Positions 1 through 64,000 of a stretch of DNA of 64,000 nucleotides are shown here, piece by piece (the first letter of the stretch is position 1; every line of letters begins with the position of its first letter). The stretch is from Patescibacteria group bacterium. Lineage in GTDB: Bacteria > Patescibacteriota > Patescibacteriia > Magasanikbacterales > GWA2-37-8. A program made the translations under genes and the position numbers. The DNA is taken from assembly GCA_004321885.1 (NCBI GenBank), contig SCQK01000013.1, positions 1 to 64,000 on the forward strand, given 5' to 3'. The notes under the pieces were generated by a model. The model did no database searches and had not been told where the DNA came from. It worked only from the letters and a program-made list of their open reading frames with translations.

Positions 1-12
1 CATGGCGATTTC

Positions 13-39
13 TCGTGTAGTATGAACATACACGAGAAT
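13..39. promoter_or_regulatory. Perfect 9-bp inverted repeat (TCTCGTGTA-N9-TACACGAGA) upstream of the copper gene cluster; candidate operator
   Basis: Seen directly: tctcgtgta gtatgaaca tacacgaga. Sits about 85 bp upstream of the first ORF of a copper-handling cluster. Which regulator binds it is unknown. Confidence 0.3.
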
Positions 40-124
40 TATCCCAGAAAAAGGCGAAATAAGCTCTTACTTTAGCATAATTCACTGCCTAGCTTTCAAC
101 CGAATTAATTTAATCATCCCTAAT

Positions 125-628
125 ATGAGCAACAAAGCATTCCGCGCGAAAAAAATCAAAAGCGGGGCCTGGTTCGTGTTCGCCGGGCTGGTCTTGGCGG
201 CACTTATCTGGCTGGCCGCGTCTTCGGGTGGCGGTTCCGTGGCCTCGGGCAATCCGCGCGCGGAAATTACCCCGGCCGAAATTGACGCCGGTACAGTTTC
301 CATGGCCGCGGGCAAAATCACTAAGACATTCACGGTTAAAAATGCCGGCACCGGCGACCTGGTCATAGACAACGTCTGGACCTCTTGCCATTGCACCACC
401 GCCTATTTAATTATAGACGGCAAAAAAAGCTCGCGCTTTGGCATGGACAAAATGTCCACTTTCCAGAAAATCGGCGCCGGCAAAACCGCCGAACTGGAGG
501 TGGTGTTTGACCCGGCTTATCACGGGCGCGACGCCATCGGCGCGGTTAATCGCATAGTCTATTTATCCACTAACGATTCCACCAATAAAGTCGCGCAAGC
601 GGTTTTATTGGCCAACGTCACACGTTAA
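125..628 (+). CDS. DUF1573-like membrane-anchored protein (N-terminal TM helix, conserved TSCxCT motif)
   Basis: ORF track gives 167 aa. N-terminal hydrophobic helix. The 'WTSCHCTT' motif resembles the TSCGCT signature of DUF1573. Lies upstream of the copper module. Confidence 0.5.
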   Translation: MSNKAFRAKKIKSGAWFVFAGLVLAALIWLAASSGGGSVASGNPRAEITPAEIDAGTVSMAAGKITKTFTVKNAGTGDLVIDNVWTSCHCTTAYLIIDGKKSSRFGMDKMSTFQKIGAGKTAELEVVFDPAYHGRDAIGAVNRIVYLSTNDSTNKVAQAVLLANVTR

Positions 629-691
629 TCAGCTTGCCATTCCGGTCCCGCCTGCCCGCCTCTGGCGGGAGCCGGAATCCAGGTTCGTCTT

Positions 692-868
692 ATGTTCAAA
701 GATTGGTTCAGGCCAAAATGCCCTGTCTGCCAGATGAAAATCAGCAGCCAGTTTGTGGAGGATATGGGTCAAAAATTTTGTTCCACGGCCTGCCGCGACC
801 AGTACAAAGAGCAGATGCAAAAGGCGCGGCACGAGGGCGGGGGCGGCTGCTGCTCATCGCATCAATGA
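692..868 (+). CDS. Small YHS/TRASH-type metal-binding zinc-ribbon protein (58 aa), missing from the ORF track
   Basis: My own translation: [62 protein letters not shown]...FCSTAC is the TRASH/YHS pattern and there is a C-terminal CC tail. Its TGA stop overlaps the ATG of the next gene (ATGA). It lies in a different frame from the spurious N-terminus of ORF 634..1896. Confidence 0.55.
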   Translation: MFKDWFRPKCPVCQMKISSQFVEDMGQKFCSTACRDQYKEQMQKARHEGGGGCCSSHQ

Positions 869-1896
869 GATTTTTTAGCCGGCAAAAAAGGCATATCCTG
901 TGGGGCGTTCTCGGGGGCGTCTTGCTTTTAATTTTCTATTTCGCGGTTTTGTCCATAGCCAATGATTTTGCTCACGCGCTTGCCGAATTCCGGCGCCTGT
1001 GGCCGTGGATTTTCTCTCTGGCCGCGGGCTTTGGCGCCCAGGCCGGCCTTTATTCATTTATTAAAACCAGTCTGCGCGAATGCGCCCGCGGCCAAGCGAC
1101 CGGCGTGGCGGCCGGCGCCGGTATTTCGGGCCTATCCATGGCCGCGTGTTGCGCCCATCACCTAACCGACATATTGCCCGGGGTCTTTGGCCTTTCCATT
1201 GCCTCGTCTTTTCTGGTACAATACCAAATGCCCTTCATCTACCTCGGCGTTGGTTCAAACATCCTGGGCATTTTGCATTTTTTGAATTTAATCAAAAGAC
1301 ATTCGCTGTTCGGCGAAAATAAATACCCTTTCTCGTCCTCCCCCTTATTAAGGGGGAGGGAGGTAGGGGTAAATCCTATGCGAAAATTAGCCTACATAGC
1401 CGCCGCGGTTTTGCTGGCGGTTCTCGTTGTTTCTTTCGGCTGGATTAGGGTGAAAGGGCCTGTCGCCGAATACGTTAATGGTATTCGGCGACAGGCCATA
1501 AAATCAAAAAATAATTCAGGCGCGGCTCCGGTTGCGGCGCCGTCTGCGCCAGAGCAAAGCGAGACAGGCGCGCAGTTTGAAACAAAATCAAACGAGGGCG
1601 GGGGACTGTCGGTGGACGCCGCGCCCGTCAGCCTAAGTATGGGGTATCCAACACAAATCAAACTGACTTTTAACACGCATCAGGGCGATTTGAATTTTAA
1701 CCTGCTCATGCAGGCCGCGCTGTTTGACGACAGCGGACGCGTCTACCGTCCGGCGCGCTGGCTGGGAGAAGCAGGCGGCCATCACCTTGAAGGCAGTTTG
1801 GTTTTTCCCCCGCTTAATCCGGGCGTGAAAAAAATTATGCTCAAACTTTTTGACATTTACGACGTGAAAGAACGGGCGTTTGAGTGGAATATATAA
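865..1896 (+). CDS. Membrane protein (multi-TM N-terminal half with a CCAHH motif, then TM-anchored extracytoplasmic beta-rich half); possibly two fused genes
   Basis: ATG at 865 overlaps the stop of the YHS peptide. The ORF continues in frame to 1896. An in-frame GC-rich palindromic repeat (1336-1376) is followed by an SD-spaced ATG at 1378 that begins a new TM helix ([13 protein letters not shown]...). Coupled to copA. Confidence 0.45.
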
Positions 1897-1927
1897 AGTC
1901 TGGACCAAAGCTTACTTACTCCAAATT

Positions 1928-4324
1928 ATGAGAATCACGATTCTCAAAATTTCCGGAATGCACTGCGCCTCGTGCGCCAACACCATTGAACGCGCGTTGA
2001 AAAAAATGCCCGGCGTTAGTTTGGCGCAAGTCAACTTTGTGACCGAAAAGGTAAAAATTGAATTTGACCCAACGCGTTCCACAGAGGAAGATTTCGTCAG
2101 CGCCATTAAACGTTTGGGATACGGCGCCGAGATTGACCACGTTGCCATGGGCCACACAGCGCACGGCGAACAGGCGCCGGACCAGCACGTCGGCCATCGC
2201 GCCATGCCAGGTCCGGCGCATCATGACCATGGCGCCGCGCCTCAATGGCGGAATAAATTTTTTTGGAGCCTGGGCCTGTCTCTGCCCCTGTTCTATTTCA
2301 TGCTGATGCTGTTTTTTGAAATGCCCGCGTCCGGCTTCCTGCGGCCCTATGTGCCGCTCATCTCTTTTATTTTAACCACGCCGGTACAGTTTATTATCGG
2401 CGCCGGTTTTTATCGCAGCGCCTATTTTGCCCTGCGGCGCAAAGCATTTGACATGGACAGTCTCATCGCCATCGGCACCACGGCCGCTTATATCTACAGT
2501 GTGGTAAATTTTGTAAAATATATTTCCGTTTCCGGTTCAATATTGCTCAAAGACGTTCAACTTTCTGAATTATATTTTGAAACCGCCGCCTTTTTGATAA
2601 CCTTCGTTGCGCTGGGCAAGTGGCTGGAGGCCAGGGCCAAAGGCCGCACCTCGGACGCGATACGCAAACTAATCGGGCTAAAACCCAAGACAGCGCGCGT
2701 GAAAAGAAACGGGGAAACTGTTGATATCCCGGCGGACCAAGTGAGGGTCGGCGACATTATCATCGTGCGGCCGGGCGAAAAAATTCCCACTGACGGCCAG
2801 GTCACGAGCGGTTATTCGTCCGTGGACGAATCAATGGTGACGGGTGAGAGCATTCCGGTGGAAAAAAAAGACAATGACCAGGTCATCGGAGCGACCATAA
2901 ACAAAACCGGCAGTTTTGAATTTAAAGCCACTAAAGTCGGCAGTGAAACCGTGCTGGCCCAGATAATCAAATTCATAGAAGACGCGCAGAATTCCAAGGC
3001 GCCGATACAAGCGGTGGCCGATCGGATTTCGGCCTGGTTTGTGCCGGCGGTTATTTTAACCGCTGTGCTTACTTACGGAATTTGGTTTTTTGGTTTTGGC
3101 GCCGGTTGGTCATATAGCCTGATGGCGTTCACGGCCGTGCTGGTCATCGCCTGCCCGTGCGCCCTGGGACTGGCCACGCCCACGGCCATTATGGTGGGCA
3201 CGGGCAAGGGCGCCGAATATGGCATTTTAATAAAGGGCGGCGAACCATTGGAGGCGGCGCAAAAAATTCAGGCGATTGTTTTTGACAAAACCGGCACATT
3301 GACAAAAGGCCAGCCGGAAGTGACAGACATCATCGCCCTGCCAGATGTCAAACTATCAAATGACCAAATTCTTCAGCTGGCCGCGTCAATAGAATTTAAG
3401 TCAGAACATCCGCTGGCCGACGCTGTCGTTAAAAAAGCCAAAGAAAAAAATCTGCCGCTGTTGGAAATTCAAGAATTCAAAACAATCCCTGGGCATGGCG
3501 TAATAAGCGAAATCAGTGGACAAAAAATTCTTCTGGGAAATCGTAAGCTATTGACTGATAATAATTTAGCCGTTCAGCAAATAAACAATGATGCCGCGGA
3601 AAGACTGGAAAAAGACGGGAAAACAGTAATATTTTTAGCGGCCGGCAATGAGCTGGCCGGCCTCATCGCCGTGGCCGATACGTTAAAGGATGGCTCGGCC
3701 GAGGCCGTGGCGCGTCTCGCCAAAAAAGGCGTTGACATATATATGCTCACGGGCGACAATCAGCGCACGGCCGAGGCCATCGCCCGCCAAGCCGGCATAA
3801 AAAATATACTGGCTGAGGTCCTGCCACAAGACAAGGCCGAAGAGATAAAAAAATTACAGCAACGCGGGTTTAAGGTCGCCATGGTCGGCGACGGCATCAA
3901 CGACGCGCCGGCCCTGGCCCAGGCTGATTTGGGCATTGCCATGGGCAGTGGAACCGATATTGCTATGGAAACCGGCGGCATTGTCATGGTGAAAAATAAT
4001 TTGCAGGATGTTTTGACAGCCATTGATTTGAGCCGCCAGACCATGGCTAAAATCAGGCAGAACTTGTTTTTCGCCCTGTTTTATAATGTCGCTGGCATAC
4101 CCATCGCGGCGCGCGCTTTTGCCGCGTTCGGATTCGTGCTGCGGCCCGAGCTGGCCGGGCTGGCCATGGCGCTGTCTTCGGTTTCGGTGGTCGGCAATTC
4201 TCTGCTTCTGCGCCGCTTTAGGCCCGGCCGCTCAAATTGGCTGTCGTTGGTCGCGCCGATAGTTATGACAGCCGTCTTTATTCTATTATTCCTGCTGTTC
4301 GCCCGCTGGAGCGCCAAGATGTAA
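1928..4324 (+). CDS. copA: Copper-translocating P1B-type ATPase
   Basis: N-terminal HMA domain (GMHCASCA), His-rich linker, CPC motif (ACPCALG), DKTGTLT phosphorylation site, GDGINDAP hinge. The ATG at 1928 precedes the HMA domain. Confidence 0.9.
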
Positions 4325-4325
4325 T

Positions 4326-5462
4326 ATGGATTTGCTTTTACATTTGGATGAAATTTTTCTCAAGGGCAAAAATCAAAATTTTTTCATCAGAAAGCTGACG
4401 CAAAATTTGGAAAGCCTGTTCAAGAAAACAAAAGCCGCCCGCGTGGAGGGCGGCATTATTTTGCGTAATTTTTCAGAGGGCGAAATGGCCCGCTTGTCTT
4501 TGGTTCCTGGCATTGCCAATTTCGCGCCGGCGCTGGTGGTTGGTTCGGAGCCGGAGAATATACAAAAGGGAATTAATGAGTTGATTGGCTCATTGTCATT
4601 CAGCAAAAAAACAAAATTTCGCGTTTCGGCCGAGCGCTCGTTTAAGCAGTATCCGTTCACTTCGGCGCAGATGCAAGACAGACTCGGCGATTATATCAGA
4701 AAAAAAACCGGCTGGGGCGTTGCCCTTAAAAATTTTGACGTTGAAATTTGCGTTTCCGTCGGCAAGGACCGGGCGCTGATTTACGCCAACCCGCGGCCCG
4801 GAGCCGGGGGCCTGCCCACCGGTAGTTCGGGCAAAATTTTGTGCCTGCTTTCTGGCGGCTTGGACAGCCCGGTGGCGGCGTATAAGATGATGAAGCGAGG
4901 AGCCGAGGTCGTTCTCATTCATTTTCAAAATCAAACAGCGGCCGACAAAGAAGTAGGCCAAAAAATCATGGACCTCGCGAACGTTTTGTCGCGCTACCAG
5001 CCGCGGGTGAAACTTTTTATGGCGCCATTCGCGAATTTACAGAAAGAAGTGATTATGAAAGTGCCGAGCCAATACCGCATGCTGGCCACGCGGCGGCTAT
5101 TTAACAAAATAGCCGAGCGAATCGCCCGCCAGGAGGGTTGTCTGGCGCTGGCCACCGGCGACAGTCTGGGGCAGGTGGCCTCGCAAACATTGGAAAATCT
5201 TAATGTCATCAATTCAAGCCTAAATTTGCTTTCGCTCGCTCCGCTCATCGGCGAAAATAAATCGGAAATCACGGCCCTGGCGCGGAAAATCAGCACCTTT
5301 GATATTTCCATCCGGCCGTACGAGGATTGCTGTAGTTTATTCGTGGCCAAGCACCCGGAAACCAAGGCACGCTTGAAAGATATTTTACAATACGAGAAAG
5401 GCATAAACCTTGACGCGCTTGACACCAAACAAATTATATCATACTATATTGGTAAGAATTGA
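4326..5462 (+). CDS. thiI: tRNA 4-thiouridine synthase ThiI (THUMP + PP-loop)
   Basis: PP-loop 'LLSGGLDSPVAAY'. ThiI-like length and domain order. Confidence 0.8.
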   Translation: MDLLLHLDEIFLKGKNQNFFIRKLTQNLESLFKKTKAARVEGGIILRNFSEGEMARLSLVPGIANFAPALVVGSEPENIQKGINELIGSLSFSKKTKFRVSAERSFKQYPFTSAQMQDRLGDYIRKKTGWGVALKNFDVEICVSVGKDRALIYANPRPGAGGLPTGSSGKILCLLSGGLDSPVAAYKMMKRGAEVVLIHFQNQTAADKEVGQKIMDLANVLSRYQPRVKLFMAPFANLQKEVIMKVPSQYRMLATRRLFNKIAERIARQEGCLALATGDSLGQVASQTLENLNVINSSLNLLSLAPLIGENKSEITALARKISTFDISIRPYEDCCSLFVAKHPETKARLKDILQYEKGINLDALDTKQIISYYIGKN

Positions 5463-5463
5463 T

Positions 5464-6048
5464 ATGTCCAATGAAATAGTCTTTGACATAGAAACGCAAA
5501 ACATCTTCGCCGACGTGGACAATGATTTTAAGCGTCTGAAAATTTCGGTTGTATCCATTTACCGATACGACGGCGACAAATATCAGAGCTTCACCGAAAG
5601 CGAGCTGAAAGACTTGTGGCCGCTCCTGGAAAAAGCCGACCGCATTATCGGCTATAACAGCGAGCACTTTGACTTGCCGATTCTAAACAATTACTATTTG
5701 GGCGACCTGTCCAAACTGCCGCATCTGGATATTATGAAAAAAATAAAAGAGGCGGTGGGGGTGCGCCTGAAGCTGGCCGATGTGGCGCAAGCCACCCTTG
5801 ACAATATAGCCAAGAGCGCCGACGGGCTGGCGGCCATTCGCTGGTGGCGCGAGGGCAAAATTGACGAAATAAAAAAATATTGCGAGCAGGACGTACGGGT
5901 GACAAAAGAATTGTACGAATTTGGGAAAAACAACCGCCAGCTATTTTACAAAACATTAACCGGAGAGATTACGCCCTTCGCGGTGGATTTCTCGCCGACG
6001 AAGACGGTCGCGGCAAACAAGAATATTAATTTAACCCTGCCTCTATGA
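5464..6048 (+). CDS. DEDDy-type 3'-5' exonuclease (RNase H-like fold)
   Basis: Exo I 'FDIETQN', Exo II 'YNSEHFDLPIL', Exo III 'YCEQDVRVT'. ATG at 5464 directly follows the thiI stop. Confidence 0.65.
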   Translation: MSNEIVFDIETQNIFADVDNDFKRLKISVVSIYRYDGDKYQSFTESELKDLWPLLEKADRIIGYNSEHFDLPILNNYYLGDLSKLPHLDIMKKIKEAVGVRLKLADVAQATLDNIAKSADGLAAIRWWREGKIDEIKKYCEQDVRVTKELYEFGKNNRQLFYKTLTGEITPFAVDFSPTKTVAANKNINLTLPL

Positions 6049-6440
6049 TCGGTCTAAAAAGGGAAACGGACTACGCCATACAGCTACTCAATTTTTTGGC
6101 GGCAAAAAAAAAGGGCTTCAGCAGTCTAAAAAAGTTCGCCGACATTTCGGGGATTTCTTTTTGGTTTTTACAAAAAATAGCGCGTAAACTAAGCCTGGCC
6201 GGAATGATAACAGCCGGGCAGGGGATAAAGGGCGGCTACAAATTAAAGTCGGCCAAAAATCTAAACCTGCTGGAAGTGATTAAAGCGATGGAGGGCAGGG
6301 TGGTTTTTGCGCCCTGCCTATGTGAAGACGCGGTTGACTGCGCCGGTAAGAATCGAAAATGCTTCACGAAAGCCGTCTCGGCCAAAATCAATAAAGGTAT
6401 GGTAAAGATGCTGCGGGGAGTGAACATCTATGCTGCCTAA
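6045..6440 (+). CDS. Rrf2-family transcriptional regulator (IscR-like)
   Basis: N-terminal wHTH 'TDYAIQLLNFLA...FSSLKKFADISGISFWFLQKIARKLSLAGMITAGQGIKGGYKL' and a C-terminal Cys cluster. Heads the Fe-S assembly genes. Confidence 0.75.
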   Translation: MIGLKRETDYAIQLLNFLAAKKKGFSSLKKFADISGISFWFLQKIARKLSLAGMITAGQGIKGGYKLKSAKNLNLLEVIKAMEGRVVFAPCLCEDAVDCAGKNRKCFTKAVSAKINKGMVKMLRGVNIYAA

Positions 6441-7665
6441 ACCGAAAAAAAACCGCAACGTATATCTGGACCACGCCGCCACCACGGCTATGGACGAGCG
6501 CGTGCTAAAAGCCATGCGTCCGTATTTTTTGGAGCAATTTGGCAATCCTTCCTCGCTGTACAATCTGGGCAGAACAGCGAACCGCGCTTTGGCATCGGCG
6601 CGGGCAACCATCTCTGCGGCGCTTCACGCTTTGCCGGAAAATATTATTTTCACGAGCGGAGGCACCGAGTCGGACAACTTGGCCATTTACGGCATAGCCC
6701 GCGCGCATCAGAGCCGCGGCCAACACATTATCTCCACGCTGATTGAGCATCATGCTGTTTTAGGTCCGCTGGCAGATTTAAAAAAAGACGGCTGGGACAT
6801 AACCTATGCCGGCGTGAATAAAGAAGGGTTTGTAAGCGCCGATGAAATTATTAAAAAAATTCGCAAAGACACGACGTTGGTTTCCGTGATGTACGGCAAC
6901 AACGAAGTAGGTTCTATTCAGCCCATTGCCGAAATCGGACGCGCTATTTTGAAATACCGAAAGGAAAATAACACGGCTTACCCGTATTTTCACACCGATG
7001 CCTGCCAGGCCGCCGGCGCCCTAACTTTGGACGTGGAAAAATTACATGTTGACCTGATGACGATTAACGGCAGTAAAATTTACGGCCCAAAGGGGGCGGG
7101 GATTTTGTACTTGCGCCGCGGCGTAAAAATCAAACCCATGATTTTGGGCGGGGGCCAGGAAAAACGGACGCGCTCCGGCACTGAGAACGTGCCCGCCATT
7201 ATCGGACTGGCCGAGGCGCTGAAGCTGGCGCAAGCGGACCGGATTAAAGAAGGCGACAAACAAAAAAAATTATGCTCTATGCTTTGGAATGAAATTCAGA
7301 AAAAAATTCCCAAGGTGAAATTGAACGGGCCGGAAATAGGGGACGGGCGCCTGCCCAATAATTTGAACGTTACTTTTATGGATGTGGAGGGCGAAGCGCT
7401 TTTGCTGTACCTGGACGAATACGGCGTGATGTGCTCCACTGGTTCGGCCTGCACCTCGGAATCGCTGGAGCCATCGCATGTGCTGATGGCCATGGGACTG
7501 CCCTACGAGTATGCCCACGGCAGTTTGCGCTTTACTTTCGGGCGGGAAAACAGCCTGGCGGACGTGACGTATCTGATGAAATATCTGCCGGCGATTGTGG
7601 AGCAGTTGCGCGAGCTGTCGCCGGTGAGCATCGGGTTCAAACAGCACGCGAAATACAAGAAATAA
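6430..7665 (+). CDS. iscS: Cysteine desulfurase (IscS/NifS class)
   Basis: PLP-lysine region 'INGSKIYGPKGAGILY' and catalytic-Cys loop 'SACTSES'. Confidence 0.85.
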   Translation: MLPKPKKNRNVYLDHAATTAMDERVLKAMRPYFLEQFGNPSSLYNLGRTANRALASARATISAALHALPENIIFTSGGTESDNLAIYGIARAHQSRGQHIISTLIEHHAVLGPLADLKKDGWDITYAGVNKEGFVSADEIIKKIRKDTTLVSVMYGNNEVGSIQPIAEIGRAILKYRKENNTAYPYFHTDACQAAGALTLDVEKLHVDLMTINGSKIYGPKGAGILYLRRGVKIKPMILGGGQEKRTRSGTENVPAIIGLAEALKLAQADRIKEGDKQKKLCSMLWNEIQKKIPKVKLNGPEIGDGRLPNNLNVTFMDVEGEALLLYLDEYGVMCSTGSACTSESLEPSHVLMAMGLPYEYAHGSLRFTFGRENSLADVTYLMKYLPAIVEQLRELSPVSIGFKQHAKYKK

Positions 7666-7682
7666 ATGTTAAAATCCAAATT

Positions 7683-7765
7683 TCCAATGTCAAATCAATA
7701 TTAAATTTCCAATGTCCAATTTGGACATTGGACATTGATTGAAAATTGGTCATTGGGATTTGAAA
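7683..7765. promoter_or_regulatory. Array of five CAATGTC/GACATTG half-sites including a perfect palindrome CCAATGTCC-N5-GGACATTGG; putative operator upstream of nifU
   Basis: Seen directly: 'tttccaatgtcaaatcaat...tttccaatgtccaatttggacattggacattgattga...ggtcattgg'. Lies between iscS and the nifU-like gene, downstream of the Rrf2 regulator. Confidence 0.45.
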
Positions 7766-7777
7766 ATTTAAAATTTT

Positions 7778-8455
7778 ATGTCTAAAAAAGTAAAGAAAAC
7801 TGATGATTTATCTGAACCAGTAGATATCCGCTCAAGTAGTGGGGGTGGCTGGCTGTATTCCGATGTCGTGAAAGACCACTTTTTTAATCCGCGTAATTTT
7901 ATGCAATATGACGAGGAGGAAAAGTTTGAGTATAATGGTATGGGGCGGGTGGGTTCGCCGGCCTGCGGCGACGAGATGGTGATGTGGCTGAAAATAAACC
8001 CGCAAACGGAAAAAATCACAGACTGCCGCTGGCGTACGTTTGGCTGCGGCTCGGCCATCGCCTCCACCTCGGTACTCTCCGAGATGTTGGTGGAAAAAGG
8101 CGGTATGCCGATAGACGAGGCGCTCAAATTAAAACCCCAGGATATTTTGGCGCGTTTGGGCGGTTTGCCCGACCGCAAGGTGCACTGCTCGGTGCTTGGG
8201 GATAAAGCCCTGCAGGCGGCTGTCAATGATTATTTCCGCCGCACCGGCCAGCACGCGCGCGTGCTCACGGCCGGAGCCAAGGTGATTGACGCGGCTTTGA
8301 ATGTTACGGACAAAGATATAGAGGAAGCAGTTTTGGAGGGGGCGCGGGTTTTGGAAGATGTGCAGAAGAAATTAAAAGTGGGGGTGTTTAACAAAGAATC
8401 GGTGCCGCAGATAGAAGAGCTCTTACGGTTTTATACGGAGAAATATTACGGATAA
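7778..8455 (+). CDS. NifU/IscU-like Fe-S scaffold protein with C-terminal extension
   Basis: Scaffold cysteines in 'SPACGDEMVMWL', 'FGCGSAIASTS' and 'HCSVLGDKA'. Confidence 0.75.
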   Translation: MSKKVKKTDDLSEPVDIRSSSGGGWLYSDVVKDHFFNPRNFMQYDEEEKFEYNGMGRVGSPACGDEMVMWLKINPQTEKITDCRWRTFGCGSAIASTSVLSEMLVEKGGMPIDEALKLKPQDILARLGGLPDRKVHCSVLGDKALQAAVNDYFRRTGQHARVLTAGAKVIDAALNVTDKDIEEAVLEGARVLEDVQKKLKVGVFNKESVPQIEELLRFYTEKYYG

Positions 8456-8467
8456 AATCCTGCTGGC

Positions 8468-8674
8468 TTGATATTACATTATATGATTCCACAAATAGAC
8501 GAGGAAAAATGTATTGGCTGCGGCACGTGTCCGGCGCTGGCGCCCGGCACTTTTCGCATGCGTGACGATAACAAGGCCGAGGTGTATAATGAAAAAGGGG
8601 ACGAGGACGAGGCGATAAAAATGGCCGCCGAAGCCTGCCCCACCCAAGCAATTTTAATTCTCCCTCCACTTTAG
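8468..8674 (+). CDS. 4Fe-4S ferredoxin (single cluster)
   Basis: 'CIGCGTCPALAP...EACP'. The real start may be the internal Met at 8483. Confidence 0.65.
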   Translation: MILHYMIPQIDEEKCIGCGTCPALAPGTFRMRDDNKAEVYNEKGDEDEAIKMAAEACPTQAILILPPL

Positions 8675-8698
8675 AAGGGGAGGGATAAACATTATTAT

Positions 8699-9424
8699 AT
8701 GTCGGAAAATAAAAATCCCTTGTTATCGTTGGCTTTGATTTTAGGCGCCAGCTTAATCATCAGCGCCATTATCGGCGGCGTCAGTTTTTATAAGGTGCGT
8801 TCGCTGGACAACACCCTGGCCATGACCGGCTCGGCCAAAAAAGCCGTGCGTTCGGACAAGGTAAAATGGCGCGCCAATTTTACCCGCGTGGCCCTGGTGG
8901 ATAACCTGAAAACCGGTTACACCCAGATGAAAACCGACCAAGCCGCGGTGGCGAAATTTTTCAGAGACAGCGGTATTGCGGATAAAAATATCAGCATCTC
9001 GGCCGTGCTTATGGACCAGAATTACAAATACAATTACAGCGGGCCAGCCGAATACACCCTGCGCCAAAATGTTGACATAGAATCCGATGACGTGGATAAA
9101 ATTACCAAATTGACGAAAAACATCCAGAGCTTGATTGACCAGGGCGTAATTTTCTCCACCCTGAACGTGGAATATTATTATTCCAAACTGCCCGAACTGC
9201 GCGTGGAGCTTTTGGGCGAGGCGGTCAAAGACGCGCAGGCGCGGGGAAGTAAAATTGCCGAATCCAGCGGTAAGCGCTTGGGGGCTTTGAAGTCGGCCAG
9301 CGGGGGGGTGGTGCAGGTTTTAGCCCCAAATTCCACGGACGTATCCGACTACGGAGCCTATGACACGGCTACAATAGAAAAGGAAGTGATGGTAGCGGTC
9401 CGCGCGACATTTGTAATCAAATAA
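8699..9424 (+). CDS. SIMPL-domain (DUF541) protein with N-terminal TM anchor
   Basis: Length and pattern are typical of SIMPL/YggE-like proteins. Preceded by a repeat-element SD hairpin. Confidence 0.5.
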   Translation: MSENKNPLLSLALILGASLIISAIIGGVSFYKVRSLDNTLAMTGSAKKAVRSDKVKWRANFTRVALVDNLKTGYTQMKTDQAAVAKFFRDSGIADKNISISAVLMDQNYKYNYSGPAEYTLRQNVDIESDDVDKITKLTKNIQSLIDQGVIFSTLNVEYYYSKLPELRVELLGEAVKDAQARGSKIAESSGKRLGALKSASGGVVQVLAPNSTDVSDYGAYDTATIEKEVMVAVRATFVIK

Positions 9425-9425
9425 C

Positions 9426-10151
9426 ATGCTTTACATTGTCGCGACACCCATCGGCAACCTAGGCGACATCACTTTGCGCGCCTTAGAGACACTCAAAAAT
9501 GTTGATTTTATCTTGTGCGAGGACACGCGCGTGACAAAAAATTTGCTGGCGCATTATAAAATAGAAAAGCCGCTTATCAGTTATCACCAGCACACCGACG
9601 CTCGCAAGACGAAAGAGATCATCGGCCTGCTGGAAAGCGGCAAGAATTTGGCGCTCGTAACCGATGCGGGCACGCCGAGTATTTCCGACCCGGGGGCACA
9701 CAGTTTCCTCCCACTTTTAGGGGGAGGACAGGCCACCACACCAAAGAATTTGGTGTGGTGGCAGGGGAGGGGGTATTCGGTCGTTCCCATTCCAGGTCCA
9801 TCCGCGGTTGTCGCCGCTCTTTCCATTTCCAGCCTCCCCACCGACAAATTTGTGTTCATGGGTTTCCCGCCGCACAAAAACAAGCGACAAAAGTTTTTCA
9901 AAGAAGTGGCCGAGGCCAAACACACAGTCGTGTTCTACGAATCCAGCCACCGCATAAAAAAATGCCTGGCCGAACTGGCGCAGGTCTTGTCGCCAAACAG
10001 ACAAGTGGTTATCTGCCGCGAGCTGACCAAAAAATTTGAGAGCGTTTACCGCGGCACAATTTCCGAAATCGCGTCTCAAACCATTCCCGATAAAGGAGAG
10101 TTTGTGATAGTTATATCCCCCCTTTATAAGGGGAGGACTAAGGATGGGTAA
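9426..10151 (+). CDS. rsmI: 16S rRNA (cytidine1402-2'-O)-methyltransferase RsmI (tetrapyrrole-methylase fold), carrying an in-frame repeat insertion
   Basis: 'MLYIVATPIGNLGDITLRALETLKNVDFILCEDTRVT'. A GC-rich composite palindrome at 9704-9775 is in frame, encoding 'LPLLGGGQATTPKNLVWWQGRGYSVV'. Confidence 0.8.
   Translation: MLYIVATPIGNLGDITLRALETLKNVDFILCEDTRVTKNLLAHYKIEKPLISYHQHTDARKTKEIIGLLESGKNLALVTDAGTPSISDPGAHSFLPLLGGGQATTPKNLVWWQGRGYSVVPIPGPSAVVAALSISSLPTDKFVFMGFPPHKNKRQKFFKEVAEAKHTVVFYESSHRIKKCLAELAQVLSPNRQVVICRELTKKFESVYRGTISEIASQTIPDKGEFVIVISPLYKGRTKDG
9704..9775. repeat. Composite GC-rich repeat: C/G hairpin + 31-nt perfect palindrome GCCACCACACCAAAGAATTTGGTGTGGTGGC + GGGGAGGGGGTA (inside rsmI)
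   Basis: Seen directly. A near-identical 31-nt palindrome (1 mismatch) recurs at 59667-59697. Confidence 0.7.
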
Positions 10152-10160
10152 GATACTGTC

Positions 10161-11702
10161 ATGTTAAACAAATTCTACATCACCACCACCATACCTTACG
10201 CCAACGCGGACCCGCACATCGGGTTTGCTTTGGAAATTTTATACGCCGATATCATGGCGCGCTATAGGCGTCTCTTGGGTGATGACGTATATTTTCTCAC
10301 CGGCACCGACGAGCACGGACAGAAGATGTTGAAAACCGCCAAAGAAGCCGGCCAACCGGTGGAAAAGTTTGCCGCGGAAAAATCCGCCAAGTTCCAAAGT
10401 TTGGCGGACCAGTGCAATATCAGCAACAACGATTTTATCCGTACAACCGAGGAGCGGCATATTAAACGCGCGAAAAAGTTTTGGGAACTGGCGCAGAAAA
10501 ACGGCGACATTTACAAAAAACAATATTCCGGTTTGTATTGCGTGGGCTGCGAGTCGTTCAAGACCGAAAAAGACTTGATGGATGGCAAGTGTTCGCTCCA
10601 CAATACAGCGCCCGAAATACTTACCGAAGAAAATTATTTTTTCCGTTTGTCACGTTTTCAGAAATCGCTGGAAAAATTATTCAAAAAAAATAAAAGTTTC
10701 GTTTATCCGGCCAGCCGCTACAATGAGATGCAAAATGTTTTGCGAAGCGGGCTGGAAGACATAAGCATTTCCCGCGAAAAGAAAAAATTACCATGGGGGA
10801 TAGAAGTGCCCGGCGACGCGGAACAAGTGATGTACGTGTGGTTTGACGCGCTCACCAATTACATCACCGCTTTGGGCTGGGGTTCGGCGGACGAAAGTTT
10901 GTTCAAAAAATACTGGCCGGCCGACGCGCACGTCGTCGGCAAAGACGTCAACCGTTTTCACTCTTTGCTCTGGCCGGCGATGCTGTTATCGGTGGGAATT
11001 GATTTGCCCAAGCAAATCGCGGTGCACGGATTTATTTACGTAGACGGACAAAAGATGAGTAAGTCGCTGGGCAACGTGGTCAACCCCGATGAACTTTCGG
11101 CAAAATATCCGCTGGACAGCGTCCGCTATTTTTTCGCGCGCGAAATACCTTTTGACAACGACGGCGATTTTACCAATGAAAAATTCGTTGAAAGATATAA
11201 CGCCGACCTGGCCAACGGCATCGGCAATCTTACCAGTCGCGTGTTGACAATGGTGGAAAAAACCGGCGGTGTCGTGCCAGCCGCCGAAAAGAAAAACGCC
11301 AAATGGCAGAGTCTGGTTACAAAAACCTGGAAAGAATACGCGGGATTTTTGGCCCAGTGGCGTTTTGACCGCGCCTTGGAAACCGTCTGGAAGTTTGTGT
11401 CTTTTTGCGACCAGACCATTTCCGAAAAACAGCCGTGGAAAATGGTCAAACAACTGTCATTCCCGCGAAAGCGGGAATCCATGTCGGAATTGGAAGATTT
11501 ACTTTTTTATCTCTGCGAATCATTGCGCCAAATCGCGGTAATGCTCTTGCCGTTTATGCCCGACACGACGGACAAAATTTTTGTCCGGTTGGGTCTGGAC
11601 GCCGGCAAAGAACTGGCCAAATCGTTTTCCGAATTGCGGACCTGGACCGATATTTCTGGCAACAAAATTAGCAAAGGCGAACCATTGTTCCCAAGAATTT
11701 AA
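10161..11702 (+). CDS. metG: Methionyl-tRNA synthetase (core only, no C-terminal tRNA-binding domain)
   Basis: HIGH-class motif 'PYANADPHIGF', KMSKS 'KMSKSLGN', Zn knuckle 'CVGCESF...C'. A short in-frame hairpin insert at 11455-11480 encodes 'LSFPRKRESMS'. Confidence 0.9.
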   Translation: MLNKFYITTTIPYANADPHIGFALEILYADIMARYRRLLGDDVYFLTGTDEHGQKMLKTAKEAGQPVEKFAAEKSAKFQSLADQCNISNNDFIRTTEERHIKRAKKFWELAQKNGDIYKKQYSGLYCVGCESFKTEKDLMDGKCSLHNTAPEILTEENYFFRLSRFQKSLEKLFKKNKSFVYPASRYNEMQNVLRSGLEDISISREKKKLPWGIEVPGDAEQVMYVWFDALTNYITALGWGSADESLFKKYWPADAHVVGKDVNRFHSLLWPAMLLSVGIDLPKQIAVHGFIYVDGQKMSKSLGNVVNPDELSAKYPLDSVRYFFAREIPFDNDGDFTNEKFVERYNADLANGIGNLTSRVLTMVEKTGGVVPAAEKKNAKWQSLVTKTWKEYAGFLAQWRFDRALETVWKFVSFCDQTISEKQPWKMVKQLSFPRKRESMSELEDLLFYLCESLRQIAVMLLPFMPDTTDKIFVRLGLDAGKELAKSFSELRTWTDISGNKISKGEPLFPRI

Positions 11703-11754
11703 TAATGTCATTGCGACCCCCGACGTCACGTCGGGGGGAAGCAATCCCACGCGT

Positions 11755-12279
11755 ATGTCTTTATTTGATATTTTCCTCCTCATCATCATCGCCGGGTTCG
11801 GACTCTATGGCATGTGGTTCGGACTGGTGCGCGCCGTGGGCCGCCTTATCAGTTTGGTGGTCGGTTTGTATTTGGCCGGCAAATACTACGAACCCATGGC
11901 CAACTGGCTGATGAATTTCACCGGCTGGAAACCCAATTTTTCCAAGGTGCTTGTTTTTATTATCGCCTTTATCATTATTTCCCGGCTGGTAGGGCTGGTA
12001 TTTTGGTTTTTGGAAAAGGTGTTCAGTATTTTTACGCGCCTGCCGGTGATAAAAAGTTTGGACCGGCTTTTGGGTTTGGTTTTTGGTTTGTTGGAAGGAG
12101 CGATAATTCTGGGCGTGATTTTTTATTTCATCGCCCGTTTTCCGGTGAGCAAATGGCTGATGGATCAGCTCGTCGCGTCCGCGGTGGCGCCCTACACTGT
12201 TAAAATCGCGTCGTTTTTATGGCCGCTTCTGCCCGAAGCCCTGCGCGTGCTCCAAAGCGCGGTAAAAGGAATTTTGTGA
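11755..12279 (+). CDS. cvpA: CvpA-family membrane protein (colicin V production protein-like)
   Basis: ATG at 11755 follows the repeat element at 11706-11748. Four TM helices. The upstream part of ORF 11581..12279 overlaps metG and the repeat. Confidence 0.6.
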   Translation: MSLFDIFLLIIIAGFGLYGMWFGLVRAVGRLISLVVGLYLAGKYYEPMANWLMNFTGWKPNFSKVLVFIIAFIIISRLVGLVFWFLEKVFSIFTRLPVIKSLDRLLGLVFGLLEGAIILGVIFYFIARFPVSKWLMDQLVASAVAPYTVKIASFLWPLLPEALRVLQSAVKGIL

Positions 12280-13127
12280 TAGACACTCATTGCCACGTAC
12301 AATTTAAGGCGTTTGCCAAAGACAGCGATGAGGTGATAAAGCGATGCGCCGAGAAGGGCGTTGTTTTAAATGTGGTTGGCACGCAAAAAGACACCAGCGC
12401 TATGGCCGTGAAGTTCGCGGAAAAATACGATAATATTTTCGCCACGGTGGGCTTGCATCCCATTCATACCTGCTCCACCGAAGTTGACGAGGAGGAAATT
12501 ACTTTTAAGTCGCGAGAAGAAGAATTTGATTACGAATACTACAAAAAACTCGCCTCTCATCCGAAAGTTATCGCGATAGGGGAGTGTGGGCTGGAGCTTT
12601 TTCATTTACCAAAAAAAATAGACAAGGATGATTGCCTGAAAACACAAAAGAAAAATTTTATCGCGCAAATTGATTTGGCGCGAGAACTGGATTTGCCGCT
12701 GGTGATTCACGTGCGCGACGCGTACGAAGAGACATTGTCTGTCATTGCGAACGAAGTGAAGCAATCCCATCCGTTAAAGGGCGTCATTCATTGCTACTCG
12801 TCCGACTGGCCGACCGCCCAAAAATTTTTAAACCTTGGATTTTACATCGGTTTCACTTCCATCATCACCTTTCCGCCCCGCAAAACAAACCCCAAGCCGG
12901 ATTTTGACCTGGTGGAAGTGGTAAAAAATTGTCCGCTGGACAAAATTTTGATAGAAACCGACGCGCCCTACCTGGCTCCGCAGGCGTATAGGGGCAAACG
13001 GTGCGAACCGTGGATGGTGGAGGAAGTAGCCAAGAAAATCGCGGAAATAAAGGGTTTAAGCTTCAAAGAAGTGGTTGAAATCAGCGAAAATAACGCAAAA
13101 AAACTTTTCAACAAGCTAAAATCTTGA
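12219..13127 (+). CDS. tatD: TatD-family metal-dependent DNase/hydrolase
   Basis: Motifs 'IDTHCH', 'GECGLE', 'HVRDA', 'ETDAPY'. Start is uncertain: ATG 12219 overlaps cvpA, while GTG 12276 overlaps only the cvpA stop. Confidence 0.8.
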   Translation: MAASARSPARAPKRGKRNFVIDTHCHVQFKAFAKDSDEVIKRCAEKGVVLNVVGTQKDTSAMAVKFAEKYDNIFATVGLHPIHTCSTEVDEEEITFKSREEEFDYEYYKKLASHPKVIAIGECGLELFHLPKKIDKDDCLKTQKKNFIAQIDLARELDLPLVIHVRDAYEETLSVIANEVKQSHPLKGVIHCYSSDWPTAQKFLNLGFYIGFTSIITFPPRKTNPKPDFDLVEVVKNCPLDKILIETDAPYLAPQAYRGKRCEPWMVEEVAKKIAEIKGLSFKEVVEISENNAKKLFNKLKS

Positions 13128-13163
13128 CCTTTTCAAGGTTTTTTAGTAGAATATTGTCGCACT

Positions 13164-13394
13164 ATGAGCGACCGCAAGTATTACATGTTTGGTTTGAAAA
13201 TCGCCGGCGACTTCGGGATAAGCATTGCCGCGCCCGTGGTGTTGTTCGCTTTGTTGGGGCAATATCTGGATGAGAAATACAACACGGGTCCATGGCTCTT
13301 AATTGTCGGTTTTGTTTTGGCCGCGGCCATCTCGGCGAAACTTATTTACAAAAAAGCGAAAAGGTACGGAGATGAGTATCAGAAAATGAAATGA
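13164..13394 (+). CDS. AtpZ/AtpI-like small membrane protein preceding the atp operon
   Basis: 76 aa, two TM helices, immediately upstream of atpB. Confidence 0.5.
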   Translation: MSDRKYYMFGLKIAGDFGISIAAPVVLFALLGQYLDEKYNTGPWLLIVGFVLAAAISAKLIYKKAKRYGDEYQKMK

Positions 13395-13437
13395 CCCCTC
13401 CCTAACCCTCCCCTTAGCAAGGGGAGGGGAAACACTT
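13395..13437. repeat. GC-rich C-tract/G-tract hairpin repeat carrying the SD, immediately before the atpB ATG (family copy)
   Basis: 'cccctccctaaccctccccttagcaaggggaggggaaacactt|ATG'. Same architecture at 1336-1376, 8660-8686, 10116-10148, 17207-17249, 21164-21204, 38877-38933. Confidence 0.7.
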
Positions 13438-14211
13438 ATGCACATACCCACACTGGCTCCTGAAACACTATTTCACGTCGGTCAGTTCCCAGTCACGAAC
13501 ACGATAATAAATGTTTGGCTGGCCATAGTTATTTTTTTGATAATCGGTCTGTGCTTGCGCCGGCGTTTGGGCGTGCGGCCGGGCAAGATGCAAAACTTCA
13601 TTGAATATTTTTTGGAAATACTGCTGGGCTATTTTGACCAGGTTACCGGCGATCGGAAAAAAACCATGAAATTTCTTCCGCTGGCCGGTTCCATTTTTTT
13701 CTTCATCCTGCTTTCCAACTGGCTGGGCCTTATTCCCGGCACCGGCAGTATCACCTTTGGCGGCAAAATGCTTTTGCGCCCCGCCAACACCGATCTCAAC
13801 CTCACGGTTTCCATGGCTTTGGTTTCGGTTGTGGCCTCGCATTTGTTTGGTCTGATTACCGTGGGTGTTTTCACGCATTTGAACAAATTTGTCCAGATCG
13901 GCACTTTGATAAAAAGTTTTCGCAAAGGGCCGATGGCAATTTTTACCGCCATCATTGAAGTCGCGGTAGGTTTTATAGAAATAATCAGCGAGATGGCCAA
14001 GGTACTGTCGCTCTCACTCCGGTTGTTCGGTAATATTTTCGCCGGCGAGGTGCTGATGACCGTGATGAGCAGTTTGGTCGGCTTACTCGTGCCCACGCCC
14101 TTTATGTTGTTGGAACTGCTGGTCGGTTTGATACAAGCGGCGGTGTTTACCATGTTGACCTTGGTGTATTTGACGGTACTGACCACCGAACCGGCGCATG
14201 AAGAACATTAA
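13438..14211 (+). CDS. atpB: F0F1 ATP synthase subunit a
   Basis: Conserved 'LSLRLFGNIFAGE' helix carrying the essential Arg. 257 aa. Confidence 0.9.
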   Translation: MHIPTLAPETLFHVGQFPVTNTIINVWLAIVIFLIIGLCLRRRLGVRPGKMQNFIEYFLEILLGYFDQVTGDRKKTMKFLPLAGSIFFFILLSNWLGLIPGTGSITFGGKMLLRPANTDLNLTVSMALVSVVASHLFGLITVGVFTHLNKFVQIGTLIKSFRKGPMAIFTAIIEVAVGFIEIISEMAKVLSLSLRLFGNIFAGEVLMTVMSSLVGLLVPTPFMLLELLVGLIQAAVFTMLTLVYLTVLTTEPAHEEH

Positions 14212-14360
14212 AGTGTCATCCTGAACTTGTTTCAGGATCTCCAATCGCGAACGGAGATGCTGAAATAAATTCAGCATGACAATTAATAATTAATGCGGCG
14301 TTACGCGAGGTAAAATAATTCATTTCCTCCTCGACGTAAGTCGCAAGAAAGGTCCATAAT

Positions 14361-14582
14361 ATGGAACACGAATCAATCGTGGTGCTGGCCAAAGCCATGG
14401 CCATCGCTATCGGCGGTTTCGCCCCGGCTCTGGCCATCGGTCGTTTGGTGGCCAAGGCATTGGAATCAATCGGACGCAATCCCGAGGCCTCAGGCAAGGT
14501 ATTTGTTCCGATGTTGCTCGGCGCCGCTTTCGCCGAAGCCATCGCCATTTACGCGTTGGTGGTGGTATTCACTTTGAAGTAA
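14361..14582 (+). CDS. atpE: F0F1 ATP synthase subunit c
   Basis: 73-aa hairpin proteolipid: 'IGRNPEA', 'AFAEAIAIYALVV'. Confidence 0.85.
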   Translation: MEHESIVVLAKAMAIAIGGFAPALAIGRLVAKALESIGRNPEASGKVFVPMLLGAAFAEAIAIYALVVVFTLK

Positions 14583-14633
14583 TTTTATGCGGCCGGTTGC
14601 TTCGGGCGACCGGCTCAATAAAATTATTTACAT

Positions 14634-15203
14634 ATGTTTCTAATTGACATAGCGTACGCGTCAGAATCAGCCGAAGCGGCCGCCGAAACCGCCAGCGGCG
14701 GGGGAGTGCTGGCTTCGCTCGGCATAGACCCCGTTCTTTTGATTTTTCAGCTTATCAACTTCGCGGTGGTCGCCGCTATTTTGTGGTTTTTGATTTTGAA
14801 ACCCCTCACCAAAAAAATGGCGGAAAGGCAGAACATGATAGACGACAGTTTGCAAAACGTGAAAAAGATTGAAGACAATCTGGCCAGGAGCGAACAAAAA
14901 TATCAGGAAAGAATTGACCAGGCGAAAGTGGAAGCGAGCAAAATTTTGGAGAAGACCAATCAGGAAGCGGTTGAGCTCGGCGACAATTTGAAGAAAAAAG
15001 CGAAAAAAGAAATTGAACTTTTGGTGGACCAGGCCAAACGCAACATCAAGATAGAACACGACGAGATGGCCGCTCAAATCAGGGCCAGCGCCGCCGAATT
15101 GGTGGTCGCCGCGGTGGAAAAAGTTTTGGGCGAAAAATTAAAAGAGTCGGATGATAAAAAAGTAATCAGCCACGCCTTGAAGGATCTGGGCGAGAAATTA
15201 TAA
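14634..15203 (+). CDS. atpF: F0F1 ATP synthase subunit b
   Basis: N-terminal TM helix followed by a long charged coiled coil. Sits in the operon position. Confidence 0.8.
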   Translation: MFLIDIAYASESAEAAAETASGGGVLASLGIDPVLLIFQLINFAVVAAILWFLILKPLTKKMAERQNMIDDSLQNVKKIEDNLARSEQKYQERIDQAKVEASKILEKTNQEAVELGDNLKKKAKKEIELLVDQAKRNIKIEHDEMAAQIRASAAELVVAAVEKVLGEKLKESDDKKVISHALKDLGEKL

Positions 15204-15211
15204 TAATAGAT

Positions 15212-15598
15212 GTGAAAAGAACCAACAAACAATTTGCCGTGGCTTTGTACGAATTGACGCTGGAAGCGACAGCCAAAACATTGCCGGACATACTGCGCGC
15301 TTTCGCGGCCTTGCTGGCGCGTGAGCACAAATTGCGCCGCGCCGATGGCATTATCAAAGAGTTTGAAAAATATTCCAAAGCGAAATCCGGGGCGCGGGAA
15401 ATAGAGGTGGAAGCGGCCAGAGAATTGAGCGGAGCCGTGAAAAAAGAAATCAGCGCGCTTTTCGGAGGCAAGGCGGAGATAACCGAGAAAATAGATCCGT
15501 CACTGCTGGGCGGCGTGCGCGTCAAAATCGGAGACGAGATTTTCGACGCCAGTTTACGCAAACAATTACAAAGATTACAAACACAACTAACAATTTAA
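15212..15598 (+). CDS. atpH: F0F1 ATP synthase subunit delta (OSCP), short form
   Basis: C-terminal OSCP-like 'LLGGVRVKIGDEIFDASLRKQLQRL'. Operon position. Confidence 0.7.
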   Translation: MKRTNKQFAVALYELTLEATAKTLPDILRAFAALLAREHKLRRADGIIKEFEKYSKAKSGAREIEVEAARELSGAVKKEISALFGGKAEITEKIDPSLLGGVRVKIGDEIFDASLRKQLQRLQTQLTI

Positions 15599-15669
15599 TG
15601 TCATTGCGAGGAGCGAAGCGACGAAGCAATCCCATGAGATTGCTTCGACCCTGCGGGTCTCGCAATGAC
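15599..15669. repeat. Full-length copy of the 'TGTCATTGCGAGGAGCGAAGCGACGAAGCAATCC...CTCGCAATGACA' hairpin element (intergenic, atpH-atpA)
   Basis: Outer stem gtcattgcgag/ctcgcaatgac, inner stem gaagcaatc/gattgcttc. Shorter copies sit at 11706-11748, 11455-11480, 17904-17931, 21411-21447, 21679-21712, 21892-21974, 32910-32940, 55979-56027, 58629-58650 and 60107-60164. Confidence 0.7.
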
Positions 15670-15683
15670 AAACTAAAATTTAT

Positions 15684-17204
15684 ATGCACACAAACGCAAT
15701 CGTGGAAGAACTGAAAAAAAATATTACGCACTTTAAGCGTGAGATTGAAAAAGAAGAAGTCGGCGCCGTGCTCGAAGTCGGCGACGGCATCGCCAGAATC
15801 AGCGGGCTTTCCAAATGTCAGTCCAGCGAGATGTTGGAATTCCCCGCCTCCGCTAAAGCTGCGGCGGGCAAGCCGGGCGAGGTCGTTTATGGTGTAGCTC
15901 TCAATTTGGAAGAAGAAACAGTCGGCTGCGTGCTACTAGGCGAATACGAACATATTAAACAAGGCGACTTGGTGAAGCGCACCGGCCGCGTGTTGTCCGT
16001 GCCGGTGGGCGAGGGACTGGTCGGCCGCGTGGTCAACCCTTTGGGCCAGGCCATAGACGGCGGCAAGGAAATCAAGAGCGACAAATTTTATCCCATTGAA
16101 AAAATCGCGCCGGGCGTGATGTCGCGCGAACGCGTCAGCCAACCCGTGCAAACCGGCATCAAGGCGATTGACGCCATGATACCGATCGGTCGCGGCCAGC
16201 GCGAATTGATTATCGGCGACAGGCAGACAGGCAAGACCGCCGTGGCCATAGACGCCATCATCAACCAAAAAGGCAAAGACATGCTTTGCGTTTACGTGGC
16301 TATCGGCCAAAAAGAATCCAAAGTGGCGCGCATCGTGGCCAAGCTGGAAGAAACCGGCGCCATGGATTACACCATCGTGGTGGTGGCCGGCGCTTCCATG
16401 CCCGCCTCGCTGTCATATATCGCGCCATACGCCGGCGTGGCCATGGCCGAGTATTTTATGGACCAGGGCAAAGACGTTTTATGCGTCTACGACGATTTAT
16501 CCAAACAGGCCTGGGCTTATCGCGAAATTTCATTGCTATTACGCAGACCGCCGGGACGCGAGGCCTATCCGGGCGACGTGTTCTACTTGCACTCTCGTTT
16601 ATTGGAACGCGCTTGCCGCCGCAACAAAGAAGCGGGCGGCGGTTCCATCACCGCTTTGCCGATTATTGAAACGCAAGCCAGCGACGTCACCGCGTATATC
16701 CCCACCAACGTCATTTCCATCACCGACGGGCAGATATTTTTGGAAACCGATTTGTTCTATCGCGGCATTCGTCCGGCCTTGAACGTGGGTATTTCCGTGT
16801 CGCGCGTGGGCGGTGACGCTCAAATCAAACCAATGAAAAAAGTGGCGGGCAAATTGAAATTGGCCATGGCCCAATTTCGTGAGCTGGAGGCTTTTGCGCA
16901 ATTTGCCAGCGACCTTGACCCGGAAACCAAAAAACAAATAGACCGCGGTCAGCGCATTACCGAACTGCTTAAACAGCCGCAGTACAGGCCCTACGCCGTG
17001 GAAGATCAGGTGGCGGGCATTTACGCCGTTAACAATGGTTTCTTTGATGACGTCGCGGTACAAGATGTGCTGGAAACCGAACAAAAGTTTCTGACTTATC
17101 TGAACAAAACCAAGCGCGTTTTGTTGGATAAAATCGCGGCAAAAGAATGGGACGATAAAATAGAAAAAGAATTGAAAGAAGCGTGCGAAGGGTTTAAGCG
17201 ATAA
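15684..17204 (+). CDS. atpA: F0F1 ATP synthase subunit alpha
   Basis: P-loop 'GDRQTGKT'. Length 506 aa. Confidence 0.95.
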
Positions 17205-17249
17205 TTTTCTCCCCCTTTATAAGGGGGAGACGAAGAGGGGGTAAACATT

Positions 17250-18209
17250 ATGGCGGTTAACACCAAAGCAATTAAGCGCCGCATCAAATCCGTGGGCAGT
17301 ACGCGCAAGATCACGAAAGCCATGGAGATGGTAGCCGCGGCCAAAATGCGCAAAGCTGTGAACGCGGCTTTGGACACCCGCGCCTATGCCAAACTGGCCT
17401 GGGACTTGCTTGTTGATTTGGCGAAATCGCAAAAGGCAAAGATCCCGTTGTTGGACGTGCGGCCCGTGAAAAAACTTTTAGTGGTGCTTATCACTTCCAA
17501 CCGCGGGTTGTGCGGCAGTTTCAACGCCAATATTATCCGCAAAACCGCCGAGCAATTGAAAAATCCGGCCAACATCAGCCGACAGCGGGTAAAAGGCAAA
17601 CAAGTTGAGCCCGAGCAAAGCATTGAAGTGGATATTATCGGCATCGGCAAAAAAGGCGCGGATTTCGCGCGCAAAACCGGCCATCATTTGGAGGCGTCAT
17701 TTTCCGAATTCAGCGACACGCCCGCCATGGCCGACGCCCTGCCCATCAGCCGGATGATTATCGGCGATTACGAAAACAAAAAGTACGATAAAGTGGTGGT
17801 GGCTTACACTGATTTCAAATCCACCATCGCGCAAATAGCCAAGTTGCGACAAGTACTGCCGATTTCCGAACAGGATTTGGAGAAGATGATGATTGACAGT
17901 GAAGTCATTGCGAGCGAAGCGAAGCAATCCCAAACACAAACGCTGGAACTCTCTGAATACTTATTTGAACCGAACAAACTTGATGTTTTGAAAATAATTT
18001 TACCGCGTCTGGTGGAAGTGCAGATTTTTCAAGCCATGCTGGAATCGGCGGCTAGCGAACACAGCAGTCGCATGCTCGCTATGAGAAACGCCAGCGACGC
18101 GGCCGAGGACATGATTAAAGAATTAAATTTGAATTTTAACAAAGCGCGGCAGGCGGCGATCACGCAGGAAATCGCGGAAATCGCTGGCGGCGCCGCGGCA
18201 TTGGATTAA
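17250..18209 (+). CDS. atpG: F0F1 ATP synthase subunit gamma, carrying an in-frame 'GTCATTGCGAGCGAAGCGAAGCAATCC' element
   Basis: N-terminal 'IKRRIKSVGSTRKITKAMEMVAAAKMRKA' and C-terminal 'ITQEIAEI'. The repeat at 17904-17931 encodes 'EVIASEAKQSQ'. Confidence 0.9.
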   Translation: MAVNTKAIKRRIKSVGSTRKITKAMEMVAAAKMRKAVNAALDTRAYAKLAWDLLVDLAKSQKAKIPLLDVRPVKKLLVVLITSNRGLCGSFNANIIRKTAEQLKNPANISRQRVKGKQVEPEQSIEVDIIGIGKKGADFARKTGHHLEASFSEFSDTPAMADALPISRMIIGDYENKKYDKVVVAYTDFKSTIAQIAKLRQVLPISEQDLEKMMIDSEVIASEAKQSQTQTLELSEYLFEPNKLDVLKIILPRLVEVQIFQAMLESAASEHSSRMLAMRNASDAAEDMIKELNLNFNKARQAAITQEIAEIAGGAAALD

Positions 18210-18212
18210 TTT

Positions 18213-20664
<2,452 letters not shown>

Positions 20665-20666
20665 TT

Positions 20667-21101
20667 ATGGCCACGCTCAAATTCAAAATCGTGACGCCGG
20701 AAAAAACCGTTTACGAAAACGATATTTTTCAGGTTTCCATTCCGACCATGACCGGCGAAATCACGATTTTGCCGAACCACATTCCTTTGGTTTCTATTTT
20801 GAAATCCGGAGAAATGAAAGTTGTTGACAAACTCGGCGAACAATACATCGCCGTGGCCGGCGGATTTTTGGAAGTGAAAGGCAACAATGAAGTCGTGATT
20901 CTGGCCGACAACGCCGAGCGCGCTGAAGAAATTGACATTACCCGCGCCGAAGAAGCGCGCCAGCGAGCCGAAGAGCAGATGAAACAGGTCAAAACCGTGC
21001 AAGACATTGATTTCGCCAAACTGCAAGCGGTAATAGACCGTGAAATGAACCGCATCAGAGTGGGGAAGAAGTATAAAAAACTACCACAGCAGCATTCCTA
21101 A
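20667..21101 (+). CDS. atpC: F0F1 ATP synthase subunit epsilon
   Basis: N-terminal beta-sandwich 'KIVTPEKTVYENDIFQVSIPTMTGEITILPNHIPLVS' and C-terminal helical hairpin. Confidence 0.85.
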   Translation: MATLKFKIVTPEKTVYENDIFQVSIPTMTGEITILPNHIPLVSILKSGEMKVVDKLGEQYIAVAGGFLEVKGNNEVVILADNAERAEEIDITRAEEARQRAEEQMKQVKTVQDIDFAKLQAVIDREMNRIRVGKKYKKLPQQHS

Positions 21102-21103
21102 AC

Positions 21104-21137
21104 AAAGAAAAACCCGGCCTTGTGCCGGGTTTTTTAA
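21104..21137 (+). terminator. Rho-independent terminator of the atp operon
   Basis: 'aaacccggccttgtgccgggtttttt': GC stem plus T-run directly after the atpC stop. Confidence 0.8.
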
Positions 21138-21210
21138 TCTGGTATAGTAAGTAAAGCAAAGTTTTCCTCCCCTTGATAAGGGGAGGACTAAGGAGGGGTA
21201 ATAATGCGCT

Positions 21211-21342
21211 ATGGAAAAATGCGCCAAATGTAGCATGCCGCTGGAAGCCGAGGAGGTCACTTGCGCGTGCAATGACACGCTTTGCGTTCATTGTTGCGAT
21301 TGCGGGTCTGACTGCGGATGCGAATGCGCCCAGAAAAAGTAG
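21211..21342 (+). CDS. Unannotated 43-aa cysteine-rich peptide (11 Cys): metallothionein-like or zinc-ribbon mini-protein
   Basis: My own translation: MEKCAKCSMPLEAEEVTCACNDTLCVHCCDCGSDCGCECAQKK*. Preceded by the repeat-element SD (AGGAGGGGTAATA). A 9-codon uORF (ATG 21205) overlaps its start. Confidence 0.45.
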   Translation: MEKCAKCSMPLEAEEVTCACNDTLCVHCCDCGSDCGCECAQKK

Positions 21343-21344
21343 GT

Positions 21345-22037
21345 ATGAACGCGCGAAAGGTGTATAAGCACCTTTTCAAGAAATACGGACCACAAGGTTG
21401 GTGGCCACTTTGTCATTCCGACCGAGCGAAGCGAGTGGAGGAATCCCTTTTTGAAATAGCAGTCGGAGCGATACTTACCCAAAGCACCGCCTGGCGCAAT
21501 GTGGCCGTGGCGATTGCGAATCTGGACAAAGCCAAAGCCCTCACGCCCAAGGCGATAATAAAAATGCCGAAAGCACGACTCTGTAAGTTGATAAAGCCGG
21601 CCGGATATTTCAATCAAAAATGCAAGAAGTTGAAAATATTTGCCAAATGGCTGATGGAAAATTGCGGCGGCGACGTCCTGTCATTGCGAGGAGCGAAGCG
21701 ACGAAGCAATCCTTTGGAAATCAGGAATAAATTATTGTCTATCTGGGGCATCGGCAAAGAAACCGCTGATTCAATCATTCTTTACGCCCTGAACAAACCG
21801 ATTTTCGTGATTGACGCCTACACTCGCCGTCTCTGCGCAAAGTTTAGCATAAAATTCAAGGAATACGACGAGTATCGCGAGTTTTTTGAAATGTCATTGC
21901 GAGGAGCGCAGCGACGAAGCAACCCCAAACGTTTAAGCAGGGGATTGCTTCGGCCTGATGGCCTCGCAATGACATACCAAGAATACCACGCCCTTATCGT
22001 CGCCTCAGGCAAAGACAAACACAAGTACGTATTATGA
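21345..22037 (+). CDS. HhH-GPD superfamily DNA glycosylase (endonuclease III-like, no Fe-S cluster) carrying three in-frame repeat-element insertions
   Basis: 'YGPQGWWP', HhH 'IWGIGKETADSIILYAL', 'VIDAYTRRL'. Inserts at 21411-21447, 21679-21712 and 21892-21974 encode 'LCHSDRAKRVEES', 'SLRGAKRRSNP' and 'SLRGAQRRSNPKRLSRGLLRPDGLAMT'. Confidence 0.65.
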   Translation: MNARKVYKHLFKKYGPQGWWPLCHSDRAKRVEESLFEIAVGAILTQSTAWRNVAVAIANLDKAKALTPKAIIKMPKARLCKLIKPAGYFNQKCKKLKIFAKWLMENCGGDVLSLRGAKRRSNPLEIRNKLLSIWGIGKETADSIILYALNKPIFVIDAYTRRLCAKFSIKFKEYDEYREFFEMSLRGAQRRSNPKRLSRGLLRPDGLAMTYQEYHALIVASGKDKHKYVL

Positions 22038-23788
22038 AAACCCATACCAAATTAGCTCTAAAAATTTATTGGCAACACGCGAAGCGATACAGGCTTCTGC
22101 TTTTTATCGTATTTTTTTCTGCTGTCGGTGCCGCCTTGACCGGGGTTGTCATTCCTCTTTATCTTAAGAAATTCGTGGATATACTGGCGTCTCCGGGCGC
22201 TGATGCCTCCAGCCGAATAACATCCATATTAACGCTGTTTGCCGTTTGGCTGGTCGCGCAATGGGCTTTGTGGCGAATAAATACTTTTTCTTTCGCTTAT
22301 TGGCAGACAAAAATCGTGTCGGATTTATTTAACACTTGTTATCAATATTTACACAGGCATTCTTATTCGTTTTTCAACAATACTTTCGTCGGGTCGCTGG
22401 TGAAAAAAGTACAGTGGTTCAGCCGCGGCTTTGAAAACATCTCGGCCACCATTGTTTGGAATTTTTTACACATGGCGGTTCAACTGGTGTTTATCGTGGC
22501 TGTTTTGTTCGGCGTAAATACTGTCTTGGGATTGGGTATGATCGTTTGGCTGATTGTGTTTTTGGTTGTCGCCTGGATTTTCAGTTTGTATAAATTAAAA
22601 TTTGACATCAAACGCAGCGAATCGCAAACGGCCGTGTCGCGCCACTTGGCCGACACTATCACGAATCACAACACTGTTCGTCTATTTGGCGGTTTCGGCA
22701 AAGAAAAGCGTCGCTTTTGGCAATTGACGCAAGAGTATAGCAAGCGCAATATTTTTTCTTGGAATTTGAATAACTACTTTGAAATGGCGCAGGGTGTGTT
22801 GGTGGTGCTTTTGGAATTCGGTTCGCTTTTTATGGCCGCTTATTTGTGGAAGCGCGGTCAATTTACGGTGGGCGATTTTGTGTTGTTGCAAACATTTGTC
22901 TGGACGATTTTTGACCGCACCTGGGAGTTTGGTCGCAACGTGCGCCATTTTTATCAGGATTTGGCCGACGCCGAGGAGATGTCACAAATTTTTGACACAC
23001 CGCACGATATTCAAGACAAGCCCGGAGCCAAAGATTTGAAAGCGAGAGAAGGAAAAATTGAATTCGCGGATGTGACGTTTAATTATCACGAGACCAGAAA
23101 AGTGCTGGACAAATTTAATCTGGTGATCAATTCGCGCGAGCGCGTAGGGCTGGTGGGCCAGTCAGGCGCCGGCAAAACCACGATTGTCGGACTGTTGTTG
23201 CGTTTGTTTGACGTGGGCAGTGGCAAGATTTTGATTGATGGGCAAAATATCGCCGATGTTACGCAAGAAAGTTTGCGCCGCGCCACCAGCATGGTGCCGC
23301 AAGACCCGATATTATTCCATCGAACTTTGATGGAAAACATCCGCTACGGCCGAGCCGATGCCAGCGACGCCGAGGTGATGAAAGCGGCCAAATTGGCGCA
23401 CTGCCACGAGTTTATCAGCGACTTGCCGGATAAGTATGATACCTATGTGGGCGAGCGCGGGGTAAAATTGTCCGGCGGAGAACGCCAGCGCGTGGCCATC
23501 GCGCGCGCCATACTGCGCGACGCGCCGATTTTAGTGTTAGACGAAGCCACTTCCAGCTTGGATTCCGAGTCGGAAAAATTGATACAAGAAGCGATGCTGA
23601 ATTTGATGAAAGACAAGACCGTGATAATCATCGCGCATCGCTTGTCCACCCTCGCGCGTCTGGACAGAATTGTCGTGATAGAAGAGGGTGGGATTATTGA
23701 AGAGGGCTCGCACGAATCCTTGCTCAAAAACCAGCAGGGGATTTACAACAAACTTTGGAATTTGCAAGCCGGGGGATTTATTGTGTAA
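22034..23788 (+). CDS. ABC transporter, fused permease/ATPase (MsbA/exporter type)
   Basis: Six-TM N-terminal half. Walker A 'GQSGAGKTT', signature 'LSGGERQRVAIARA', Walker B 'ILVLDEATS'. Confidence 0.9.
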   Translation: MKTHTKLALKIYWQHAKRYRLLLFIVFFSAVGAALTGVVIPLYLKKFVDILASPGADASSRITSILTLFAVWLVAQWALWRINTFSFAYWQTKIVSDLFNTCYQYLHRHSYSFFNNTFVGSLVKKVQWFSRGFENISATIVWNFLHMAVQLVFIVAVLFGVNTVLGLGMIVWLIVFLVVAWIFSLYKLKFDIKRSESQTAVSRHLADTITNHNTVRLFGGFGKEKRRFWQLTQEYSKRNIFSWNLNNYFEMAQGVLVVLLEFGSLFMAAYLWKRGQFTVGDFVLLQTFVWTIFDRTWEFGRNVRHFYQDLADAEEMSQIFDTPHDIQDKPGAKDLKAREGKIEFADVTFNYHETRKVLDKFNLVINSRERVGLVGQSGAGKTTIVGLLLRLFDVGSGKILIDGQNIADVTQESLRRATSMVPQDPILFHRTLMENIRYGRADASDAEVMKAAKLAHCHEFISDLPDKYDTYVGERGVKLSGGERQRVAIARAILRDAPILVLDEATSSLDSESEKLIQEAMLNLMKDKTVIIIAHRLSTLARLDRIVVIEEGGIIEEGSHESLLKNQQGIYNKLWNLQAGGFIV

Positions 23789-23850
23789 TATGAAAAATAA
23801 AAGTTTTTTATATAGTATCCTTTTATAAATATTGTGGCTATCTTTTTATT

Positions 23851-24309
23851 ATGCCAAAAGAAAAAATGAGAAAAATTGACGAATTGTTTTCAAATGGAAA
23901 AATTTTTGAAGCAAAAAATAAAGAACTTGATAGTATTTTAACTGAATTTACAAGCGATCCAGACACGAATTTACCACAATATAAAAAATTAATACGCGCA
24001 ATTACAGTCCTAACAGTGAAAAATAATAGAAGTGCAAATAGAATCCAAATTTTATTAGTTTTACTCGCTATTTCCTCTGTTTATTTATCCATCATACAAA
24101 CTCGTTTATCTATACAACAGGCAGACTATACAGAAATATCAACAAGAGCTGCTCGTATAGATCAAAATATTTCACTAAGGCAGGGGGCTGATTATTGTAA
24201 ACAGAATCCTACTTCTACCGATTCAGGTTTGTTTTTCGATAATGGCAAATCAGCAACATGCGCTGAAGTTTTAAAATCAAGCAAAATAAAAAATTTGGAT
24301 AATAAATAA
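23851..24309 (+). CDS. Hypothetical single-TM protein in an AT-rich islet
   Basis: 152 aa, one central TM helix, strongly AT-rich codon usage compared with neighbours. Confidence 0.35.
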   Translation: MPKEKMRKIDELFSNGKIFEAKNKELDSILTEFTSDPDTNLPQYKKLIRAITVLTVKNNRSANRIQILLVLLAISSVYLSIIQTRLSIQQADYTEISTRAARIDQNISLRQGADYCKQNPTSTDSGLFFDNGKSATCAEVLKSSKIKNLDNK

Positions 24310-24322
24310 ATAGAACGTTTGT

Positions 24323-24796
24323 ATGGCTCAAATTTTTCAAACAGAAAATTTCATTGTTGAGGCGGCTGACTATCCGCACGTTACGCGCAAAGATGGCGGG
24401 CATATTAAAATTTATCCCAAAGTAAGAATTGTTGACCGGACACAATTATCACCCAAGTTAGCCATTGAACTTATGCGTTTAACGATGCTTATTGGCGAAG
24501 CGATGACTGTCGGACTCAATAATAGAGGCATAGATATAGGCAGGATAAACTATCACGATGATGGAAATTGGAGCGTTTTTAAGCCCGAAGGTCCATATCT
24601 GCACATTCACCTGTACGGCCGGGCTAAAAGTGCAAAAATTCAAAAATGGGGAGATGCACTTTATCAGCCGCAACGCGACACAGGATTTTATGAAAATTGT
24701 GAGCCGTTAAATAACGAGGATATTGTCGAAATTAAAAAAGAGATTGAAATTTTGTCGCGACAGAAAAAATATCAACTTACTGAGTGGGGACTTTGA
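24323..24796 (+). CDS. HIT-like superfamily protein with variant H-x-H-x-Y motif, in the AT-rich islet
   Basis: 'GGHIKIYPK' resembles the HIT 'GHxLVIPK' motif. 'PYLHIHLYGR' sits at the HIT histidine-triad position with the third His replaced by Tyr. Confidence 0.4.
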   Translation: MAQIFQTENFIVEAADYPHVTRKDGGHIKIYPKVRIVDRTQLSPKLAIELMRLTMLIGEAMTVGLNNRGIDIGRINYHDDGNWSVFKPEGPYLHIHLYGRAKSAKIQKWGDALYQPQRDTGFYENCEPLNNEDIVEIKKEIEILSRQKKYQLTEWGL

Positions 24797-24804
24797 TAAA
24801 TATT

Positions 24805-27800
24805 ATGGCGGAGCTAAACAAATCGCAAAAATCGGCGGTGGAGTATGTTGGCGGACCGCTACTGATAGTGGCGGGCGCTGGCACGGGCAAAACCACTGTC
24901 ATCACCAAAAAAATCGCCCACCTGATAGAGCAAAACCTGGCCAAGCCCGAGGGAATTTTGGCGTTGGCTTTTAACGACAAAGCGGCCGATGAAATCCAGA
25001 CCCGCGTTGACGCCGAACTGGAGCTGGGCTACGTCGAAACGCATATTTCCACGTTCCACGCTTTTTGCCAAAAACTTTTGGAAACATACGGGCTGGATAT
25101 TGGCATCTCCAATCAGTTCAAAGTACTCACGCAAACAGACGCCTGGATTTTGGTGCGCAAAAATCTGGATAAGTTCAATCTTGATTATTATCGTCCGCTC
25201 GGCAATCCCACGCGCCATATTCACGAACTCATCAAACATTTTTCCAAATGCAAAGACGAACTGATTACTCCGAATGAATATCTGGAATACGCCGAGAACG
25301 TGGAATTAGACAAAGACAACAAAAACACTGGCGAGCGCACGCGTCTGACAGAGGTGGCCAACGCTTATCACGCCTATAATCAGCTGTTGCTGGACAACAA
25401 CGTCTTGGATTTTGGCGATTTGATTTTTTACGCGAACAAACTATTGGCCGAACGGCCGAAAATTTTAGATGGTTTGCGCAAGCAATTCAAATATATTTTG
25501 GTGGATGAGTTTCAGGACGTGAATTACGCGCAGTATGAGCTCGTGCAAATGCTCTCCCACCCCCCCTCCGTCCCCCCCTCAGGCAGGGGGGGAGGACATG
25601 GAGCCCAACTCACGGCGGTAGGGGATGATGACCAGAGTATCTACGCTTTTCGCGGGGCCTCGGTGTCCAATATCTTGCGCTTCAAAGATGATTATCCGAA
25701 GTGCAAAGAAATCGTGCTGACCGAAAACTATCGCTCGGGACAAAAGATATTGGACATCTGTTACAAATCAATTCAAAACAATAATCCTGACCGGTTGGAA
25801 GCGAAATTAAAAATTGATAAAAAGTTGAAAGTGGCTACCCCCCCTTCGCCCCCCCCTTATCAAGGGGGGGAAGTAATCCATATCCACTGCGCCACCTTGG
25901 AGCAGGAGGCGAGCGCGGTGGCCCAAGAAATATCACGGCTTAAAAAAAGCGAGTCCGAAGCGAACTGGGACGATTTCGCGATTTTGGTGCGCGCCAACAG
26001 CCACGCTGATATTTTTGTAAACGCGCTTGCCAATGCCGGCATTCCCTGTGAGTTTTGGGCCGCCAGCGGCTTGTATCATCAGCCCATCGTATTGGATTGC
26101 TTTAATTTTTTCAAACTCATCACCAATTATCACGAATCAACGGCAATTTACCGCCTCCTGCGCCTGCCGTTTGTAAACTTCAAGGAAAACGACTTACAAA
26201 AAATCACGTATAACGCCCACAAAAAAACCGTTTCGTATTACGAGGCGCTTAAACGCGGCGCCGAGTTTGGTTTATCAACCGAAGGCGCCGTAATCGCGGA
26301 TAAAATCATTTCTCTTATTCACGACGGCATGAAATCCGGCCGCTTTGAAAAACCACACCGCGTGCTTTACGACTTTTTGGACAAGAGTGGCTATCTGAAA
26401 TATCTGGCGCACGAAGAAAACGAGGGCAACGCCAATGTTATCCGACAAATCTACCAGCTGACCGACTTTTTTGAGTTTATAAAAAAGTACGAGCAGGCTA
26501 GCCCCGACGCCAACGTTTACGGCCTGATGGAACACATGGAATATCTGCTTGACTCTGGCGAAGAAGGCGCCATGCGCCAACAAAACGATACGCCCGATTC
26601 GGTGAACATTTTTACCGTGCACAAGGCCAAGGGTTTGGAGTTCAAGTATGTTTTTATGGTCAATCTGGTGGAAGACCGTTTTCCCTCGCGCAAAAAATCC
26701 GAGCCTATTGAAATCCCTCTGCCGCTGGTGAAAGAAAAACTGCCCGAGGGAGACAGCCATCTGCAGGAAGAGCGCCGCTTGTTTTACGTGGCGGCTACGC
26801 GCGCCAAAGAGCGCTTGTATTTTACCAGCGCCGACGACTACGGCGGAGCGCGCAAGAAAAAAATCAGCCGCTTTTTGGATGAGTTGGGGTATAAAGCTGG
26901 CTCCATAGTCCCGCAGGGCTATGGAGCCAAGATGCAGTATGTCTCCATAGGATTGCCTGCGGCAACCACTATGGAGCCAGCGAAGGGTGAGTTTGTTTAC
27001 GCCCCGCCCAAGATTTTTTCCTTTTCGCAAATCAAATCGTACAATAATTGTCCGTATCAGTACAAACTCGCCAGCATTATTCACTTACCGCAAAAGCAAA
27101 GTCACTATTTCAGTTTTGGCAACAGCATGCATAACACCTTACTGGAGTTTTACAAGCGGGTACAGGCGTTAAATAACAGCCGGCAGGAAAGTTTGTTCGG
27201 AATTACAAATGGCTCCGCAGGCCGCGCGGCGGGCACTATCCGCCTACGCGGCACTATGGAGCCAACCGTGAACAGTGTAAACAACGAAGTAAAAGCCCCG
27301 CCCTTGGATGAACTTCTGGGAATTTATCAAAAAAATTGGATTGACGAGTGGTATTTGAGCAAAAAACAAAAAGATGAATACTTTAGCGAAGGCAAAAAAA
27401 TGCTGGCCGCTTTTTACGAATCCAATAAGGACAGGTGGACGGTGCCCGTGGCGCTGGAAGGCGCGTTCAAAATCAAAATAGGGGAGTACTTTTTGGCCGG
27501 ACGCATGGACAGGGTGGATAAACTGCCAGACGGTTCGTTGGAAATTATTGATTACAAAACCGGCGAAAGTAAAGAAACGGCCGCGGGCGAAGAAAAAGAG
27601 CAGTTGATGATTTACCAGATGGCGGCCGAGCAGTTGTCACGCTACAAAGAAATTGGCCGCGCCGGCAAACTCACCCTGTATTATTTACGCGATAATTTGC
27701 CGGTGTCTTTTATCGGCGAGGAAAAAGAACTGGAAAAAATAAAAACAAAACTGCTTGGGGTGATGGAAAAAATAATTGCCGGCGACTTTCGCGCCACGCC

Positions 27801-27858
27801 GGAAAAATTTGTCTGCAAAAATTGCCATTTCCGCGATATTTGCGAATTTCGCGTATGA
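24805..27858 (+). CDS. UvrD/PcrA-family SF1 helicase fused to a C-terminal PD-(D/E)xK (Cas4/AddB-like, Cys-cluster) nuclease, with two in-frame GC-rich repeat insertions
   Basis: Walker A 'AGAGTGKTT', 'LVDEFQD', 'GDDDQSIY'. C-terminal 'GRMDRVD...EIIDYKTG' and C...CKNCHFRDIC. Inserts at 25553-25602 ('HPPSVPPSGRGGGHGAQ') and 25838-25880 ('PPSPPPYQGGEV'). Confidence 0.85.
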   Translation: MAELNKSQKSAVEYVGGPLLIVAGAGTGKTTVITKKIAHLIEQNLAKPEGILALAFNDKAADEIQTRVDAELELGYVETHISTFHAFCQKLLETYGLDIGISNQFKVLTQTDAWILVRKNLDKFNLDYYRPLGNPTRHIHELIKHFSKCKDELITPNEYLEYAENVELDKDNKNTGERTRLTEVANAYHAYNQLLLDNNVLDFGDLIFYANKLLAERPKILDGLRKQFKYILVDEFQDVNYAQYELVQMLSHPPSVPPSGRGGGHGAQLTAVGDDDQSIYAFRGASVSNILRFKDDYPKCKEIVLTENYRSGQKILDICYKSIQNNNPDRLEAKLKIDKKLKVATPPSPPPYQGGEVIHIHCATLEQEASAVAQEISRLKKSESEANWDDFAILVRANSHADIFVNALANAGIPCEFWAASGLYHQPIVLDCFNFFKLITNYHESTAIYRLLRLPFVNFKENDLQKITYNAHKKTVSYYEALKRGAEFGLSTEGAVIADKIISLIHDGMKSGRFEKPHRVLYDFLDKSGYLKYLAHEENEGNANVIRQIYQLTDFFEFIKKYEQASPDANVYGLMEHMEYLLDSGEEGAMRQQNDTPDSVNIFTVHKAKGLEFKYVFMVNLVEDRFPSRKKSEPIEIPLPLVKEKLPEGDSHLQEERRLFYVAATRAKERLYFTSADDYGGARKKKISRFLDELGYKAGSIVPQGYGAKMQYVSIGLPAATTMEPAKGEFVYAPPKIFSFSQIKSYNNCPYQYKLASIIHLPQKQSHYFSFGNSMHNTLLEFYKRVQALNNSRQESLFGITNGSAGRAAGTIRLRGTMEPTVNSVNNEVKAPPLDELLGIYQKNWIDEWYLSKKQKDEYFSEGKKMLAAFYESNKDRWTVPVALEGAFKIKIGEYFLAGRMDRVDKLPDGSLEIIDYKTGESKETAAGEEKEQLMIYQMAAEQLSRYKEIGRAGKLTLYYLRDNLPVSFIGEEKELEKIKTKLLGVMEKIIAGDFRATPEKFVCKNCHFRDICEFRV

Positions 27859-28148
27859 TAGATTCCCTGGGCAACATCTTAAAACAACGCGCCAGTACCT
27901 CGCCTATATGGCGCGGGGTGCGGGCGGCGACCATTCTGGAGCAGGCCAACTTTGAAATAAAACGCCTCTTGGGCGAGGAAGCAGGCAAATACGCGAACGC
28001 CGCTTACGTTAAAAACAACGTTTTGACGGTGGCCTGCCTTAGCACCGTGGCCGCCCAAGCCATCCGCCTTAATGAAAAGGAAATAATCAAAACAATCAAC
28101 TCGCGGGCAGGCGAAAACGCAGTGCAAAAAATACGCTACTTGGCGTAA
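27855..28148 (+). CDS. DUF721/DciA-like small protein
   Basis: 97 aa. ATG overlaps the uvrD stop (ATGA). The pattern resembles DUF721. Weak call. Confidence 0.35.
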   Translation: MIDSLGNILKQRASTSPIWRGVRAATILEQANFEIKRLLGEEAGKYANAAYVKNNVLTVACLSTVAAQAIRLNEKEIIKTINSRAGENAVQKIRYLA

Positions 28149-28199
28149 TTTCAACGCCTTGACCGCTTGACTGAAAGGGGATAAAATACCTCCGCGCGT

Positions 28200-28565
28200 A
28201 TGTCTCTAAAAGCCTACTTAATTTTGATGTCCATTGCCACGGCGATTTGCTGGGCCGCCTGGCTCTTCGTGGTCACCAGCATGGACCCGGGTGAAGCCAA
28301 AACAGCTGGATTCTTTTTTTTCTATTCCAGCTTGTATCTGGCCCTGCTCGGCAGTTTTTCGGTTATCGGCTTCGCGCTCAAAGAGTGGCTTTTCGCCAAC
28401 CCTGCCACTGTGCTCTTTAACCAGGTCAAGCGCGCTTTTTGGCAGGGAGCGCTGGCGGCTGGCGCGGTAATTTTCGCCTTGCTCCTGCAGCAGTTCAGAA
28501 TTTTACGCTGGTGGAATGTAATCTTGCTTCTTTTTGTAATCGGAATATGTTTAAAAAAATACTAA
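28200..28565 (+). CDS. Small integral membrane protein (3-4 TM)
   Basis: 121 aa hydrophobic protein immediately upstream of mreB, overlapping its start. Confidence 0.4.
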   Translation: MSLKAYLILMSIATAICWAAWLFVVTSMDPGEAKTAGFFFFYSSLYLALLGSFSVIGFALKEWLFANPATVLFNQVKRAFWQGALAAGAVIFALLLQQFRILRWWNVILLLFVIGICLKKY

Positions 28566-29596
28566 ACCACTTCAAGCGCGATATCGGCATTGATTTGGGC
28601 ACGGCCAACACTTTGCTTTACGTGAAGGGCCGCGGCATCGTGATAAACGAGCCAAGCGTCGTAGCCATCAACACGCGCACCGAGCAAATTTTGGCCGTGG
28701 GCAACGAAGCCAAAGAAATGCTGGGCAAAACTCCGCCGCATATCGTTACTACGCGCCCGCTCACCGGCGGCATCATTTCCGATTTTGAAGTCACCGAAAA
28801 AATGCTGCACTATTTTATAGAAAAAATTTGCGAGGGCAGTATGAATTTTTTCAACCGTCCCCGCGTGGTCATCGGCGCCCCCTTGGAAATTACCGAGGTG
28901 GAACGAAAGGCCATCAGCGACGCGACCATGAGCGCCGGCGCCAAAGAAGTGTGGATTGTGGAAGAACCGATGGCGGCCGCTATCGGGTCGCGCATGCCCA
29001 TTCAAGAACCGATGGGTAACTTCATCGTGGAAATCGGCGGGGGCACCACTGAAATCGCGGTCATCTCTTTAAGCGGCATTGTCACATGGCGGTCGCTCAA
29101 AATAGCGGGCGACGAGTTGAACAAAAATATCGTCGCCTACGCGCGCGACATATTCAACCTACTGCTCGGGGAAAAACAGGCCGAGGAAATTAAAATCAAA
29201 ATCGGCTCGGCCATAGAGCTGTCCGAACCCATGCAGTTTCCCATGCGCGGCCGCGACATGATTACGGGCCTGCCCAAGGAAGTGATGATTTCCGACTCGC
29301 AGGTGCGCGAAGCCATGACCAAATCATTGCGCCATATCGTGGATAACATTAAAGAAACCTTGGAGAAAACCCCGCCCGAGCTGGTGGCCGACATTCACGA
29401 ACGGGGTATTCTTATCTCGGGCGGGGGAGCGCTCTTGCGCGGCGTAGACCAACTTATCGCGCGGGCCGCCGAAATCCCGGTGCGCGTCAGCGATGACCCG
29501 CTCACGTCAATGGTGCGCGGAGCCGGCGCTCTATTAGACGAAGACGACCTGTTAAAATCGGTCGCGGTAAATCCGACGAGTGCCAAATATGCCTAA
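28547..29596 (+). CDS. mreB: Rod-shape determining actin homologue MreB
   Basis: 'DIGIDLGTANTLLYVKGRGIV', 'EEPMAAAIG', 'IGGGTTEIAVIS'. ATG at 28547. Confidence 0.9.
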   Translation: MFKKILNHFKRDIGIDLGTANTLLYVKGRGIVINEPSVVAINTRTEQILAVGNEAKEMLGKTPPHIVTTRPLTGGIISDFEVTEKMLHYFIEKICEGSMNFFNRPRVVIGAPLEITEVERKAISDATMSAGAKEVWIVEEPMAAAIGSRMPIQEPMGNFIVEIGGGTTEIAVISLSGIVTWRSLKIAGDELNKNIVAYARDIFNLLLGEKQAEEIKIKIGSAIELSEPMQFPMRGRDMITGLPKEVMISDSQVREAMTKSLRHIVDNIKETLEKTPPELVADIHERGILISGGGALLRGVDQLIARAAEIPVRVSDDPLTSMVRGAGALLDEDDLLKSVAVNPTSAKYA

Positions 29597-30386
29597 GCAA
29601 TCACGCAAAAAAGTCATTCTTTTGGCCGGTTTTTTTGTTATTTATCTAACGGCCCACTATTTGGGTTTAACCGGGGCGATGGAAAGGGCCGCGCGCGGCG
29701 CGCTTATTCCATTTGCGGCGGCCGCTTATGGCTGGAGCAATAACCTCGTTTCCAAATATAATTTTTTCTCCAGCCGCGAAAAACTATCGGTCGAGCTCAA
29801 CCAATGCCTGGCCGACAGGGCCAAACGCGAATCAGCCGAAGCCCGTTTGAAAAATTTGGAAATGGAAAACGCCGAATTAAAAAAATTGGCCGCTTTTAAA
29901 TCAAAAAAAGGCCAAGGCATGCTCGCGACAAACGTCATTGGAAAAAATACCGACAACATTGAAAAAATGGTCATTATAGACGCCGGCGAAAAAGAAGGCG
30001 TGGTAGTCGGGCAGGCGGTTGTTGCCGGCGATGGGCTCTTCGTCGGAGTCGTCGCCAGAGCCAAGCCTGACATTTCTTTCGTCAGACTGATAAATGATAA
30101 CCAAAGCAAGATAGCCGCGACAGCGCTGAACAAGGATAAAAGCATCGGCGTGGTGGAAGGCGGCTTTGGTCTTAGCGTACGGATGAATTTTATTCCCCGC
30201 GGCGAAGAATTGCTGGTGGGAGATTTCGTTATTACCTCGGGACTGGACAAAGCTATTCCGCGCGGCCTCCTCATCGGCCAAGTAGCCGTCTCGGAAAACG
30301 AGGCCTACCAGCCTTTTCAGCAGGCTGTTTTAATCACGGCGGCCGATTTGGAAAAGCTCTCCATAGTGGGCGTGCTTAAATATTAA
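29580..30386 (+). CDS. mreC: Rod-shape determining protein MreC
   Basis: N-terminal TM, coiled coil, C-terminal beta domain. Position after mreB. Confidence 0.75.
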   Translation: MPNMPKQSRKKVILLAGFFVIYLTAHYLGLTGAMERAARGALIPFAAAAYGWSNNLVSKYNFFSSREKLSVELNQCLADRAKRESAEARLKNLEMENAELKKLAAFKSKKGQGMLATNVIGKNTDNIEKMVIIDAGEKEGVVVGQAVVAGDGLFVGVVARAKPDISFVRLINDNQSKIAATALNKDKSIGVVEGGFGLSVRMNFIPRGEELLVGDFVITSGLDKAIPRGLLIGQVAVSENEAYQPFQQAVLITAADLEKLSIVGVLKY

Positions 30387-30397
30387 AACCCAAGCGC

Positions 30398-30940
30398 ATG
30401 CCTTTTCTTCGCGCCTTAAAATTTTTAACGCTCGCCCTGACAATCTTCGTGATTCACATTTTTTTTATAAATTTTTTTCCCTTTCCGATAAACAGAGTCA
30501 ACATTATTTTTTTATTTCTGCTTTGGCTGATTCTCTTGGACCGGGGCGTCAAAATTTATTGGCTCGCGTTTTTGACGGTTTTTATGTCTGAACAATTCAT
30601 AAATTTGCCGTACGGGGCCAGCGCGGCGGCTACCCTCATCGCCTTCGTTGTCATCAATTGGTTTTTAACGAATATCCTCACGAATCGTAATGGCTATATC
30701 GTTTTCTTGTCGGCGGCCGGCGGTTTGCTGTTGTTTCGGTGCGTCTTCTTTTTCTTCTTGTTTCTGTTCAATTTGTTTGCGCGCCAAAAAACAGCCATCG
30801 GCCTTGACGCGCTGATAGATTTTGCCTGGGAAGCCGGTCTCACGGCGCCGCTTCTGACCATAATTTATTTTGGAGCGGCGCGCGTCATCAAGACGCTCAA
30901 TCCGATGTATGTCAGCGCCCGCAAACAAATCTATGAATAA
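30398..30940 (+). CDS. mreD: MreD-like polytopic membrane protein
   Basis: Highly hydrophobic 180-aa protein lying between mreC and mrdA. Confidence 0.55.
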   Translation: MPFLRALKFLTLALTIFVIHIFFINFFPFPINRVNIIFLFLLWLILLDRGVKIYWLAFLTVFMSEQFINLPYGASAAATLIAFVVINWFLTNILTNRNGYIVFLSAAGGLLLFRCVFFFFLFLFNLFARQKTAIGLDALIDFAWEAGLTAPLLTIIYFGAARVIKTLNPMYVSARKQIYE

Positions 30941-32834
30941 ATTCGCCCTGCGCGGAAAATACAAGCGGGCGTGGGTGGAAGAATCCTTTTCGGTTGACAA
31001 TGCCAACCGCGCTTATCTGGGTACGAGCGTCAAAAACGGGCGCGTCGCGATTTTGGCCCTCGTCGCTTTCGGCTTGCTGGCGCTGGCGCTGACAAAAATA
31101 TTTATCTTACAGGTAATAAAAGGCGGCGAATTTCGCGCCCAGGCCGAAGGCAACCGCGTGCGCCTGCGGCCCATTCCCTCGGAAAGGGGAATAATCTACG
31201 ACCGCTTTGGCCGCGAACTCGTGCGCAACACGCCCAATTTTTCCTTGGCGCTGGTGCCGCAAGATTTACCCAAAACATCCGAAGATAGAAAAAAAATCAT
31301 CAAGGAAGTGGTGGAGATAAGCGGCGCCGATGAAACCTTGATAAACGACCTCCTGAAAAAATACGGCTCATACAGCTACGCGTCGCTCATGATAAAAGAA
31401 AACTTAAATTATGAAACTGCCATCCGCCTGATTATACAGAGCGCGCACCTGCCCGGAGTGATTATAGAAAAAGGCAGCAAGAGAAAATATCTATTGCAAA
31501 CCACAACCACCACTTTAAGCCTGTCTCATATCCTGGGCTATGAAAGCAAACTGAATGAGGAAGAATACAAGCTGAACAAAAACGCCGGCTATCTGCTTTT
31601 TGACGACATCGGCAAAACCGGTTTGGAAAAAATTTATGAACCGGAATTGCGCGGCCAATACGGACGGAAAAAAATTGAGGTGGACGCCCTGGGACGCGAG
31701 CGGAACGTGCTGGCCGAGGAAGCGCCCCGGCCCGGCGACAATATTTATTTAACCATAGACATTGAAGCGCAAGCCAAGCTGGAACAACTTTTGCAGGCCG
31801 CTCTGGACAAGCAGGGCAAGAAAAAAGGGGCCGCCGTAGCCATGGATCCGCGCGACGGCTCTATTATAGCCCTCGTCAGCCTGCCGGCCTTTGACAATAA
31901 TTTATTTTCCGGAGGAATAGGCCAGGATGAGTACATGAAATACGCGAACGACGAAAACAATCCGCTTTTTGACAGGGCTATCAGCGGTCAATATCCCTCC
32001 GGGTCCATCGTAAAAATGCTGGTGGCCGCGGCCGCTTTGCAGGAAGGAATCATAAATTCAAAAACGACCGTGCTAAGCAAAGGCGGATTGCAGGTTGGTC
32101 GATGGTTTTTTAAGGATTGGAACGCCGGCGGACACGGCATCACCAATGTTGCCAAAGCAATTGCCTGGTCCGTGAATACCTTTTTTTATTACATCGGCGG
32201 CGGCTACGGAGACTTTTCCGGTCTGGGCGCCGACCTTTTAACCAAGTACCTGCGCGATTTTGGACTAGCCAAAAAAACAGCCGTTGATTTGCCGGGCGAG
32301 GCCGACGGTTTTGTGCCAAGCAAAGAATGGAAACTAACGACCAAAGGCGAAAAATGGTTTGTGGGTGACACATATAATCTGTCCATCGGCCAGGGCGACT
32401 TGTTGGTGACGCCGATTCAAGCAGCCGCCTGGACAGCGGCGGTGGCTAATGGGGGGTTTATCGTCACTCCTCATTTAGCCGCCAAAATTGAAAATACGCT
32501 CAAAAAAAAATCCGTGGAAATTGAGTACGAGAAGCGGCGCGGACCGGTTTCAGCATCCAATATGGCCGTCGTCAGGGCCGGCATGCGCGAATGTGTGACA
32601 TACGGCAGTTGTAAAATAATGCAGACATTACCGTTTGCCGCGGGCGGCAAAACCGGCACGGCCCAGTGGAGCAAATCAAGGGGCAATCACGCCTGGTTTA
32701 CCTCTTTCGCCCCCTACGACTCTCCCAAAATCGTCGTCACCGTGCTAGTGGAGGAGGGCGGCCAGGGCAGTTCGGTTTCCCAGCCAGTGGCGCGCGATTT
32801 TTTGGCCTGGTGGGGAAAAAAATACATCAGATAA
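30933..32834 (+). CDS. mrdA: Penicillin-binding protein 2 (elongasome transpeptidase)
   Basis: Active-site 'SGSIVK' (SxxK), 'SVN', 'KTGTA'. ATG at 30933 overlaps the mreD stop (ATGAATAA). Confidence 0.85.
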   Translation: MNKFALRGKYKRAWVEESFSVDNANRAYLGTSVKNGRVAILALVAFGLLALALTKIFILQVIKGGEFRAQAEGNRVRLRPIPSERGIIYDRFGRELVRNTPNFSLALVPQDLPKTSEDRKKIIKEVVEISGADETLINDLLKKYGSYSYASLMIKENLNYETAIRLIIQSAHLPGVIIEKGSKRKYLLQTTTTTLSLSHILGYESKLNEEEYKLNKNAGYLLFDDIGKTGLEKIYEPELRGQYGRKKIEVDALGRERNVLAEEAPRPGDNIYLTIDIEAQAKLEQLLQAALDKQGKKKGAAVAMDPRDGSIIALVSLPAFDNNLFSGGIGQDEYMKYANDENNPLFDRAISGQYPSGSIVKMLVAAAALQEGIINSKTTVLSKGGLQVGRWFFKDWNAGGHGITNVAKAIAWSVNTFFYYIGGGYGDFSGLGADLLTKYLRDFGLAKKTAVDLPGEADGFVPSKEWKLTTKGEKWFVGDTYNLSIGQGDLLVTPIQAAAWTAAVANGGFIVTPHLAAKIENTLKKKSVEIEYEKRRGPVSASNMAVVRAGMRECVTYGSCKIMQTLPFAAGGKTGTAQWSKSRGNHAWFTSFAPYDSPKIVVTVLVEEGGQGSSVSQPVARDFLAWWGKKYIR

Positions 32835-32854
32835 GGGATGCCCTTTCCGTGCGG

Positions 32855-32882
32855 TTGACTTTACTTTAATTCGTGCTATAAT
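32855..32882 (+). promoter_or_regulatory. Sigma70-like promoter (TTGACT-16-TATAAT) for greA
   Basis: Seen directly: 'ttgactttactttaattcgtgctataat'. A GTCATT...AATCC family hairpin (32910-32940) follows in the leader. Confidence 0.5.
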
Positions 32883-32947
32883 CTACTTCATTAAACAACA
32901 AAATAACATTGTCATTCTCCCGATTAAGTCGGGGGAATCCAGCATAT

Positions 32948-33418
32948 ATGACAGATGAAAAAGTTCACTATCTCACTCCGCAAGGATTGGACGCGCTGAA
33001 AAAAGAATACGACGAGCTGAAAAACATAAAAATTCCGGAAATCGCGAACCGGATAGACGAGGCCAAACAGCAGGGCGACCTATCGGAAAACGCCGAATAT
33101 CACCAGGCCAAAGAAGATATGGCCTGGGCCCAAGGCCGGCTGATGGAGGTGAGATACGTACTTGACCGCGCCCAAGTAATGGAGCCGGGCAGTAAAAAAA
33201 GCGAAGTGGTGAACGTGGGCAGTACCGTGAAGACAAAGGTGAATGGCAACGAGAGACAGTACACCATCGTGGGCCCCCAGGAGGCTGACCCGCTCGCAGG
33301 CAAAATTTCCAACGAGTCTCCGTTGGGCGCGGCGTTTTTGGGCGCCAAGGCCGGGGACAAGGTAGCTGTCAGAACTCCGGCCGGAGAGCAGATTTATAAA
33401 ATTATTGAAATTAATTAA
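32948..33418 (+). CDS. greA: Transcription elongation factor GreA (copy 1)
   Basis: 'DLSENAEYHQAKE' and C-terminal FKBP-like domain. ATG at 32948. Confidence 0.85.
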   Translation: MTDEKVHYLTPQGLDALKKEYDELKNIKIPEIANRIDEAKQQGDLSENAEYHQAKEDMAWAQGRLMEVRYVLDRAQVMEPGSKKSEVVNVGSTVKTKVNGNERQYTIVGPQEADPLAGKISNESPLGAAFLGAKAGDKVAVRTPAGEQIYKIIEIN

Positions 33419-33421
33419 CCT

Positions 33422-34567
33422 ATGTCTAATTTTTTAATTTCGTCAGAATCCGTAACCGAGGGTCATCCGGATAAAATTTGCGACCAAATTTCAGACGCGA
33501 TTTTGGATTCGCTTCTTACCCAGGACGCGAAATCGCACGTGGCCGTAGAAAGTTTTGTTACGACCGGTTTGGCCATAGTGGGAGGAGAAGTAAGCACGCG
33601 CGGCTACATTGACGTGCAAAAAACCGTGCGCGAGGTGTTGTGCGACATCGGCTACAACGACGCGGCTTACGGCATTGATTACGAACACGCCGGGGTTTTA
33701 GTTTCCATTCATGAACAGTCACCCGATATCGCGCAAGGCGTCAACAAGACGACCGTGGAAGAGCAGGGGGCCGGGGATCAGGGCTTGATGTTTGGCTATG
33801 CCTGCGATGAGACGCCCGAGCTGATGCCCCTGCCGATTACGTTGGCGCATAAGCTGGCGCGCCGGTTGGCCGAGGTGCGCAAAGACGGCACTCTGCCGTA
33901 CTTGCGGCCGGACGGCAAAACCCAGGTGGCCGTGGAATACAGCGATAACGGACCGGTGCGCGTGCACAATGTGGTGGTGGCGGCGCAGCATCATGAAACA
34001 GTGGCCTTGGAACAATTACGCGAGGATATAAAAAAGCACGTGATAATGCCGGTGTGCGAAAAATACGTTGACGAGCGCACGGAATATCACATCAACATGA
34101 CCGGCCGGTTCGTAGTCGGCGGTCCGCAGGGCGATACCGGACTGACCGGCAGAAAAATTATCGTTGACACTTACGGAGGCATTGGCAGGCACGGCGGCGG
34201 CTGTTTTTCAGGCAAAGACCCCTCCAAAGTTGACCGTTCCGCCGCGTACATGGCGAGATATGTCGCCAAAAATATTGTGGCAGCCGGATTGGCAAAGAAA
34301 TGCGAACTGCAGGTGGCGTATGTCATCGGCCGCGCCGAGCCGACCAGTTTGCATGTGGATACTTTTGGCACCGGCAAGGTGAGCGATGAAAAATTAGAAG
34401 AAGCGGTGAAAAAAATATTTGATTTCCGGCCGGGAAAAATTATTGAACACTTGGATTTAATGCGGCCGATATACCGTGCCACGGCCGTCTATGGTCACTT
34501 TGGCAGGCCGGAATTTCCCTGGGAGAAGACGGACAAGGCGGAAGAATTACAGAACGCGGTTTGCTAA
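33422..34567 (+). CDS. metK: S-adenosylmethionine synthetase
   Basis: '[19 protein letters not shown]', '[12 protein letters not shown]', 'GGGAFSGKD'-like 'GGGCFSGKD'. Confidence 0.95.
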
Positions 34568-34643
34568 TGTTCAAAAAAATAACTATACGAATTTCGTCTG
34601 ACTCACTTCGCATAGGCGCTAAATTTGTATAGTTATTTTATTT

Positions 34644-34672
34644 TTGACCATTTTAGCAAATTGAGGTATAAT
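34644..34672 (+). promoter_or_regulatory. Sigma70-like promoter (TTGACC-17-TATAAT) upstream of lysS
   Basis: Seen directly: 'ttgaccattttagcaaattgaggtataat'. Confidence 0.5.
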
Positions 34673-34701
34673 ATCTCTGCTTTTAAGCGTATTTTTGATA
34701 T

Positions 34702-36168
34702 ATGCTACAAAATATAAGCGAGGAAAAAATAAGATTGGAACGGCTGGAAAGTTTGCGCCAACAGGGGATTAACCCGTACCCGGCCAGAGTAGAGCGCGAG
34801 CAGACAACTAAAGAAGCCAAAGCAGAGAAAGAAGGGGCCAAAACATCCATTGCCGGCCGCCTTGTTTCCAAAAGGGAAATGGGCAAACTTTGTTTCTCGC
34901 ACATTAAAGACGAGAGCGGTTCTGTTCAAGTCGCTTTTTCGGAAAAAGAATTGGGCAAAGAAAAATACAAATTTTTCACCAAGAATTTTGACCTAGGCGA
35001 TTTTGTGGCTATCTCCGGAGAAATGTTTGTCACGCATAAGGGCGAGATAACGGTTTTGGTAAAAGATTTTCAGCTTATCAGCAAGGCGCTTCTGCCTTTG
35101 CCAGAAAAATTTCACGGCTTGTCAGACGTGGAGATCCGTTACCGCAAAAGATACCTGGATTTGTTGGCCAATGAGGAGGCGATGAAAATCGCCAAGACGC
35201 GGTCGCTTTTGGTGCGCGAGATACGCCGGTATTTTGACGACAAAGGGTTTTTTGAAGTGGAGACGCCGGAACTGCAGTCGCTCTACGGCGGCGCCTTGGC
35301 CAAACCGTTTGTCACGCATCACAACGCCCTGAACATGGATTTGTATCTGCGCATCGCGCCTGAATTGTATTTGAAACGCCTCATCGTGGGCGGATTTGAA
35401 AAGGTTTACGAAATCGCGCGCTGTTTTCGCAATGAGGGCATTGACCACAACCACAATCCGGAATTTACCCAGATAGAATTTTATTGGGCTTACGCGGATT
35501 ACAACAAATTGATGGATTTGATGGAGGATTTATTGCCGACGCTGATTAAAAAAATCGGCCTGCCTTTGCGGTTTACCGCCGAGGGGCAAGAAGTGGATTT
35601 TACACCGCCGTACCCGCGCGTCACCATGAGGGACTTGATAAAAAAACACGCCAAGATAGATATAGAGGATTTTCCGGACCAGAAATCGCTTTACAAAAAA
35701 GCGGTCGCGCTGAAGGTGGAGGGGATTGATAAAAACACCGGCCGGGGAAAATTGATAGACGAGATTTATAAAACTTTCGCCAGGCCGAAGATCACCGATC
35801 CGATTTTTGTGATTGACCATCCGGTGGAGCTGTCGCCTCTGGCCAAGGCCAAAGAAGACGACCCGCGCTACGTGGAACGCATGCAGCTGTTGTGCGTGGG
35901 CGGAAACGAGCTCTGTAACGCTTTTTCCGAGCTGAACGACCCGCTGGATCAGGAAGCGCGGTTTAAGGAGCAGGAGCGTTTGCAGAAAGAGGGCGACGAA
36001 GAGAGTATGCCCTATGACGCGGATTTTGTGGAAGCGCTAAGGCACGGCATGCCGCCGACCGCCGGGTTGGGCATGGGTATTGACCGGCTGGTGAAGCTTT
36101 TAGTCAATGCTGGCAATTTGAAGGAGGTAATTCTGTTCCCAACCCTCAAACCAGAGCAGAAATTATGA
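34702..36168 (+). CDS. lysS: Lysyl-tRNA synthetase, class II
   Basis: OB-fold N-terminus and class II motifs ('FRNEGID', 'GGNELCNAFSELND', 'GMGIDRL'). Confidence 0.9.
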   Translation: MLQNISEEKIRLERLESLRQQGINPYPARVEREQTTKEAKAEKEGAKTSIAGRLVSKREMGKLCFSHIKDESGSVQVAFSEKELGKEKYKFFTKNFDLGDFVAISGEMFVTHKGEITVLVKDFQLISKALLPLPEKFHGLSDVEIRYRKRYLDLLANEEAMKIAKTRSLLVREIRRYFDDKGFFEVETPELQSLYGGALAKPFVTHHNALNMDLYLRIAPELYLKRLIVGGFEKVYEIARCFRNEGIDHNHNPEFTQIEFYWAYADYNKLMDLMEDLLPTLIKKIGLPLRFTAEGQEVDFTPPYPRVTMRDLIKKHAKIDIEDFPDQKSLYKKAVALKVEGIDKNTGRGKLIDEIYKTFARPKITDPIFVIDHPVELSPLAKAKEDDPRYVERMQLLCVGGNELCNAFSELNDPLDQEARFKEQERLQKEGDEESMPYDADFVEALRHGMPPTAGLGMGIDRLVKLLVNAGNLKEVILFPTLKPEQKL

Positions 36169-36575
36169 AAAAAGTGATGGTGTTTGGAACTTTTGATATT
36201 TTACACCGGGGACATGAGTATGTGCTAAAGCAGGCGAAGAAATATGGGGATTATTTGGTGGCCGTGGCGGCGCGAGACACCAATGTGCGCAAAATTAAGG
36301 GTCGCGCGCCGTTAAACAACGAAAAAACCCGCGTCCGTAATTTGAAAAAACTCGGTTTGGCCGACAAGGCGCGCTTGGGGTATGTGCGCGATCCATATAA
36401 AGTGATAACTGAAGAAAAACCAAATGTAATCGCGCTGGGATACGACCAAAAAGAGTTTGTTGAGGGTTTGAAGAGGTTTAAAAATGTAAAAATAGTGCGG
36501 TTAAAAGCATTTAAGCCGAACATTTACAAAAGTTCAAAGATGCGAAATGAAAAAAATTCTTATTGCGACAAGTAA
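36165..36575 (+). CDS. Cytidylyltransferase-like nucleotidyltransferase (RibL/TagD-type HxGH)
   Basis: 'VFGTFDILHRGHEYVL' H-x-G-H motif. 136 aa. Confidence 0.6.
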   Translation: MKKVMVFGTFDILHRGHEYVLKQAKKYGDYLVAVAARDTNVRKIKGRAPLNNEKTRVRNLKKLGLADKARLGYVRDPYKVITEEKPNVIALGYDQKEFVEGLKRFKNVKIVRLKAFKPNIYKSSKMRNEKNSYCDK

Positions 36576-37581
36576 TCAAGGAAAATTTGAGGAAATGACG
36601 GCAGAATTCGCCGACCTGCCTTTTAAGTTTGTTTCTCTGCGTGATTTAAGATTGAACAAGCTTGAACCAACCGAAACAGCCAATACTACTTGGGAAAACG
36701 CGGTCAGTAAAGCGCGATTTTTTGCCAAAAAAAGCGGATTACTAACGATAGCTGAAGACACGGGATTTTTTGTGGATTATTTAAACGGCCGGCCGGGTGT
36801 GCACGCGCGCCGCTGGGCCACCACGCCACAGGAGCGCAACCGCAAAATAATTGATGGGTTAAAGGACGCGTCCAAAGGCAAACGCGGAGCGTACTTTGAA
36901 ACATCGGCCTGCGTCTACAATCCGGGAAACAATTCGTTTAGTGTGTTCAAGGGTCAGGCGAGGGGAGTGATAACGCGAAAATTGACCGGCGCTTCTCGGG
37001 GCGGTTTGCAGTATGATTCCATTTTTTATTATCCCCCGCTCAAAAAAACATTCGCCGAACTCCCGCTTTTGGAAAAAAACAAAGTCAGCCATCGGGGCAA
37101 AACGGTTAATCAAATAAAATATTTTCTCACTAAACAATTTGACACGCGGCAGTTTTCCGTGCCGGTCGCGCTTATAGTCAAAGACCACAGAATGCTGGTG
37201 CTCAAGAGGCGCGATTATCGTGAAGAGTTTAACGGCAAATGGGAATTCCCCGGCGGCGCCGTGGAGTATGGAGAAAGCATAGCCGATTGCTTGAAAAGAG
37301 AGACGCGTGAAGAATCGGGGTTTTCCGTGAAAATATTGGAACAATTGCCGGAAGTTATGACAACGGTCAGAAAACCGAAAGACGGCGGCTATCAAGTTCA
37401 TCTAGTCATCTTTATTTGCCGCGTGAAATCCGGTTCCCTGAAACTGGCTGACAACGAACATTACCAAAGCGGCTGGTTTAGTTATCGCGAGGCGTTAAAA
37501 AAGAAAATTATTCCCTTGAACAAAAAAAGTTTTCAAGCTCCCGCCAATAAAAAAGTACTATTAAAATACATTGATTTATAA
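36547..37581 (+). CDS. Fusion protein: RdgB/Ham1 non-canonical purine NTP pyrophosphatase + NUDIX hydrolase
   Basis: N-terminal 'ILIATSNQGKFEEM' and 'AEDTGFFVDYLNGRPG' (Ham1). C-terminal Nudix box 'GKWEFPGGAVEYGESIADCLKRETREESG'. Confidence 0.75.
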   Translation: MKKILIATSNQGKFEEMTAEFADLPFKFVSLRDLRLNKLEPTETANTTWENAVSKARFFAKKSGLLTIAEDTGFFVDYLNGRPGVHARRWATTPQERNRKIIDGLKDASKGKRGAYFETSACVYNPGNNSFSVFKGQARGVITRKLTGASRGGLQYDSIFYYPPLKKTFAELPLLEKNKVSHRGKTVNQIKYFLTKQFDTRQFSVPVALIVKDHRMLVLKRRDYREEFNGKWEFPGGAVEYGESIADCLKRETREESGFSVKILEQLPEVMTTVRKPKDGGYQVHLVIFICRVKSGSLKLADNEHYQSGWFSYREALKKKIIPLNKKSFQAPANKKVLLKYIDL

Positions 37582-37590
37582 TGAACACAT

Positions 37591-38874
37591 ATGTTGGACA
37601 TAAAATACATCCGGGAAAACGCAGAAGCCGTGAAAGAAAATTGCGCCAATAGGGGAGTGGCGGCTGACATTGACGCATTGTTAAGATTAGACGAGCAGAG
37701 GCGGCAAACCCTGCAACAAGTGGAGCAGATGCGGGCCCAACGCAAACAGAAATCAAAAAGTAAACCCTCGGACGAGGAAATCGCCAAAATGCGTGAAGCA
37801 GGGGAGGAAATAAAGGAGGTGGAAGCGGAGTTGGCAGCCATTATGGCTAAACTTGAAGAAATTGCCTACAAAGTTCCAAACATGGTTTATCCGGGCACGC
37901 CCATAGGCAAAGATGAAACCGAGAATAAAGTAGTTAGAAAATTCGCCAATCTGCCCAAGTTTAATTTTCAACCAAAAGAACATTGGGAATTGGGTGAAAA
38001 ATTGGGGATAATTGACACAATTACGGCCACAAAAGTATCTGGCTCAAGATTCGCGTACTTAAAAGGCGCGTTGGTGAAGCTGGAATTTGCTTTAGTCCAG
38101 TATGCACTGGACGTATTGACCGATGAAAAAATTCTTAAAAAAATAATAAAATACAATAAGCTCAAAGTGTCGTCCAAGCCATTTTTGCCGGTAGTACCAC
38201 CTATGTTAATCAAACCAGACGTAATGCATAAAATGGCTCGCCTGGAACCACGCGAAGAACGTTATCATATCTCCGGCGACGACCTTTATCTGGTGGGTAG
38301 CGCCGAACATACCTTGGGCCCGATGCACATGGATACTATTTTAAAAGAGGAAGACCTGCCCATAAGATACGTCGGCTTTTCCACTGCTTTTCGCCGCGAG
38401 GCCGGCTCTTACGGCAAGGACATGAAGGGCATTTTGCGCGTGCACCAATTTGATAAAGTGGAAATGGAATCATTTACTGCGCCGGAGCAAGGCGTGGCCG
38501 AACAGGATTTCATTGTCGCCATTCAAGAATATCTGATGCAATCACTTGGCATTCCTTATCAGGTGGTGCAAAAATGCACAGGCGACATGGGAGCGCCGGA
38601 TTATAGAGAGTTTGATATAGAGGCATGGTTGCCCGGACAAAATAGGTATCGCGAAACACATACGGCTGATTACATGGCCGACTATCAATCGCGAAGATTA
38701 AACACAAAAGTGAAATTAGATGACGGCACAATCCATTTTGCTCATATGAATGACGCGACGGCTTTTGCCATTTCCCGCACGCCCATTGCCATAATGGAAA
38801 ATTTTCAGCAAGCAGACGGCAGTATTCTGGTGCCGAAAGCGCTACAGAAATATACGGGATTTAAAAAAATTTAA
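37591..38874 (+). CDS. serS: Seryl-tRNA synthetase
   Basis: N-terminal coiled coil and class II core ('FRREAGSYGKD', 'GSRFAYLKG'). Confidence 0.9.
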   Translation: MLDIKYIRENAEAVKENCANRGVAADIDALLRLDEQRRQTLQQVEQMRAQRKQKSKSKPSDEEIAKMREAGEEIKEVEAELAAIMAKLEEIAYKVPNMVYPGTPIGKDETENKVVRKFANLPKFNFQPKEHWELGEKLGIIDTITATKVSGSRFAYLKGALVKLEFALVQYALDVLTDEKILKKIIKYNKLKVSSKPFLPVVPPMLIKPDVMHKMARLEPREERYHISGDDLYLVGSAEHTLGPMHMDTILKEEDLPIRYVGFSTAFRREAGSYGKDMKGILRVHQFDKVEMESFTAPEQGVAEQDFIVAIQEYLMQSLGIPYQVVQKCTGDMGAPDYREFDIEAWLPGQNRYRETHTADYMADYQSRRLNTKVKLDDGTIHFAHMNDATAFAISRTPIAIMENFQQADGSILVPKALQKYTGFKKI

Positions 38875-38933
38875 TACCCCTCCTATCCTCCACCTTAATT
38901 AAGGGGGGGTAAGGTAGGGGGGTAAATATTATT

Positions 38934-40049
38934 ATGTTTTCGTGGATGGAAATAAACTCCAAAGCCATAGAGCATAACCTGAAAGAATTTCGCCGCGTAA
39001 TTGGCCCCAAAATTTTACTCATGCCTGTCGTAAAATCAAACGCTTATGGGCATGGACTTTTGGAAGTGGCGAGGATTTGCGACAAAAGTAAAGAAACGGA
39101 CCGGCTTTGCGTGGTCAATTCGGATGAAGCCATGGAACTGGTAAAAAATAAAATAAAAAAACCGATAATGATACTGAGTTTCTATGATTTTGATGAAAAA
39201 AGTCTGCTAACCTTAGCCAAAAAAGACGTTATTTTCCCGCTTTTTTCACTGAAACAAGCTAAAATCCTGAACAAAGCAGGGGAGAGGGCGCGTAAAAAAA
39301 TCAAAGTCCACCTTAAAATTGACACCGGCGCCGCGCGCCTGGGAATCTTGCCGCAAAACGCGGTTTCTTTCTGTGAGCAAATTCGTAAATTTAAAAATCT
39401 GAAATTGGAAGGATTGTGGAGCCACTTCGCCTCCAGCGAGGAAGACGGGGAGTACACAGAAAAACAAATTGCCAAATTCAACGAAACAACGCTCGCGCTC
39501 AAAAAAGCGGGGATTGATCCGCCGCTTAAACACATGGCTTGTTCGGCCTCGTCTGTTTTATACGAAAAAGCCAACCTAAACGGCGTCAGGCTTGGTCTGG
39601 GCATGTATGGTTTGTATTCGGCCAACAGCGACATGAAACTTAAAGTCAAACTGCGGCCGGCCCTGGCCTGGCGGGCGCGCGTCATTCAAATTAAAAACAT
39701 ACCGGCCGGCTCCAAAATCGGCTACGGAGGCACAGCCACCGCCGGCCGCCCCACAAAATTAGCCGTCATACCGGTCGGATACTTTGACGGCTACGACCGC
39801 GGGCTGTCCAATAAAGCGTTTGCGCTTGTAAAAGGCGAAAAATGCCCTGTGCTGGGCCGCATCTGCATGAACCTGTTTATGATAGACGTCACTTCTATTC
39901 AAAACGTAAGGGAAGGTGACGCGGCCACGCTTATCGGCCGGGAAGGCGCGAATGAAATATCGGCCGAAAATTTGGCGGACTGGGCCCAAACGATAAATTA
40001 CGAGATTGTTTCCAGGCTCAACCCGCAATTACCGAGAATTTTCAGATGA
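38934..40049 (+). CDS. alr: Alanine racemase
   Basis: PLP-Lys motif 'VVKSNAYGHG'. Two-domain length. Preceded by the repeat-element SD hairpin at 38877-38933. Confidence 0.85.
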   Translation: MFSWMEINSKAIEHNLKEFRRVIGPKILLMPVVKSNAYGHGLLEVARICDKSKETDRLCVVNSDEAMELVKNKIKKPIMILSFYDFDEKSLLTLAKKDVIFPLFSLKQAKILNKAGERARKKIKVHLKIDTGAARLGILPQNAVSFCEQIRKFKNLKLEGLWSHFASSEEDGEYTEKQIAKFNETTLALKKAGIDPPLKHMACSASSVLYEKANLNGVRLGLGMYGLYSANSDMKLKVKLRPALAWRARVIQIKNIPAGSKIGYGGTATAGRPTKLAVIPVGYFDGYDRGLSNKAFALVKGEKCPVLGRICMNLFMIDVTSIQNVREGDAATLIGREGANEISAENLADWAQTINYEIVSRLNPQLPRIFR

Positions 40050-40939
40050 AAAAATTTTATCGCTCACAAACCAATTTCAAACAATACAAACCGTACATTA
40101 GTAGACGGAGGCGGACGGTTAATCATGGCGTAAAAAAAATATTTATCATCGCGGTAGTCGCGCTGGCGACCGCCGGATGGCTCTGGCTCTTGTTGCGCCC
40201 ACCTTATTTTCAGATTCAAACCGTTTCCATAGAGGGTTTGGAAATAATTGACAGCGAGGAAATTCATTTACTCGTCAGGAATGAATACTTGAGTAAAAAA
40301 AGCTGGCTGGGTCTGCTCGCCAATGATAATTATTTTTCCGCCAGCGCCGCAAAAATAGAAAGGTTGATTGCGGATAAATACCCGCTCAATTTTCTTTCGG
40401 TTAAAAAATTATTTCCGAGAAGCATTTCCATATCACTAAAAGAAAAAATTTCCACCGTCATTTTAGACAACGGCAAAGATTATCTCCTGCTTGACGCAGA
40501 CGGCGGGTTGCTCAAAAGCCTCGGCGCGGCCGCTGTTTCAAATTCTACGCCGGTCGCGACCACGAGCGCGAGTACGACTATTTCCGCGCGCGCGCCGGAT
40601 TACTCCAAATTCAAAATTTTATATCCAAAATTTCCGCTGCTACTGTATGAAATGGAAGGACAAATTTCAGCTGACGGAAAAAATTTTCTATCAAGCAAAA
40701 TAATCAGTTCAGTTCTTGAACTTTCCCAAAGGCTAACCGCGGAAGCGGTGGAGACCAGGTATTTTGAGATGAACAGCCCGACGCACATCACAGCGCACGC
40801 GGCTAGACCAAAACAAATTATATTTGCTCTTAACGCTGACTTGGAACCACAAATGGAAAAACTGCGCATAATCATGCGCGCGAAAAAACCAAAAGAATAC
40901 GTTGACCTGCGCTACGGGGAAAGGGTGTTTTGGAAGTGA
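40046..40939 (+). CDS. ftsQ: FtsQ/DivIB-like cell-division protein (TM + POTRA)
   Basis: N-terminal basic tail and TM. 'FQIQTVSIEGLEIIDSEEI' POTRA-like. Confidence 0.6.
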   Translation: MKKFYRSQTNFKQYKPYISRRRRTVNHGVKKIFIIAVVALATAGWLWLLLRPPYFQIQTVSIEGLEIIDSEEIHLLVRNEYLSKKSWLGLLANDNYFSASAAKIERLIADKYPLNFLSVKKLFPRSISISLKEKISTVILDNGKDYLLLDADGGLLKSLGAAAVSNSTPVATTSASTTISARAPDYSKFKILYPKFPLLLYEMEGQISADGKNFLSSKIISSVLELSQRLTAEAVETRYFEMNSPTHITAHAARPKQIIFALNADLEPQMEKLRIIMRAKKPKEYVDLRYGERVFWK

Positions 40940-41088
40940 GGGGAATAGAGGAGGGGGTGTGGACAAGTGCGTTTGACCATATTTATAAAGAGTTATATAA
41001 TTGAGTATAATATCTCTTACACTCAATTCCGTCGCAGTAAAACTGCTCCGGAAGTGTAAGAGTCGGTTAAGTTAGTATTCTATTACGT

Positions 41089-42042
41089 ATGTCTATAAAT
41101 GCACTTCCCTACCTGGATGATTTTATTTTGAACTTGAAAGCAAATAATTTTTCGGAAGAAACCGCGTATAATTACGAACGCGACCTCAATACTTTTGAGA
41201 TTTTTTTGAGTGAAGACCTAAAAAAAACATTTAACAAAGTAGATAAAACTGACCTGCTGAGATTTAAGGCCTATTTGATGTCTTCTGACCGTAAAACGGC
41301 TAAAACCGTCAAAACAAGCAAAAAATTAAGCAGTTATTCTATAAATCGCATACTATCTTCGTTGAGGTCGTATCTGAAATTTTTAGAAGATATGGACCAC
41401 AACCCTCCCGTCTCCCCTGCCGCGGTAAAATTAATCAAGAACATAAAAAAACACGCGCAGGTGCCGGAATTTGAAGAAATCATAAAAGTGATTGAGGCGC
41501 CGATGAAATACGAAGAAGACGAACGAATAGCTCTACGAAATCGGGCGATATTAGAGACACTGTTCGCTACAGGCATGCGTATTTCGGAACTTTTGTCGTT
41601 AAAAGTCGTTCAAATTGACCAAACCGGACGCATCTATATACTGGGAAAAGGCAAAAAACAACGTTTTGTCTACCTGACACCCAGAGCGCTCGCGCACCTA
41701 AAAAATTACCTGGCGAAACGAAACAGTACTTCTGAAATGCTATTTGTCCCCTACCGCGGCAGAAATAACAAAGAAAAAAATAAAAAAATATCGCCTAATT
41801 ATCTTCAATTTAAGATTAAGCGATACAGAGAGTTGCTTGATATCAATATTCCCATCAGCGCGCACACCTTGCGACACGGGTTTGCCACCTATCTGGCTGA
41901 AAACGGGGCAAACCCGGCCGCCATCCAGATATTGCTTGGCCACGAGTCGCTGGATACGACCACTCGCTATGTTCACGCTTCAGACAAATTCGCGGAGAAA
42001 ACTCACCACGATTTTCACCCTCTCTTTAAGGACAAAAACTAA
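41089..42042 (+). CDS. Tyrosine site-specific recombinase (XerC/XerD-like)
   Basis: 'ETLFATGMRISELLSL', catalytic 'HTLRHGFATYL' and 'LLGHESLDTTTRYVH' (R..HxxR..Y). Confidence 0.85.
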   Translation: MSINALPYLDDFILNLKANNFSEETAYNYERDLNTFEIFLSEDLKKTFNKVDKTDLLRFKAYLMSSDRKTAKTVKTSKKLSSYSINRILSSLRSYLKFLEDMDHNPPVSPAAVKLIKNIKKHAQVPEFEEIIKVIEAPMKYEEDERIALRNRAILETLFATGMRISELLSLKVVQIDQTGRIYILGKGKKQRFVYLTPRALAHLKNYLAKRNSTSEMLFVPYRGRNNKEKNKKISPNYLQFKIKRYRELLDINIPISAHTLRHGFATYLAENGANPAAIQILLGHESLDTTTRYVHASDKFAEKTHHDFHPLFKDKN

Positions 42043-43064
42043 ATACTCGCCTCAATTATTAAATCCAGCATCTCGGGAAAAGAGATTCCCATTTTTGCGG
42101 CCGCCTCGGGAAACAAGCTCGCCGGCGTCATACCGGGAATGGTGTTGGTCTCTATCACATAAATTTTTCCGTCGTCGGCCACAAACATATCGGTGCGCGA
42201 CATTCCCCTGCAATCCAAAATTTTGTGCGCCTTCTTTGCCAATTCCTGAATTTCTTTATTCACCTTTGCCGAAAAATCCGCCGGACAAATATGCGTGGAA
42301 CCGCCAGCCGCGTATTTTGACTTATAATCATAAAACTCGCCCAAATTAGGCAAAATATGAGTGGGCGGAAACGCAATCAGCTCTCCCCTCTTCTCTATTA
42401 TTCCGCAGGTGGCTTCCTTTCCTCTGATAAATTTCTGCGCCATTAACCACGGAAATTTTTTAATCGTTTTGTTCACGGCTTTTATCAATTCATTTTCATT
42501 TTTTACGATACTCACACCCACGGCCGAACCCTGGTCAACCGGTTTGAGCACGCACGGGTAGCTGATATTTTTTTTCACAACCGCGAGAAACTTTGGCTGA
42601 TTATTTTTCCACTCGTCTTTCTTAAAATGTTCAAACTTTGGGTGCGGCAGACCGTTGTGTTCATAAATCTGTCCGCTAAAAACTTTGTTCATGGCCAGGG
42701 CGCTGGCCAATACGCGCGAGCCTGTGTAAGGAATATCCAAACTTTCCAGCAACCCTTGTAAGCTGCCGTCTTCACCGAATGTGCCGTGAAGGGCAATAAA
42801 AACAACATCAATTTTTTTGTTTGCTTCCTCTCCGCTTTTCATCAATTTCGTTTCGTCGCTTAACTTTAGCGCGCCGACGGAATTCAATTGATGATAGAAT
42901 TTTTTATCAAACAAAATTTTGCGCTTTTGGTCTATTTCAAACGGCAGAATTTCATATTTTTTTTTGTCCAAACCCCTGCAAATCGCCTTGCCGGTAATAA
43001 GCGATATTTTTCTCTCGGCCGATGGGCCTCCCATCAGTACGCTAACGGATAATTTTTTTGGCAT
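42039..43064 (-). CDS. ddl: D-alanine--D-alanine ligase
   Basis: ATP-grasp motifs: 'MPKKLSVSVLMGGPSAERKISL', 'IALHGTFGEDGSLQGLLE', 'EINTIPGMT'. The 51 upstream codons in the ORF track have no Ddl-like sequence, so the start is set at the internal Met. Confidence 0.85.
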   Translation of the reverse strand: MPKKLSVSVLMGGPSAERKISLITGKAICRGLDKKKYEILPFEIDQKRKILFDKKFYHQLNSVGALKLSDETKLMKSGEEANKKIDVVFIALHGTFGEDGSLQGLLESLDIPYTGSRVLASALAMNKVFSGQIYEHNGLPHPKFEHFKKDEWKNNQPKFLAVVKKNISYPCVLKPVDQGSAVGVSIVKNENELIKAVNKTIKKFPWLMAQKFIRGKEATCGIIEKRGELIAFPPTHILPNLGEFYDYKSKYAAGGSTHICPADFSAKVNKEIQELAKKAHKILDCRGMSRTDMFVADDGKIYVIETNTIPGMTPASLFPEAAAKMGISFPEMLDLIIEASI

Positions 43065-43074
43065 AACTAAAACT

Positions 43075-44295
43075 TTAAGGCAAATACGGCTGCGGGTCAA
43101 CGGGAATGCCGCTCTGTCTAATTTCAAAATGCAAATGCGGACCCGTAACAAACGGCCCGGCGCCGGCTGTACCCGGGGTGCCGCCGCTGTAACCGATAAT
43201 ATCGCCTTTGGCCACAAACTGGTCTTCGGCCACGCTGATACTGCTCATGTGCCCGTATAAAGTGGACAAATTTCCGGGATGCACGATAAGTGTGTAGCTG
43301 TAACAGCTGGCGCTGGAACACCGCTTGGCCCGCGCCACATAACCCGAGGCCGAGGCCTGAATGGGCGTCCCCTGCTTGGCGCGAATATCAATGCCGCTGT
43401 GTTCAAAGACCTTGCGATAGGGGTATTCCGGATCGTGAAACAGGGCCGTGATAAACCGGCCCGGGACCGGCCAGTCAAAATCAGTACTGCCCGCCGATAA
43501 TTTGTTGCTGGCCGCCAATTTCTTTCGCACCTCGTTCTCAAAACCCTTGACCTCGTCTTCTATCTGCTGATACTGCCGCCGCAGGCTGGTAAGCAGGGTC
43601 TGGTATTGCATTTCCGAACTTTTTGTCTGAATAAGCAAACTCTGTTTGACAAAAGTATCTTCCAGCAAGTCTCCCTTCCTGCCTTCCAATTCTTCCTTCA
43701 AATTATCGTACATTTTTTTTCTGTTCTCCACCTGCTCTTTTTTTGACTGTAAATCTTCTTTGGCCAGTCTGATGGTTTTGGCCGAGCGTCCCAAATCAGT
43801 ATAAACATTTTCCAGATATTGAACTTGATTATAAAATTCGGAAAAACTTTTGTTCGTGAGCAAAATTTCCAAGTAGCCTTTTTGCTTATCGGCGTTGATT
43901 TCCCTCATCATTTTCGCTATTATTCTTTTTTCTTTCTCAATAGCCTGCTGTTTCGCCGTTATAGACAGCTCCAAGGCCTCAATTTCCAGCTTGGCCTGCT
44001 TGATTTTTTCTTCGGTAAGCTCAATTTCCGTTTTGAGCTGGTCCACATGATTGTCAAGGATGCTCAACTGATTGCGCAATGACACGGCCTCGGTCTGCTT
44101 TTGCCTGATACTGCGCTTGTAGCTTTCTATTGTCTTTTCCAATTCCTTAATCTTGTCTTTTCGCTCCTGAATTTTGCTGTTCAGCTCTTTTATCTCTTCG
44201 CTCGCCTGCCCCTCTTGCGCCAAAACAGAAAAATTTTGCCAAAGCGGCAAAGCAATAATAATCGCTCCCAAAATTACGACAAGCCTTAATCTCAT
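43075..44295 (-). CDS. M23 family metallopeptidase with N-terminal coiled coil (EnvC-like)
   Basis: Signal/TM, long coiled coil, C-terminal 'HSGIDIRA...GYSGGTPGTAGAGPFVTGPHLHFEIR' (HxxxD...HxH). Confidence 0.8.
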   Translation of the reverse strand: MRLRLVVILGAIIIALPLWQNFSVLAQEGQASEEIKELNSKIQERKDKIKELEKTIESYKRSIRQKQTEAVSLRNQLSILDNHVDQLKTEIELTEEKIKQAKLEIEALELSITAKQQAIEKEKRIIAKMMREINADKQKGYLEILLTNKSFSEFYNQVQYLENVYTDLGRSAKTIRLAKEDLQSKKEQVENRKKMYDNLKEELEGRKGDLLEDTFVKQSLLIQTKSSEMQYQTLLTSLRRQYQQIEDEVKGFENEVRKKLAASNKLSAGSTDFDWPVPGRFITALFHDPEYPYRKVFEHSGIDIRAKQGTPIQASASGYVARAKRCSSASCYSYTLIVHPGNLSTLYGHMSSISVAEDQFVAKGDIIGYSGGTPGTAGAGPFVTGPHLHFEIRQSGIPVDPQPYLP

Positions 44296-44313
44296 GGGAA
44301 TATTTTACAATTC

Positions 44314-45738
44314 TTAGATAATTTTTGCAATCGCTTTGTCAAGCCGGGCCAGGGATTCCGCTTTCCCCAAAACCTCGGCGATTTCAAACGGCCCGGGAGA
44401 ATTTTGCTGGCCGGAAAGCGCCACGCGCATGGGCCACAACGCCGCTCCAACAGAATATCCTTTTTCCGCGAGCCACTCCCCTATCCCCTGCTCCAACTTA
44501 CCCATATTCCAGGCTTGAACACTAAATGTGTTCAATAATTTGGCTAACTCTGGCAAAATTTTAGCAACTTCTTGCCTGTTACTCTTTTTCCAAACCAGCA
44601 AATCAGATGGGTAATCGGGCAAAACAAACACAAACTTCAAGGCCCCGGGCAACTCGGACAATGTCGTAATTCGTTCTCTTTCCAAACCGACAGCTCGCTC
44701 AATCAATTCCTTGTTCTCTATGCTATATTCTTTATTCGCGTTAAACCACGGCTCGGCGATTTTGGCCAGTTCTTTATCGGACAATTTTTTAATATACTCC
44801 TTATTATACCAATCAAGTTTATCTACATTAAACACCGCGCCGGCTCTGCCCGCCTTAGTGATGTCAAATTCTTTGACCAACTCTTTTAAAGAAAAAAATT
44901 CTTTATCCGTGCCCGGATTCCACCCCAAAAATGCCACAAAATTCACCAGGGCTTCGGGCAAGTACCCTTTCTGGCGATAGTCCTCCACCGACACATCACC
45001 CTGGCGCTTGCTCAACTTTGATTTATCAGGATTGAGCAAAAGCGGCAGGTGCGCCATCTGCGGAATATCCCAGCCAAAAAAATTATATAACTGAATATGC
45101 TTGGGCACGCTGGAAATCCATTCCTCGCCGCGAATAATGTGCGTTATTTTCATTTCGTGGTCATCGACCACCACGGCCAAATGATAAGTGGGATAGCCGT
45201 CGGATTTTATCAGCACCTGGTCGTCCACCAATTCATTCTTAAATCTCACTTCCCCGCGTATTAAATCATTAAAAACCGTCTCACCGCTAACGGGCATCTT
45301 CATTCTTATCACATGCCTCTCCCCTGCTTGCACGCGCTGGCCGGCTTCCTTCGGGTCTATGTCCCGACAGAGACCGTCGTAGCCAGTAGGTATTTTTTTG
45401 TCCTTCTGTTTTTGACGTAAGTTTTCCAGCCGCTCGGCCGAGCAAAAACAATAATACGCGTGGTCCTCTTTTATCAACTGCTCGACGTGCCGGTGATAAA
45501 TATCCAGACGCTTGGATTGCTCAAACGGCCCTTCGTCAAATTTTATCCCGGACCAAGCCAATGATTTTATAATATTCTCCACCCCGCCCTCCACATATCT
45601 TTCTCTGTCTGTATCTTCAATGCGCAACACAAACTTTCCGCCGTTTTGTTTGGCGAACAAATAATTATACAAAGCTGTCCGGAGTCCTCCGACATGCAAA
45701 AACCCTGTGGGACTGGGAGCAAAACGAGTTCTTACCAT
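44314..45738 (-). CDS. gltX: Glutamyl-tRNA synthetase
   Basis: 'RFAPSPTGFLHVGGLRTALYNY' (HIGH) and 'KLSKR' (KMSKS). Confidence 0.9.
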   Translation of the reverse strand: MVRTRFAPSPTGFLHVGGLRTALYNYLFAKQNGGKFVLRIEDTDRERYVEGGVENIIKSLAWSGIKFDEGPFEQSKRLDIYHRHVEQLIKEDHAYYCFCSAERLENLRQKQKDKKIPTGYDGLCRDIDPKEAGQRVQAGERHVIRMKMPVSGETVFNDLIRGEVRFKNELVDDQVLIKSDGYPTYHLAVVVDDHEMKITHIIRGEEWISSVPKHIQLYNFFGWDIPQMAHLPLLLNPDKSKLSKRQGDVSVEDYRQKGYLPEALVNFVAFLGWNPGTDKEFFSLKELVKEFDITKAGRAGAVFNVDKLDWYNKEYIKKLSDKELAKIAEPWFNANKEYSIENKELIERAVGLERERITTLSELPGALKFVFVLPDYPSDLLVWKKSNRQEVAKILPELAKLLNTFSVQAWNMGKLEQGIGEWLAEKGYSVGAALWPMRVALSGQQNSPGPFEIAEVLGKAESLARLDKAIAKII

Positions 45739-45759
45739 AAAATTTGCTGTAAAGCGCGG

Positions 45760-45835
45760 CTGAATGTGTTCGCAGCGCCTTATCCCGACTCAGTCGGGAT
45801 GGCCGAGGCCTCGCGGCCGAGGAAAGCGAGAACGC
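45760..45835. other. Highly structured intergenic element (nested imperfect palindromes) between gltX and wecG
   Basis: Outer pair 'cgcggctgaatgtgttcgc/gcgagaacgcattcagccgcg'. Inner 'cccgactcagtcggg' and 'ccgaggcctcgcggccgagg'. Confidence 0.3.
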
Positions 45836-45837
45836 AT

Positions 45838-46575
45838 TCAGCCGCGCGAACTTATCAATAAATATGTAAATCTTATAGTCGCGTTAAAGATACGTTCAAA
45901 CCGTCGCGGCTGCGTCAACAACCGGTACATCCATTCTAACCCAACTTTACGCATCAGTAAAGGCGCGCGCTTTACTTTTCCAGAAAGATAATCAAAGGCC
46001 CCGCCCACGCCCATGGCTATTTTTACCGACGGCATTTTTGACAAATTTTCGTGTATCCATTTTTCCTGTTTGCCCATCCCAAAAGCGACAAAGAGAATAT
46101 CCGGCCGTGATTGATTAATTAGTTGAATCGTTGAATTGTCAACTGATTGGAAATTCTCGCTAATAGCCGGTCCCTTATCGCACCCTGCTATTTTCAAATT
46201 CGGAAACTGTTGTTTCAAATTTTCCGCCGCTTTTCTGACAACTTCGTCCTCACCGGAGCCGAGCAAATACACGCTCCTCCCCTCTTCGGCCGCCACTTGA
46301 CACAACTCCAGCATAAAATTCGCGCCGGTGATGCGCGGCGCTTTTGTCCCTGCTAAACGGCAAGCCAACGCCAATCCAAACCCATCGCACAAGTTCAAAT
46401 CGCCAGCGTTCAAAATATTTTTAAAATTTTCATCTTTTTGCGCCTTCACCGCCATCTCGGGATTGGGCGTAAATATCTTGTGCTGCTTGCCTATCAAGTC
46501 ACGCAAAAACTCACGCGCCCTCTCGCGCGCTCCTTCCAAATCCATCTCATCAACTTTCACTCCCAAAATCATCAT
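45838..46575 (-). CDS. WecB/TagA/CpsF-family glycosyltransferase
   Basis: N-terminal 'ILGVKVDEMDLEGARERA' and overall TagA-like pattern. Confidence 0.7.
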   Translation of the reverse strand: MMILGVKVDEMDLEGARERAREFLRDLIGKQHKIFTPNPEMAVKAQKDENFKNILNAGDLNLCDGFGLALACRLAGTKAPRITGANFMLELCQVAAEEGRSVYLLGSGEDEVVRKAAENLKQQFPNLKIAGCDKGPAISENFQSVDNSTIQLINQSRPDILFVAFGMGKQEKWIHENLSKMPSVKIAMGVGGAFDYLSGKVKRAPLLMRKVGLEWMYRLLTQPRRFERIFNATIRFTYLLISSRG

Positions 46576-47126
46576 GGGGTCAGCTTAAAAGTTTGTAAAA
46601 TATTGTAAACCGGACCGGCCGGCGCGAGTTCGCTTTCTATCAGCTCTATTTTATCCGCGAGCCAGTTAATTTTTTCTATTGGCATGGCGGCAAGCCCGTT
46701 CGGATTATTCCATTCTCGCTTCACTCTGCCCAATGTAATGTGCGGCCGCCAAATATGGTCTTCAAATTCCAGCCCCAAGGCAAATAATTTTTCTTCCAGA
46801 TCTTTATGCAACTTCGCGCAGTCGCGTTTTTCCTCGGCCGCGGCGCAAACCAGCACTTTTGGCCGGTTCAAGTCGGGAAAACCGTCCAGTGAATCAAGCC
46901 AAATTGAAAATCCGGGGCGTTTGGCCGCCTCGTCCAGGACTTTTTTTACTTGTTCCGCCTGCCCGTCTGTGATATCGCCCAAAAAAGCCAGCGTGATATG
47001 CATATTCTGCCGTTCTGTCCATTTTATCGGTACGCGCTCATTCAGCCGTTTTATCTCATTCTGCGCCAATTCCAACTCATTTTTGGCCTCTTCCGGCACC
47101 GGCAAGGCAATGAAAATTCGCGGCAT
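46572..47126 (-). CDS. RNA 2',3'-cyclic phosphodiesterase / 2'-5' RNA ligase (LigT/ThpR, 2H family)
   Basis: Two H-x-T/S-x motifs 'HITLAF' and 'HITLGR'. Confidence 0.8.
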   Translation of the reverse strand: MPRIFIALPVPEEAKNELELAQNEIKRLNERVPIKWTERQNMHITLAFLGDITDGQAEQVKKVLDEAAKRPGFSIWLDSLDGFPDLNRPKVLVCAAAEEKRDCAKLHKDLEEKLFALGLEFEDHIWRPHITLGRVKREWNNPNGLAAMPIEKINWLADKIELIESELAPAGPVYNILQTFKLTP

Positions 47127-47149
47127 AATTATGGTAATGATACCATATC

Positions 47150-47203
47150 TTGACAGCCCAGGACAACCCGTGCTATTATCACTCTATTAAGGAGAGTGAT
47201 AAT
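47150..47203 (+). promoter_or_regulatory. clpB promoter (TTGACA-18-TATTAT) followed by a CIRCE-like inverted repeat TTATCACTC-N9-GAGTGATAA overlapping the RBS
   Basis: Seen directly: 'ttgacagcccaggacaacccgtgctattatcactctattaaggagagtgataatATG'. The CIRCE consensus TTAGCACTC-N9-GAGTGCTAA matches at 16/18 positions with identical 9-nt spacing. Confidence 0.5.
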
Positions 47204-49846
47204 ATGATTCCCCAAAACTTCACCAATAAAGCCCAGGAAGCCATCCAAAACGCGGCCCGCATCGCCTTTGAAAACAGCGGCCAGCAAGTAGAGCCGCCGC
47301 ATGTCTTTTTTTCGCTTTTAGAGGGCTCGGAAAGCATCATCAACTCGGTTTTTGCTAAAATCAACACCAACCTCATCGCCCTGAAAGCCGAAACCCAGTC
47401 GCTGATAGACCGCCTGCCCAAACAAACCTTAAATATTCTAAGCGGCGGCCTGGGGCAAATTTTGCTTGGCCAAGGGACGCTTTATTTATTTCAAACAGCC
47501 GGCGGCGAGGCCAAAAAAATGGGAGACGAGTATATTTCATTAGAGCATCTCTTGCTCGCCTTTACCACCACCAAAAATCCGGTCAGCGACCTCTTGGCGC
47601 GCCATGGAGTGAACTATGACAAAATTATCCAGGTGCTGGCGGGCATCCGCGGCTCGCAAAAAATAGACAGCCCTGAGCCAGAAAATAAATACAATGTTTT
47701 AGAAAAATACGGCAAAAATCTCACGGCCCTGGCGGCCAAAGAAAAACTTGACCCGGTCATCGGACGCGACATTGAAATCCGCCGCGTCATGCAGATACTT
47801 TCCCGCCGCACCAAAAACAACCCGGTGCTCATCGGCGAGCCGGGCACAGGCAAAACCGCCATTGTTGAAGGGTTGGCCCAACGCATTGTGAACGGCGACG
47901 TGCCCGAATCTTTGCACAATAAAGAAATCGTGTCCCTTGATATTGGCTCGCTTTTGGCCGGCACCAAATTCCGCGGCGAATTTGAAGAGCGCCTCAAGGC
48001 CGTACTTAAAGAAATAGACAGCTCGGCCGGCAAAATCATTCTATTTATTGATGAATTACACACCATCGTCGGCGCCGGCTCTTCCGAAGGCTCGGTGGAC
48101 GCCAGCAATATGTTAAAGCCCGCTTTGTCGCGCGGCACCCTGCACGCCATCGGCGCCACCACCCTCAAAGAATACCAAAAATACATAGAAAAAGACGCAG
48201 CCCTGGAGCGCCGCTTCCAGCCGGTGCTGGTATTGGAACCGTCGCGCGACGACGCCGTCGCGATACTTCGCGGCATCAAAGAAAAATACGAAGTACATCA
48301 CGGCGTGCGCATCACCGACGCCGCCATTATTTCGGCCGTAGACCTGTCCCAGCGCTACATCACCGACCGCTTTTTGCCCGACAAGGCCATAGACCTGATA
48401 GACGAAGCCACCTCGGCCCTGCGCATGCAGATAGACTCCATGCCCGACGAGCTGGATGCCATGAAGCGCAAAATGCTGAAACTGGAAATTGAAAAGCGCG
48501 CCCTGAAAAAAGAAACCGACGAAATTTCCAAAAAACGGCTCAATGATTTGGAAAAAGAACTGGCCAACCTGAAAGAAGAAAGCTCGGCTTTGGAAGGCCG
48601 CTGGAAAAACGAAAAAGAAATCATCGGCGTGATTCACGAAAGCAAAAAAGAAATTGAGCGCTTAAAATCACAAGCCGAAATAGAAGAGCGCAGGGGTGAT
48701 TTGCAAAAAGTCGCCGAAATTCGCTATGGCCGCATTCCCGAACTGGAAACCGCCATCAAAAACAGCGAGCGCAAGCTAGTGAAAATGCAAAAAGAGCGCG
48801 GCATCTTGAAAGAAGAAGTTACGGAACAAGACATCGCCGGCGCTGTCTCGCGCTGGACTGGCATTCCGGTTTCCAAAATGCTCATGACCGAAGCGGAAAA
48901 ATTGGTCAAAATGGAAAGTGAACTGGCCAAACGGGTGGTGGGACAGGAAGAAGCGGTGGAAACTATTTCCAACGCCATTCGCCGCTCGCGCGCCGGCATC
49001 AGCGAACCCAAGCGCCCCATCGGTTCGTTTATTTTTCTCGGCCCCACCGGCGTGGGCAAAACCGAATTGGCCAAGGCCCTGGCCGAATTTATGTTTGACA
49101 CCGATGAAGCCCTGGTGCGCGTGGATATGAGCGAATATATGGAAAAACACAGTGTGAGCAAAATTATCGGCTCGCCCCCGGGCTACGTGGGCTACGAAGA
49201 AGGCGGACAGCTGACCGAGGTCGTCCGCCGCCGCCCCTACGCCGTGGTCTTGTTTGACGAAATAGAAAAAGCCCACCCGGACGTATTTAATATTTTGTTG
49301 CAAATTTTGGATGACGGAAAAGTAACCGACTCCAAAGGCCGCGCCGTGAACTTCAAAAACACCATCATCATCATGACCAGCAATGTGGGCAGTGAAATGA
49401 TTTTAGACTTCAAGAAACGCGGGGAATTCGGCTTTGCCGAAGAAGCGAAGCCTGGTAAAAAAGACAAACAGGACGAAAAGAAAATTGAAGAAAAAGTGCT
49501 GGAAGCCCTACGCGGCCAATTCAAACCGGAATTTTTAAACCGCGTGGATGATATCGTGATTTTCCATTCCCTCGGGCAAAAACAAATCGCGAAAATAATT
49601 GAGATGCAATTGAATGAATTGCAGGAACGGCTAAGCGAACAACGTATCACTCTAAAAATAGATGAGGCGGCCAAAAAACATTTAGCGCAAAAGGGCTTTA
49701 ACCCCGACTATGGCGCCCGCCCCTTAAAGCGCGTGATTCAAACCGAACTGATGAATCTTTTATCTCTTCGCATTATTGAAGGAAAAATAAAAGACGGCCA
49801 AACCGTCAAAATCTCCGCCGACAAAGGCGCCATTGTCATCGCCTAA
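47204..49846 (+). CDS. clpB: Chaperone disaggregase ClpB
   Basis: N-domain '[13 protein letters not shown]', two AAA+ modules ('GEPGTGKTA', 'GPTGVGKTE'), long middle coiled coil. Confidence 0.95.
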
Positions 49847-49850
49847 ATTA

Positions 49851-49888
49851 CCCCCCCTCCTTTCGGAGGAGGGGGCGAGGGGGTGGTG
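49851..49888. repeat. GC-rich palindromic repeat-family copy after the clpB stop (likely bidirectional terminator between clpB and typA)
   Basis: 'ccccccctcctttcggaggagggggcgagggggtggtg'. Confidence 0.5.
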
Positions 49889-49916
49889 CAAAAAAACCGC
49901 GACATCAGGGAGGGAC

Positions 49917-51716
49917 TTATACGACTGCCGGTTTTTTACGGACCGCCCGCACCCTGCCGGTTTCCGTGAGTATTTGTTTTCGCAAACGAATGCTCTTGGG
50001 AGTAACTTCCAAATATTCGTCTTCGGCCATCATCTCCAAGCCGCGCTCCAGATTCAATTCCAGAGGCGGCGTAAGTTGAATAGCAATATCCGCGTTAGAA
50101 GATCGCATGTTGGTCAAATTTTTGCCTTTGATCGGATTTACCACCATATCCAGGCCTTTGGCCGTGGCGCCAATCACTTGCCCCTCGTAAACCTCCACGT
50201 TCGGACCCACGAACAGCGCCCCGCGCTCCTGCAAATTGGAAAGGGAATAGGCCAACGTTTTACCTGTCTCTCCGGAAATCATTGAACCGGTTTCTTTCTT
50301 TTCAATATCGCCGACATACGGCTTGAAGCCGATGACTTCACCGCACAGTATTCCTTCGCCGCGCGTATCCACGATAAATTCGCCGCGGTAGCCGAGCAGG
50401 CCGCGGGTGGGTATTTCGTAAACCATTCTGGTATGATTTTGCTCGGGGCGCATCTCCAGCATCTGTCCTTTTCTTTTGGCCATTTTTTCAATCACTGTTC
50501 CGCAAAATTCCGGCGGCACGTCAATGGTCACTTCTTCAAACGGCTCGCGCTTCACGCCGTCCACTTCTTTGATAATTACTTGCGGCTGGGAAACCTGCAC
50601 TTCAAAACCATCGCGCCGCATATTTTCCAAAAGAATGGCGATATGCAATTCGCCGCGGCCATAGACTTTGCAATAATCAACCGCGGAAAAATCAATCCTA
50701 AGCCCCACGTTTACCTCCAATTCCTTTTGCAAGCGCTCCCTTATCTGCCGGCTGGTCACATACTTGCCCTCGCGTCCGGCAAAAGATGAATTATTCACCA
50801 AAAAATTAAGCGAGATGGTCGGCTCGTCTATCTTTATCGCCGGCAAGGATTGCTGTTCTTTGTTCGCGCAAACCGTATCGCCGATATAAATGTCGGGCAG
50901 ACCGGCGAGCATCACAATATCCCCGGCTGTCGCTTCCGAAACTTCTTTTTTCGTCAGCCCTTCAAAGGTGTAAATTTTGGTAATGGCGCCCGAGACAATT
51001 TCGCCGGCTGGTTTTTTCACGAAAACATTATCGCCCAATTTCAAGGTGCCTTGATATATTCGGCCGATGCCCATGCGGCCCAAGTAATTGTCATAAGCCA
51101 GGTTAAACGGTTGAAAAGCGCAGGGCGCGTCAATGTCGGCCACAACCGGTGGCACATTTTCCAAAATTGCGTCCAAAAGAGGCGTCAGGTCTTTGCTCTC
51201 GTCAGTCAGTTTTATCTTGGCTATCCCCTCTTTGGCAATGGCGTAAATAGTTGTGAACTCCAGTTGCTCGGCGTTCGCGCCCAAATCCATGAATAGTTCC
51301 AGAATTTTTTCCTGCGTCCATTCGGGCCGAGCCGCGGCTTTATCAATTTTATTTATCACCACCATCGGCTTCAAGCCCAGCTCAAGCGATTTTTTCAAAA
51401 CGAACTTTGTCTGTGGCATGGGCCCTTCCTGCGCGTCCACCAGAAGCAAAACCGAATCAATGGAGCGCAAGACCCGCTCCACCTCGGAACCGAAATCAGC
51501 GTGCCCGGGGGTGTCCACGATATTTATTTTTGTGCCTTTATAAAAAACCGAGGTATTTTTTGAATAAATCGTAATGCCGCGCTCTTTTTCCAGCGCGTTG
51601 AAATCCATGGTCACGGAATCGTCGGTTACCATGCCGGTCTGGCGCATCAAAGCGTCGGTCAGCTTGGTCTTGCCGTGGTCCACGTGGGCGATAATGGCGA
51701 TGTTTCTAACTTCCAT
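49917..51716 (-). CDS. typA: Translational GTPase TypA/BipA
   Basis: 'NIAIIAHVDHGKTKLTDALM', 'DTPGHADF', EF-G-like domains. 599 aa. Confidence 0.9.
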   Translation of the reverse strand: MEVRNIAIIAHVDHGKTKLTDALMRQTGMVTDDSVTMDFNALEKERGITIYSKNTSVFYKGTKINIVDTPGHADFGSEVERVLRSIDSVLLLVDAQEGPMPQTKFVLKKSLELGLKPMVVINKIDKAAARPEWTQEKILELFMDLGANAEQLEFTTIYAIAKEGIAKIKLTDESKDLTPLLDAILENVPPVVADIDAPCAFQPFNLAYDNYLGRMGIGRIYQGTLKLGDNVFVKKPAGEIVSGAITKIYTFEGLTKKEVSEATAGDIVMLAGLPDIYIGDTVCANKEQQSLPAIKIDEPTISLNFLVNNSSFAGREGKYVTSRQIRERLQKELEVNVGLRIDFSAVDYCKVYGRGELHIAILLENMRRDGFEVQVSQPQVIIKEVDGVKREPFEEVTIDVPPEFCGTVIEKMAKRKGQMLEMRPEQNHTRMVYEIPTRGLLGYRGEFIVDTRGEGILCGEVIGFKPYVGDIEKKETGSMISGETGKTLAYSLSNLQERGALFVGPNVEVYEGQVIGATAKGLDMVVNPIKGKNLTNMRSSNADIAIQLTPPLELNLERGLEMMAEDEYLEVTPKSIRLRKQILTETGRVRAVRKKPAVV

Positions 51717-51718
51717 GT

Positions 51719-52228
51719 CTACTCCCTCTTCTTCGCCGCCGCCTTTTTGAGAACCGCTTTTGTCTTAGTTAAAACGTTTTTGCTCTTTTTCGTCTCTTTG
51801 ACTTCCTTTTTATCGGATTGTTCCGGAGCCGAAACCTTAAAAGCAGTGGCTGATAACGTGATTAAAATTTTGTCCAGCTTGACGTTTAGCGCTTCAAATT
51901 GCGCCTTAAATTGATTCTGATTCTGGCCGCCCTCCCTGTTACCGCCGCCAAAGGCCTGAAATGACGGCCCGTTGCCGCCAAAAGATTGGCGCTGTGGCCT
52001 GTTACCGCCGGCATTGTCGCCAAAACCTTTCCTGCCAAAACCACCCCTGGGTTTGTCAAAACCCGCGTCTCTTTGGCTTTTGAAACAATTACTGCAAAAA
52101 ACAGGCCGGTCGCCGGTTGGCTTGAAAGGCACTTCGCAATTGTTGCCGCATTTGCTGCAAACCGCCTGAAACATGGCCTGTCTTCCCTGGCCTCGATTAA
52201 ATCTATTGCCTCGGTTAAAATTGCCCAT
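51719..52228 (-). CDS. Zinc-ribbon (CxxC...CxxC) protein with RGG/Gly-Arg-rich middle and Lys-rich C-terminal tail
   Basis: 'CSKCGNNC...CSNC', then GGFGRKGFGDNAGGNRPQRQSFGGNG, then KKEVKETKKSKNVLTKTKAVLKKAAAKKRE. Confidence 0.45.
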   Translation of the reverse strand: MGNFNRGNRFNRGQGRQAMFQAVCSKCGNNCEVPFKPTGDRPVFCSNCFKSQRDAGFDKPRGGFGRKGFGDNAGGNRPQRQSFGGNGPSFQAFGGGNREGGQNQNQFKAQFEALNVKLDKILITLSATAFKVSAPEQSDKKEVKETKKSKNVLTKTKAVLKKAAAKKRE

Positions 52229-52325
52229 ACGCGAAATATTAGATTATTTAACTCAACCAAGCCAAGCATACCCCTTTTTCAGACAAATAGCAATACCTGG
52301 CCCTTTGTGGTATGATAAAAGTGGT

Positions 52326-52826
52326 ATGCGCTCCACTAACAGAAAATCAGAAAAAATTAGGCAAAACAAATTCGACCCACTTTTGACCGAAAAGAAGGCT
52401 TTTGAATTAAGCGAAAAATTAAAGCGATTAAAAGAAATCAGCCGGCCGCGGGCGGCGGAGGAGGTAAAACGACTCGCCGAATTGGGCGATTTTTCGGAAA
52501 ACGCGGAGTACCAGCTGGCCAAAGCACGGCTACGGGGCATCAATAACAACATTCTTTTATTGGAAACTCAGCTAAACCAGGCAGTTATCATCAAGCCGCA
52601 AAAAACCAACACCGTGCAAGTCGGCCATCTTGTGACCATAGAAGGTAAAAACGGACAAAAAACATATCAGATCCTCGGCTCGGTTGAAACCGACCCGCAA
52701 AAAAATATTATTTCGCGTAATTCCCCACTCGGCGCCGCGCTTTTAGGACGCAAGGTCAGGGATGTGATAAAAATCAAACTGGCGAACAAAGAGGTGAAAT
52801 ATAAAATACTAAAAATCACCTCATAA
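52326..52826 (+). CDS. greA: Transcription elongation factor GreA (copy 2)
   Basis: 'DFSENAEYQLAKARL' and C-terminal FKBP-like 'SPLGAALLGRKVRDVIKI'. Internal ATG at 52326 preceded by an extended -10 'TGGTATGAT'. Confidence 0.8.
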   Translation: MRSTNRKSEKIRQNKFDPLLTEKKAFELSEKLKRLKEISRPRAAEEVKRLAELGDFSENAEYQLAKARLRGINNNILLLETQLNQAVIIKPQKTNTVQVGHLVTIEGKNGQKTYQILGSVETDPQKNIISRNSPLGAALLGRKVRDVIKIKLANKEVKYKILKITS

Positions 52827-52912
52827 GGGTCTGTCGCCGAATACCATTTCTACTGCAATTTCAAAATTTTGACCTTGTTTGGTGTATTCAATTATGATAT
52901 AATTGATTTAGT

Positions 52913-55141
52913 ATGCTCAAAAAAATCGCTTGCCTTTTTTTGATTACGACCTGGATCCCAGTTTTCGCTGGAATGACAGTGTCCTTTTCCCCTGCCCTCG
53001 CCCAAACGGAATTTAATCCGCATTTTATTATCTCCGACGAAGAAATGCAGACCCTGGCGAACTGGACCCGCGACGACGTGCAAAAATTTCTGGACGGCAA
53101 GGGCAGTTATCTGCGCGCCTTTTCCACCGAAGATGTGTCCGGCGCCGTCAAACCAGCGGCCGATATTATCTACGACGCGGCGCGCGCCTACACCATCAAT
53201 CCAAAATATCTGCTCGTTACTTTACAAAAAGAGCAGTCGCTGATTACCGACGACGCGCCCAGCCAAAAACAGCTTGATTGGGCCACGGGCTACGCGGTCT
53301 GCGATTCCTGCGACCGCGGCGACCCGGCCGTGGCCAAACACAAGGGCTTTGGCAAGCAGGTAGACGACGCGGCCGGCATCATCCGCTGGTATTACGACAA
53401 TCGCGACCGCGGCATTGTCAAAAAAAAAGACCAGGCCGTCAGCATAGACAACCAATCGGTCATCCCGCAAAGCTGGGCCACGGCTTTTTTGTACACCTAT
53501 ACCCCGCACTTGCACGGCAATAAAAATTTTTGGAAAATCTGGCAGACCTGGTTTGCGCAAAACTACCCCAACGGCACCCTGCTGGTCGGCGAAACCACGG
53601 GCGACACCTATCTGATTCAAAACAACACTAAACGCAAATTCAAAAATAAATCCACCCTGCTGTCGCGCGCCGACCCGGAAATGATAATCACCGTGCCCGA
53701 AAGCGAACTCTCCAACTACGCCACTGGTCCGGAAATTTCTTTCCCAAATTTTTCGCTCTTGCGCTCTCCGGCGAGCGCCTATTACCTGCTTGACTACGAC
53801 ACCATCCGCCCGTTTGCCGGCGAAGAAGTCATCCGCTATCACGGCTACAATCCGCAAGAAATCATAGACGTTTCCGAAGCGGACCTGACCGGCCTGACTC
53901 TCGGTACCACCATTTACGCCACGTCCACTCCGGTGCAGGGCGTGGTCTATCAAATCACAGATCTAAAAAACGCCCTTTACATGCTCAAAGACGGCACGCT
54001 CTATCCGATTATAGATAAAAAAATGGTGGAGGCGAATTACAAAAATTTGAAACTGGAAAAAAAGAAGCTAACGGACATAAAAAATTATCCGGTCGCCAAC
54101 CAGCCTTTGCAGTTCAAAGACGGCACCCTTATCAGAATAAAAGACAGCGAAACGATTTACGTGATAGAAAACGGCAAAAAGCGCCGCCTGGCCGATGAAG
54201 ACACTTTCCTGGCCATGGGCTATAAATACGCCAACGTCATATCGGTGGAATTGCTGACTGCTTTGAATATCTTTGACGGCGAGCCGATATTCATCAACGG
54301 CAGTCTGCTTTCGGCCAAAGATAAATTTCTGGGCGACAACCAACAGGCTGTCATTGACAATTACGGCGCCAAGCTCCCCTCATATCTGGTGGCCGAGTAT
54401 CCCAGCGGCCGCATCTTATCCGGCAAAAATATAGACGCCAGGCGCCCCATTGCCTCGCTCACCAAAGCCATGGTCGCTTACGAAGCCATATACGAAAATT
54501 TAGCGCCCGCGAAAATCACGGCCTACAGCGCCAAGAAATACCGCTCCGAAGGCTATGCCCTAAAAGTGCGTGACGGAGCCAAATTCAAAAATGCCGACCT
54601 GCTGAGCGCCGCGCTCATCGGCTCTTACAACAATATTGCCAAAGCCGTCGTGGGCGCCACGGGCCTGGACGAAGACGCGTTTTTGGCCGCGCTCAATCGC
54701 CGTCTTAGCGACTGGGGGGCGGATAACACGAAAATCGCCGACCTCACCGGCTTGGATGAAAAAAACTTTTCCACGGCCCGCGACCTGCTTCGCGTTTACA
54801 CGAAAGTTTTGAAAAACGAAACCATCGCCAAGTCCCTGGGCACTAAAAAATTTATCCTGCGCAATGTCTCGGGCAAATCGTACGGTTCGCTCAAATACAC
54901 AGTGCAAAATCGCAATAAATTATTTTTCCAAAACAATAAAAATTATAAAATTATCGCCAGCAAAACCGGTTATACGGACGAGGCCGGCGCCGTGCTTTTT
55001 ATGGTAATAGAATCCAAAAAAACCAAAAAGAAATACACCATCATCACTCTCGGCGACAAAAATTATAATTATCGGTTCAAAGAGCCGGACAAAATCGCCA
55101 GCTGGATTTCTTCCGACAACGCGAATTTAGCCAGCAATTAA
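52913..55141 (+). CDS. Secreted protein with C-terminal D-alanyl-D-alanine carboxypeptidase (PBP5/S11-like) domain and large N-terminal domain of unknown function
   Basis: Signal peptide. Motifs 'SLTK' (SxxK), 'SYNN' (SxN), 'KTGYT' (KTG) in the last ~270 aa. Confidence 0.7.
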   Translation: MLKKIACLFLITTWIPVFAGMTVSFSPALAQTEFNPHFIISDEEMQTLANWTRDDVQKFLDGKGSYLRAFSTEDVSGAVKPAADIIYDAARAYTINPKYLLVTLQKEQSLITDDAPSQKQLDWATGYAVCDSCDRGDPAVAKHKGFGKQVDDAAGIIRWYYDNRDRGIVKKKDQAVSIDNQSVIPQSWATAFLYTYTPHLHGNKNFWKIWQTWFAQNYPNGTLLVGETTGDTYLIQNNTKRKFKNKSTLLSRADPEMIITVPESELSNYATGPEISFPNFSLLRSPASAYYLLDYDTIRPFAGEEVIRYHGYNPQEIIDVSEADLTGLTLGTTIYATSTPVQGVVYQITDLKNALYMLKDGTLYPIIDKKMVEANYKNLKLEKKKLTDIKNYPVANQPLQFKDGTLIRIKDSETIYVIENGKKRRLADEDTFLAMGYKYANVISVELLTALNIFDGEPIFINGSLLSAKDKFLGDNQQAVIDNYGAKLPSYLVAEYPSGRILSGKNIDARRPIASLTKAMVAYEAIYENLAPAKITAYSAKKYRSEGYALKVRDGAKFKNADLLSAALIGSYNNIAKAVVGATGLDEDAFLAALNRRLSDWGADNTKIADLTGLDEKNFSTARDLLRVYTKVLKNETIAKSLGTKKFILRNVSGKSYGSLKYTVQNRNKLFFQNNKNYKIIASKTGYTDEAGAVLFMVIESKKTKKKYTIITLGDKNYNYRFKEPDKIASWISSDNANLASN

Positions 55142-55180
55142 TTAGCGAACTGGAAATGCTGTTCGCTTTAAGAAAATTTT

Positions 55181-55969
55181 ATGCTTGTATTTGCCTGTAT
55201 CACGCCTCACCCCCCGCTGCTTTTGCCCACCATCGGAAAAAAGGTCGCCAAAAAAGTGGAAAAAACAAAAAGGGCCATGGAAAAATTGGAAGAGGATTTG
55301 TATTTGTCCAAGCCCGACATCCTGATTGTAATTTCTCCGCACGGCAGCTGTATGAACGACGCCTTCACGCTGAATCTGGCGCCCGAATACGAAACCGACT
55401 TGTCCGAATTCGGCGATATCACCACCAAGCTGAAATTCAACGGCGAGCAGGAACTGACGTCTCTGCTGCGCGAAGCGAGCAAAGAACAGGCTTTCGCCAC
55501 CGCGGTTATTAGCGAGCCAAAAATTGACCACGGCGCGGCCGTGCCGCTGTATTATCTGGCCGCGCATCTTCCCAAAATTCCGATTATCCCGGTCGGTTTT
55601 TGCGAACTGGACCCAAAACATCATCTTGATTTTGGCAAGATGCTGCAAGAGCAGATAAGCGAGCTCAACAAACGGGTGGCCGTGGTCGCTTCGGGCGATT
55701 TGTCGCACGCCCTTACCACCGACGCCCCGGCCGGATACAGCGAAGCCGGGGCCGGGTTTGACGCCAAAATTCAAGAACTGCTCGCGGCCGGCAACACGGC
55801 CGGCATGCTACAGCTGGACAAAAAATTAGTGGCCGACGCGGCCGAATGCGGCTTCCGCTCCTTTCTCATTTTGATGGGCGCTTTACGCGGCGTAAATTTC
55901 AACTATAAAGCTTACTCGTACGAAGCGCCGTTTGGCGTGGGCTATTTGGTCGCCAATTTCGCGATGTAA
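55181..55969 (+). CDS. Class III extradiol dioxygenase-like (LigB/DODA family) protein
   Basis: 'ISPHGS', 'DHGAAVPL', 'ASGDLSH' match LigB-family metal-ligand positions. Confidence 0.5.
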   Translation: MLVFACITPHPPLLLPTIGKKVAKKVEKTKRAMEKLEEDLYLSKPDILIVISPHGSCMNDAFTLNLAPEYETDLSEFGDITTKLKFNGEQELTSLLREASKEQAFATAVISEPKIDHGAAVPLYYLAAHLPKIPIIPVGFCELDPKHHLDFGKMLQEQISELNKRVAVVASGDLSHALTTDAPAGYSEAGAGFDAKIQELLAAGNTAGMLQLDKKLVADAAECGFRSFLILMGALRGVNFNYKAYSYEAPFGVGYLVANFAM

Positions 55970-56032
55970 TTCGTTCGCTGTCATTCTAGCCCCTGCCTAC
56001 CGGCAGGCAGGCGCGAGCAGGAATCCCACACT

Positions 56033-57922
56033 ATGCTTCTGCAAATTATCCCCGCACGGAGAATGCCTTTTTCTCTTCCGTTTTTGGATTACGCGGCTCC
56101 CGCTGAACTGGAAGCGCGCGTCAAAATCGGCCAGCTGGTGAAAATTCCGTTTCGCTCGCGCGAAGAATTTGGCATTATTAAATCAATCGGCGGCGATGCG
56201 CCGCCAAAAAAAGTCAGGCCCATTTTGGAAATTTTTTATGATACGCCTCTTCTGTCGCAGGCGCAATTAAATTTTTTAGAAGAGATATCGGCTTTTTACG
56301 GCACGCCCTTGTCTTTTCTGTTAAAAACCAATCTGCCGCCGCTCTCGGAAAAAAAATTAAAAAAAGAACTGGACAAAAAAAACTTCAGGTCCGGCGCGGC
56401 GGTCAGTAAAAAACCTAAAAAGCCAGGGGTGTTTTATTACGCCGACAAAGGAGAAAAACAAAAACTATTTATTGACGCGCCGGCTAAACGAGGACAAACT
56501 TTAATTATAGCGCCCGAATTGGAGCAAATTACCGAAATATGGAATCTTTTGTCCGAAGAGCGGCGCGCCAAGTGCGCGGCCATTTCAGGCCGACTAAGCG
56601 AAAAACAATTTTTCGCCGTCTGGATGGATATTTTTTTTGGACGCAAAAACATCGTCATCGGCACGCGCCGGGCACTGTTTTTGCCCTGGCGAAACTTGAC
56701 GCGCGTAATCATTGACGACGAAGCCAATGAAAGCCATAAAAGCTGGGACATGGCCCCGCGCTTTCACGCCAAAGACGCGGCCCTGTTTCTGGCCGCCAAG
56801 CACGGCGCGGCTCTCCAAATTATGTGCCACACGCCCTCGGTGGAAACGTATTTTTTCGCGCAAAAGAACGTTTACAAAACAAAAGACGCGCCCAAAACGT
56901 TCGCTGACTCTGCTACCATCGTGGATATGTGCGGGGAACGTAGGGCCGGCAATTACACGTTTATCAGCCAATACTTGCGCGACAAAATCACGGCTCTAAA
57001 CGGAGACGCCTTTATTTTTCTCAACCGCAAAGGCGCCGCCGCGGCCGTGGGTTGCCGCGATTGCGGCAATGTCATAAAATGTCCGTCTTGCGGCCGCTCG
57101 CTGGTGTATCACGAAACCGATAAATCATTGCGTTGCCATTTTTGTAAAACCCTGAGCCGCATGCCCCCGTCTTGCGCGGTTTGCCGTGGCGTAAATATGG
57201 CCTTATACGGCATTGGCACCCAGCTCGCCGAAAACACCCTGCGCAAGCTCGCCCCTGACAAGCGAGTTATCCGCATTGATTCGGACGACGGCGAGCTTAG
57301 CGAGTTAAAAGCGCCGGGAAATAAAATTATCATCGGCACGCAACTGGCCTGGAATAAAATTGACTGGTCAGCGCTCAAACTGGCCGCTTTTTTGGACGCT
57401 GACTCGTCTCTTTTTATTCCCGAATTTAAGATAGATGAAAATGTTTGGTATCTACTGCGAGACGCGCAGTTTCGTTTGGGCTGTCATTCCGGCCTTGTGC
57501 CGGAATCCACAATCAATCCGGAATTAATCATTCAAACAGGCCATCCGGAATATCCTGTTTTTTCCGGGCTGGCCAAGCCGGCCAATTTTTATGAACAGCA
57601 GATAAAAATCAGACAGCTCTTGGGCTTTCCGCCTTTTAATTTTTTGCTTAAAATATACAACAGCGAGCCGGGCGAAGCGCTGGCCAAAAGCCAGGCCGAG
57701 GCTTTTTTGGCCGAACTGCGCGCCTTGACAAGAGGCATGCCGCGGGTTAATATAACCGGCCCGCTGGCGGCGCCGTTTCGCCGCGGCAAAGATTACTCGC
57801 AAATAATTTTGCTAAAAATCGGGTTTGCCAACTACAAGCGCGACACGGCCAAAATTTCGTCTTTGGCGGCAACGCGCGGCTGGAAAGTAGACCCAAATCC
57901 AAATACCTTATTAGCCCTATGA
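56033..57922 (+). CDS. priA: PriA-like primosomal protein N' with degenerate helicase motifs
   Basis: N-terminal 3'-DNA-binding domain 'LDYAAPAELEARVKIGQLVKIPF'. Four-CxxC zinc module 'CPSCGRS...CHFCKT...CAVCRG'. Where Walker A would sit it reads 'DAPAKRGQT' (no GK[TS]) and motif II reads 'IIDDEANESH' (not DExH). Confidence 0.75.
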   Translation: MLLQIIPARRMPFSLPFLDYAAPAELEARVKIGQLVKIPFRSREEFGIIKSIGGDAPPKKVRPILEIFYDTPLLSQAQLNFLEEISAFYGTPLSFLLKTNLPPLSEKKLKKELDKKNFRSGAAVSKKPKKPGVFYYADKGEKQKLFIDAPAKRGQTLIIAPELEQITEIWNLLSEERRAKCAAISGRLSEKQFFAVWMDIFFGRKNIVIGTRRALFLPWRNLTRVIIDDEANESHKSWDMAPRFHAKDAALFLAAKHGAALQIMCHTPSVETYFFAQKNVYKTKDAPKTFADSATIVDMCGERRAGNYTFISQYLRDKITALNGDAFIFLNRKGAAAAVGCRDCGNVIKCPSCGRSLVYHETDKSLRCHFCKTLSRMPPSCAVCRGVNMALYGIGTQLAENTLRKLAPDKRVIRIDSDDGELSELKAPGNKIIIGTQLAWNKIDWSALKLAAFLDADSSLFIPEFKIDENVWYLLRDAQFRLGCHSGLVPESTINPELIIQTGHPEYPVFSGLAKPANFYEQQIKIRQLLGFPPFNFLLKIYNSEPGEALAKSQAEAFLAELRALTRGMPRVNITGPLAAPFRRGKDYSQIILLKIGFANYKRDTAKISSLAATRGWKVDPNPNTLLAL

Positions 57923-58413
57923 TTCTACCCATCTTAACCGAACCAAATCCCCTTTTGCACAAACAGGCAAAGCCGATTGCGGATGCGCGCATAATCTCTG
58001 CCGAGATGAAAAAACTCGCCACCGACCTTATTGAAACCATGCGCGCCAAAGACGGAGTGGGATTGGCCGCCACCCAAGCGGGACGCCTGGAACAAATTTG
58101 CGTAGTGGCGGTTGATTTAGAAAAACAGGAAAAACGCGAAATCGTTTTAATTAATCCGCGCTGGGAAAAAATCGGCCTAAGGAAAGAAACTGACGATGAA
58201 GGCTGTTTGTCCGTGCCTGAAATTTTCGGCAAAGTGAAGCGCTATAAAAAAATCCGCGTGTTCGCGAAAAATTTGCTCGGCAATAATTTGGAATTTGTCG
58301 CCGAGGACCTGCTCGCGCGAATCATCCAGCACGAGGTGGATCATTTGAACGGAATTTTATTCACAGAGAAAGCCAAGGGTTTGCATAAAATTGACAAAAG
58401 CGCCGGTAAATAG
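57919..58413 (+). CDS. def: Peptide deformylase
   Basis: 'GVGLAATQAG', 'EGCLSVP', 'HEVDHLNG'. Confidence 0.9.
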   Translation: MILPILTEPNPLLHKQAKPIADARIISAEMKKLATDLIETMRAKDGVGLAATQAGRLEQICVVAVDLEKQEKREIVLINPRWEKIGLRKETDDEGCLSVPEIFGKVKRYKKIRVFAKNLLGNNLEFVAEDLLARIIQHEVDHLNGILFTEKAKGLHKIDKSAGK

Positions 58414-58425
58414 CGCGACGAATTT

Positions 58426-59352
58426 ATGACTATTAGCACAATATTTTTTGGAACACATAATTTTGCGGCGAAAATTTTGGCAGAGCTTATCAAAAACGGC
58501 TCTTTTGACATTACACTGGCAGTCACCCAGCCGGACAGACCGGCGGGAAGAAAACAAGACCTGGAAATTCCGGCCGTGAAACTTTTAGCCGAAAAAAACA
58601 ATATTCCGGTCGCCCAACCGGCCGGTTTGTCATTGCGAGGAGTAATCCCTTTTCCTGATTTCTATGACCTGAACATCCTCTGCCAATACGGAAACATAAT
58701 CACCAAAGAAATTTTAGACAAATCAAAATACGGTTCAATCAATGTCCACCCTTCGCTATTGCCAAGATACCGCGGGGCCTCACCCATCCAATCCGCGCTC
58801 GTAAATGGCGAAACCGAAACCGGCGTTTCCATAATTTTGATGGATGAGGAGCTTGACCATGGCCCGATTTTGGCGCAAAAAAAAATGAACATTGGCGATG
58901 ATGATAATTTTGTTTCTTTGAGCGCGAAATTGTCGTATCTATCCGCCCCTCTTTTGGTAAATACGGCCCTTGATTTTGTAAACGGAAAAATTACTCCCGG
59001 GCCACAAAACCACGACCAAGCGACTTTTTGCAAACAACTCTCGCGCGAGGATGGTAAAATTGATTTTAATAAATCCGCCAAAGAAATTTACAATCAGTGG
59101 CGCGGCCTCGCGCCGTGGCCCGGGGTTTGGGCAAGCTGGGAAAACAAACGTCTCAAATTTATTAATATCAGCCCCCTTCCCCTTTATAAGGGGGATGTGG
59201 GGAGGGGGTATGTAAGGGGGCACAAACTCATCATCGCCTGCGCCCAAGGCGCTATTGAAATTTTAGAACTCCAACTTGAAGGAAAAAAGCCCATGGTCGC
59301 GGCCGCGTTTATAAACGGCTATGGCAAAATAAACGGCGCTATTTTACGCTAA
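58426..59352 (+). CDS. fmt: Methionyl-tRNA formyltransferase, with two in-frame repeat insertions
   Basis: 'IFFGTHNFA', 'NVHPSLLPRYRGASPIQ'. Inserts: 58629-58650 ('SLRGVIP') and 59171-59220 ('SPLPLYKGDVGRGYVRGH'). Confidence 0.85.
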   Translation: MTISTIFFGTHNFAAKILAELIKNGSFDITLAVTQPDRPAGRKQDLEIPAVKLLAEKNNIPVAQPAGLSLRGVIPFPDFYDLNILCQYGNIITKEILDKSKYGSINVHPSLLPRYRGASPIQSALVNGETETGVSIILMDEELDHGPILAQKKMNIGDDDNFVSLSAKLSYLSAPLLVNTALDFVNGKITPGPQNHDQATFCKQLSREDGKIDFNKSAKEIYNQWRGLAPWPGVWASWENKRLKFINISPLPLYKGDVGRGYVRGHKLIIACAQGAIEILELQLEGKKPMVAAAFINGYGKINGAILR

Positions 59353-59353
59353 T

Positions 59354-60769
59354 ATGCAGTCCAAAAAACTTTTTCTTGTTTTTTTAGGGCTCTACGCGCT
59401 CCTGCGCGTCTTTTCCTATTTCTTCAGCCCTGAAACCCCGCTTTACTCGGCCAATCCGGTTAATACTTTGGCCGCCGCGCTGGTTCTTTTCACGGCGATT
59501 TATTTTCTGCTCAAAAAAGACCAGCGCGGCTGGCTGATTGTGGCCGGTGAGCTAATTCTCGGCGGCGGTGGAAATTACCTGGCTGTCGGGCCATTATCCC
59601 TACGGACGTCGCTTCTTTTTGCTTCACTGCTAATTTACTTCGCTCAACTTAAAAGGGGAGGGGCAGGCCACCACACCAAAGATTTTGGTGTGGTGGCAGG
59701 GGGTGGGGTTTGGGCAATATTTTTACTGATTGTAGTCGCCATCATCGCGGCCGGCCGCGGCCTATATCTGGGCCACGCTACTCGCCAAATTTTTTCCGAC
59801 ACGCTTCCCTATTTTTTCCTGCTTTATTATTTTCCGCTTCGCGATTTAATTAAATCTGACAATTTCAAGTCCGTCTGTAAGCAAATGCTCTTCGCGGCTA
59901 TTGTTGGCAACGCGCTTTTTATGCTTCTTACCTATGCCGGCTTTTCCAGCGGCCTGTTCGCTTTGCAGGATGAGTATTACCATTGGTTCCGCGATGTGGC
60001 TCTGGGTAAAATTACCGACATCGGCTTTAATTCCTTTCGCATAATTTTAGACGAACATTTATTGCTCGTGCCGCTGCTGCTGGCGTTTCTTTCGTCTGTC
60101 ATTGCGACCCCCTCATCAAGTGTGGGGCTAAAGGCTGCCACGCTCGCAATGACATTCGTCCTCTCTATTAATATTACCCGCATTTACATTCTGGCGTTCG
60201 TTGTCGGTCTGCTGTTCTTATTTTCAAAAACAAACTGGAGGCGCTGGCTGGCAATTTCATCGGCTTCGCTGGTTTTATTTTTTATCTTTTTCACCTCGCT
60301 TCATCTTATTTCCAGCCGCGGCCAAAATTTGGGCTGGGAATATTTTGGCCTGCGCCTGCAAAGCGTAATGGCGCCGCAAATAGAAGAAAGTTCACTTTCG
60401 CGCGTATTGCTTTTGCCCAAAATTTGGGAAAAAATAAAAGCCCATCCCCTCTTGGGTAATGGACTGGGCGACACGGTCACTGTTTACAGCCCGGCGCTCA
60501 AACAAACCATTACCACTCCGCACTTTGATTGGGGCTATCTGGAAATCTGGGCGGAAGTGGGCTTACTCGGTTTGTTTATCTGGATATTATTGCTCACAAA
60601 AATAATTCCCTCCCCTATCAGGGGAGGGACAGAGGGTGGAGTAACGGTCGCGCCACTCGCCTCCCTTCTTGTCATCAATCTCACCTCACCTGCTATTTTC
60701 CACGCTTTCGGCGTTATCTTTCTTACTTTTTACTTCACTCATTATGGCTCAAATCAAAATTCTGATTGA
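59354..60769 (+). CDS. Polytopic membrane protein, O-antigen ligase/Wzy-like, with three in-frame repeat insertions
   Basis: About 12 TM helices. Inserts at 59654-59714, 60107-60164 and 60606-60640. Family assignment is weak. Confidence 0.45.
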   Translation: MQSKKLFLVFLGLYALLRVFSYFFSPETPLYSANPVNTLAAALVLFTAIYFLLKKDQRGWLIVAGELILGGGGNYLAVGPLSLRTSLLFASLLIYFAQLKRGGAGHHTKDFGVVAGGGVWAIFLLIVVAIIAAGRGLYLGHATRQIFSDTLPYFFLLYYFPLRDLIKSDNFKSVCKQMLFAAIVGNALFMLLTYAGFSSGLFALQDEYYHWFRDVALGKITDIGFNSFRIILDEHLLLVPLLLAFLSSVIATPSSSVGLKAATLAMTFVLSINITRIYILAFVVGLLFLFSKTNWRRWLAISSASLVLFFIFFTSLHLISSRGQNLGWEYFGLRLQSVMAPQIEESSLSRVLLLPKIWEKIKAHPLLGNGLGDTVTVYSPALKQTITTPHFDWGYLEIWAEVGLLGLFIWILLLTKIIPSPIRGGTEGGVTVAPLASLLVINLTSPAIFHAFGVIFLTFYFTHYGSNQNSD

Positions 60770-61307
60770 GGGTTATCTGTCCGCTGATTCCGGCGGAAAA
60801 ACCTGTCCCACTATCACTCTGGTGCGCGACGAGCGCTTAAATATCATCATTGACCCGGGCACCACGCCCACGGCCGAAACTATCGTTGAGGCGCTGGCCA
60901 AAGAGGGTCTATCTCCCGACGACATCAACATCGTTTTTCTCACGCACTCGCATTACGATCACTTCAAAAATATTTCCATTTTTTCCAAAGCGAAATTGCT
61001 GGATTATTGGGGGCTGTGGGACAACGACAAACTGGAAAGCGCGCCCGAAGACCTGACCGACGACATTAAAATCATCAAAACACCCGGCCACAGCGATGAC
61101 AATATCACCATGCTGGTTAAAACCGAAAAAGGAATTGTCGCCATCTGCGGCGATGTTTATTTCAAAGAAAATTTTCCGGAAATTGACCCGTACGCCAGCG
61201 ATAATGCCGCCCTTTTTCTCTCCAGAGAACTAATTAAAAAATCCGCGGACTTCATCATCCCCGGACACGGCCGCATGTTCGCGGCTAAACCGCAAAATTG
61301 CGGCTAA
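60744..61307 (+). CDS. MBL-fold metallo-hydrolase
   Basis: 'THSHYDH' (HxHxDH) and 'PGH'. The ATG at 60744 gives a typical length. The upstream part of ORF 60669..61307 overlaps the preceding gene. Confidence 0.75.
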   Translation: MAQIKILIEGYLSADSGGKTCPTITLVRDERLNIIIDPGTTPTAETIVEALAKEGLSPDDINIVFLTHSHYDHFKNISIFSKAKLLDYWGLWDNDKLESAPEDLTDDIKIIKTPGHSDDNITMLVKTEKGIVAICGDVYFKENFPEIDPYASDNAALFLSRELIKKSADFIIPGHGRMFAAKPQNCG

Positions 61308-61316
61308 ACCGCAAAA
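61280..61316. terminator. Tandem duplicated hairpin (GCGGCTAAACCGCAAAA x2) between convergent MBL and GT2 genes; likely bidirectional terminator
   Basis: Seen directly: 'gcggctaaaccgcaaaattgcggctaaaccgcaaaa'. Confidence 0.45.
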
Positions 61317-62075
61317 CTAAGACAGACCGTGTTTTTTCAGGATTATCTCTCTGGCGGCTTCAAATTCTTGCACTGCCCTTGTTTTCCAGAGTAATTTATA
61401 AAAAAATTTCGGAAACCAATGACTGTAGCCTTGTCTGCCGCGTGTAATTTTTTTGTATAAAACTTCCGGCACGAACACGCCGGTTTTATTTTGCTCCAGC
61501 ATGGTCAGCCACAAATCCCAGTCCTGAAAGCGCCTAAGAGATTCGTCCCAGCCAAAGGCTGGTCCGCCTTTGGCGGAAAAGCATTCTAAATAATCGGCTC
61601 TGCGTATCAACGAAGTGGTGTCAATATAATTATTTCTTTTCAATTTTTCGGCGTCAAAATTATGAGAGTTCATTTTTGTCCAGCCAAATTTGAACTGACA
61701 GTAGGCGTATGAAGCAGACGGATTTGCGCCCAGCGCCGCTAGCATTTTTTCCAGCATTTTTGGTTTGGCCACCGTGTCCGCGTCCCAAAAAATTACGTAT
61801 TCTCCCCTGCTTTCGGCCAATCCCCTGTTTCGCGCGGCCGCGGCGCCGCGATTTTCCTGCCGAACTACTTTGATATTCAGCGCCTCATAAACCGGCGTCA
61901 AAATTATTTCCTCCATCACCTTGGCAAAATTGTCCGTGCTGCCATCGTCCACCACAATCACCTCCGCCGGCTTTAGTGTCTGATTCGCAATACAATCAAA
62001 ACACCGCCCCAAAGTATGCGCGTGATTGTAAGCCGGAATAATAATGCTTATACCTTGCATAGCTGTTTCTCCCAC
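61317..62075 (-). CDS. Family 2 glycosyltransferase
   Basis: 'ISIIIPAYNHAHTLGRCFDCI...VIVVDDGSTD' and a DxD-like 'WDAD'. Confidence 0.85.
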   Translation of the reverse strand: MGETAMQGISIIIPAYNHAHTLGRCFDCIANQTLKPAEVIVVDDGSTDNFAKVMEEIILTPVYEALNIKVVRQENRGAAAARNRGLAESRGEYVIFWDADTVAKPKMLEKMLAALGANPSASYAYCQFKFGWTKMNSHNFDAEKLKRNNYIDTTSLIRRADYLECFSAKGGPAFGWDESLRRFQDWDLWLTMLEQNKTGVFVPEVLYKKITRGRQGYSHWFPKFFYKLLWKTRAVQEFEAAREIILKKHGLS

Positions 62076-63160
62076 TTAAATTCGGCCTCGGCGCGGGCGC
62101 GGCCGGCGGCGCCCATTTTTTTACCGTACTCGGCTTCGCGCAACAAGTCAACCACCGCGGCCACCACGCTCATATCCTGATACACATCCACCACCAACCC
62201 GGTTTCCAGGTGTTTCACGACTTCCTCCACTGCCCCGCTGCGGCCGGCCACCACCGGCAAGCCCGAAGCCGCGGCCTCCAAAAACACCGTGCCCCAGCCT
62301 TCTTCTCCCCTGGAGTCGTCGGGATGCGTAAGCAAAACAAACAAATCAGCTGTTTGATAATATTTGGGCAGCTCTTCGTACGAAATTTGCCCCACATAGC
62401 GCACCGTGTTTTGCAGGGAATTTTTCTGAATCTGTTCCATCAGCGCGGCCCGCTTGGGCCCGTCGCCGACAATAAGCCAAACTGCGTTGGGTATTTTTTC
62501 CAAAATTTGCGGCAGCAGGCGCGCCAGATGCGGGTAACCCTTGCCCTCGCCAATGCGGGACACGGTGAGGATTACTTTTTTGCCCGACAGCGCCAGCTGT
62601 GATTTGAGCGCGGTTAGTTTCTCGGGCGGCTCTTTGGCAAAAAAAATGTCAGCCGGACAGGGATAAATAATCTTGATTTTTTCCAAAGGGATTGCCTCAA
62701 ACGCGCCCGCGAATTTATTGCGCGTGAATTCGCTGTTTACAATAACGGCAGACGCCGCCCGGCACACACTTTCCAATTGCCGCCGCTTAAAGCGCGCGCC
62801 CAGTTCCAAATCCGCGCCATGAAAAAAAATCGTGTAGGGAATCTTTTTTCGCGACCAAAAATATCTCGCGACATAGCCCAGGGGCAAGGCGTGGTGCACG
62901 TGAATCGCTGAAATTTTTTCAGTTCTGATAATTTTTTTTATCTGCCAAATCAGGCGCAGCCAATGCGGCCACAAAAACCAATACGGTTTTCGGCGATAAA
63001 CCGGCCACGAATTTTTTTTGTCAAAATTCTCGCCTCCGGCCGTCTTTGGCGCGTAGACGATAATATCATTGGCCGGCGAATGCGCGCAATAATTATAAAC
63101 ATAAGAAGCAATGCCGCCGATCTGCGGTGGGTATTCCAGGGTGATAATCAAAATTTTCAT
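62048..63160 (-). CDS. Family 4 (GT-B) glycosyltransferase
   Basis: 'EGKGYPHLARL', 'EGWGTVFLEAAASGLPVV' (E-x7-E motif). Confidence 0.85.
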   Translation of the reverse strand: MKILIITLEYPPQIGGIASYVYNYCAHSPANDIIVYAPKTAGGENFDKKNSWPVYRRKPYWFLWPHWLRLIWQIKKIIRTEKISAIHVHHALPLGYVARYFWSRKKIPYTIFFHGADLELGARFKRRQLESVCRAASAVIVNSEFTRNKFAGAFEAIPLEKIKIIYPCPADIFFAKEPPEKLTALKSQLALSGKKVILTVSRIGEGKGYPHLARLLPQILEKIPNAVWLIVGDGPKRAALMEQIQKNSLQNTVRYVGQISYEELPKYYQTADLFVLLTHPDDSRGEEGWGTVFLEAAASGLPVVAGRSGAVEEVVKHLETGLVVDVYQDMSVVAAVVDLLREAEYGKKMGAAGRARAEAEFKWEKQLCKV

Positions 63161-64000
63161 ACCGGCTGTTTTTTTAATTTAGCTAAAAAGCCGAAGAGTA
63201 TTTGTTTGGTCAAACCGCCGCTCGCAAATAGTAGCGCGCCGTAAACAATCGCTCCAATGGGAATGGCGAGCAAAAAATGGACTCTTTGCGCCAAAAAATA
63301 AACCGCCATACCCATGACCAGGGCCGGCCATAAAGCGGCAAAGGCCTGCCGCGATATGTTTTTTATATTTAGCTCCGCGTACTTACGGGAAAAATAATAG
63401 CCCCCAACGCACAGCAAAATATTGCTGGCCAGCGCGGCAACGGCGGCGCCCGTAATTCCGATTCTCGGCAGCATTATAAGATTCAAAATCAAATTCAGCC
63501 CCAGGGCCGCGGCCAAAAGGCCGGTCTGGGTTCGCTGATGATTGGTGGCATTGATGAGCGCTCCGGTAATTAAAGACAAATAGCCGAATATCAAACTGAA
63601 CATTAAAATCTTTAATGGCCAAACAGACGGCGCGTACTCGGCTCCATAAATTAATTTAATGATCGGCTCGCCCAGCACAAACAAACCAATGGACAATGGG
63701 AAAACAGCATAGAATAAATAGCGCCACGATTTTTCAAACAGCGGCCCGATTAAGGCGCGCTCGCCCGTGTGCAAATTGGAAAAAACCGGATACACGCTGG
63801 CCGACAGGGCAATGGGAATAAATTGAAAAGCAAAGGTAATTTTGTATGGCACGCTCCACCAGCCCAACTCTTTGGCCGAAAGCATCTTGGACATCAGCAA
63901 AGAATCGCTGTATGAATACAGCCGCCCGATAATGCCGGCCAGGGCGAACGGCAGGGCCGCGATAATAAAAGTTTTGAAAACGGCTTTGTCAAAAGCGAAC
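63157..64000 (-). CDS. Wzx/MOP-family polysaccharide flippase (partial; continues beyond window end)
   Basis: Polytopic membrane protein. The reading frame stays open to position 64000, so the annotated TTG start at 63900 is probably not the true start. Confidence 0.6.
   Translation of the reverse strand, partial: FAFDKAVFKTFIIAALPFALAGIIGRLYSYSDSLLMSKMLSAKELGWWSVPYKITFAFQFIPIALSASVYPVFSNLHTGERALIGPLFEKSWRYLFYAVFPLSIGLFVLGEPIIKLIYGAEYAPSVWPLKILMFSLIFGYLSLITGALINATNHQRTQTGLLAAALGLNLILNLIMLPRIGITGAAVAALASNILLCVGGYYFSRKYAELNIKNISRQAFAALWPALVMGMAVYFLAQRVHFLLAIPIGAIVYGALLFASGGLTKQILFGFLAKLKKQPV

Follow-up and report, generated by a model that had tools for sequence, protein, structure and literature searches.

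Short C-run/G-run palindromes in the spacers and genes of a Patescibacteria bacterium: a probable small selfish DNA element

Rickettsia palindromic elements (RPE) are AT-rich repeats of about 100-150 bp that are known only from Rickettsia. The elements described here, found in a 64-kb stretch of DNA (64,000 nucleotides, in the following called the window), resemble RPE as short palindromes that are dispersed in a reduced genome and lie both in spacers and in frame within housekeeping ORFs, where the added peptide segments are tolerated by the protein and orthologues vary in carrying them. An earlier reading of the DNA, the sequence-only reading, had drawn the same parallel, and it holds for the dispersed family and for its in-frame, lineage-specific segments in housekeeping genes. 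Unlike RPE, the elements measure 25-50 bp, have homopolymeric C/G arms, occur in another phylum and frequently take the place of a larger loop; no sequence similarity between RPE and the window elements was found.

REP and REPIN sequences, which RAYT transposases mobilise, are GC-rich imperfect palindromes of 20-40 nt with a high copy number and a strong extragenic bias (PMC3733652, PMC3116915), features that recur in the elements of the window. REPs inside ORFs, often those of repair genes, and REP termini providing stop codons have been documented (PMC3733652), and likewise some of our copies lie inside ORFs, notably repair genes, and the termini can provide stop codons. In contrast to REPs, they carry no GTAG or CGTC tag (GTAG adjoins only 2 of 13 copies), their arms are strictly pyrimidine then purine and no RAYT gene accompanies them in the window. 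Related palindromes of the pyrimidine-then-purine type are found in many relatives, and in L210, L211, L121 and L128 such hairpins lay in coding and spacer DNA, singly or as inverted doublets reminiscent of REPINs, whereas the window copies are singlets. We also compared the elements with MITEs that insert into bacterial genes, namely those of Coxiella (PMC5896051), the enterobacterial RU elements (PMC2759123) and the cyanobacterial Nezha. The elements are similarly non-autonomous and structured, lie between and within genes and create new peptide segments. MITEs usually measure 70-300 bp, have defined terminal inverted repeats and are flanked by target-site duplications. Neither feature could be made out for the window elements; at best TA flanks some copies, and no target-site duplication or insertion boundary was clearly definable at any of them.

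Fifteen sites had been listed from the sequence as carrying the motif, and all 15 were recovered, 13 as full hairpin palindromes and two as partial copies (Table 1). A profile search of the window found no copies beyond these and did not recover the G-only site at 40936. The gene identifications made earlier were broadly correct, and the lineage is indeed CPR, as had been proposed: two proteins encoded in the window match NCBI 'Patescibacteria group bacterium' entries at 100% identity. The full copies follow the consensus YCCYCCCC-TT-NNN-AA-GGGGRGGR, with a 5' arm of 7-10 nt containing only C and T, an AT-rich loop of 3-5 nt and a 3' arm containing only G and A. One extra G tract ending in GGGGTAA, or its complement on the upstream side, is usually added, which gives a unit of about 25-50 bp. 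The layout of C arm, loop, G arm and second G tract was described correctly, but most copies have three tracts rather than a symmetric four, and their orientation is set solely by the side that bears the extra tract.

Table 1. Palindromic elements of the window, with the start of each full hairpin.
Copy	Position	Strand	Hairpin start	Structure	Location
1	1337..1372	+	1337	hairpin CCTCCCCCTT-ATT-AAGGGGGAGG (1337-1359), second G tract GGTAGGGGTAA	ORF 634-1896, in frame (13 residues); internal ATG 1378 lies 8 nt downstream
2	8661..8685	.	8661	hairpin TCCCTCCACTT-TAG-AAGGGGAGGGA, one mismatch, no extra tract	NifU-SIMPL spacer; final G 14 nt upstream of ATG 8699
3 (composite)	9706..9775	+	9706	hairpin 9706-9728, nested palindrome GGCCACCACACCAAAGAATTTGGTGTGGTGGC (9731-9762), G tract GGGGAGGGGGTA	RsmI, in frame, residues 94-117
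4	10117..10151	+	10117	hairpin, ACTAAGGATGGGTAA	RsmI 3' end
5	13395..13429	-	13406	upstream C tract CCCCTCCCTAA, hairpin 13406-13428	whole atpZ-atpB spacer
6	17208..17244	+	17208	hairpin TCTCCCCCTT-TAT-AAGGGGGAGA, CGAAGAGGGGGTAA	whole atpA-atpG spacer
7	21165..21201	+	21165	hairpin TCCTCCCCTT-GAT-AAGGGGAGGA, CTAAGGAGGGGTAA	after atpC terminator, before 43-residue Cys-rich ORF
8	25553..25602	-	25571	upstream C tracts, hairpin 25571-25593	UvrD/AddA-like gene, in frame (LSHPPSVPPSGRGGGHG)
9	25838..25872	-	25850	upstream C7 tract, hairpin 25849-25870 (C8/G7)	UvrD/AddA-like gene, in frame (TPPSPPPYQGGE)
10	38877..38925	.	38888	CCCCTCC TAT CCTCCACC TTAATTAA GGGGGGG TAAGGTA GGGGGG TAA; sole full four-tract bipartite palindrome	whole serS-alr spacer
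11	49851..49888	+	49853	hairpin CCCCCCCTCC-TTTCGG-AGGAGGGGG, CGAGGGGGTGGTG	between convergent clpB and typA; no T run follows on either strand
12	59172..59220	+	59179		Fmt (SPLPLYKGDVGRGYVRG)
13 (composite, partial)	59654..59714	+		degenerate C arm, G tract, nested palindrome 59666-59697, second G tract	Wzy_C, residues 101-121
14	60607..60640	+	60607	hairpin TCCCTCCCCT-ATC-AGGGGAGGGA, CAGAGGGTGGAGTAA	Wzy_C, peptide IPSPIRGGTEGGV
Partial, doubtful	40936..40966	+		G tracts alone (GAGGGGAATAGAGGAGGGGGT), no C arm	overlaps ftsQ-like stop codon

The core CCCCTTNNNAAGGGG, allowing at most one mismatch, occurred 8 times in the window, where dinucleotide shuffles predict 0.19, and none of 100 shuffles gave as many as 8. 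The inverse order GGGG-N7-CCCC did not occur in the window; with stems of 7 bp or more, 11 pyrimidine-then-purine hairpins were found and no purine-then-pyrimidine ones, and outside the elements G and C runs were depleted. Independent Logan assemblies of SRR8426592 were 100% identical to the window over 57496-59682 and 60752-64000, spans that take in copy 12 in Fmt and the beginning of the copy at 59654, with the copy at 60607 outside. Over the spans covered, the elements are not an assembly artefact. The break point of one of the Logan contigs lay within the nested palindrome.

Copies at unrelated loci were nearly identical to each other. Those at 10117 and 21165 matched at 32 of 36 positions, the spacer ACTAAGGA included, the 15-nt core CCCCTTTATAAGGGG was identical at 10119, 17212 and 59179, and the nested palindromes of the two composite copies (9731-9762 and 59666-59697) differed by one loop base. 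Near identity over 36-60 nt that includes non-palindromic spacers requires a template to copy from and does not fit independent local evolution. Only 3.3% of the window is intergenic, yet this DNA holds 6 of the 13 full copies (P = 1.8e-6), and three copies take up the entire spacer.

Inside coding sequence the elements were read through. Counted over all elements, 56 of 84 reading frames were open, and each coding copy had 4-6 of its six frames open. RsmI and Wzy_C read the same composite DNA in different frames, as QATTPKNLVWWQGRG and GHHTKDFGVVAGGGVW respectively. Alignment of orthologues confirmed insertions that coincide with the elements in RsmI (copy 3, net 15 residues relative to L121 and E. 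coli RsmI 5hw4) and in the UvrD/AddA-like protein (copies 8 and 9, net 12 and 5 residues relative to L124). Copy 4 replaces the end of RsmI and contributes its final 10 codons (PLYKGRTKDG) along with the TAA stop, where L121 RsmI ends in ...VILISK*. The second Wzy_C copy (copy 14) adds 4 residues relative to L201. The earlier claim that the elements add peptides to proteins stood for RsmI and both UvrD sites but not for Fmt, with a net change of at most 1 residue versus orthologues, nor for the first Wzy_C copy, where the length is unchanged versus L201. In the orthologous Fmt site L203, L204 and L201 each carry their own palindrome variant. In about 45% of 120 orthologues the DPG..IPGPS loop of RsmI contains inserts of 5-44 residues, which belong to several palindrome families; this loop is a hotspot for such families.

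Several sites that are filled here were empty in syntenic relatives, namely the atpA-atpG and atpZ-atpB spacers, RsmI and the two UvrD sites. The atpZ-atpB spacer was empty in L121, L123 and L124, and the atpA-atpG spacer was empty (3-9 nt) in L120, L124 and L128 and held unrelated palindromes in L121, L122 and L123. A related pattern of spacer colonisation extends to nine of the closer, CPR-like relatives, whose atpA-atpG spacer holds a lineage-specific palindrome of 66-144 nt. The closest relative compared shares 63-78% protein identity with the window, and no presence/absence polymorphism of the copies was seen within the population.

The same C-run/G-run architecture was also detected in cyanobacteria, Nitrospirota and other phyla, as bipartite palindromes with the consensus TTCCCTCCCCTTnnnAAGGGGAGGGTTAGGGTGGGGTAA, of which 19 shared bases are forced by the search pattern itself. 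Like the window elements, these palindromes consist of a C arm, a TT-NNN-AA centre, a G arm, a spacer of 3-5 nt and another G tract that ends in TAA, and the complementary TTACCCC tract likewise often lies upstream. The cyanobacterial copies differ from those of the window in that most consist of two hairpins and span about 85 bp. Nitrospirota carried several bipartite copies per 8-kb locus, and Saccharibacteria and Falkowbacteria single full copies. The elements are too short and too low in complexity for common descent with these palindromes to be proven.

We consider it probable, at roughly three in four, that the family is a miniature non-coding, non-autonomous palindromic repeat (REP/MITE-like) that is native to the lineage and was copied and inserted at the DNA level. 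The unit consists of the 5' pyrimidine arm, the short AT-rich centre, the 3' purine arm and usually a further G tract ending in TAA (or an upstream TTA and C tract); it would be copied as DNA and inserted at new sites, most likely by a transposase acting in trans on the folded hairpin. In Pfam scans of the approximately 60 ORFs of the 64 kb no transposase or RAYT gene was found. Purifying selection would then leave only the harmless insertions, in very short spacers, permissive surface loops and protein termini, and persistence in coding sequence would be limited to frames and loop variants free of TAA. Whichever strand or frame is read, an arm made of pyrimidines alone or of purines alone cannot hold a stop codon, and the residues encoded by such arms, Pro/Ser/Leu and Gly/Arg/Glu, are loop-forming; survival inside genes can be explained by these two properties. 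In three coding copies (Fmt, the first Wzy_C copy and partly the second UvrD copy) the length change was far below the element length, so insertion would need an accompanying deletion, or gene conversion was involved. The hairpin kept at the Fmt site of four genomes could alternatively reflect selection for structure.

REPs act as mRNA stabilisers in E. coli, and the spacer copies might similarly be retained as useful operon RNA hairpins, selfish at first and then co-opted to stabilise 3' ends or to act as barriers to processing and so set differential expression; the atpA-atpG copy, for example, could raise the alpha subunit over the gamma subunit. The hairpins are very stable, with predicted folding energies of -17 to -30 kcal/mol (-30.5 kcal/mol and z -3.3 for copy 1; z -3.5 for copy 14). 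In the 64 relatives in which the atpA-atpG spacer could be measured it was mostly 0-36 nt, and nine of the closer, CPR-like relatives among them have a stable, unrelated and lineage-specific palindrome of 66-144 nt at this position. However, L120, L124 and L128, which are among the closest relatives, do with their 3-9 nt, elements are found within coding sequence and between convergent genes as well, and in a genome that is 96% coding the recurrent spacer may just be a rare neutral landing site. We regard this retention as unlikely.

The sequence-only reading had favoured translational control, in which the G arm or tract is a Shine-Dalgarno (SD) sequence, the C arm sequesters it as an anti-SD mimic and melting tunes unrelated genes. 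As in ROSE and fourU thermometers, a start codon is preceded by a GGAGG-like stretch with which a pyrimidine stretch can pair; most G tracts include GGAGG or GAGG, and six or seven copies finish 5-14 nt before an ATG (gaps from the last G run of 8, 14, 12, 8, 8, 5 or 12, and 11 nt), not seven at 6-10 nt as had been stated. The G tract had been taken as the only SD of these genes, but 50 of the 59 window genes (about 85%) have no GGAG, GAGG or AGGA in the 30 nt upstream of the start codon, and an SD-like motif precedes 6 of 53 genes that do not adjoin an element, about the chance frequency. In the syntenic relative L201 none of 17 genes has an SD-like motif at SD distance, and seven ribosomal-protein and rpoA genes lack one in the 30 nt upstream. 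As most genes of the window and of L201 do without an SD, the argument from a sole SD carries no weight. Proximity to an ATG also follows from the spacers themselves, since intergenic DNA is just 3.3% of the window and insertions that wholly fill spacers of 43-59 nt necessarily end near a start codon. When the leaders were folded, the G tract closest to the ATG was inside the predicted stem only at 13406, whereas the folds at 17208 and 21165 left both the start-proximal tract and the AUG unpaired. Unlike in ROSE and fourU, the host does without SD usage, the C arm usually pairs with a tract other than the start-proximal one and the element is not conserved at orthologous leaders; it is absent from the same gene junctions in relatives, around half of the copies lie within ORFs or between convergent genes, and those in coding sequence are read in different frames. 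The translational-control reading, thermometer included, is not supported, and we judge it quite improbable.

A function as non-B DNA or RNA in replication, transcription, recombination or protein binding, for instance as cruciforms or as a G-quadruplex or i-motif in competition with the hairpin, is more doubtful still. When G-quadruplex energies were included in the folding, the quadruplex was favoured for the cyanobacterial consensus GGGGAGGGTTAGGGTGGGG and for the window copies at 59179 and 49853, and the three-tract layout sets two G-rich segments side by side, but most window copies (1337, 17208, 21165, 38888, 9706) still favoured the hairpin and several have just two usable G runs. The elements showed no positional logic with respect to promoters, canonical terminators are separate (21108-21134), and presence/absence among relatives speaks against an essential role. 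Least probable of all is that the hairpins arose in place by mutation bias or quasi-palindrome template switching, or were homogenised by gene conversion only; the Fmt and first Wzy_C copies in pre-existing loops of unchanged net length and the four filled Fmt sites would fit, but the clean insertions of 12-15 residues, the filled versus empty spacers and the near-identical copies at unrelated loci do not.

We concluded that the likeness of GGAGG and CCTCC to SD and anti-SD sequences is incidental and follows from the G-run/C-run composition, the host being essentially without SD use, and that the family behaves as a small piece of selfish DNA rather than as a translation switch.

The coordinates at which the sequence-only reading had placed a dispersed palindrome family all contained sequence as described. 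In the window we counted 13 full hairpins, each with a 5' arm of C and T only, a short AT-rich centre and a 3' arm of G and A only, typically of the form YCCYCCCCTT-NNN-AAGGGGRGGR, with GC-rich stems of 7-10 bp; 13 such copies in 64 kb match the description of REP as short (20-40 nt), GC-rich, imperfect and multicopy palindromes. The elements were 25-50 bp long, except for the two composite copies, which reached up to ~70 bp. Most carried an extra tract beside the hairpin (table). A search with a profile built from the copies detected no further copies in the window. The core pattern was observed 8 times in the window against 0.19 expected. The arrangement with the G arm first did not occur there, and among hairpins with stems of at least 7 bp the pyrimidine-first outnumbered the purine-first by 11 to 0. 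Outside the elements G and C runs were under-represented in the window.

Forms of the elements, named by hairpin start, and positions of further features
Feature	Position (nt) or locus	Description
Extra G tract	1337, 9706, 10117, 17208, 21165, 49853, 59179, 60607	3-5 nt downstream, ending GGGGTAA
Extra C tract	13406, 25571, 25850	upstream, complement of the G tract
Both extra tracts	38888 only	complete bipartite palindrome
Mutated C arm	59654	
G half	40936	doubtful status
Fmt-site palindrome	L203	TCCTCCCCCT-ACAAG-AGGGAGGA
Fmt-site palindrome	L204/L205	CCCTCTCCTT-C-AAGGAGAGGG
Fmt-site palindrome	L201/L202	decayed L204 form
ORF across 1337 element	634-1896	single ORF without stop codon
In-frame palindromic insert	1455-1499	in ORF 634-1896, 19-bp stem
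Fic/DOC-domain ORF	18213-19289 (+)	358 residues, separating atpG from atpD in the atp operon
Canonical terminator	21108-21134	separate from the hairpins
Cys-rich ORF	21211-21342	43 residues (MEKCAKCSMPLEAEEVTCACNDTLCVHCCDCGSDCGCECAQKK), just 3' of copy 21165 and 5' of an HhH-GPD glycosylase gene
Homopolymer runs	25838-25870	C7, C8 and G7, in frame within the repair helicase-nuclease gene
In-frame palindromic inserts	26898-26929, 27211-27262	in the UvrD-like gene, shared arms TGGCTCC...CTATGGAGCCA
Further palindrome	40999-41028	30 nt, AATTGAGTATAA-TATCTC-TTACACTCAATT, between ftsQ-like and xerC-like genes

Independent Logan assemblies of SRR8426592 were 100% identical to the window at 57496-59682 and 60752-64000, a range that takes in the Fmt copy and the beginning of the 59654 copy and leaves the 60607 copy outside. 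One Logan contig ended within the nested palindrome, the behaviour expected of a repeat. This identity of an independent assembly ruled out a sequencing artefact. We concluded that the family is real. A CRISPR array was dismissed because the copies lack regular spacing.

The window derives from a Patescibacteria (CPR) MAG, has 48.6% G+C and is ~96% coding; the nearest named relatives are Candidatus Magasanikbacteria. Pfam mostly confirmed the earlier gene calls, with support for copper ATPase, NifU, SIMPL, RsmI, MetG, TatD, the atp operon, the UvrD/AddA-like helicase-nuclease (UvrD-like below), SerS, Alr, FtsQ-like, XerC-like, ClpB, TypA, Def, Fmt and the O-antigen-ligase-like protein Wzy_C. 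Pfam scans of ~60 ORFs revealed no transposase or RAYT in the window, and no parent insertion sequence with matching ends was present within these 64 kb. The 30-nt palindrome between the ftsQ-like and xerC-like genes coincides with the maximum of the cumulative GC skew (~40-42 kb), where gene orientation also switches, and is a candidate dif site marking the terminus of replication.

The elements are best explained, at a probability of about 75%, as miniature palindromic repeats that are non-autonomous and form a family of the REP/MITE/RPE kind, newly observed in Patescibacteria. Evidence came from syntenic relatives, recovered by a metagenome scan with AtpG, which have the gene order RsmI-MetG-CvpA-TatD-atp operon-ABC-UvrD in common. 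In the window the element fills the atpA-atpG spacer of 45 nt, whose counterpart measures 3-9 nt in the relatives L120, L124 and L128; the AtpG of L120 is 78% identical to that of the window. The same junction held unrelated palindromes of ~100 nt in L121, L122 and L123, and the atpZ-atpB spacer was without an element in L121, L123 and L124. Comparison with orthologues bore out, for several copies, the claim that they add peptide segments to housekeeping proteins. In RsmI the element region aligned with a gap of 15 residues, both in L121 and in E. coli RsmI (5hw4), the two copies in the UvrD-like gene corresponded to gaps of 12 and 5 residues in L124, and Wzy_C was longer by 4 residues at the element. 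In these three genes, as is characteristic of RPE, the element is in frame in a functional ORF and absent from the orthologues. At the 3' end of RsmI the protein ends in PLYKGRTKDG-stop in place of K-stop, the TAA being supplied by GGGTAA of an element.

Copies at unrelated loci were near-identical even outside the palindromic parts; for instance, 10117 and 21165 agree at 32 of 36 positions including the non-palindromic spacer ACTAAGGA. The composite copies, 9706 in RsmI and 59654 in Wzy_C, both carry a nested 32-nt palindrome (GGCCACCACACCAAAGAnTTTGGTGTGGTGGC), which separates the G arm from the second G tract and differs between the two in one loop base. They are translated in different frames, and therefore the shared entity is the DNA and not a peptide module. 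TA was found at both ends of 38888 and 10117 and at neither 13406 nor 49853, and the relatives used for empty-site comparison were too diverged to define junctions. Apparent differences between loci L209 and L210 proved to be masking Ns and not polymorphism.

Two copies, that of Fmt and the first one of Wzy_C, were not simple insertions, as pre-existing loops had been replaced with a net change of at most 1 residue. At the Fmt site the loci L203, L204/L205 and L201/L202 each contained a palindrome of their own. The 15-nt core of the window's Fmt copy is identical to that of 10117 and 17208, and in L201 the spacer copy and the Fmt copy are both of the TCTC type. The sequences suggest either a hotspot common to these genomes or an old insertion that homogenisation would have drawn towards the family of each genome. 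The two readings are compatible with a repeat family, and neither is compatible with independent local evolution.

Intergenic DNA accounts for 3.3% of the window when the elements are discounted, and 6 of the 13 hairpins are located there (P = 1.8e-6), in three cases making up the whole spacer. Words composed only of pyrimidines or only of purines contain no TAA, TAG or TGA on either strand. Through the elements 56 of 84 frames were open; coding copies had 4-6 of their 6 frames open, with loop variants free of TAA, and encoded Pro/Ser/Leu followed by Gly/Arg/Glu. A putative mobilising mechanism would distribute the elements, and their persistence would be set by selection together with this stop-free, loop-encoding composition. 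The homopolymer runs in the helicase-nuclease gene (table) are of a length that is slippage-prone in other bacteria; by analogy they could be slippage-prone here as well and the gene phase-variable.

Unrelated palindromic inserts were also detected in frame, two in the UvrD-like gene and one in ORF 634-1896. One of the two inserts with TGGCTCC arms was a 19-residue insert relative to L124 and gave a predicted fold of -43 kcal/mol. The UvrD-like gene thereby holds four palindromic inserts of at least two families. In ORF 634-1896 a new transmembrane segment and a DUF5643-like domain come after an ATG at 1378, and the ORF may be two genes fused via the 1337 element. REPs inside genes, concentrated in repair genes, have been reported earlier (PMC3733652).

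As to function, the spacer copies may act as mRNA stabilisers or processing barriers in operons. The predicted RNA folds were dominated by the 10-bp hairpin between C arm and G arm, at about -17 to -30 kcal/mol. The sequence-only reading had taken copies in front of start codons for Shine-Dalgarno (SD) hairpins or RNA thermometers, with the G arm as the SD. In 50 of 59 window genes no GGAG, GAGG or AGGA was present within 30 nt before the start codon; the leaders were AT-rich (...ATTATG), and an SD-like motif occurred in 6 of the 53 genes not adjoining elements, at about chance level. The syntenic relative L201 gave one SD-like match in 17 genes, a GAGG at -20 upstream of Wzy_C that is inside that genome's own element, and none of its S9, L13, L17, RpoA, S4, S11 and S13 genes had an SD-like motif. 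From the SD-poor leaders of both the window and L201 we concluded that the clade initiates translation essentially without SD. The proposed uniform spacing of 6-10 nt did not hold either, since the ATG lay 8, 14, 12, 8, 8, 5 or 12, and 11 nt beyond the last G run. Nor was an SD predicted to be sequestered at 17208 and 21165, where the start-proximal tract and the AUG were unpaired; the nearest G tract was within a predicted stem only at 13406. The atpB and atpG leaders of relatives are without the element. An RNA thermometer needs an SD paired in the leader and a conserved leader, and the window elements showed neither. We concluded that the SD/anti-SD appearance is a by-product of the G-run and C-run composition, and we judge regulation of translation by the elements to be unlikely. 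The RPE-like, in-frame half of the earlier interpretation is supported and the hairpin or thermometer half is not.

Intrinsic terminators were excluded, as no T run follows the hairpins. With G-quadruplex energies enabled the predicted structure changed only for 59179, 49853 and the cyanobacterial consensus, and this candidate was rejected. Rfam 15 gave no gathering-score match, either in the window or at the elements of 10 loci.

Compared with known systems, the repeat family shares features with several. REP/REPIN are defined by a GTAG or CGTC tag, whereas here GTAG adjoins 2 of 13 hairpins (1337 and 38888), CGTC none, and the conserved end is GGGGTAA. REPINs are inverted doublets; the window copies are singlets, the nearest pair lying ~280 nt apart in the same orientation, and inverted doublets were found in L210, L211, L121 and L128. 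RPE families are ~100-150 bp long and occur in Rickettsia, a comparison drawn from established knowledge and not from alignment, whereas the present elements are 25-50 bp long in a Patescibacteria host. A MITE has terminal inverted repeats and a target-site duplication; the window element is an inverted repeat throughout. By analogy the element would work like a REP or RPE, and it is assigned to neither because the REP tag was not found and the window is without REPIN doublets. Integron attC sites were ruled out: the RYYYAAC/GTTRRRY core sites are absent, the ends being TTACCCC/GGGGTAA, the flanks are syntenic housekeeping genes and the sole tyrosine recombinase is XerC-like.

Among 120 RsmI orthologues ~55% had a basal loop, with 28-31 residues between the markers, and the remaining ~45% carried inserts of 5-44 residues. 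Throughout Magasanikbacteria-like CPR the DPG-IPGPS loop of RsmI is a hotspot for inserts, which derive from several different palindromic repeat families. The inserts of C/G type read PLFKEG, SPLPRG, PPRPLLERGG and SPSYQEG; others recurred as VILSEAKN..., VIPAKAGIQ...RGND and AKQSP...PRND, which we take to be the translated forms of other palindromic repeats that environmental bacteria commonly carry. At the DNA level pyrimidine-first hairpins, often as inverted doublets, were identified in the RsmI genes of L210 and L211, the TatD gene of L121, which is otherwise AT-rich, and the atpD-atpC spacer of L128. The atpA-atpG spacer could be measured in 64 relatives and was mostly 0-36 nt; nine closer, CPR-like relatives had a lineage-specific palindrome of 66-144 nt there. 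In L120-L145 the spacers formed two classes, one of 0-19 nt and one with a lineage-specific palindrome of 66-144 nt; this one junction is therefore occupied by several different palindromic families, depending on the CPR genome. The Fic/DOC-domain ORF of the atp operon was a separate case: in the five relatives in which both atpG and atpD were located (L120, L121, L122, L124, L128) the gap between them is ~18-180 nt, and because this leaves no room for such a gene, the ORF looks like a lineage-specific insertion into an essential operon.

When one genome per species was scanned for the exact pattern CCCCTTNNNAAGGGG-N8-13-GGGGTAA, at least 118 loci matched, against ~26 estimated by chance. Among the matches listed most were cyanobacterial (Nostoc, Microcoleus, Pseudanabaena, Chamaesiphon and others), with the consensus TTCCCTCCCCTTnnnAAGGGGAGGGTTAGGGTGGGGTAA, often in two-hairpin units of ~85 nt. 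The other matches listed came from Saccharibacteria, Falkowbacteria, Nitrospirota, Nitrospinota, Planctomycetota, Deltaproteobacteria, Deferribacteres, Armatimonadota and Gammaproteobacteria. The non-cyanobacterial matches are argued to be probable real elements because of features that the search pattern did not force: longer complementary arms, an upstream complementary TTACCCC tract, several copies per 8-kb locus and, in locus L015, a nested hairpin at the same spacer position. In a Gammaproteobacteria MAG (L089, ~7400-8000) we observed a tandem array with a 193-nt period and two C-run/G-run hairpins per unit, and in a Nitrospirae locus (L083) the element with identical 40-nt flanks occurred three times in 1.6 kb. 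ORF clustering around the 118 loci listed gave no recurrent neighbouring protein or transposase. Viral contigs yielded 3 matches to the element pattern and 0 to the nested palindrome, which is no evidence of phage carriage. Sequence-string and keyword searches of the literature returned no account of the elements in CPR or cyanobacteria. We regard it as unlikely that all these elements form one very widespread superfamily of ultra-small, pyrimidine-then-purine bipartite palindromes with the conserved ends TTACCCC...GGGGTAA, which would have moved horizontally among Patescibacteria, Cyanobacteria, Nitrospirota, Planctomycetota and others, be mobilised by one putative hairpin-recognising enzyme and have become a major source of new loop segments in essential CPR proteins. 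If such common descent across phyla were true, an unrecognised and very widespread mobilisation system for elements of <50 bp would be indicated.

Patescibacteria genomes are tiny and densely packed and are usually regarded as streamlined. The repeat family indicates that they nevertheless host miniature palindromic repeats, which, because almost no spacer DNA is available, end up in essential genes and there remodel protein loops and C-termini. In annotation, the repeats can account for low-complexity Pro/Gly stretches of CPR proteins, for motifs that resemble an SD and for spurious gene fusions, of which ORF 634-1896 may be one; in assembly, contigs break at them. As regards protein evolution, they offer conserved enzymes a ready supply of indels.

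Follow-up and report, generated by a model that had tools for sequence, protein, structure and literature searches.

Rickettsia palindromic elements (RPEs) sit in frame in many unrelated housekeeping genes and are translated at sites that tolerate them (PMC10969869, PMC3184786). They measure ~100-150 bp, are restricted to Rickettsia, lack a clear target duplication and usually use one frame per family. Yeast mitochondrial GC clusters (including the in-frame clusters of var1 and the "byps" of Magnusiomyces) are very short GC-rich palindromes whose terminal direct repeats, AG or TAG, are regarded as target-site duplications; they lie in frame in a protein gene (var1), have no linked enzyme, and merge and nest (PMC8811140). 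Some of them are skipped in translation. In the transposon piggyBac the terminal inverted repeats have CCC at their tips, and the 4-bp duplication is of the TTAA type, TAAA and TCAA being variants (PMC10813416), and IS1380 is its prokaryotic counterpart (PMC5718144). MITEs derived from DDE transposons are non-coding and have terminal inverted repeats and a target duplication of fixed length and preferred sequence. Described bacterial MITEs are roughly 50-500 bp long and contain internal sequence, and the target duplication of IS1380 is 4-5 bp. REP and REPIN sequences are hairpin-forming repeats of 20-40 nt dispersed through genomes (PMC3116915, PMC3733652). Characterised by a GTAG or CGTC head and by an extragenic, species-specific distribution, they leave no target duplication and are paired with a RAYT (REP-associated tyrosine transposase) gene. 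Palindromic elements derived from IS200/IS605 insert 3' of a fixed tetra- or pentanucleotide, also without duplication. Cyanobacterial small dispersed repeats (SDRs) are reportedly 21-27 nt long, mobile-looking and often nested in other repeats.

The element described here occurs twice in a 64-kb window (the whole stretch of Patescibacteria DNA analysed, 64,000 nt). It is real, ultra-small and MITE-like, a variant of an already known kind, and it is no private oddity of this genome. Very probably, the two 31-mers seen in the window represent a mobile element of 29 bp, palindromic and non-coding, with 13-bp terminal inverted repeats and a 4-bp target duplication (CAGG here). Whereas GC clusters are mitochondrial, differ in sequence and have 2-3-bp repeats, it is bacterial, with a 4-bp duplication, a fixed length of 29 nt and no stop codon in any of six frames. 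Unlike the RPEs it is 29 bp long, crosses phyla, makes a 4-bp duplication and is read in three frames, and it matches no family in Rfam or elsewhere. It shares the general features of DDE-derived MITEs, but against the described bacterial ones it consists only of two 13-bp repeats and 3 bp, and a parent insertion sequence was not found in the window or in 950 kb of flanks around copies elsewhere. The nearest end signature is that of piggyBac/IS1380, with CCC...GGG tips and a T/A-rich 4-bp duplication (TTTA/TAAA, TTAA, TCAA) (PMC10813416, PMC5718144). In contrast to the IS200/IS605-derived elements, its flanks are duplicated and variable. The cyanobacterial SDRs are alike in small size, nesting and mobile look, but their sequences and hosts differ.

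Two copies in the window

The features of the window are as follows.

9426..10151, + strand: rsmI, 16S rRNA C1402 2'-O-methyltransferase gene, host of copy 1
9707..9775, + strand: D1-type G-rich repeat hosting copy 1 (aligns with D1 copies once the hairpin is removed)
9729..9732, unstranded: left target-site duplication of copy 1, CAGG (4 bp; 4-bp flank rule from 116 copies)
9733..9761, unstranded: copy 1, 29-nt palindromic element, CCACCACACCAAA-GAA-TTTGGTGTGGTGG (stop-free in six frames; covariance model; D1 alignment)
9762..9765, unstranded: right target-site duplication of copy 1, CAGG (4 bp; same flank rule)
59354..60769, + strand: Wzy_C / O-antigen-ligase-like membrane protein gene, host of copy 2
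59641..59710, + strand: decayed D1-type repeat hosting copy 2 (aligns with the D1 family once the hairpin is removed)
59664..59667, unstranded: left target-site duplication of copy 2, CAGG (4 bp; same flank rule)
59668..59696, unstranded: copy 2, 29-nt element, CCACCACACCAAA-GAT-TTTGGTGTGGTGG (stop-free in six frames; covariance model; D1 alignment)
59697..59700, unstranded: right target-site duplication of copy 2, CAGG (4 bp; same flank rule)

An earlier note on this DNA had pointed to one 31-mer shared, with a one-base difference, by two unrelated genes, and this is what the sequence holds: hairpins at 9732-9762 in rsmI and 59667-59697 in the ligase-like gene, each with a 14-bp stem and a 3-nt loop, match at 30/31 positions and differ in the loop (GAA vs GAT). 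The label "perfect palindrome" has to be given up, since the loop enclosed by the 14-bp inverted repeat is asymmetric. Dinucleotide shuffles gave an expectation of 0 for such a 31-mer match, and the similarity reaches 56 nt at 89% identity (9719-9774 vs 59654-59709). A covariance model run with filters off found only these two hairpin copies in the 64 kb, a point against the mobile-element reading. The hairpin of copy 1 has an energy of ~-26 kcal/mol as RNA and -16.4 kcal/mol as DNA, and the stability of the element is very high for its length (z ~-7).

The gene identities given earlier are borne out by a match to solved RsmI structures (E=5e-50) and by a Pfam Wzy_C match; both host genes are essential-looking. 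The two copies are indeed read in different frames, as ...GGGQATTPKNLVWWQGRG... in rsmI and ...GAGHHTKDFGVVAGGG... in the ligase-like gene, and the translations agree with those proposed. In RsmI the hairpin plus one duplication makes up residues 102-112 (QATTPKNLVWW); together with D1 it occupies the DPG...VVPIPG loop, and an AlphaFold2 model has pLDDT <50 over residues 99-113. In the ligase-like protein the D1-type block stands in place of the KIKDKRYEILKENRII-type loop of homologs. No empty-site allele was found for either window insertion, the nearest homologs being only 70% and 57% identical.

A family of 29-nt elements

The unit of the family is 29 nt, CCCCCACACCAAA-NNN-TTTGGTGTGGGGG: two perfect 13-bp arms, the terminal inverted repeats, with 3 bp between them. 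The window subfamily (CCACC.../...GGTGG) differs from the consensus by a compensated C-to-A / G-to-T change, and at outer positions not fixed by the search pattern the arms co-vary (column 4/28: CG 36, AU 11, GC 2). The 29 nt have no coding capacity. The core occurs, multiple and dispersed, at >112 genome loci from many phyla and at 16 metagenome loci; its range covers Patescibacteria and several other phyla, mostly from groundwater, and up to 4 copies lie within 8 kb. Some 33/117 copies (~28%) are deep inside long ORFs, as are both window copies in their genes. Many others are intergenic and adjoin promoter-like TTGACA boxes, and many lie close to contig ends.

These >130 related copies from independent assemblies speak against both of the ways in which the earlier note thought it might be wrong, namely that only two copies exist through local gene conversion, or that the sequence is an assembly chimera. 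An assembly or sequencing artefact can practically be set aside: amplification chimeras can yield perfect palindromes and contig-end positions would suit them, but such positions are expected of any repeat, the same 29 nt recur in MAGs from many studies and assemblers, and intragenic copies always fall in an intact frame with an exact duplication.

Rfam gave no family match for the window (at the gathering threshold) or for a four-copy locus (at E<=1). The core had 0 matches among IMG/VR viral contigs and therefore shows no sign of phage carriage, and blastn of the consensus against PLSDB plasmids found none. Literature searches by sequence string returned unrelated primers only, and those for Patescibacteria with MITE or palindromic elements returned nothing. 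Four other classes were rejected: a CRISPR repeat (spacing is irregular), an integron attC site (no R'/R'' boxes), a terminator (many copies are intragenic, and the T-run beside them belongs to the duplication) and an IS circle junction (the folD insertion described below shows outward-facing tips).

Target-site duplication

The 4 nt on either side of the element are identical in 50/116 genome copies, and 21 more match at 3/4 positions; when the comparison is shifted by 1-3 nt either way, only 0-2 copies have identical flanks. Among the metagenome copies, which belong to the CCACC subfamily, 8/16 are flanked by a perfect 4-bp repeat, which in one case is CAGG. The duplications vary in sequence (TTTA, TAAA, CAAG, CGAG, CCTG and CAGG all occur) and are strongly biased: TTTA (20) or TAAA (13) accounts for 33/50 perfect duplications (66%) vs 1.7% in the background, and TTAA, TATA, TCAA and TTCA account for 2 each. 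About 40% of copies have no recognisable duplication; these may be old, or may have inserted another way.

The insertion itself can be seen in folD. In a Giovannonibacteria genome the filled site reads GCAAA-TAAA-[29 nt]-TAAA-TACCC, and the orthologous DNA of two close relatives (loci L130 and L131, against L070 for the filled site) reads GCAGA-TAAA-TACCC, with a single TAAA. The FolD proteins are 284 aa (filled) vs 273 aa (empty), the 11 residues NPHTKLFGVGV being the sole length difference, and the filled protein is 80-90% identical to its empty-allele homologs.

The duplication also bears on a partner suggested in the earlier note, a RAYT. On this reading the element would be an extragenic-type REP/REPIN palindrome that moves as single-stranded DNA. 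The size (~30 nt) and hairpin shape do fit REPs (PMC3733652, PMC3116915), as does the stable DNA hairpin (-16.4 kcal/mol). HUH/Y1 systems, however, make no target duplication; a GTAG or CGTC head is missing, the ends being runs of C and G and the flanks variable duplications; ~28% of copies lie well inside genes; the same sequence crosses phyla, whereas REPs are lineage-specific; and no Y1 transposase/RAYT gene was found among the ~60 genes of the 64-kb window. A REP/RAYT origin is thus highly improbable, and a mobile element that duplicates its target is preferred.

Insertion within genes

Two further ideas of the earlier note, that the repeat acts as DNA and not as a protein motif, and that it is kept only where it leaves the reading frame usable, find support in other genomes. 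There, 37 intragenic copies are read in all three frames, giving peptides of the form PHTKxFGVGV, PPHQxFWCGG or TPTPxxLVWG. Element and duplication together are 33 nt, or 11 codons, and the arms cannot encode a stop because T is absent from arm 1 and A from arm 2: in 75/77 copies none of the six frames contains a stop. Within genes the 33-nt form is over-represented (26/33 intragenic copies vs 41/84 elsewhere; Fisher p=0.0036), and intragenic copies always lie within an intact reading frame. A gene that takes up the element in a tolerant surface loop therefore stays intact, and its product is 11 residues longer. When LigA with the element is aligned with E. coli LigA, for example, a 10-residue gap falls exactly at the encoded peptide; further hosts are MurC, RecJ, UvrD, a P-type ATPase, PolX and HypF. 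From these intact ORFs we infer that the element is translated in its host genes. Such copies persist in essential genes, read in whichever frame they landed.

Translation might instead be avoided by bypass, the ribosome leaving at the first duplicated codon and landing on the second, skipping the hairpin (as in T4 gene 60 and the Magnusiomyces mitochondrial byps). The duplication does give identical codons on both sides (CAG...CAG in rsmI), a hairpin of ~-26 kcal/mol begins directly after the first, and yeast mitochondrial GC clusters are bypassed in this way (PMC8811140). But stop-free arms and the intragenic enrichment of a frame-preserving length are predicted by read-through and unnecessary under bypass, and no stop codon follows the take-off codon. 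We regard bypass as improbable.

A third reading would make the hairpin a selected functional structure (for instance a terminator, a regulatory RNA fold or a site bound by a protein) or the peptide a conserved motif. Very high stability for its length, co-varying arms and the promoter-like boxes beside many intergenic copies point this way. It is nonetheless very unlikely: the element is read in all three frames within unrelated essential genes, is present or absent between close orthologs, lies at scattered positions and has no Rfam family even at E<=1, and the TTTA-type flanks are accounted for by duplication. A translated, frame-neutral insertion remains the better account.

Association with the D1 repeat

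The earlier note also described composites with a G-rich repeat family, and these are present: each window copy occupies the spacer of a D1-type repeat, and the flanks align with D1 once the hairpin is taken out. The repeat around copy 1 consists of CCTCCC-ACTTTTA-GGGGGAGGA (9707-9728) and GGAGGGGGTA (9766-9775), aligns without its hairpin with D1 copies at 21166, 10116, 17209 and others, and is translated as LPLLGGG[QATTPKNLVWW]QGRGY. The decayed repeat around copy 2 consists of CGCTCAACTTAAAAGGGGAGGGG (59641-59663) and GGGTGGGGTT (59701-59710) and is translated as LKRGG[AGHHTKDFGVV]AGGGV. CAGG directly adjoins the 29 nt on both sides in both copies.

Because both copies lie in a D1 spacer and share this rare duplication, D1 and hairpin were probably copied as one unit. 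A stronger form of this reading, in which the hairpin is immobile by itself in this genome and the composite (or D1 alone) spread, or gene conversion acted between the copies, has about an even chance. CAGG is common to both copies despite being rare (0.3% of the background and 1/58 perfect duplications elsewhere), both occupy the same position in a D1 spacer variant, and Falkowbacteria and a Nitrospira MAG offer further cases of the hairpin being carried within larger repeats. On the other side, the D1 flanks are ~80% identical vs 30/31 for the hairpins, and CCACC-subfamily copies elsewhere have unrelated flanks and their own duplications. Given the same difference in identity, two independent insertions into a D1 subfamily may instead have produced the pair. 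Spread as a unit would bear on the last step alone and does not conflict with a mobile element.

Possible mechanism of movement

The element would be mobilised in trans by an enzyme that cuts its target with a 4-bp stagger. Judged from the CCC...GGG termini and the T/A-rich duplication, an IS1380/piggyBac-like DDE transposase is the likeliest candidate; the tips (CCCCC/GGGGG, CCACC in the window) and duplications fit that end signature as a resemblance and not as proof of the enzyme. Since only 3 bp separate the ends, the enzyme probably acts on a hairpin or cruciform and not on linear duplex. A duplex of 29 bp lacks the length and flexibility to join both ends in one ordinary synaptic complex, which counts against the proposed mechanism.

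Searches for the enzyme were negative within their scope. Pfam annotation found no transposase among the ~60 window genes, which are mostly housekeeping; they include one XerC/D-like recombinase gene (41089-42042). No autonomous element with the same ends was found in the 64-kb window or in 950 kb of locus flanks, and lone arms in those 950 kb that might have been the ends of a longer element were all decayed hairpins. All-against-all clustering of 1566 ORFs from 112 loci gave no recurrent neighbour protein: the widest cluster covered 12/112 loci and was housekeeping, and the widest clusters (histidine kinases, ABC transporters, RpoD, RF1, S1, ThrRS, GatA, DnaG and UvrD) contained no transposase.

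It is possible, though we think it rather unlikely, that these features add up to a 29-bp "nano-transposon" (two 13-bp ends and a 3-nt loop): the smallest known unit that inserts with a target duplication, moving as a hairpin or cruciform, shaped to be neutral to translation (33 nt, stop-free in six frames), spread between groundwater phyla and excised seamlessly like piggyBac. If so, the 11-residue loop extensions that essential genes acquire in this way would be reversible. In a bolder variant, ribosomes would hop over the element via the duplicated codons.

Implications

The element explains odd 11-residue inserts in Patescibacteria proteins, which would mislead annotation, alignment and structure prediction if left unrecognised. 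Where close strains differ in carrying it, it is a ready marker for strain tracking, and its spread across phyla is a marker of horizontal exchange in groundwater communities. At 29 bp in all, with its ends only 3 bp apart, it calls into question the accepted view of end pairing by a transposase. For biochemistry it is therefore a tractable substrate, in the form of a synthetic hairpin with a candidate transposase. It also provides a concrete, countable case in which selfish DNA persists within essential genes of bacteria by being frame-neutral and stop-free, a way of life previously known in bacteria mainly from Rickettsia.

Two copies of a hairpin in two genes

The two similar 31-mers that an earlier note, made from the sequence alone, had reported in two genes are both present: GCCACCACACCAAAGAATTTGGTGTGGTGGC lies at 9732-9762, and the sequence at 59667-59697 is identical to it except for GAT in the loop. 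Dinucleotide shuffles give a chance expectation of no such match, and the likeness of the copies continues over 56 nt at 89% identity. The description of the sequence as a perfect palindrome stands only in part: it is an inverted repeat, but 14-bp arms enclose an asymmetric 3-nt loop. The host genes are as described, and both ORFs are uninterrupted.

Hairpin copies and host genes in the window (forward-strand coordinates)
9426-10151, ORF of RsmI (solved RsmI structures matched, E=5e-50)
9733-9761, hairpin copy 1, 29 nt, within rsmI
59354-60769, ORF of a Wzy_C-type, O-antigen-ligase-like membrane protein
59668-59696, hairpin copy 2, 29 nt, within the ligase-like gene

The reading frames differ, again as claimed: the rsmI copy is read as QATTPKNLVWW (TPTP-type) and the ligase-like copy as AGHHTKDFGVV (PHTK-type). 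A covariance model of family members, run with filters off, finds only these two copies within the 64 kb.

A widespread family of short palindromes

The arm sequence of the element is CCCCCACACCAAA. An exact scan for the family core, CCACACCAAA-N(1-7)-TTTGGTGTGG, in one genome per species found it at at least 112 loci, and by our estimate only a handful would be chance matches. Among the matches listed, Patescibacteria account for about half of 80 loci (Parcubacteria groups, Microgenomates, Saccharibacteria); other hosts are Deltaproteobacteria/Thermodesulfobacteriota, Planctomycetota, Omnitrophota, Ratteibacteria, a Nitrospira MAG, Saganbacteria and Methylomirabilota, and many MAG names indicate a groundwater or subsurface origin. 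Certain hosts outside Patescibacteria are clearly genuine, for example an Omnitrophota putA gene at 67% GC. In Falkowbacteria (loci L025, L035, L041, L051, L069, L093) the hairpin caps a longer palindrome that is itself a multi-copy repeat, and in the Nitrospira MAG (L016, L018, L020, L023, L033) it lies within a multi-copy repeat of at least 100 nt at contig ends. Viral contigs and plasmids searched for the element held no copies, and a literature search found no published description of the hairpin family.

The commonest form is ACCCCCACACCAAA-NNN-TTTGGTGTGGGGGT. At stem positions left free by the search pattern the arms co-vary, one pair occurring as CG (36), AU (11) and GC (2). The window copies belong to a subfamily with A-T in place of one C-G pair (CCACC/GGTGG), found in a metagenome scan at 16 further loci with flanks unlike those of the window copies.

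Insertion with a 4-bp target-site duplication

The 4 nt bordering the C-run on the left were compared with the 4 nt bordering the G-run on the right, also at offsets of 1-3 nt either way. Among the matches listed, these flanking tetranucleotides are the same in 50 of 116 copies and alike at three of four bases in 21 more; the offsets, in either direction, give 0-2 identities. The duplicated tetranucleotides are led by TTTA (20) and TAAA (13), followed by TTAA, TATA, TTCA, TCAA, TTGA, TCTA, CAAG, CGAG and CCTG, and because they vary they are target-site duplications and no part of the element. Among the matches listed, 66% of the duplications are TTTA or its complement TAAA, for which the background is 1.7%. 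The element inserts with a 4-bp duplication, and its target preference for TTTA/TAAA is strong. Both window copies have the structure CAGG-29 nt-CAGG; perfect duplications occur in 8 of the 16 metagenome copies of the CCACC/GGTGG subfamily, one of them CAGG.

For the family, direct proof of insertion comes from filled and empty alleles of folD (with and without the hairpin). In a Giovannonibacteria genome (locus L070) the filled gene encodes 284 residues including NPHTKLFGVGV; its nearest relatives have 273, with exactly those 11 absent and 80-90% identity across the empty-allele homologs, one of which equals the filled protein throughout the C-terminal two thirds. The filled DNA reads GCAAA-TAAA-CCCCCACACCAAACTTTTTGGTGTGGGGG-TAAA-TACCC and two independent empty alleles read GCAGA-TAAA-TACCC, so that the insert of 33 nt consists of the 29-nt element and a single TAAA. 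Alignment of a LigA carrying the element with E. coli LigA places a 10-residue gap precisely at the encoded peptide.

Coding neutrality

Arm 1 lacks T and arm 2 lacks A, so neither arm can encode a stop. Among the matches listed, 77 elements have a 3-nt loop, and in 75 of these none of the six frames contains a stop. Element and duplication together add 33 nt, or 11 codons, and these properties account for the element's survival in genes. Copies fall in long ORFs (at least 450 nt) less often than random positions do (~47% vs 80%), and 33 of 117 lie deep within them; there the 33-nt form is enriched (26/33 vs 41/84, Fisher p=0.0036; all among the matches listed). Genes use the element in all three frames (PHTKxFGVGV, PPHQxFWCGG, TPTPxxLVWG), in agreement with the proposal of an element at the DNA level and not of a protein motif. 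Its hosts include MurC, RecJ, UvrD, PolX, HypF, P-type ATPase, FolD and LigA. One Parcubacteria genome (L013:390-4362) has four copies in an 8-kb stretch, two of them in its P-type ATPase gene, one decayed (PPHQKFGGGG) and one intact (YPHTKDFGVGVY).

Translational bypass of the hairpin, as in T4 gene 60 or Magnusiomyces byps, would be formally possible given that the duplication places identical codons on both sides; however, that the form enriched in genes is stop-free and frame-preserving argues for plain read-through. In an AlphaFold2 model of the window's RsmI (shallow alignment, mean pLDDT 71), residues 99-113 fall below pLDDT 50, which would weakly fit a disordered excursion.

Nesting in a second repeat

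Once the 29 nt and one CAGG are taken out, each of the two sites can be aligned with the G-rich repeat family D1 of the window. The hairpin lies in the D1 spacer, and the earlier note's idea of a composite is borne out. D1 has the form CCTCCCC-loop-GGGGAGG-spacer-GGGGGTA; the family pattern can also be described as a C-rich arm, a TTTATAA-like loop, a G-rich arm, an ACTAAGG spacer and GGGGTAA.

D1 copies in the window
1338-1372, D1 copy
8666-8698, D1 copy
10116-10151, D1 copy
17209-17243, D1 copy
21166-21200, D1 copy
38880-38925, D1 copy
25836-25872, further D1 copy
49851-49885, further D1 copy
59176-59210, further D1 copy

Elsewhere in the window D1 mostly lies directly upstream of start codons, with a GGAGG box, and looks like a mobile terminator/ribosome-binding-site cassette. 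Some copies stop a few bases short of start codons (8699, 10161, 17250, 38934) and their GGAGG box is Shine-Dalgarno-like; longer copies have an upstream TACCCC... arm able to pair with the box, and some copies lie within ORFs.

In rsmI the D1 block spans the loop from the DPG motif to the VVPIPG strand (window 9693-9785 equivalent), which an RsmI alignment gives as 14-15 residues in uninterrupted homologs. Many Patescibacteria homologs have 20-60 extra residues here from different repeat families, and inserts so different in origin mark the loop as a permissive hotspot. Without its 11 hairpin residues the window's RsmI loop has 17 residues vs 14-15 in uninterrupted homologs, and the ligase-like loop 10 vs 11-19; D1 has therefore largely replaced the native loop, and the hairpin is a clean addition. 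Two independent hairpin insertions into one D1 subfamily are possible, as the hairpin matches at 30/31 positions though the D1 flanks are only ~80% identical, but both copies have the rare CAGG duplication and the same short CAGG-spacer variant of D1, so that copying of the composite as a whole is the most likely course. The hairpin family seems generally inclined to nest in other repeats.

Other features of the window

Two further palindromic families occur, TGTCATTGCGAGGAGCGAAGCGACGAAGCAATC (15597-15670, 21677-21714, 21890-21927, 11696-11722, 60090-60115) and ACTGTCATTCCCGCGAAAGCGGGAATCC (11453-11490, 52943-52980); some RsmI inserts in other Patescibacteria are such repeats in translated form (VIASxAKQS...PRNDN, VIPAKAGI, HSRVGGNPG). 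A contig assembled independently from short reads of the same organism (L129, Logan contig SRR8426592_263676) matches ~60200-63900; its break falls within the ligase-like gene, apparently close to the TGTCATTGCGACCCC repeat (60090-60115), which suggests that the window's repeats fragment short-read assemblies. An AT-rich palindrome at 7664-7776 (56-nt arms, 71% complementary, repeated TTCCAATGTC-like units) sits within the spacer between cysteine desulfurase and NifU-like genes. The atp operon is canonical apart from a Fic/DOC-domain gene (18213-19289) between the gamma (17250-18209) and beta (19297-20664) subunit genes, where GC is 0.43 (18001-20000) vs ~0.50 in neighbouring 2-kb windows.

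Possible mechanism and relation to known elements

The window contains housekeeping genes and one XerC/D-like recombinase but no transposase, and no linked enzyme was found in the flanks of the at least 112 loci, their common families being housekeeping only. The XerC/D-type gene (41089-42042; Phage_integrase and SAM-like N-terminal domain), is the only recombinase in the window, and nothing ties it to the hairpin. Lone arms in 950 kb of sequence from these loci, considered as ends of a longer element, all proved to be decayed hairpins. The element would be mobilised in trans, by an enzyme that cuts the target with a 4-bp stagger. Since the tips of a 29-bp duplex could not fold into one complex, an extruded cruciform or single-stranded hairpin would be the more likely substrate; the computed energy of the DNA hairpin is -16.4 kcal/mol. 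The CCC...GGG tips, 13-bp repeats and T/A-rich 4-bp duplication resemble piggyBac and offer a lead to possible kinship of the enzyme with piggyBac/IS1380. In IS1380 the ends are 'CC' and the repeats measure 4-5 bp. IS1380 is the prokaryotic counterpart of piggyBac (PMC10813416, PMC5718144).

The element has the inverted-repeat ends, duplication and lack of coding capacity of a MITE; described MITEs are several-fold larger than 29 nt, and no parent element was found in the window or in the flanks of the at least 112 loci. A REP/RAYT element was rejected, given the lack of a GTAG/CGTC head, the intragenic copies and the duplication (criteria: PMC3733652, PMC3116915). Closest in working are the GC clusters of yeast mitochondria: these short palindromes are bounded by terminal duplications and nest, var1 contains in-frame copies, and no enzyme is linked to them (PMC8811140). 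Rickettsia palindromic elements are likewise in-frame passengers of housekeeping genes (PMC10969869).

The earlier interpretation of the hairpin was essentially right: it is an extremely small mobile palindrome that is neutral to reading frame and lies nested within another repeat. Its interest lies mainly in its size, its built-in coding neutrality, its spread across phyla and its manner of movement.

Follow-up and report, generated by a model that had tools for sequence, protein, structure and literature searches.

The window analyzed here, a 64-kb stretch of a Patescibacteria genome, carries 17 oriented repeat units, grouped as 15 elements, which occur both within genes and in the metG|cvpA, atpB|atpE, and atpH|atpA spacers and the greA and priA leaders. 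Non-coding DNA makes up 4.7% of the window, yet it holds 5 of the 15 elements (P = 4e-4), a sign of selection. Single units span 27-49 nt (7-12 aa) and pairs 58-83 nt. The individual features are:

11455..11481, plus strand: single unit, CC type, TGTCATTCCCGCGAAAGCGGGAATCCA; in metG, read as LSFPRKRES; matches the published pattern for Ssn-related motifs (SRM)
11706..11748, plus strand: GC-type single unit containing an inner hairpin of 21 nt; metG-cvpA spacer
12740..12768, plus strand: GC-type single unit whose inner segment is ACGAAGT; translated as SVIANEVKQS within tatD
14214..14281, unstranded: sister-subtype inverted pair with stems ATCCTGAA/TTCAGGAT and ATGCTGAA/TTCAGCAT; atpB-atpE spacer
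15599..15670, unstranded: inverted pair of GC-type units, tags outward; adjoins the atpH stop codon, upstream of atpA
17903..17931, plus strand: single unit, GC type, GCGAAGC mini-hairpin, AGTC tag; in atpG, read as VIASEAKQS
21411..21447, plus strand: single unit, CC type, with a GA/mini-hairpin/G·A architecture; in the HhH-GPD glycosylase gene, read as CHSDRAKRVEES
21679..21712, plus strand: GC-type single unit of the same sequence as 15599-15632; translated as SLRGAKRRSNP within the HhH-GPD gene
21892..21974, unstranded: two GC-type units as an inverted pair; translated as SLRGAQRRSNPKRLSRGLLRPDGLAMT within the HhH-GPD gene
32910..32953, plus strand: single unit with a ATTCTCCCGA/TCGGGGGAAT stem, ending at 32940 and followed by an inverted ATGACA; greA leader
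44070..44084, minus strand: probable remnant TGTCATTGCGCAATC; inside a minus-strand gene
52943..52978, minus strand: lone unit, opposite to its gene; 5' end of a D-Ala-D-Ala carboxypeptidase gene
55979..56027, plus strand: degenerate unit whose inner hairpin is long; fills the spacer between a LigB-family gene and priA
57482..57508, plus strand: CC-type single unit TGTCATTCCGGCCTTGTGCCGGAATCC; translated as CHSGLVPES within priA
58628..58650, plus strand: truncated unit TGTCATTGCGAGGAGTAATCCC; translated as SLRGVIP within fmt
60097..60154, unstranded: collapsed inverted pair; in a Wzy_C gene, read as VIATPSSSVGLKAATLAMT

Read 5' to 3', a unit consists of TGTC, AT(N3), a variable inner hairpin, (N3')AT, and then C, with GTC-AT...AT-C being common to all units of the window. 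The patterns GTCATTSY-N6-36-RSAATCC and GTCATTSC-N0-30-GSAATC each return 11 matches in the window, against 0.03 and 0.08 expected, respectively, with no shuffled sequence coming near; this upholds the preliminary description of a dispersed family in which the ends are conserved and the inner hairpins vary. The matches of the second pattern include 44070-44084, which is probably a collapsed remnant that retains the tag and both stem halves, the inner part being gone. Ten of the eleven copies originally listed had been placed within 1 nt and the eleventh 10 nt off (60097-60154 rather than 60107-60164), but those at 12740-12768 (+), 57482-57508 (+), and 52943-52978 (-), along with the remnant at 44070-44084 (-), had been overlooked. 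The stretch at 14207-14278, formerly taken for a degenerate twelfth relative, is indeed related but is really the sister-subtype inverted pair at 14214-14281, in which GTCATCCTGAA..TTCAGGATC pairs with GTCATGCTGAA..TTCAGCATC; a search for this subtype gives 2 matches against 0 expected. Likewise, the supposed full-length forms do close on themselves, but as inverted pairs of a ~27-43 nt unit with the tags outward, and the analysis does not support viewing the short copies as truncations of such pairs. The pair at 60097-60154 has two outward TGTCATTGCGA tags separated by a 36-nt core devoid of GAAGCAATCC halves.

A hairpin of at least 5 bp begins exactly at the AT following TGTC in 14 of 40 cases, as opposed to 8% for other four-base tags. 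The outer stems covary on both sides (ATTGC/GCAAT, ATTCC/GGAAT, ATCCT/AGGAT, ATGCT/AGCAT, ATTCT/AGAAT, and ATCCC/GGGAT). The full layout of the main window subtype is ATTGC - GA - mini-hairpin - GAA - GCAAT, the mini-hairpin often being GCGNAGC, a very stable, DNA-specific motif (PMC13037366). There are 137 distinct inner segments among 212 units, the commonest being the four GCGNAGC versions, viz., GCGAAGC, GCGCAGC, GCGGAGC, and GCGTAGC, and compensated variants such as ACGAAGT and GTGAAAC also occur; a stem of at least 2 bp closes 50% of the distinct segments versus 8% after shuffling. CC-type units and inverted pairs fold as DNA far better than shuffles (z -3.3 to -7.2), with the unit at 11455 forming a perfect 8-bp hairpin (z -4.8) and the pairs at 14214 (a 68-nt hairpin), 15599, 21892, and 60097 reaching z values of -5.5, -7.2, -6.6, and -4.1; those of the units at 11706, 57482, and 32910 are -5.2, -5.0, and -3.3. 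The fold of the unit at 55979 is not significant (z -0.9), and neither is that of GC-type single units under standard nearest-neighbour DNA parameters (z -1.0 to +1.0), so that for the latter the case for a hairpin rests on covariation and the known G·A and GNA motifs.

Of the 52 nt that separate the metG stop codon (11702) from the cvpA ATG (11755), the 11706 unit takes up 43. In L004, a relative with the same gene order, this spacer is only ~5 nt long (an empty site), and in a further relative, L001, a unit with identical ends and a different inner hairpin lies at the same point. The ORF downstream of the 32910 unit encodes GreA, and the ATG (32948) of the inverted ATGACA is the likely greA start codon. 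The previously described placement of copies in the greA and priA leaders and the metG/cvpA and atpH/atpA spacers is confirmed, as is the foreign gene in the atp operon, which codes for a Fic protein and is absent from the relatives. The atp-operon intergenic sites are atpB|E and atpH|A in the window and atpI|B, atpE|F, atpA|G, and atpG|D in L001. Nor is the family confined to the window, since L001 has at least 16 units in 21 kb and termini identical to those of the window are seen in more than 15 phyla; L004 has zero units in 21 kb, and more distant loci, 574 kb in total, have ~4. We infer a lineage-specific expansion, with the units having multiplied within the lineage.

Judged from alignments with orthologs and PDB structures, the copies in metG, priA, tatD, and the HhH-GPD glycosylase gene are in-frame insertions. 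The 11455 unit adds 7 aa absent from the MetG of both L001 and L004, and the 57482 unit 7 aa relative to Klebsiella PriA (4nl4); the tatD unit at 12740 is absent in L004, and a 29-aa inverted pair occupies the same site in L001. Within the HhH-GPD protein, the 21411 unit corresponds to a 10-aa insertion with respect to Helicobacter pylori MagIII (1pu6), with zero net gain relative to L004, the 21679 unit to +4 aa relative to both, and the 21892 pair to +16 aa relative to L004. The same alignments indicate that the copies in atpG and fmt, and the first HhH-GPD copy when compared to L004, replace variable-loop residues and do not increase length: the 17903 unit lies in a hypervariable AtpG loop, with its peptide in 0 of 17 homologs and no net gain, and the 58628 unit leaves the length unchanged relative to the formyltransferase structure 4iqf. 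The earlier claim of in-frame insertion stands insofar as the copies are read through, but not for these replacements. The peptides SLRGAKRRSNP and VIASEAKQS had been translated correctly, and the frames had been called rightly for a single unit (3 of 3 forward and 2 of 3 reverse open), but in the pairs 15599-15670 and 21892-21974 just one forward frame is open. The minus-strand unit at 52943 yields a putative WIPVFAGMTV within the N-terminal hydrophobic segment of the Peptidase_S11 gene, which depends on the true start codon.

These repeats belong to a known family, the CGTC/TGTC-tagged REPs, also termed NTS/Ssn-related motifs (SRM). The former have been equated with Neisseria dRS3 and Rickettsia RPE-4/-6, and intragenic copies were already reported (Di Nocera et al., 2013, PMC3733652); SRM/NTS are bound and cut as single-stranded DNA by small GIY-YIG nucleases (Ssn), with loop identity having no effect and the stem being extendable (Chenal et al., Nat Commun 2025, PMC11893778). 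The 11455 unit equals the Neisseria NTS consensus save for two end positions. Units flank GIY-YIG genes at eight loci in other bacteria: a ~95-aa ORF with PF01541 as its only domain and flanking units was recovered in 5 of 120 motif-selected blocks, and all three GIY-YIG genes picked by protein similarity alone (P0217, P0139, and P0237) are flanked on both sides within ~100 nt. A unit flanking a GIY-YIG gene in L205 is the window's commonest unit (the left unit of 15599, also 21679) except for the first base. Among genomes with >200 SRMs, 81% encode an Ssn homolog. None of the best 120 GIY-YIG homologs bears a Patescibacteria label, and the 574 kb of loci retrieved by a query from the Patescibacteria genome showed no Ssn-type ORF.

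It is probable, in our assessment, that the window copies fall within the CGTC/TGTC-tagged REP superfamily, as oriented hairpin repeats of single-stranded DNA with a partner nuclease; as the 64 kb read contain no GIY-YIG gene, that partner is one we infer. Each unit comprises an unpaired 5' YGTC tag, a stem of the form AT...AT, a free apical part, and a C right after the stem. In the characterised systems, binding of the ~95-aa single-domain Ssn nuclease to the folded hairpin requires single-stranded DNA and is restricted to the tag strand; the enzyme cuts a few nt 5' of the tag, which modulates recombination of incoming single-stranded DNA; its gene has units on its flanks, in an insertion-sequence-like manner. 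We propose that the Patescibacteria genome encodes such a nuclease beyond the window, or did so until recently, and that the units multiplied within this lineage, single-strand cleavage and the mode of spreading being presumed. Given that the genome is ~95% coding, most landing sites would be genes, and only short, stop-free copies located in surface loops, linkers, or hydrophobic N-termini would survive, which would account for the in-frame peptides.

A related reading, which we hold to be unlikely, is that the units are orphan relics of the same superfamily, whose partner nuclease has been lost from the genome and whose inert copies drift in tolerant positions. The lack of a GIY-YIG gene in the window, the ~19% of SRM-rich genomes devoid of an Ssn homolog, and the truncated or degenerate copies at 58628, 55979, 60097, and 44070 are in keeping with it. 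However, the units at 15599 and 21679 agree in all 34 nt, with that of 21892 being 2 nt off, despite unrelated flanks, and 21 terminal nt at the metG|cvpA site are kept between the window and L001 where the surrounding coding DNA matches in only part of the columns; this points to recent copying or constraint on the ends. Distinctly unlikely, although it could coexist with a DNA role, is an action at the RNA level, with mRNA hairpins serving as REP-like stabilisers or attenuators between cistrons. The atp-operon sites that differ between the window and L001, and the zero count in L004, do not imply a conserved regulatory site; further, the pairs are not followed by a T-run, no Rfam family matches, the stability of GCGNAGC is DNA-specific, and SsnA does not bind RNA. 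Lone units do run 10 forward to 1 reverse with respect to the host-gene strand (P = 0.006 versus 0.5; 0.03 versus the 0.6 from open frames), the intergenic copies adjoin the metG, atpB, and atpH stop codons, as REPs do between co-directional genes, and the 32910 stem has a G·T pair, but intragenic single units in other phyla are unbiased in orientation (16 versus 12).

We deem it highly unlikely that the pairs are classical MITEs or REPINs, i.e., non-autonomous transposons mobilized by a DDE or RAYT Y1 transposase, with single units as their remnants. The 12-nt terminal inverted repeats of the pairs (TGTCATTGCGAG...CTCGCAATGACA) and the REP/REPIN-like layout of singles and pairs would suit such an origin, as would the direct repeat TTCGTC around 60097-60154; yet this is the sole element with a 6-nt flanking direct repeat, the other 14 of the 15 having none comparable and 10 none at all. 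The tag is YGTC, whereas that of RAYT-linked REPs is GTAG, no transposase was found among the window ORFs scanned against Pfam, and the sole gene repeatedly flanked by these exact units is the GIY-YIG nuclease. As for a conserved protein motif or chance similarity with no DNA element behind it, SLRGAxRRSNP and VIAxExKQS recur twice each, but the excess of pattern matches over expectation leaves this a negligible prospect. The protein motif was rejected because this DNA is translated in each of the three phases and in reverse and also lies in intergenic regions, and because orthologs lack the peptide. The empty-site comparison suggested earlier agrees: matching sites in relatives are without copies, so that the family is a duplicated or mobile element rather than a conserved protein motif.

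Among known systems, the window units share with SRM/NTS/dRS3 the oriented GTC tag directly 5' of an AT-starting palindrome, the C after it, the variable apical part, and the presence of both singles and inverted pairs. Unlike SRM, most are built of an outer stem of 5 bp followed by internal loops rich in G·A and a mini-hairpin; just 3 of the 17 satisfy the published SRM search pattern, which the GC subtype fails at the YY positions. About two-thirds of the window elements are intragenic, versus 2% of NTS in N. meningitidis, the host is from Patescibacteria, and no ssnA gene occurs within the 64 kb. The CGTC-1 to CGTC-4 REPs are similar in that TGTC often stands in for CGTC, A-T pairs occupy the first two positions of the stem, and a CCA-like tail follows (Di Nocera, De Gregorio and Rocco, BMC Genomics 2013, PMC3733652). 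They also form inverted dimers and occur in frame in tRNA synthetase and DNA replication/repair genes, comparable to metG, priA, tatD, and the HhH-GPD glycosylase gene in the window; their 8-9 bp stems and 4-5 nt loops (PMC3733652) fit the CC-type units, whereas in the GC subtype the stems are interrupted and enclose GNA triloops or long inner hairpins.

Rickettsia palindromic elements (RPE), from a reduced-genome, host-associated bacterium, are likewise palindromic and inserted in frame in unrelated housekeeping genes as fold-tolerated peptides (Ogata et al., 2000, summarised in PMC10969869), and RPE-4 and RPE-6 correspond to CGTC-4 and CGTC-1, respectively (PMC3733652); however, classic RPE-1 is ~100-150 bp (30-50 aa) and differs in sequence from the shorter window units. 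The REP/REPIN elements with RAYT resemble them as short tagged hairpins, single or in inverted pairs forming long hairpins, that lie mostly near gene 3' ends and are tied to a small gene flanked by the repeats, but with a GTAG tag in place of YGTC and a Y1 (HUH) transposase in place of the GIY-YIG nuclease. The five phyla given for the CGTC families do not include Patescibacteria (PMC3733652). What the window adds is a Patescibacteria host, a high share of intragenic copies, and a subtype in which G·A interrupts the stems and the mini-hairpins are GCGNAGC.

The repeat family comprises 17 tagged hairpin units in 15 elements of the window, a stretch of housekeeping genes at 48.6% G+C whose source is a Patescibacteria genome near Magasanikbacteria, giving a density of 0.27 units per kb. 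Each unit opens with the tag [T/A]GTC directly before AT (17/17; AGTC once, otherwise TGTC), which confers an orientation, and continues through a stem opening with AT, a variable middle and a closing ...AT, to C(C/A). The ...AT-C end is kept in all intact units, as is the wider TGTC-AT...AT-CC(A/C) layout. Among 212 units across all loci, GTC is preceded by T in 173 and by C in 36; directly 5' of the tags of the window units there is no consistent sequence. Patterns built from the unit ends alone recover 11 matches in the window against 0.03-0.08 expected, which bears out the preliminary description in its claim of a real repeat family. Of the eleven positions that it gave, ten are correct and the last is off by 10 nt, the element actually spanning 60097-60154; its list of copies lacked three members and a remnant:

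12740: unit in tatD
57482: unit in priA
52943-52978, minus strand: further element
44070-44084: collapsed remnant

The degenerate relative that it counted as a twelfth copy is indeed related, being made of two sister-subtype units paired in inverted orientation (14214-14281). Likewise, the forms that it took for full-length do fold as long hairpins, but consist of two inverted units with outward-facing tags. Four such pairs occur among the 15 elements, and fold as 58-83 nt hairpins (z -4.1 to -7.2), the single units measuring 27-49 nt. The claimed openness of three forward and two reverse frames holds for a single unit, whereas the pairs at 15599 and 21892 leave only one forward frame open. 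The units 15599 and 21679 are identical although their flanks are unrelated.

The window units fall into two subtypes. Those of the CC-type form perfect 8-10 bp hairpins with loops of 4-5 nt (DNA fold z -3.3 to -5.0):

Unit 11455: 8 bp stem, GAAA loop
Unit 57482: 8 bp stem, 5 nt loop
Unit 32910: 10 bp stem, 5 nt loop

The GC-type follows the layout ATTGC-GA-[X]-GAA-GCAAT, with 5 bp leading to G·A and on to an inner hairpin that is either a GNA mini-hairpin or longer. The 212 GC-type units from the window and all fetched loci contain 137 different X segments, of which the most frequent are GCGAAGC, GCGCAGC, GCGGAGC and GCGTAGC; in a second class, GGAGC-loop-GCGAC, the G·A pairs are in tandem, and compensated variants (ACGAAGT, GTGAAAC and GGAACGAAGTGAC) also occur. 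Half of the distinct X segments have ends that pair over 2 bp or more, as against 8% after shuffling. GCGNAGC has been described as an 'extraordinarily stable mini-hairpin DNA' motif (PMC13037366), and because it lies outside the standard nearest-neighbour parameters, lone GC-type units fold no better than shuffles under these parameters. The outer stem shows covariation across the window and L001, a repeat-rich relative with a window-like gene order (ATTGC/GCAAT, ATTCC/GGAAT, ATCCT/AGGAT, ATGCT/AGCAT, ATTCT/AGAAT and ATCCC/GGGAT). A hairpin begins exactly at the AT in 14 of 40 cases of TGTC-AT, compared with 8% for other tags.

Genes host ten of the 15 elements; these copies are read in all three forward phases and encode the following peptides:

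metG copy: SFPRKRES
tatD copy: VIANEVKQS
atpG copy: VIASEAKQS
HhH-GPD gene copies: CHSDRAKRVEES; SLRGAKRRSNP; SLRGAQRRSNP...GLAMT
priA copy: CHSGLVPES
fmt copy: SLRGVIP
Wzy_C gene copy: VIATPSS...TLAMT
D-Ala-D-Ala carboxypeptidase gene copy, reverse orientation: WIPVFAGMTV, in the hydrophobic N-terminus

The predicted junction peptides are ...DSEVIASEAKQSQTQ... for AtpG, ...KQLSFPRKRESMSE... for MetG and ...LGCHSGLVPESTIN... for PriA. In alignments, the MetG insert adds 7 aa and is not present in L001 or L004 (a second relative with a window-like gene order), the PriA insert adds 7 aa relative to Klebsiella PriA, and the TatD insert is not present in L004. The HhH-GPD glycosylase has gained 4 and 16 aa relative to L004, with its first copy adding 10 aa relative to H. 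pylori MagIII. Of the in-frame insertions proposed in the preliminary description, those in metG and the HhH-GPD gene are true insertions, whereas the atpG and fmt copies add no length and are located in variable linkers. The atpG peptide is shared by none of 17 AtpG homologs. In alignments with solved homologs the inserts fall in gaps or variable loops.

The remaining five elements are intergenic, even though about 95% of the window is coding (P = 4e-4), and this excess indicates that most genic insertions have been purged by selection, the visible copies being the survivors. The intergenic copies fill the metG|cvpA, atpB|atpE and atpH|atpA spacers and occupy the greA and priA leaders, in agreement with the earlier placement of copies in leaders and between cistrons, and they often begin immediately after a stop codon. 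Following the unit upstream of greA there is an inverted ATGACA (32941-32953), and greA probably starts at the ATG that it contains (32948). A repeat end may supply this codon.

Several further features accompany the family in the window. Another dispersed family consists of G-rich palindromes, CCCCTT(A/T)T(A/T)AAGGGG(A)GG, is presumably the 'first family' of the preliminary description, and appears to lie mostly at gene boundaries:

1316-1372
8666-8698
10119-10151
13391-13427
17209-17254
21164-21202
25836-25872
38867-38920
59154-59214

A third palindromic repeat is represented by two copies of 89% identity (9719-9774 and 59654-59709) with the core GCCACCACACCAAAGAATTTGGTGTGGTGGC between G-runs; its hosts are an rsmI-like methylase gene, whose Pfam match is split in two, and the Wzy_C gene, and it resembles a further palindrome carried in frame within genes. 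The spacer before nifU is filled by a 113-nt AT-rich inverted repeat (7664-7776; 56-nt arms, 71% complementary), and the upstream ORF ending at 7665 is probably an Aminotran_5 gene, judging from synteny with L001 and L004. GC skew is positive over 1-40 kb and negative over 40-64 kb, with the sign change at ~40000-42000, where gene orientation also flips; this switch may mark a replication terminus or origin. A replication-linked orientation bias of the units is not supported, since plus-oriented units lie on both sides of the flip near 40 kb.

The window shares its gene order (iron-sulfur genes, rsmI-like, metG, cvpA, tatD, atp operon, HhH-GPD glycosylase and ABC transporter, among others) with L001/L002/L003 from Hainich groundwater (GCA_964356015.1) and with L004, a 963-kb contig of JGI 3300029288. 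The three lineages are roughly equidistant, in that MetG and TatD group L001 with L004, and AtpG groups the window with L001; the AtpG of the window is identical to an NCBI protein, and its next relatives share 74-78% identity with it. The Fic/DOC-family gene at 18213-19289, set between atpG (stop at 18209) and atpD (start at 19297) with spacers of 3 and 7 nt, has no counterpart at this position in the atp operons of L001-L004. The number of units varies sharply, with 17 in 64 kb of the window, at least 16 in 21 kb of L001 and none in 21 kb of L004; as a low-density control, 574 kb of more distant loci, drawn from a metagenome scan with the HhH-GPD protein as query (best relative 51% identical), hold about 4. 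The L001 units belong in part to other subtypes and mostly form pairs with CTCTGTC...GACAGAG spacers. The atp-operon spacers that are occupied differ between L001 and the window, which makes a conserved regulatory role less likely. Two sites are occupied in both and empty in L004, namely the tatD loop (window 12740-12768; L001 5276-5360) and metG|cvpA (window 11706-11748; L001 4196-4245), in each case with identical ends and other subtypes or inner hairpins; at metG|cvpA, the 21 terminal nt are identical and the inner hairpins completely different. These shared sites could reflect either an ancestral insertion lost in L004 or repeated targeting. They are the sole observation here that could hide something new: if the hits were independent rather than ancestral, the element would target specific sites. 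We consider it quite improbable that the Ssn-type hairpin system of Patescibacteria is actively mobile, selects its sites and thereby adds short peptides to essential proteins, but were this so, the Ssn/hairpin pair would represent a novel type of insertion system guided by hairpins, in addition to modulating transformation in a restriction-like way.

Two published accounts turned up when the literature was searched with the repeat sequence itself. The CGTC-tagged REPs defined by Di Nocera et al. (2013; PMC3733652) have a CGTC tag that is often changed to TGTC, A-T at the first two stem positions and a CCA tail, and are mostly inverted dimers; they include in-frame intragenic copies, many of them in DNA replication/repair and tRNA synthetase genes, have been equated with Neisseria dRS3 and with Rickettsia RPE-4/-6 (CGTC-4/-1), and are said to 'apparently lack a dedicated transposase'. 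The Neisseria Transformation Sequence (NTS), CGTCATTCCCGCGMAVGCGGGAATCYRG, and related Ssn-related motifs (SRMs) are partnered with SsnA, a 94-aa single-domain GIY-YIG nuclease that binds and cuts them as single-stranded DNA only, and on the tag strand only (Chenal et al., 2025; PMC11893778). Cleavage relies on the three nucleotides that precede the palindrome, and the most critical base for binding is the C just 3' of it, with loop identity being irrelevant and stem extension tolerated. The ssn gene is typically motif-flanked in an insertion-sequence-like arrangement, and 81% of the genomes with >200 motifs encode an Ssn homolog (PMC11893778).

When a genome collection was searched with the exact GC-type ends (TGTCATTGCGA-N5-32-GAAGCAATCC), at least 120 blocks matched, and those listed span more than 15 phyla and include 3 Patescibacteria. 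Five of the 120 blocks listed encode, beside the units, a ~95-aa ORF with PF01541 only, the match on which the assignment of these flanked ORFs to the GIY-YIG class rests; at one of the loci (L030) the ORF lies between two inverted unit copies. Three more GIY-YIG proteins were picked on protein similarity alone (from a JGI metagenome series, a cyanobacterial assembly and Deferribacter thermophilus), and all three genes have units or pairs on both sides, at most about 100 nt away. The units flanking both the motif-selected (n=5) and the protein-selected (n=3) loci are of the form GTCATTGCGA..GAAGCAATC, and one at L205 (3383, minus strand) equals the window units 15599/21679 save for the first base. 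These flanked loci and the near-identical L205 unit point to the GC subtype as the probable cognate motif of a GIY-YIG clade. Many of the best 120 GIY-YIG homologs (P0121-P0240) are found on very short metagenome contigs of 0.5-3 kb, as would be expected of multi-copy genes at whose flanking repeats assemblies break. Viral or proviral contigs from IMG/VR carry the GC-type motif as well, in at least 120 cases (L215-L334), sometimes in arrays of 4-6, with an Ssn-type GIY-YIG ORF in one of the 120 viral loci listed.

The 64-kb window contains no GIY-YIG gene, and its ORFs scanned against Pfam include no transposase. None of the best 120 of at least 8000 GIY-YIG profile matches carries a CPR label, a result that is uninformative for the lineage of the window. 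The published 81% figure, together with two signs of recent copying or constraint, viz., the identity of 15599 and 21679 and the 21 identical terminal nt at metG|cvpA in the window and L001, leads us to infer that a partner nuclease would be present in the source genome. That the family is instead an orphan relic of the same superfamily, whose partner has been lost, appears unlikely.

Other origins were weighed against the same features. A role of the hairpins at the RNA level has some support, in that lone units run 10:1 along the gene strand and lie near stop codons, but element positions are not conserved, T-runs are lacking, the mini-hairpin motif is DNA-specific and SsnA does not bind RNA (PMC11893778). 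Moreover, intragenic single units in other phyla show no such orientation bias (16:12), and no Rfam family reaches its gathering threshold in the window. A tRNA scan of the window was also empty. The reading of the elements as classical MITEs fails on their ends, with terminal inverted repeats confined to the pairs and a 6-nt flanking direct repeat at just one of the 15 elements, so that target-site duplications are not general; the REP/REPIN-RAYT type fails likewise, the tag being YGTC rather than GTAG and a Y1 transposase being absent from the window ORFs scanned against Pfam. The use of different frames and the comparison with orthologs exclude a conserved protein motif or chance similarity.

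Membership in the tagged-hairpin superfamily extends this class of single-strand DNA hairpins and GIY-YIG nucleases to the ultra-small, host-dependent Patescibacteria, which fits the reported enrichment of SRM repeats in symbionts (Chenal et al., PMC11893778). When a genome leaves hardly any room between genes, repeat expansion results in tolerated peptide insertions, as in Rickettsia, here in the ATP synthase gamma subunit, MetRS, PriA, TatD and a DNA glycosylase, among others. Such hairpins in CPR genomes raise the number of hypothetical peptides counted, fragment assemblies and upset protein alignments. The conserved tag and clamp, the tandem G·A pairs and the GCGNAGC mini-hairpin could guide the choice of substrates for new Ssn enzymes as single-strand DNA tools.

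In comparison with the NTS/SRM class, the window units share the HGTC-type tag directly 5' of the palindrome, which gives orientation, and the hairpin palindrome followed immediately by C. The positions functional in SRM/NTS (GTC, AT...AT and C) are exactly those invariant in the window family, its free inner part corresponds to the region where SsnA tolerates change, and unit 11455 equals the NTS consensus save for its two end positions. The motif-flanked single-domain GIY-YIG (cd10448) gene that accompanies SRMs compares with PF01541 ORFs bordered by units of this type at the eight loci elsewhere, the 64 kb of the window containing none. The published SRM search pattern, HGTCWYN(0-2)YYVSBRHN(0-5)WNVSBRGN(0-2)RNCYNB, a heuristic from 29 genomes rather than a definition (PMC11893778), matches 3 of the 17 window units (11455, 32910 and 52978 on the minus strand). 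The GC subtype mismatches it at the YY positions, and because this subtype escapes the pattern, surveys relying on it undercount the family. With the CGTC-REPs the units share the unpaired CGTC/TGTC tag, the A-T first two stem positions and the CCA-like tail. The 8-9 bp stem and 4-5 nt loop of the CGTC-REPs are found in the CC-type units 11455 and 57482 and nearly so in 32910, but not in the GC-type, and their frequent inverted dimers and high copy number per genome compare with 4 pairs among 15 elements and 0.27 units per kb, as read over 64 kb. Like the Rickettsia palindromic elements, the copies lie in frame in unrelated genes and not in the orthologs (metG, priA, tatD and HhH-GPD). The length (~100-150 bp) and consensus of RPE-1 differ from those of the window units, and the tie to Rickettsia runs only through RPE-4/-6, i.e., CGTC-4/-1, by published description (PMC3733652). 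The window family is a genuine, well-delimited member of a superfamily that has been described before and whose protein partner was identified recently; what is new is the Patescibacteria host phylum, the predominance of in-frame copies within genes, in a genome that is about 95% coding, and a subtype missed by current search patterns.
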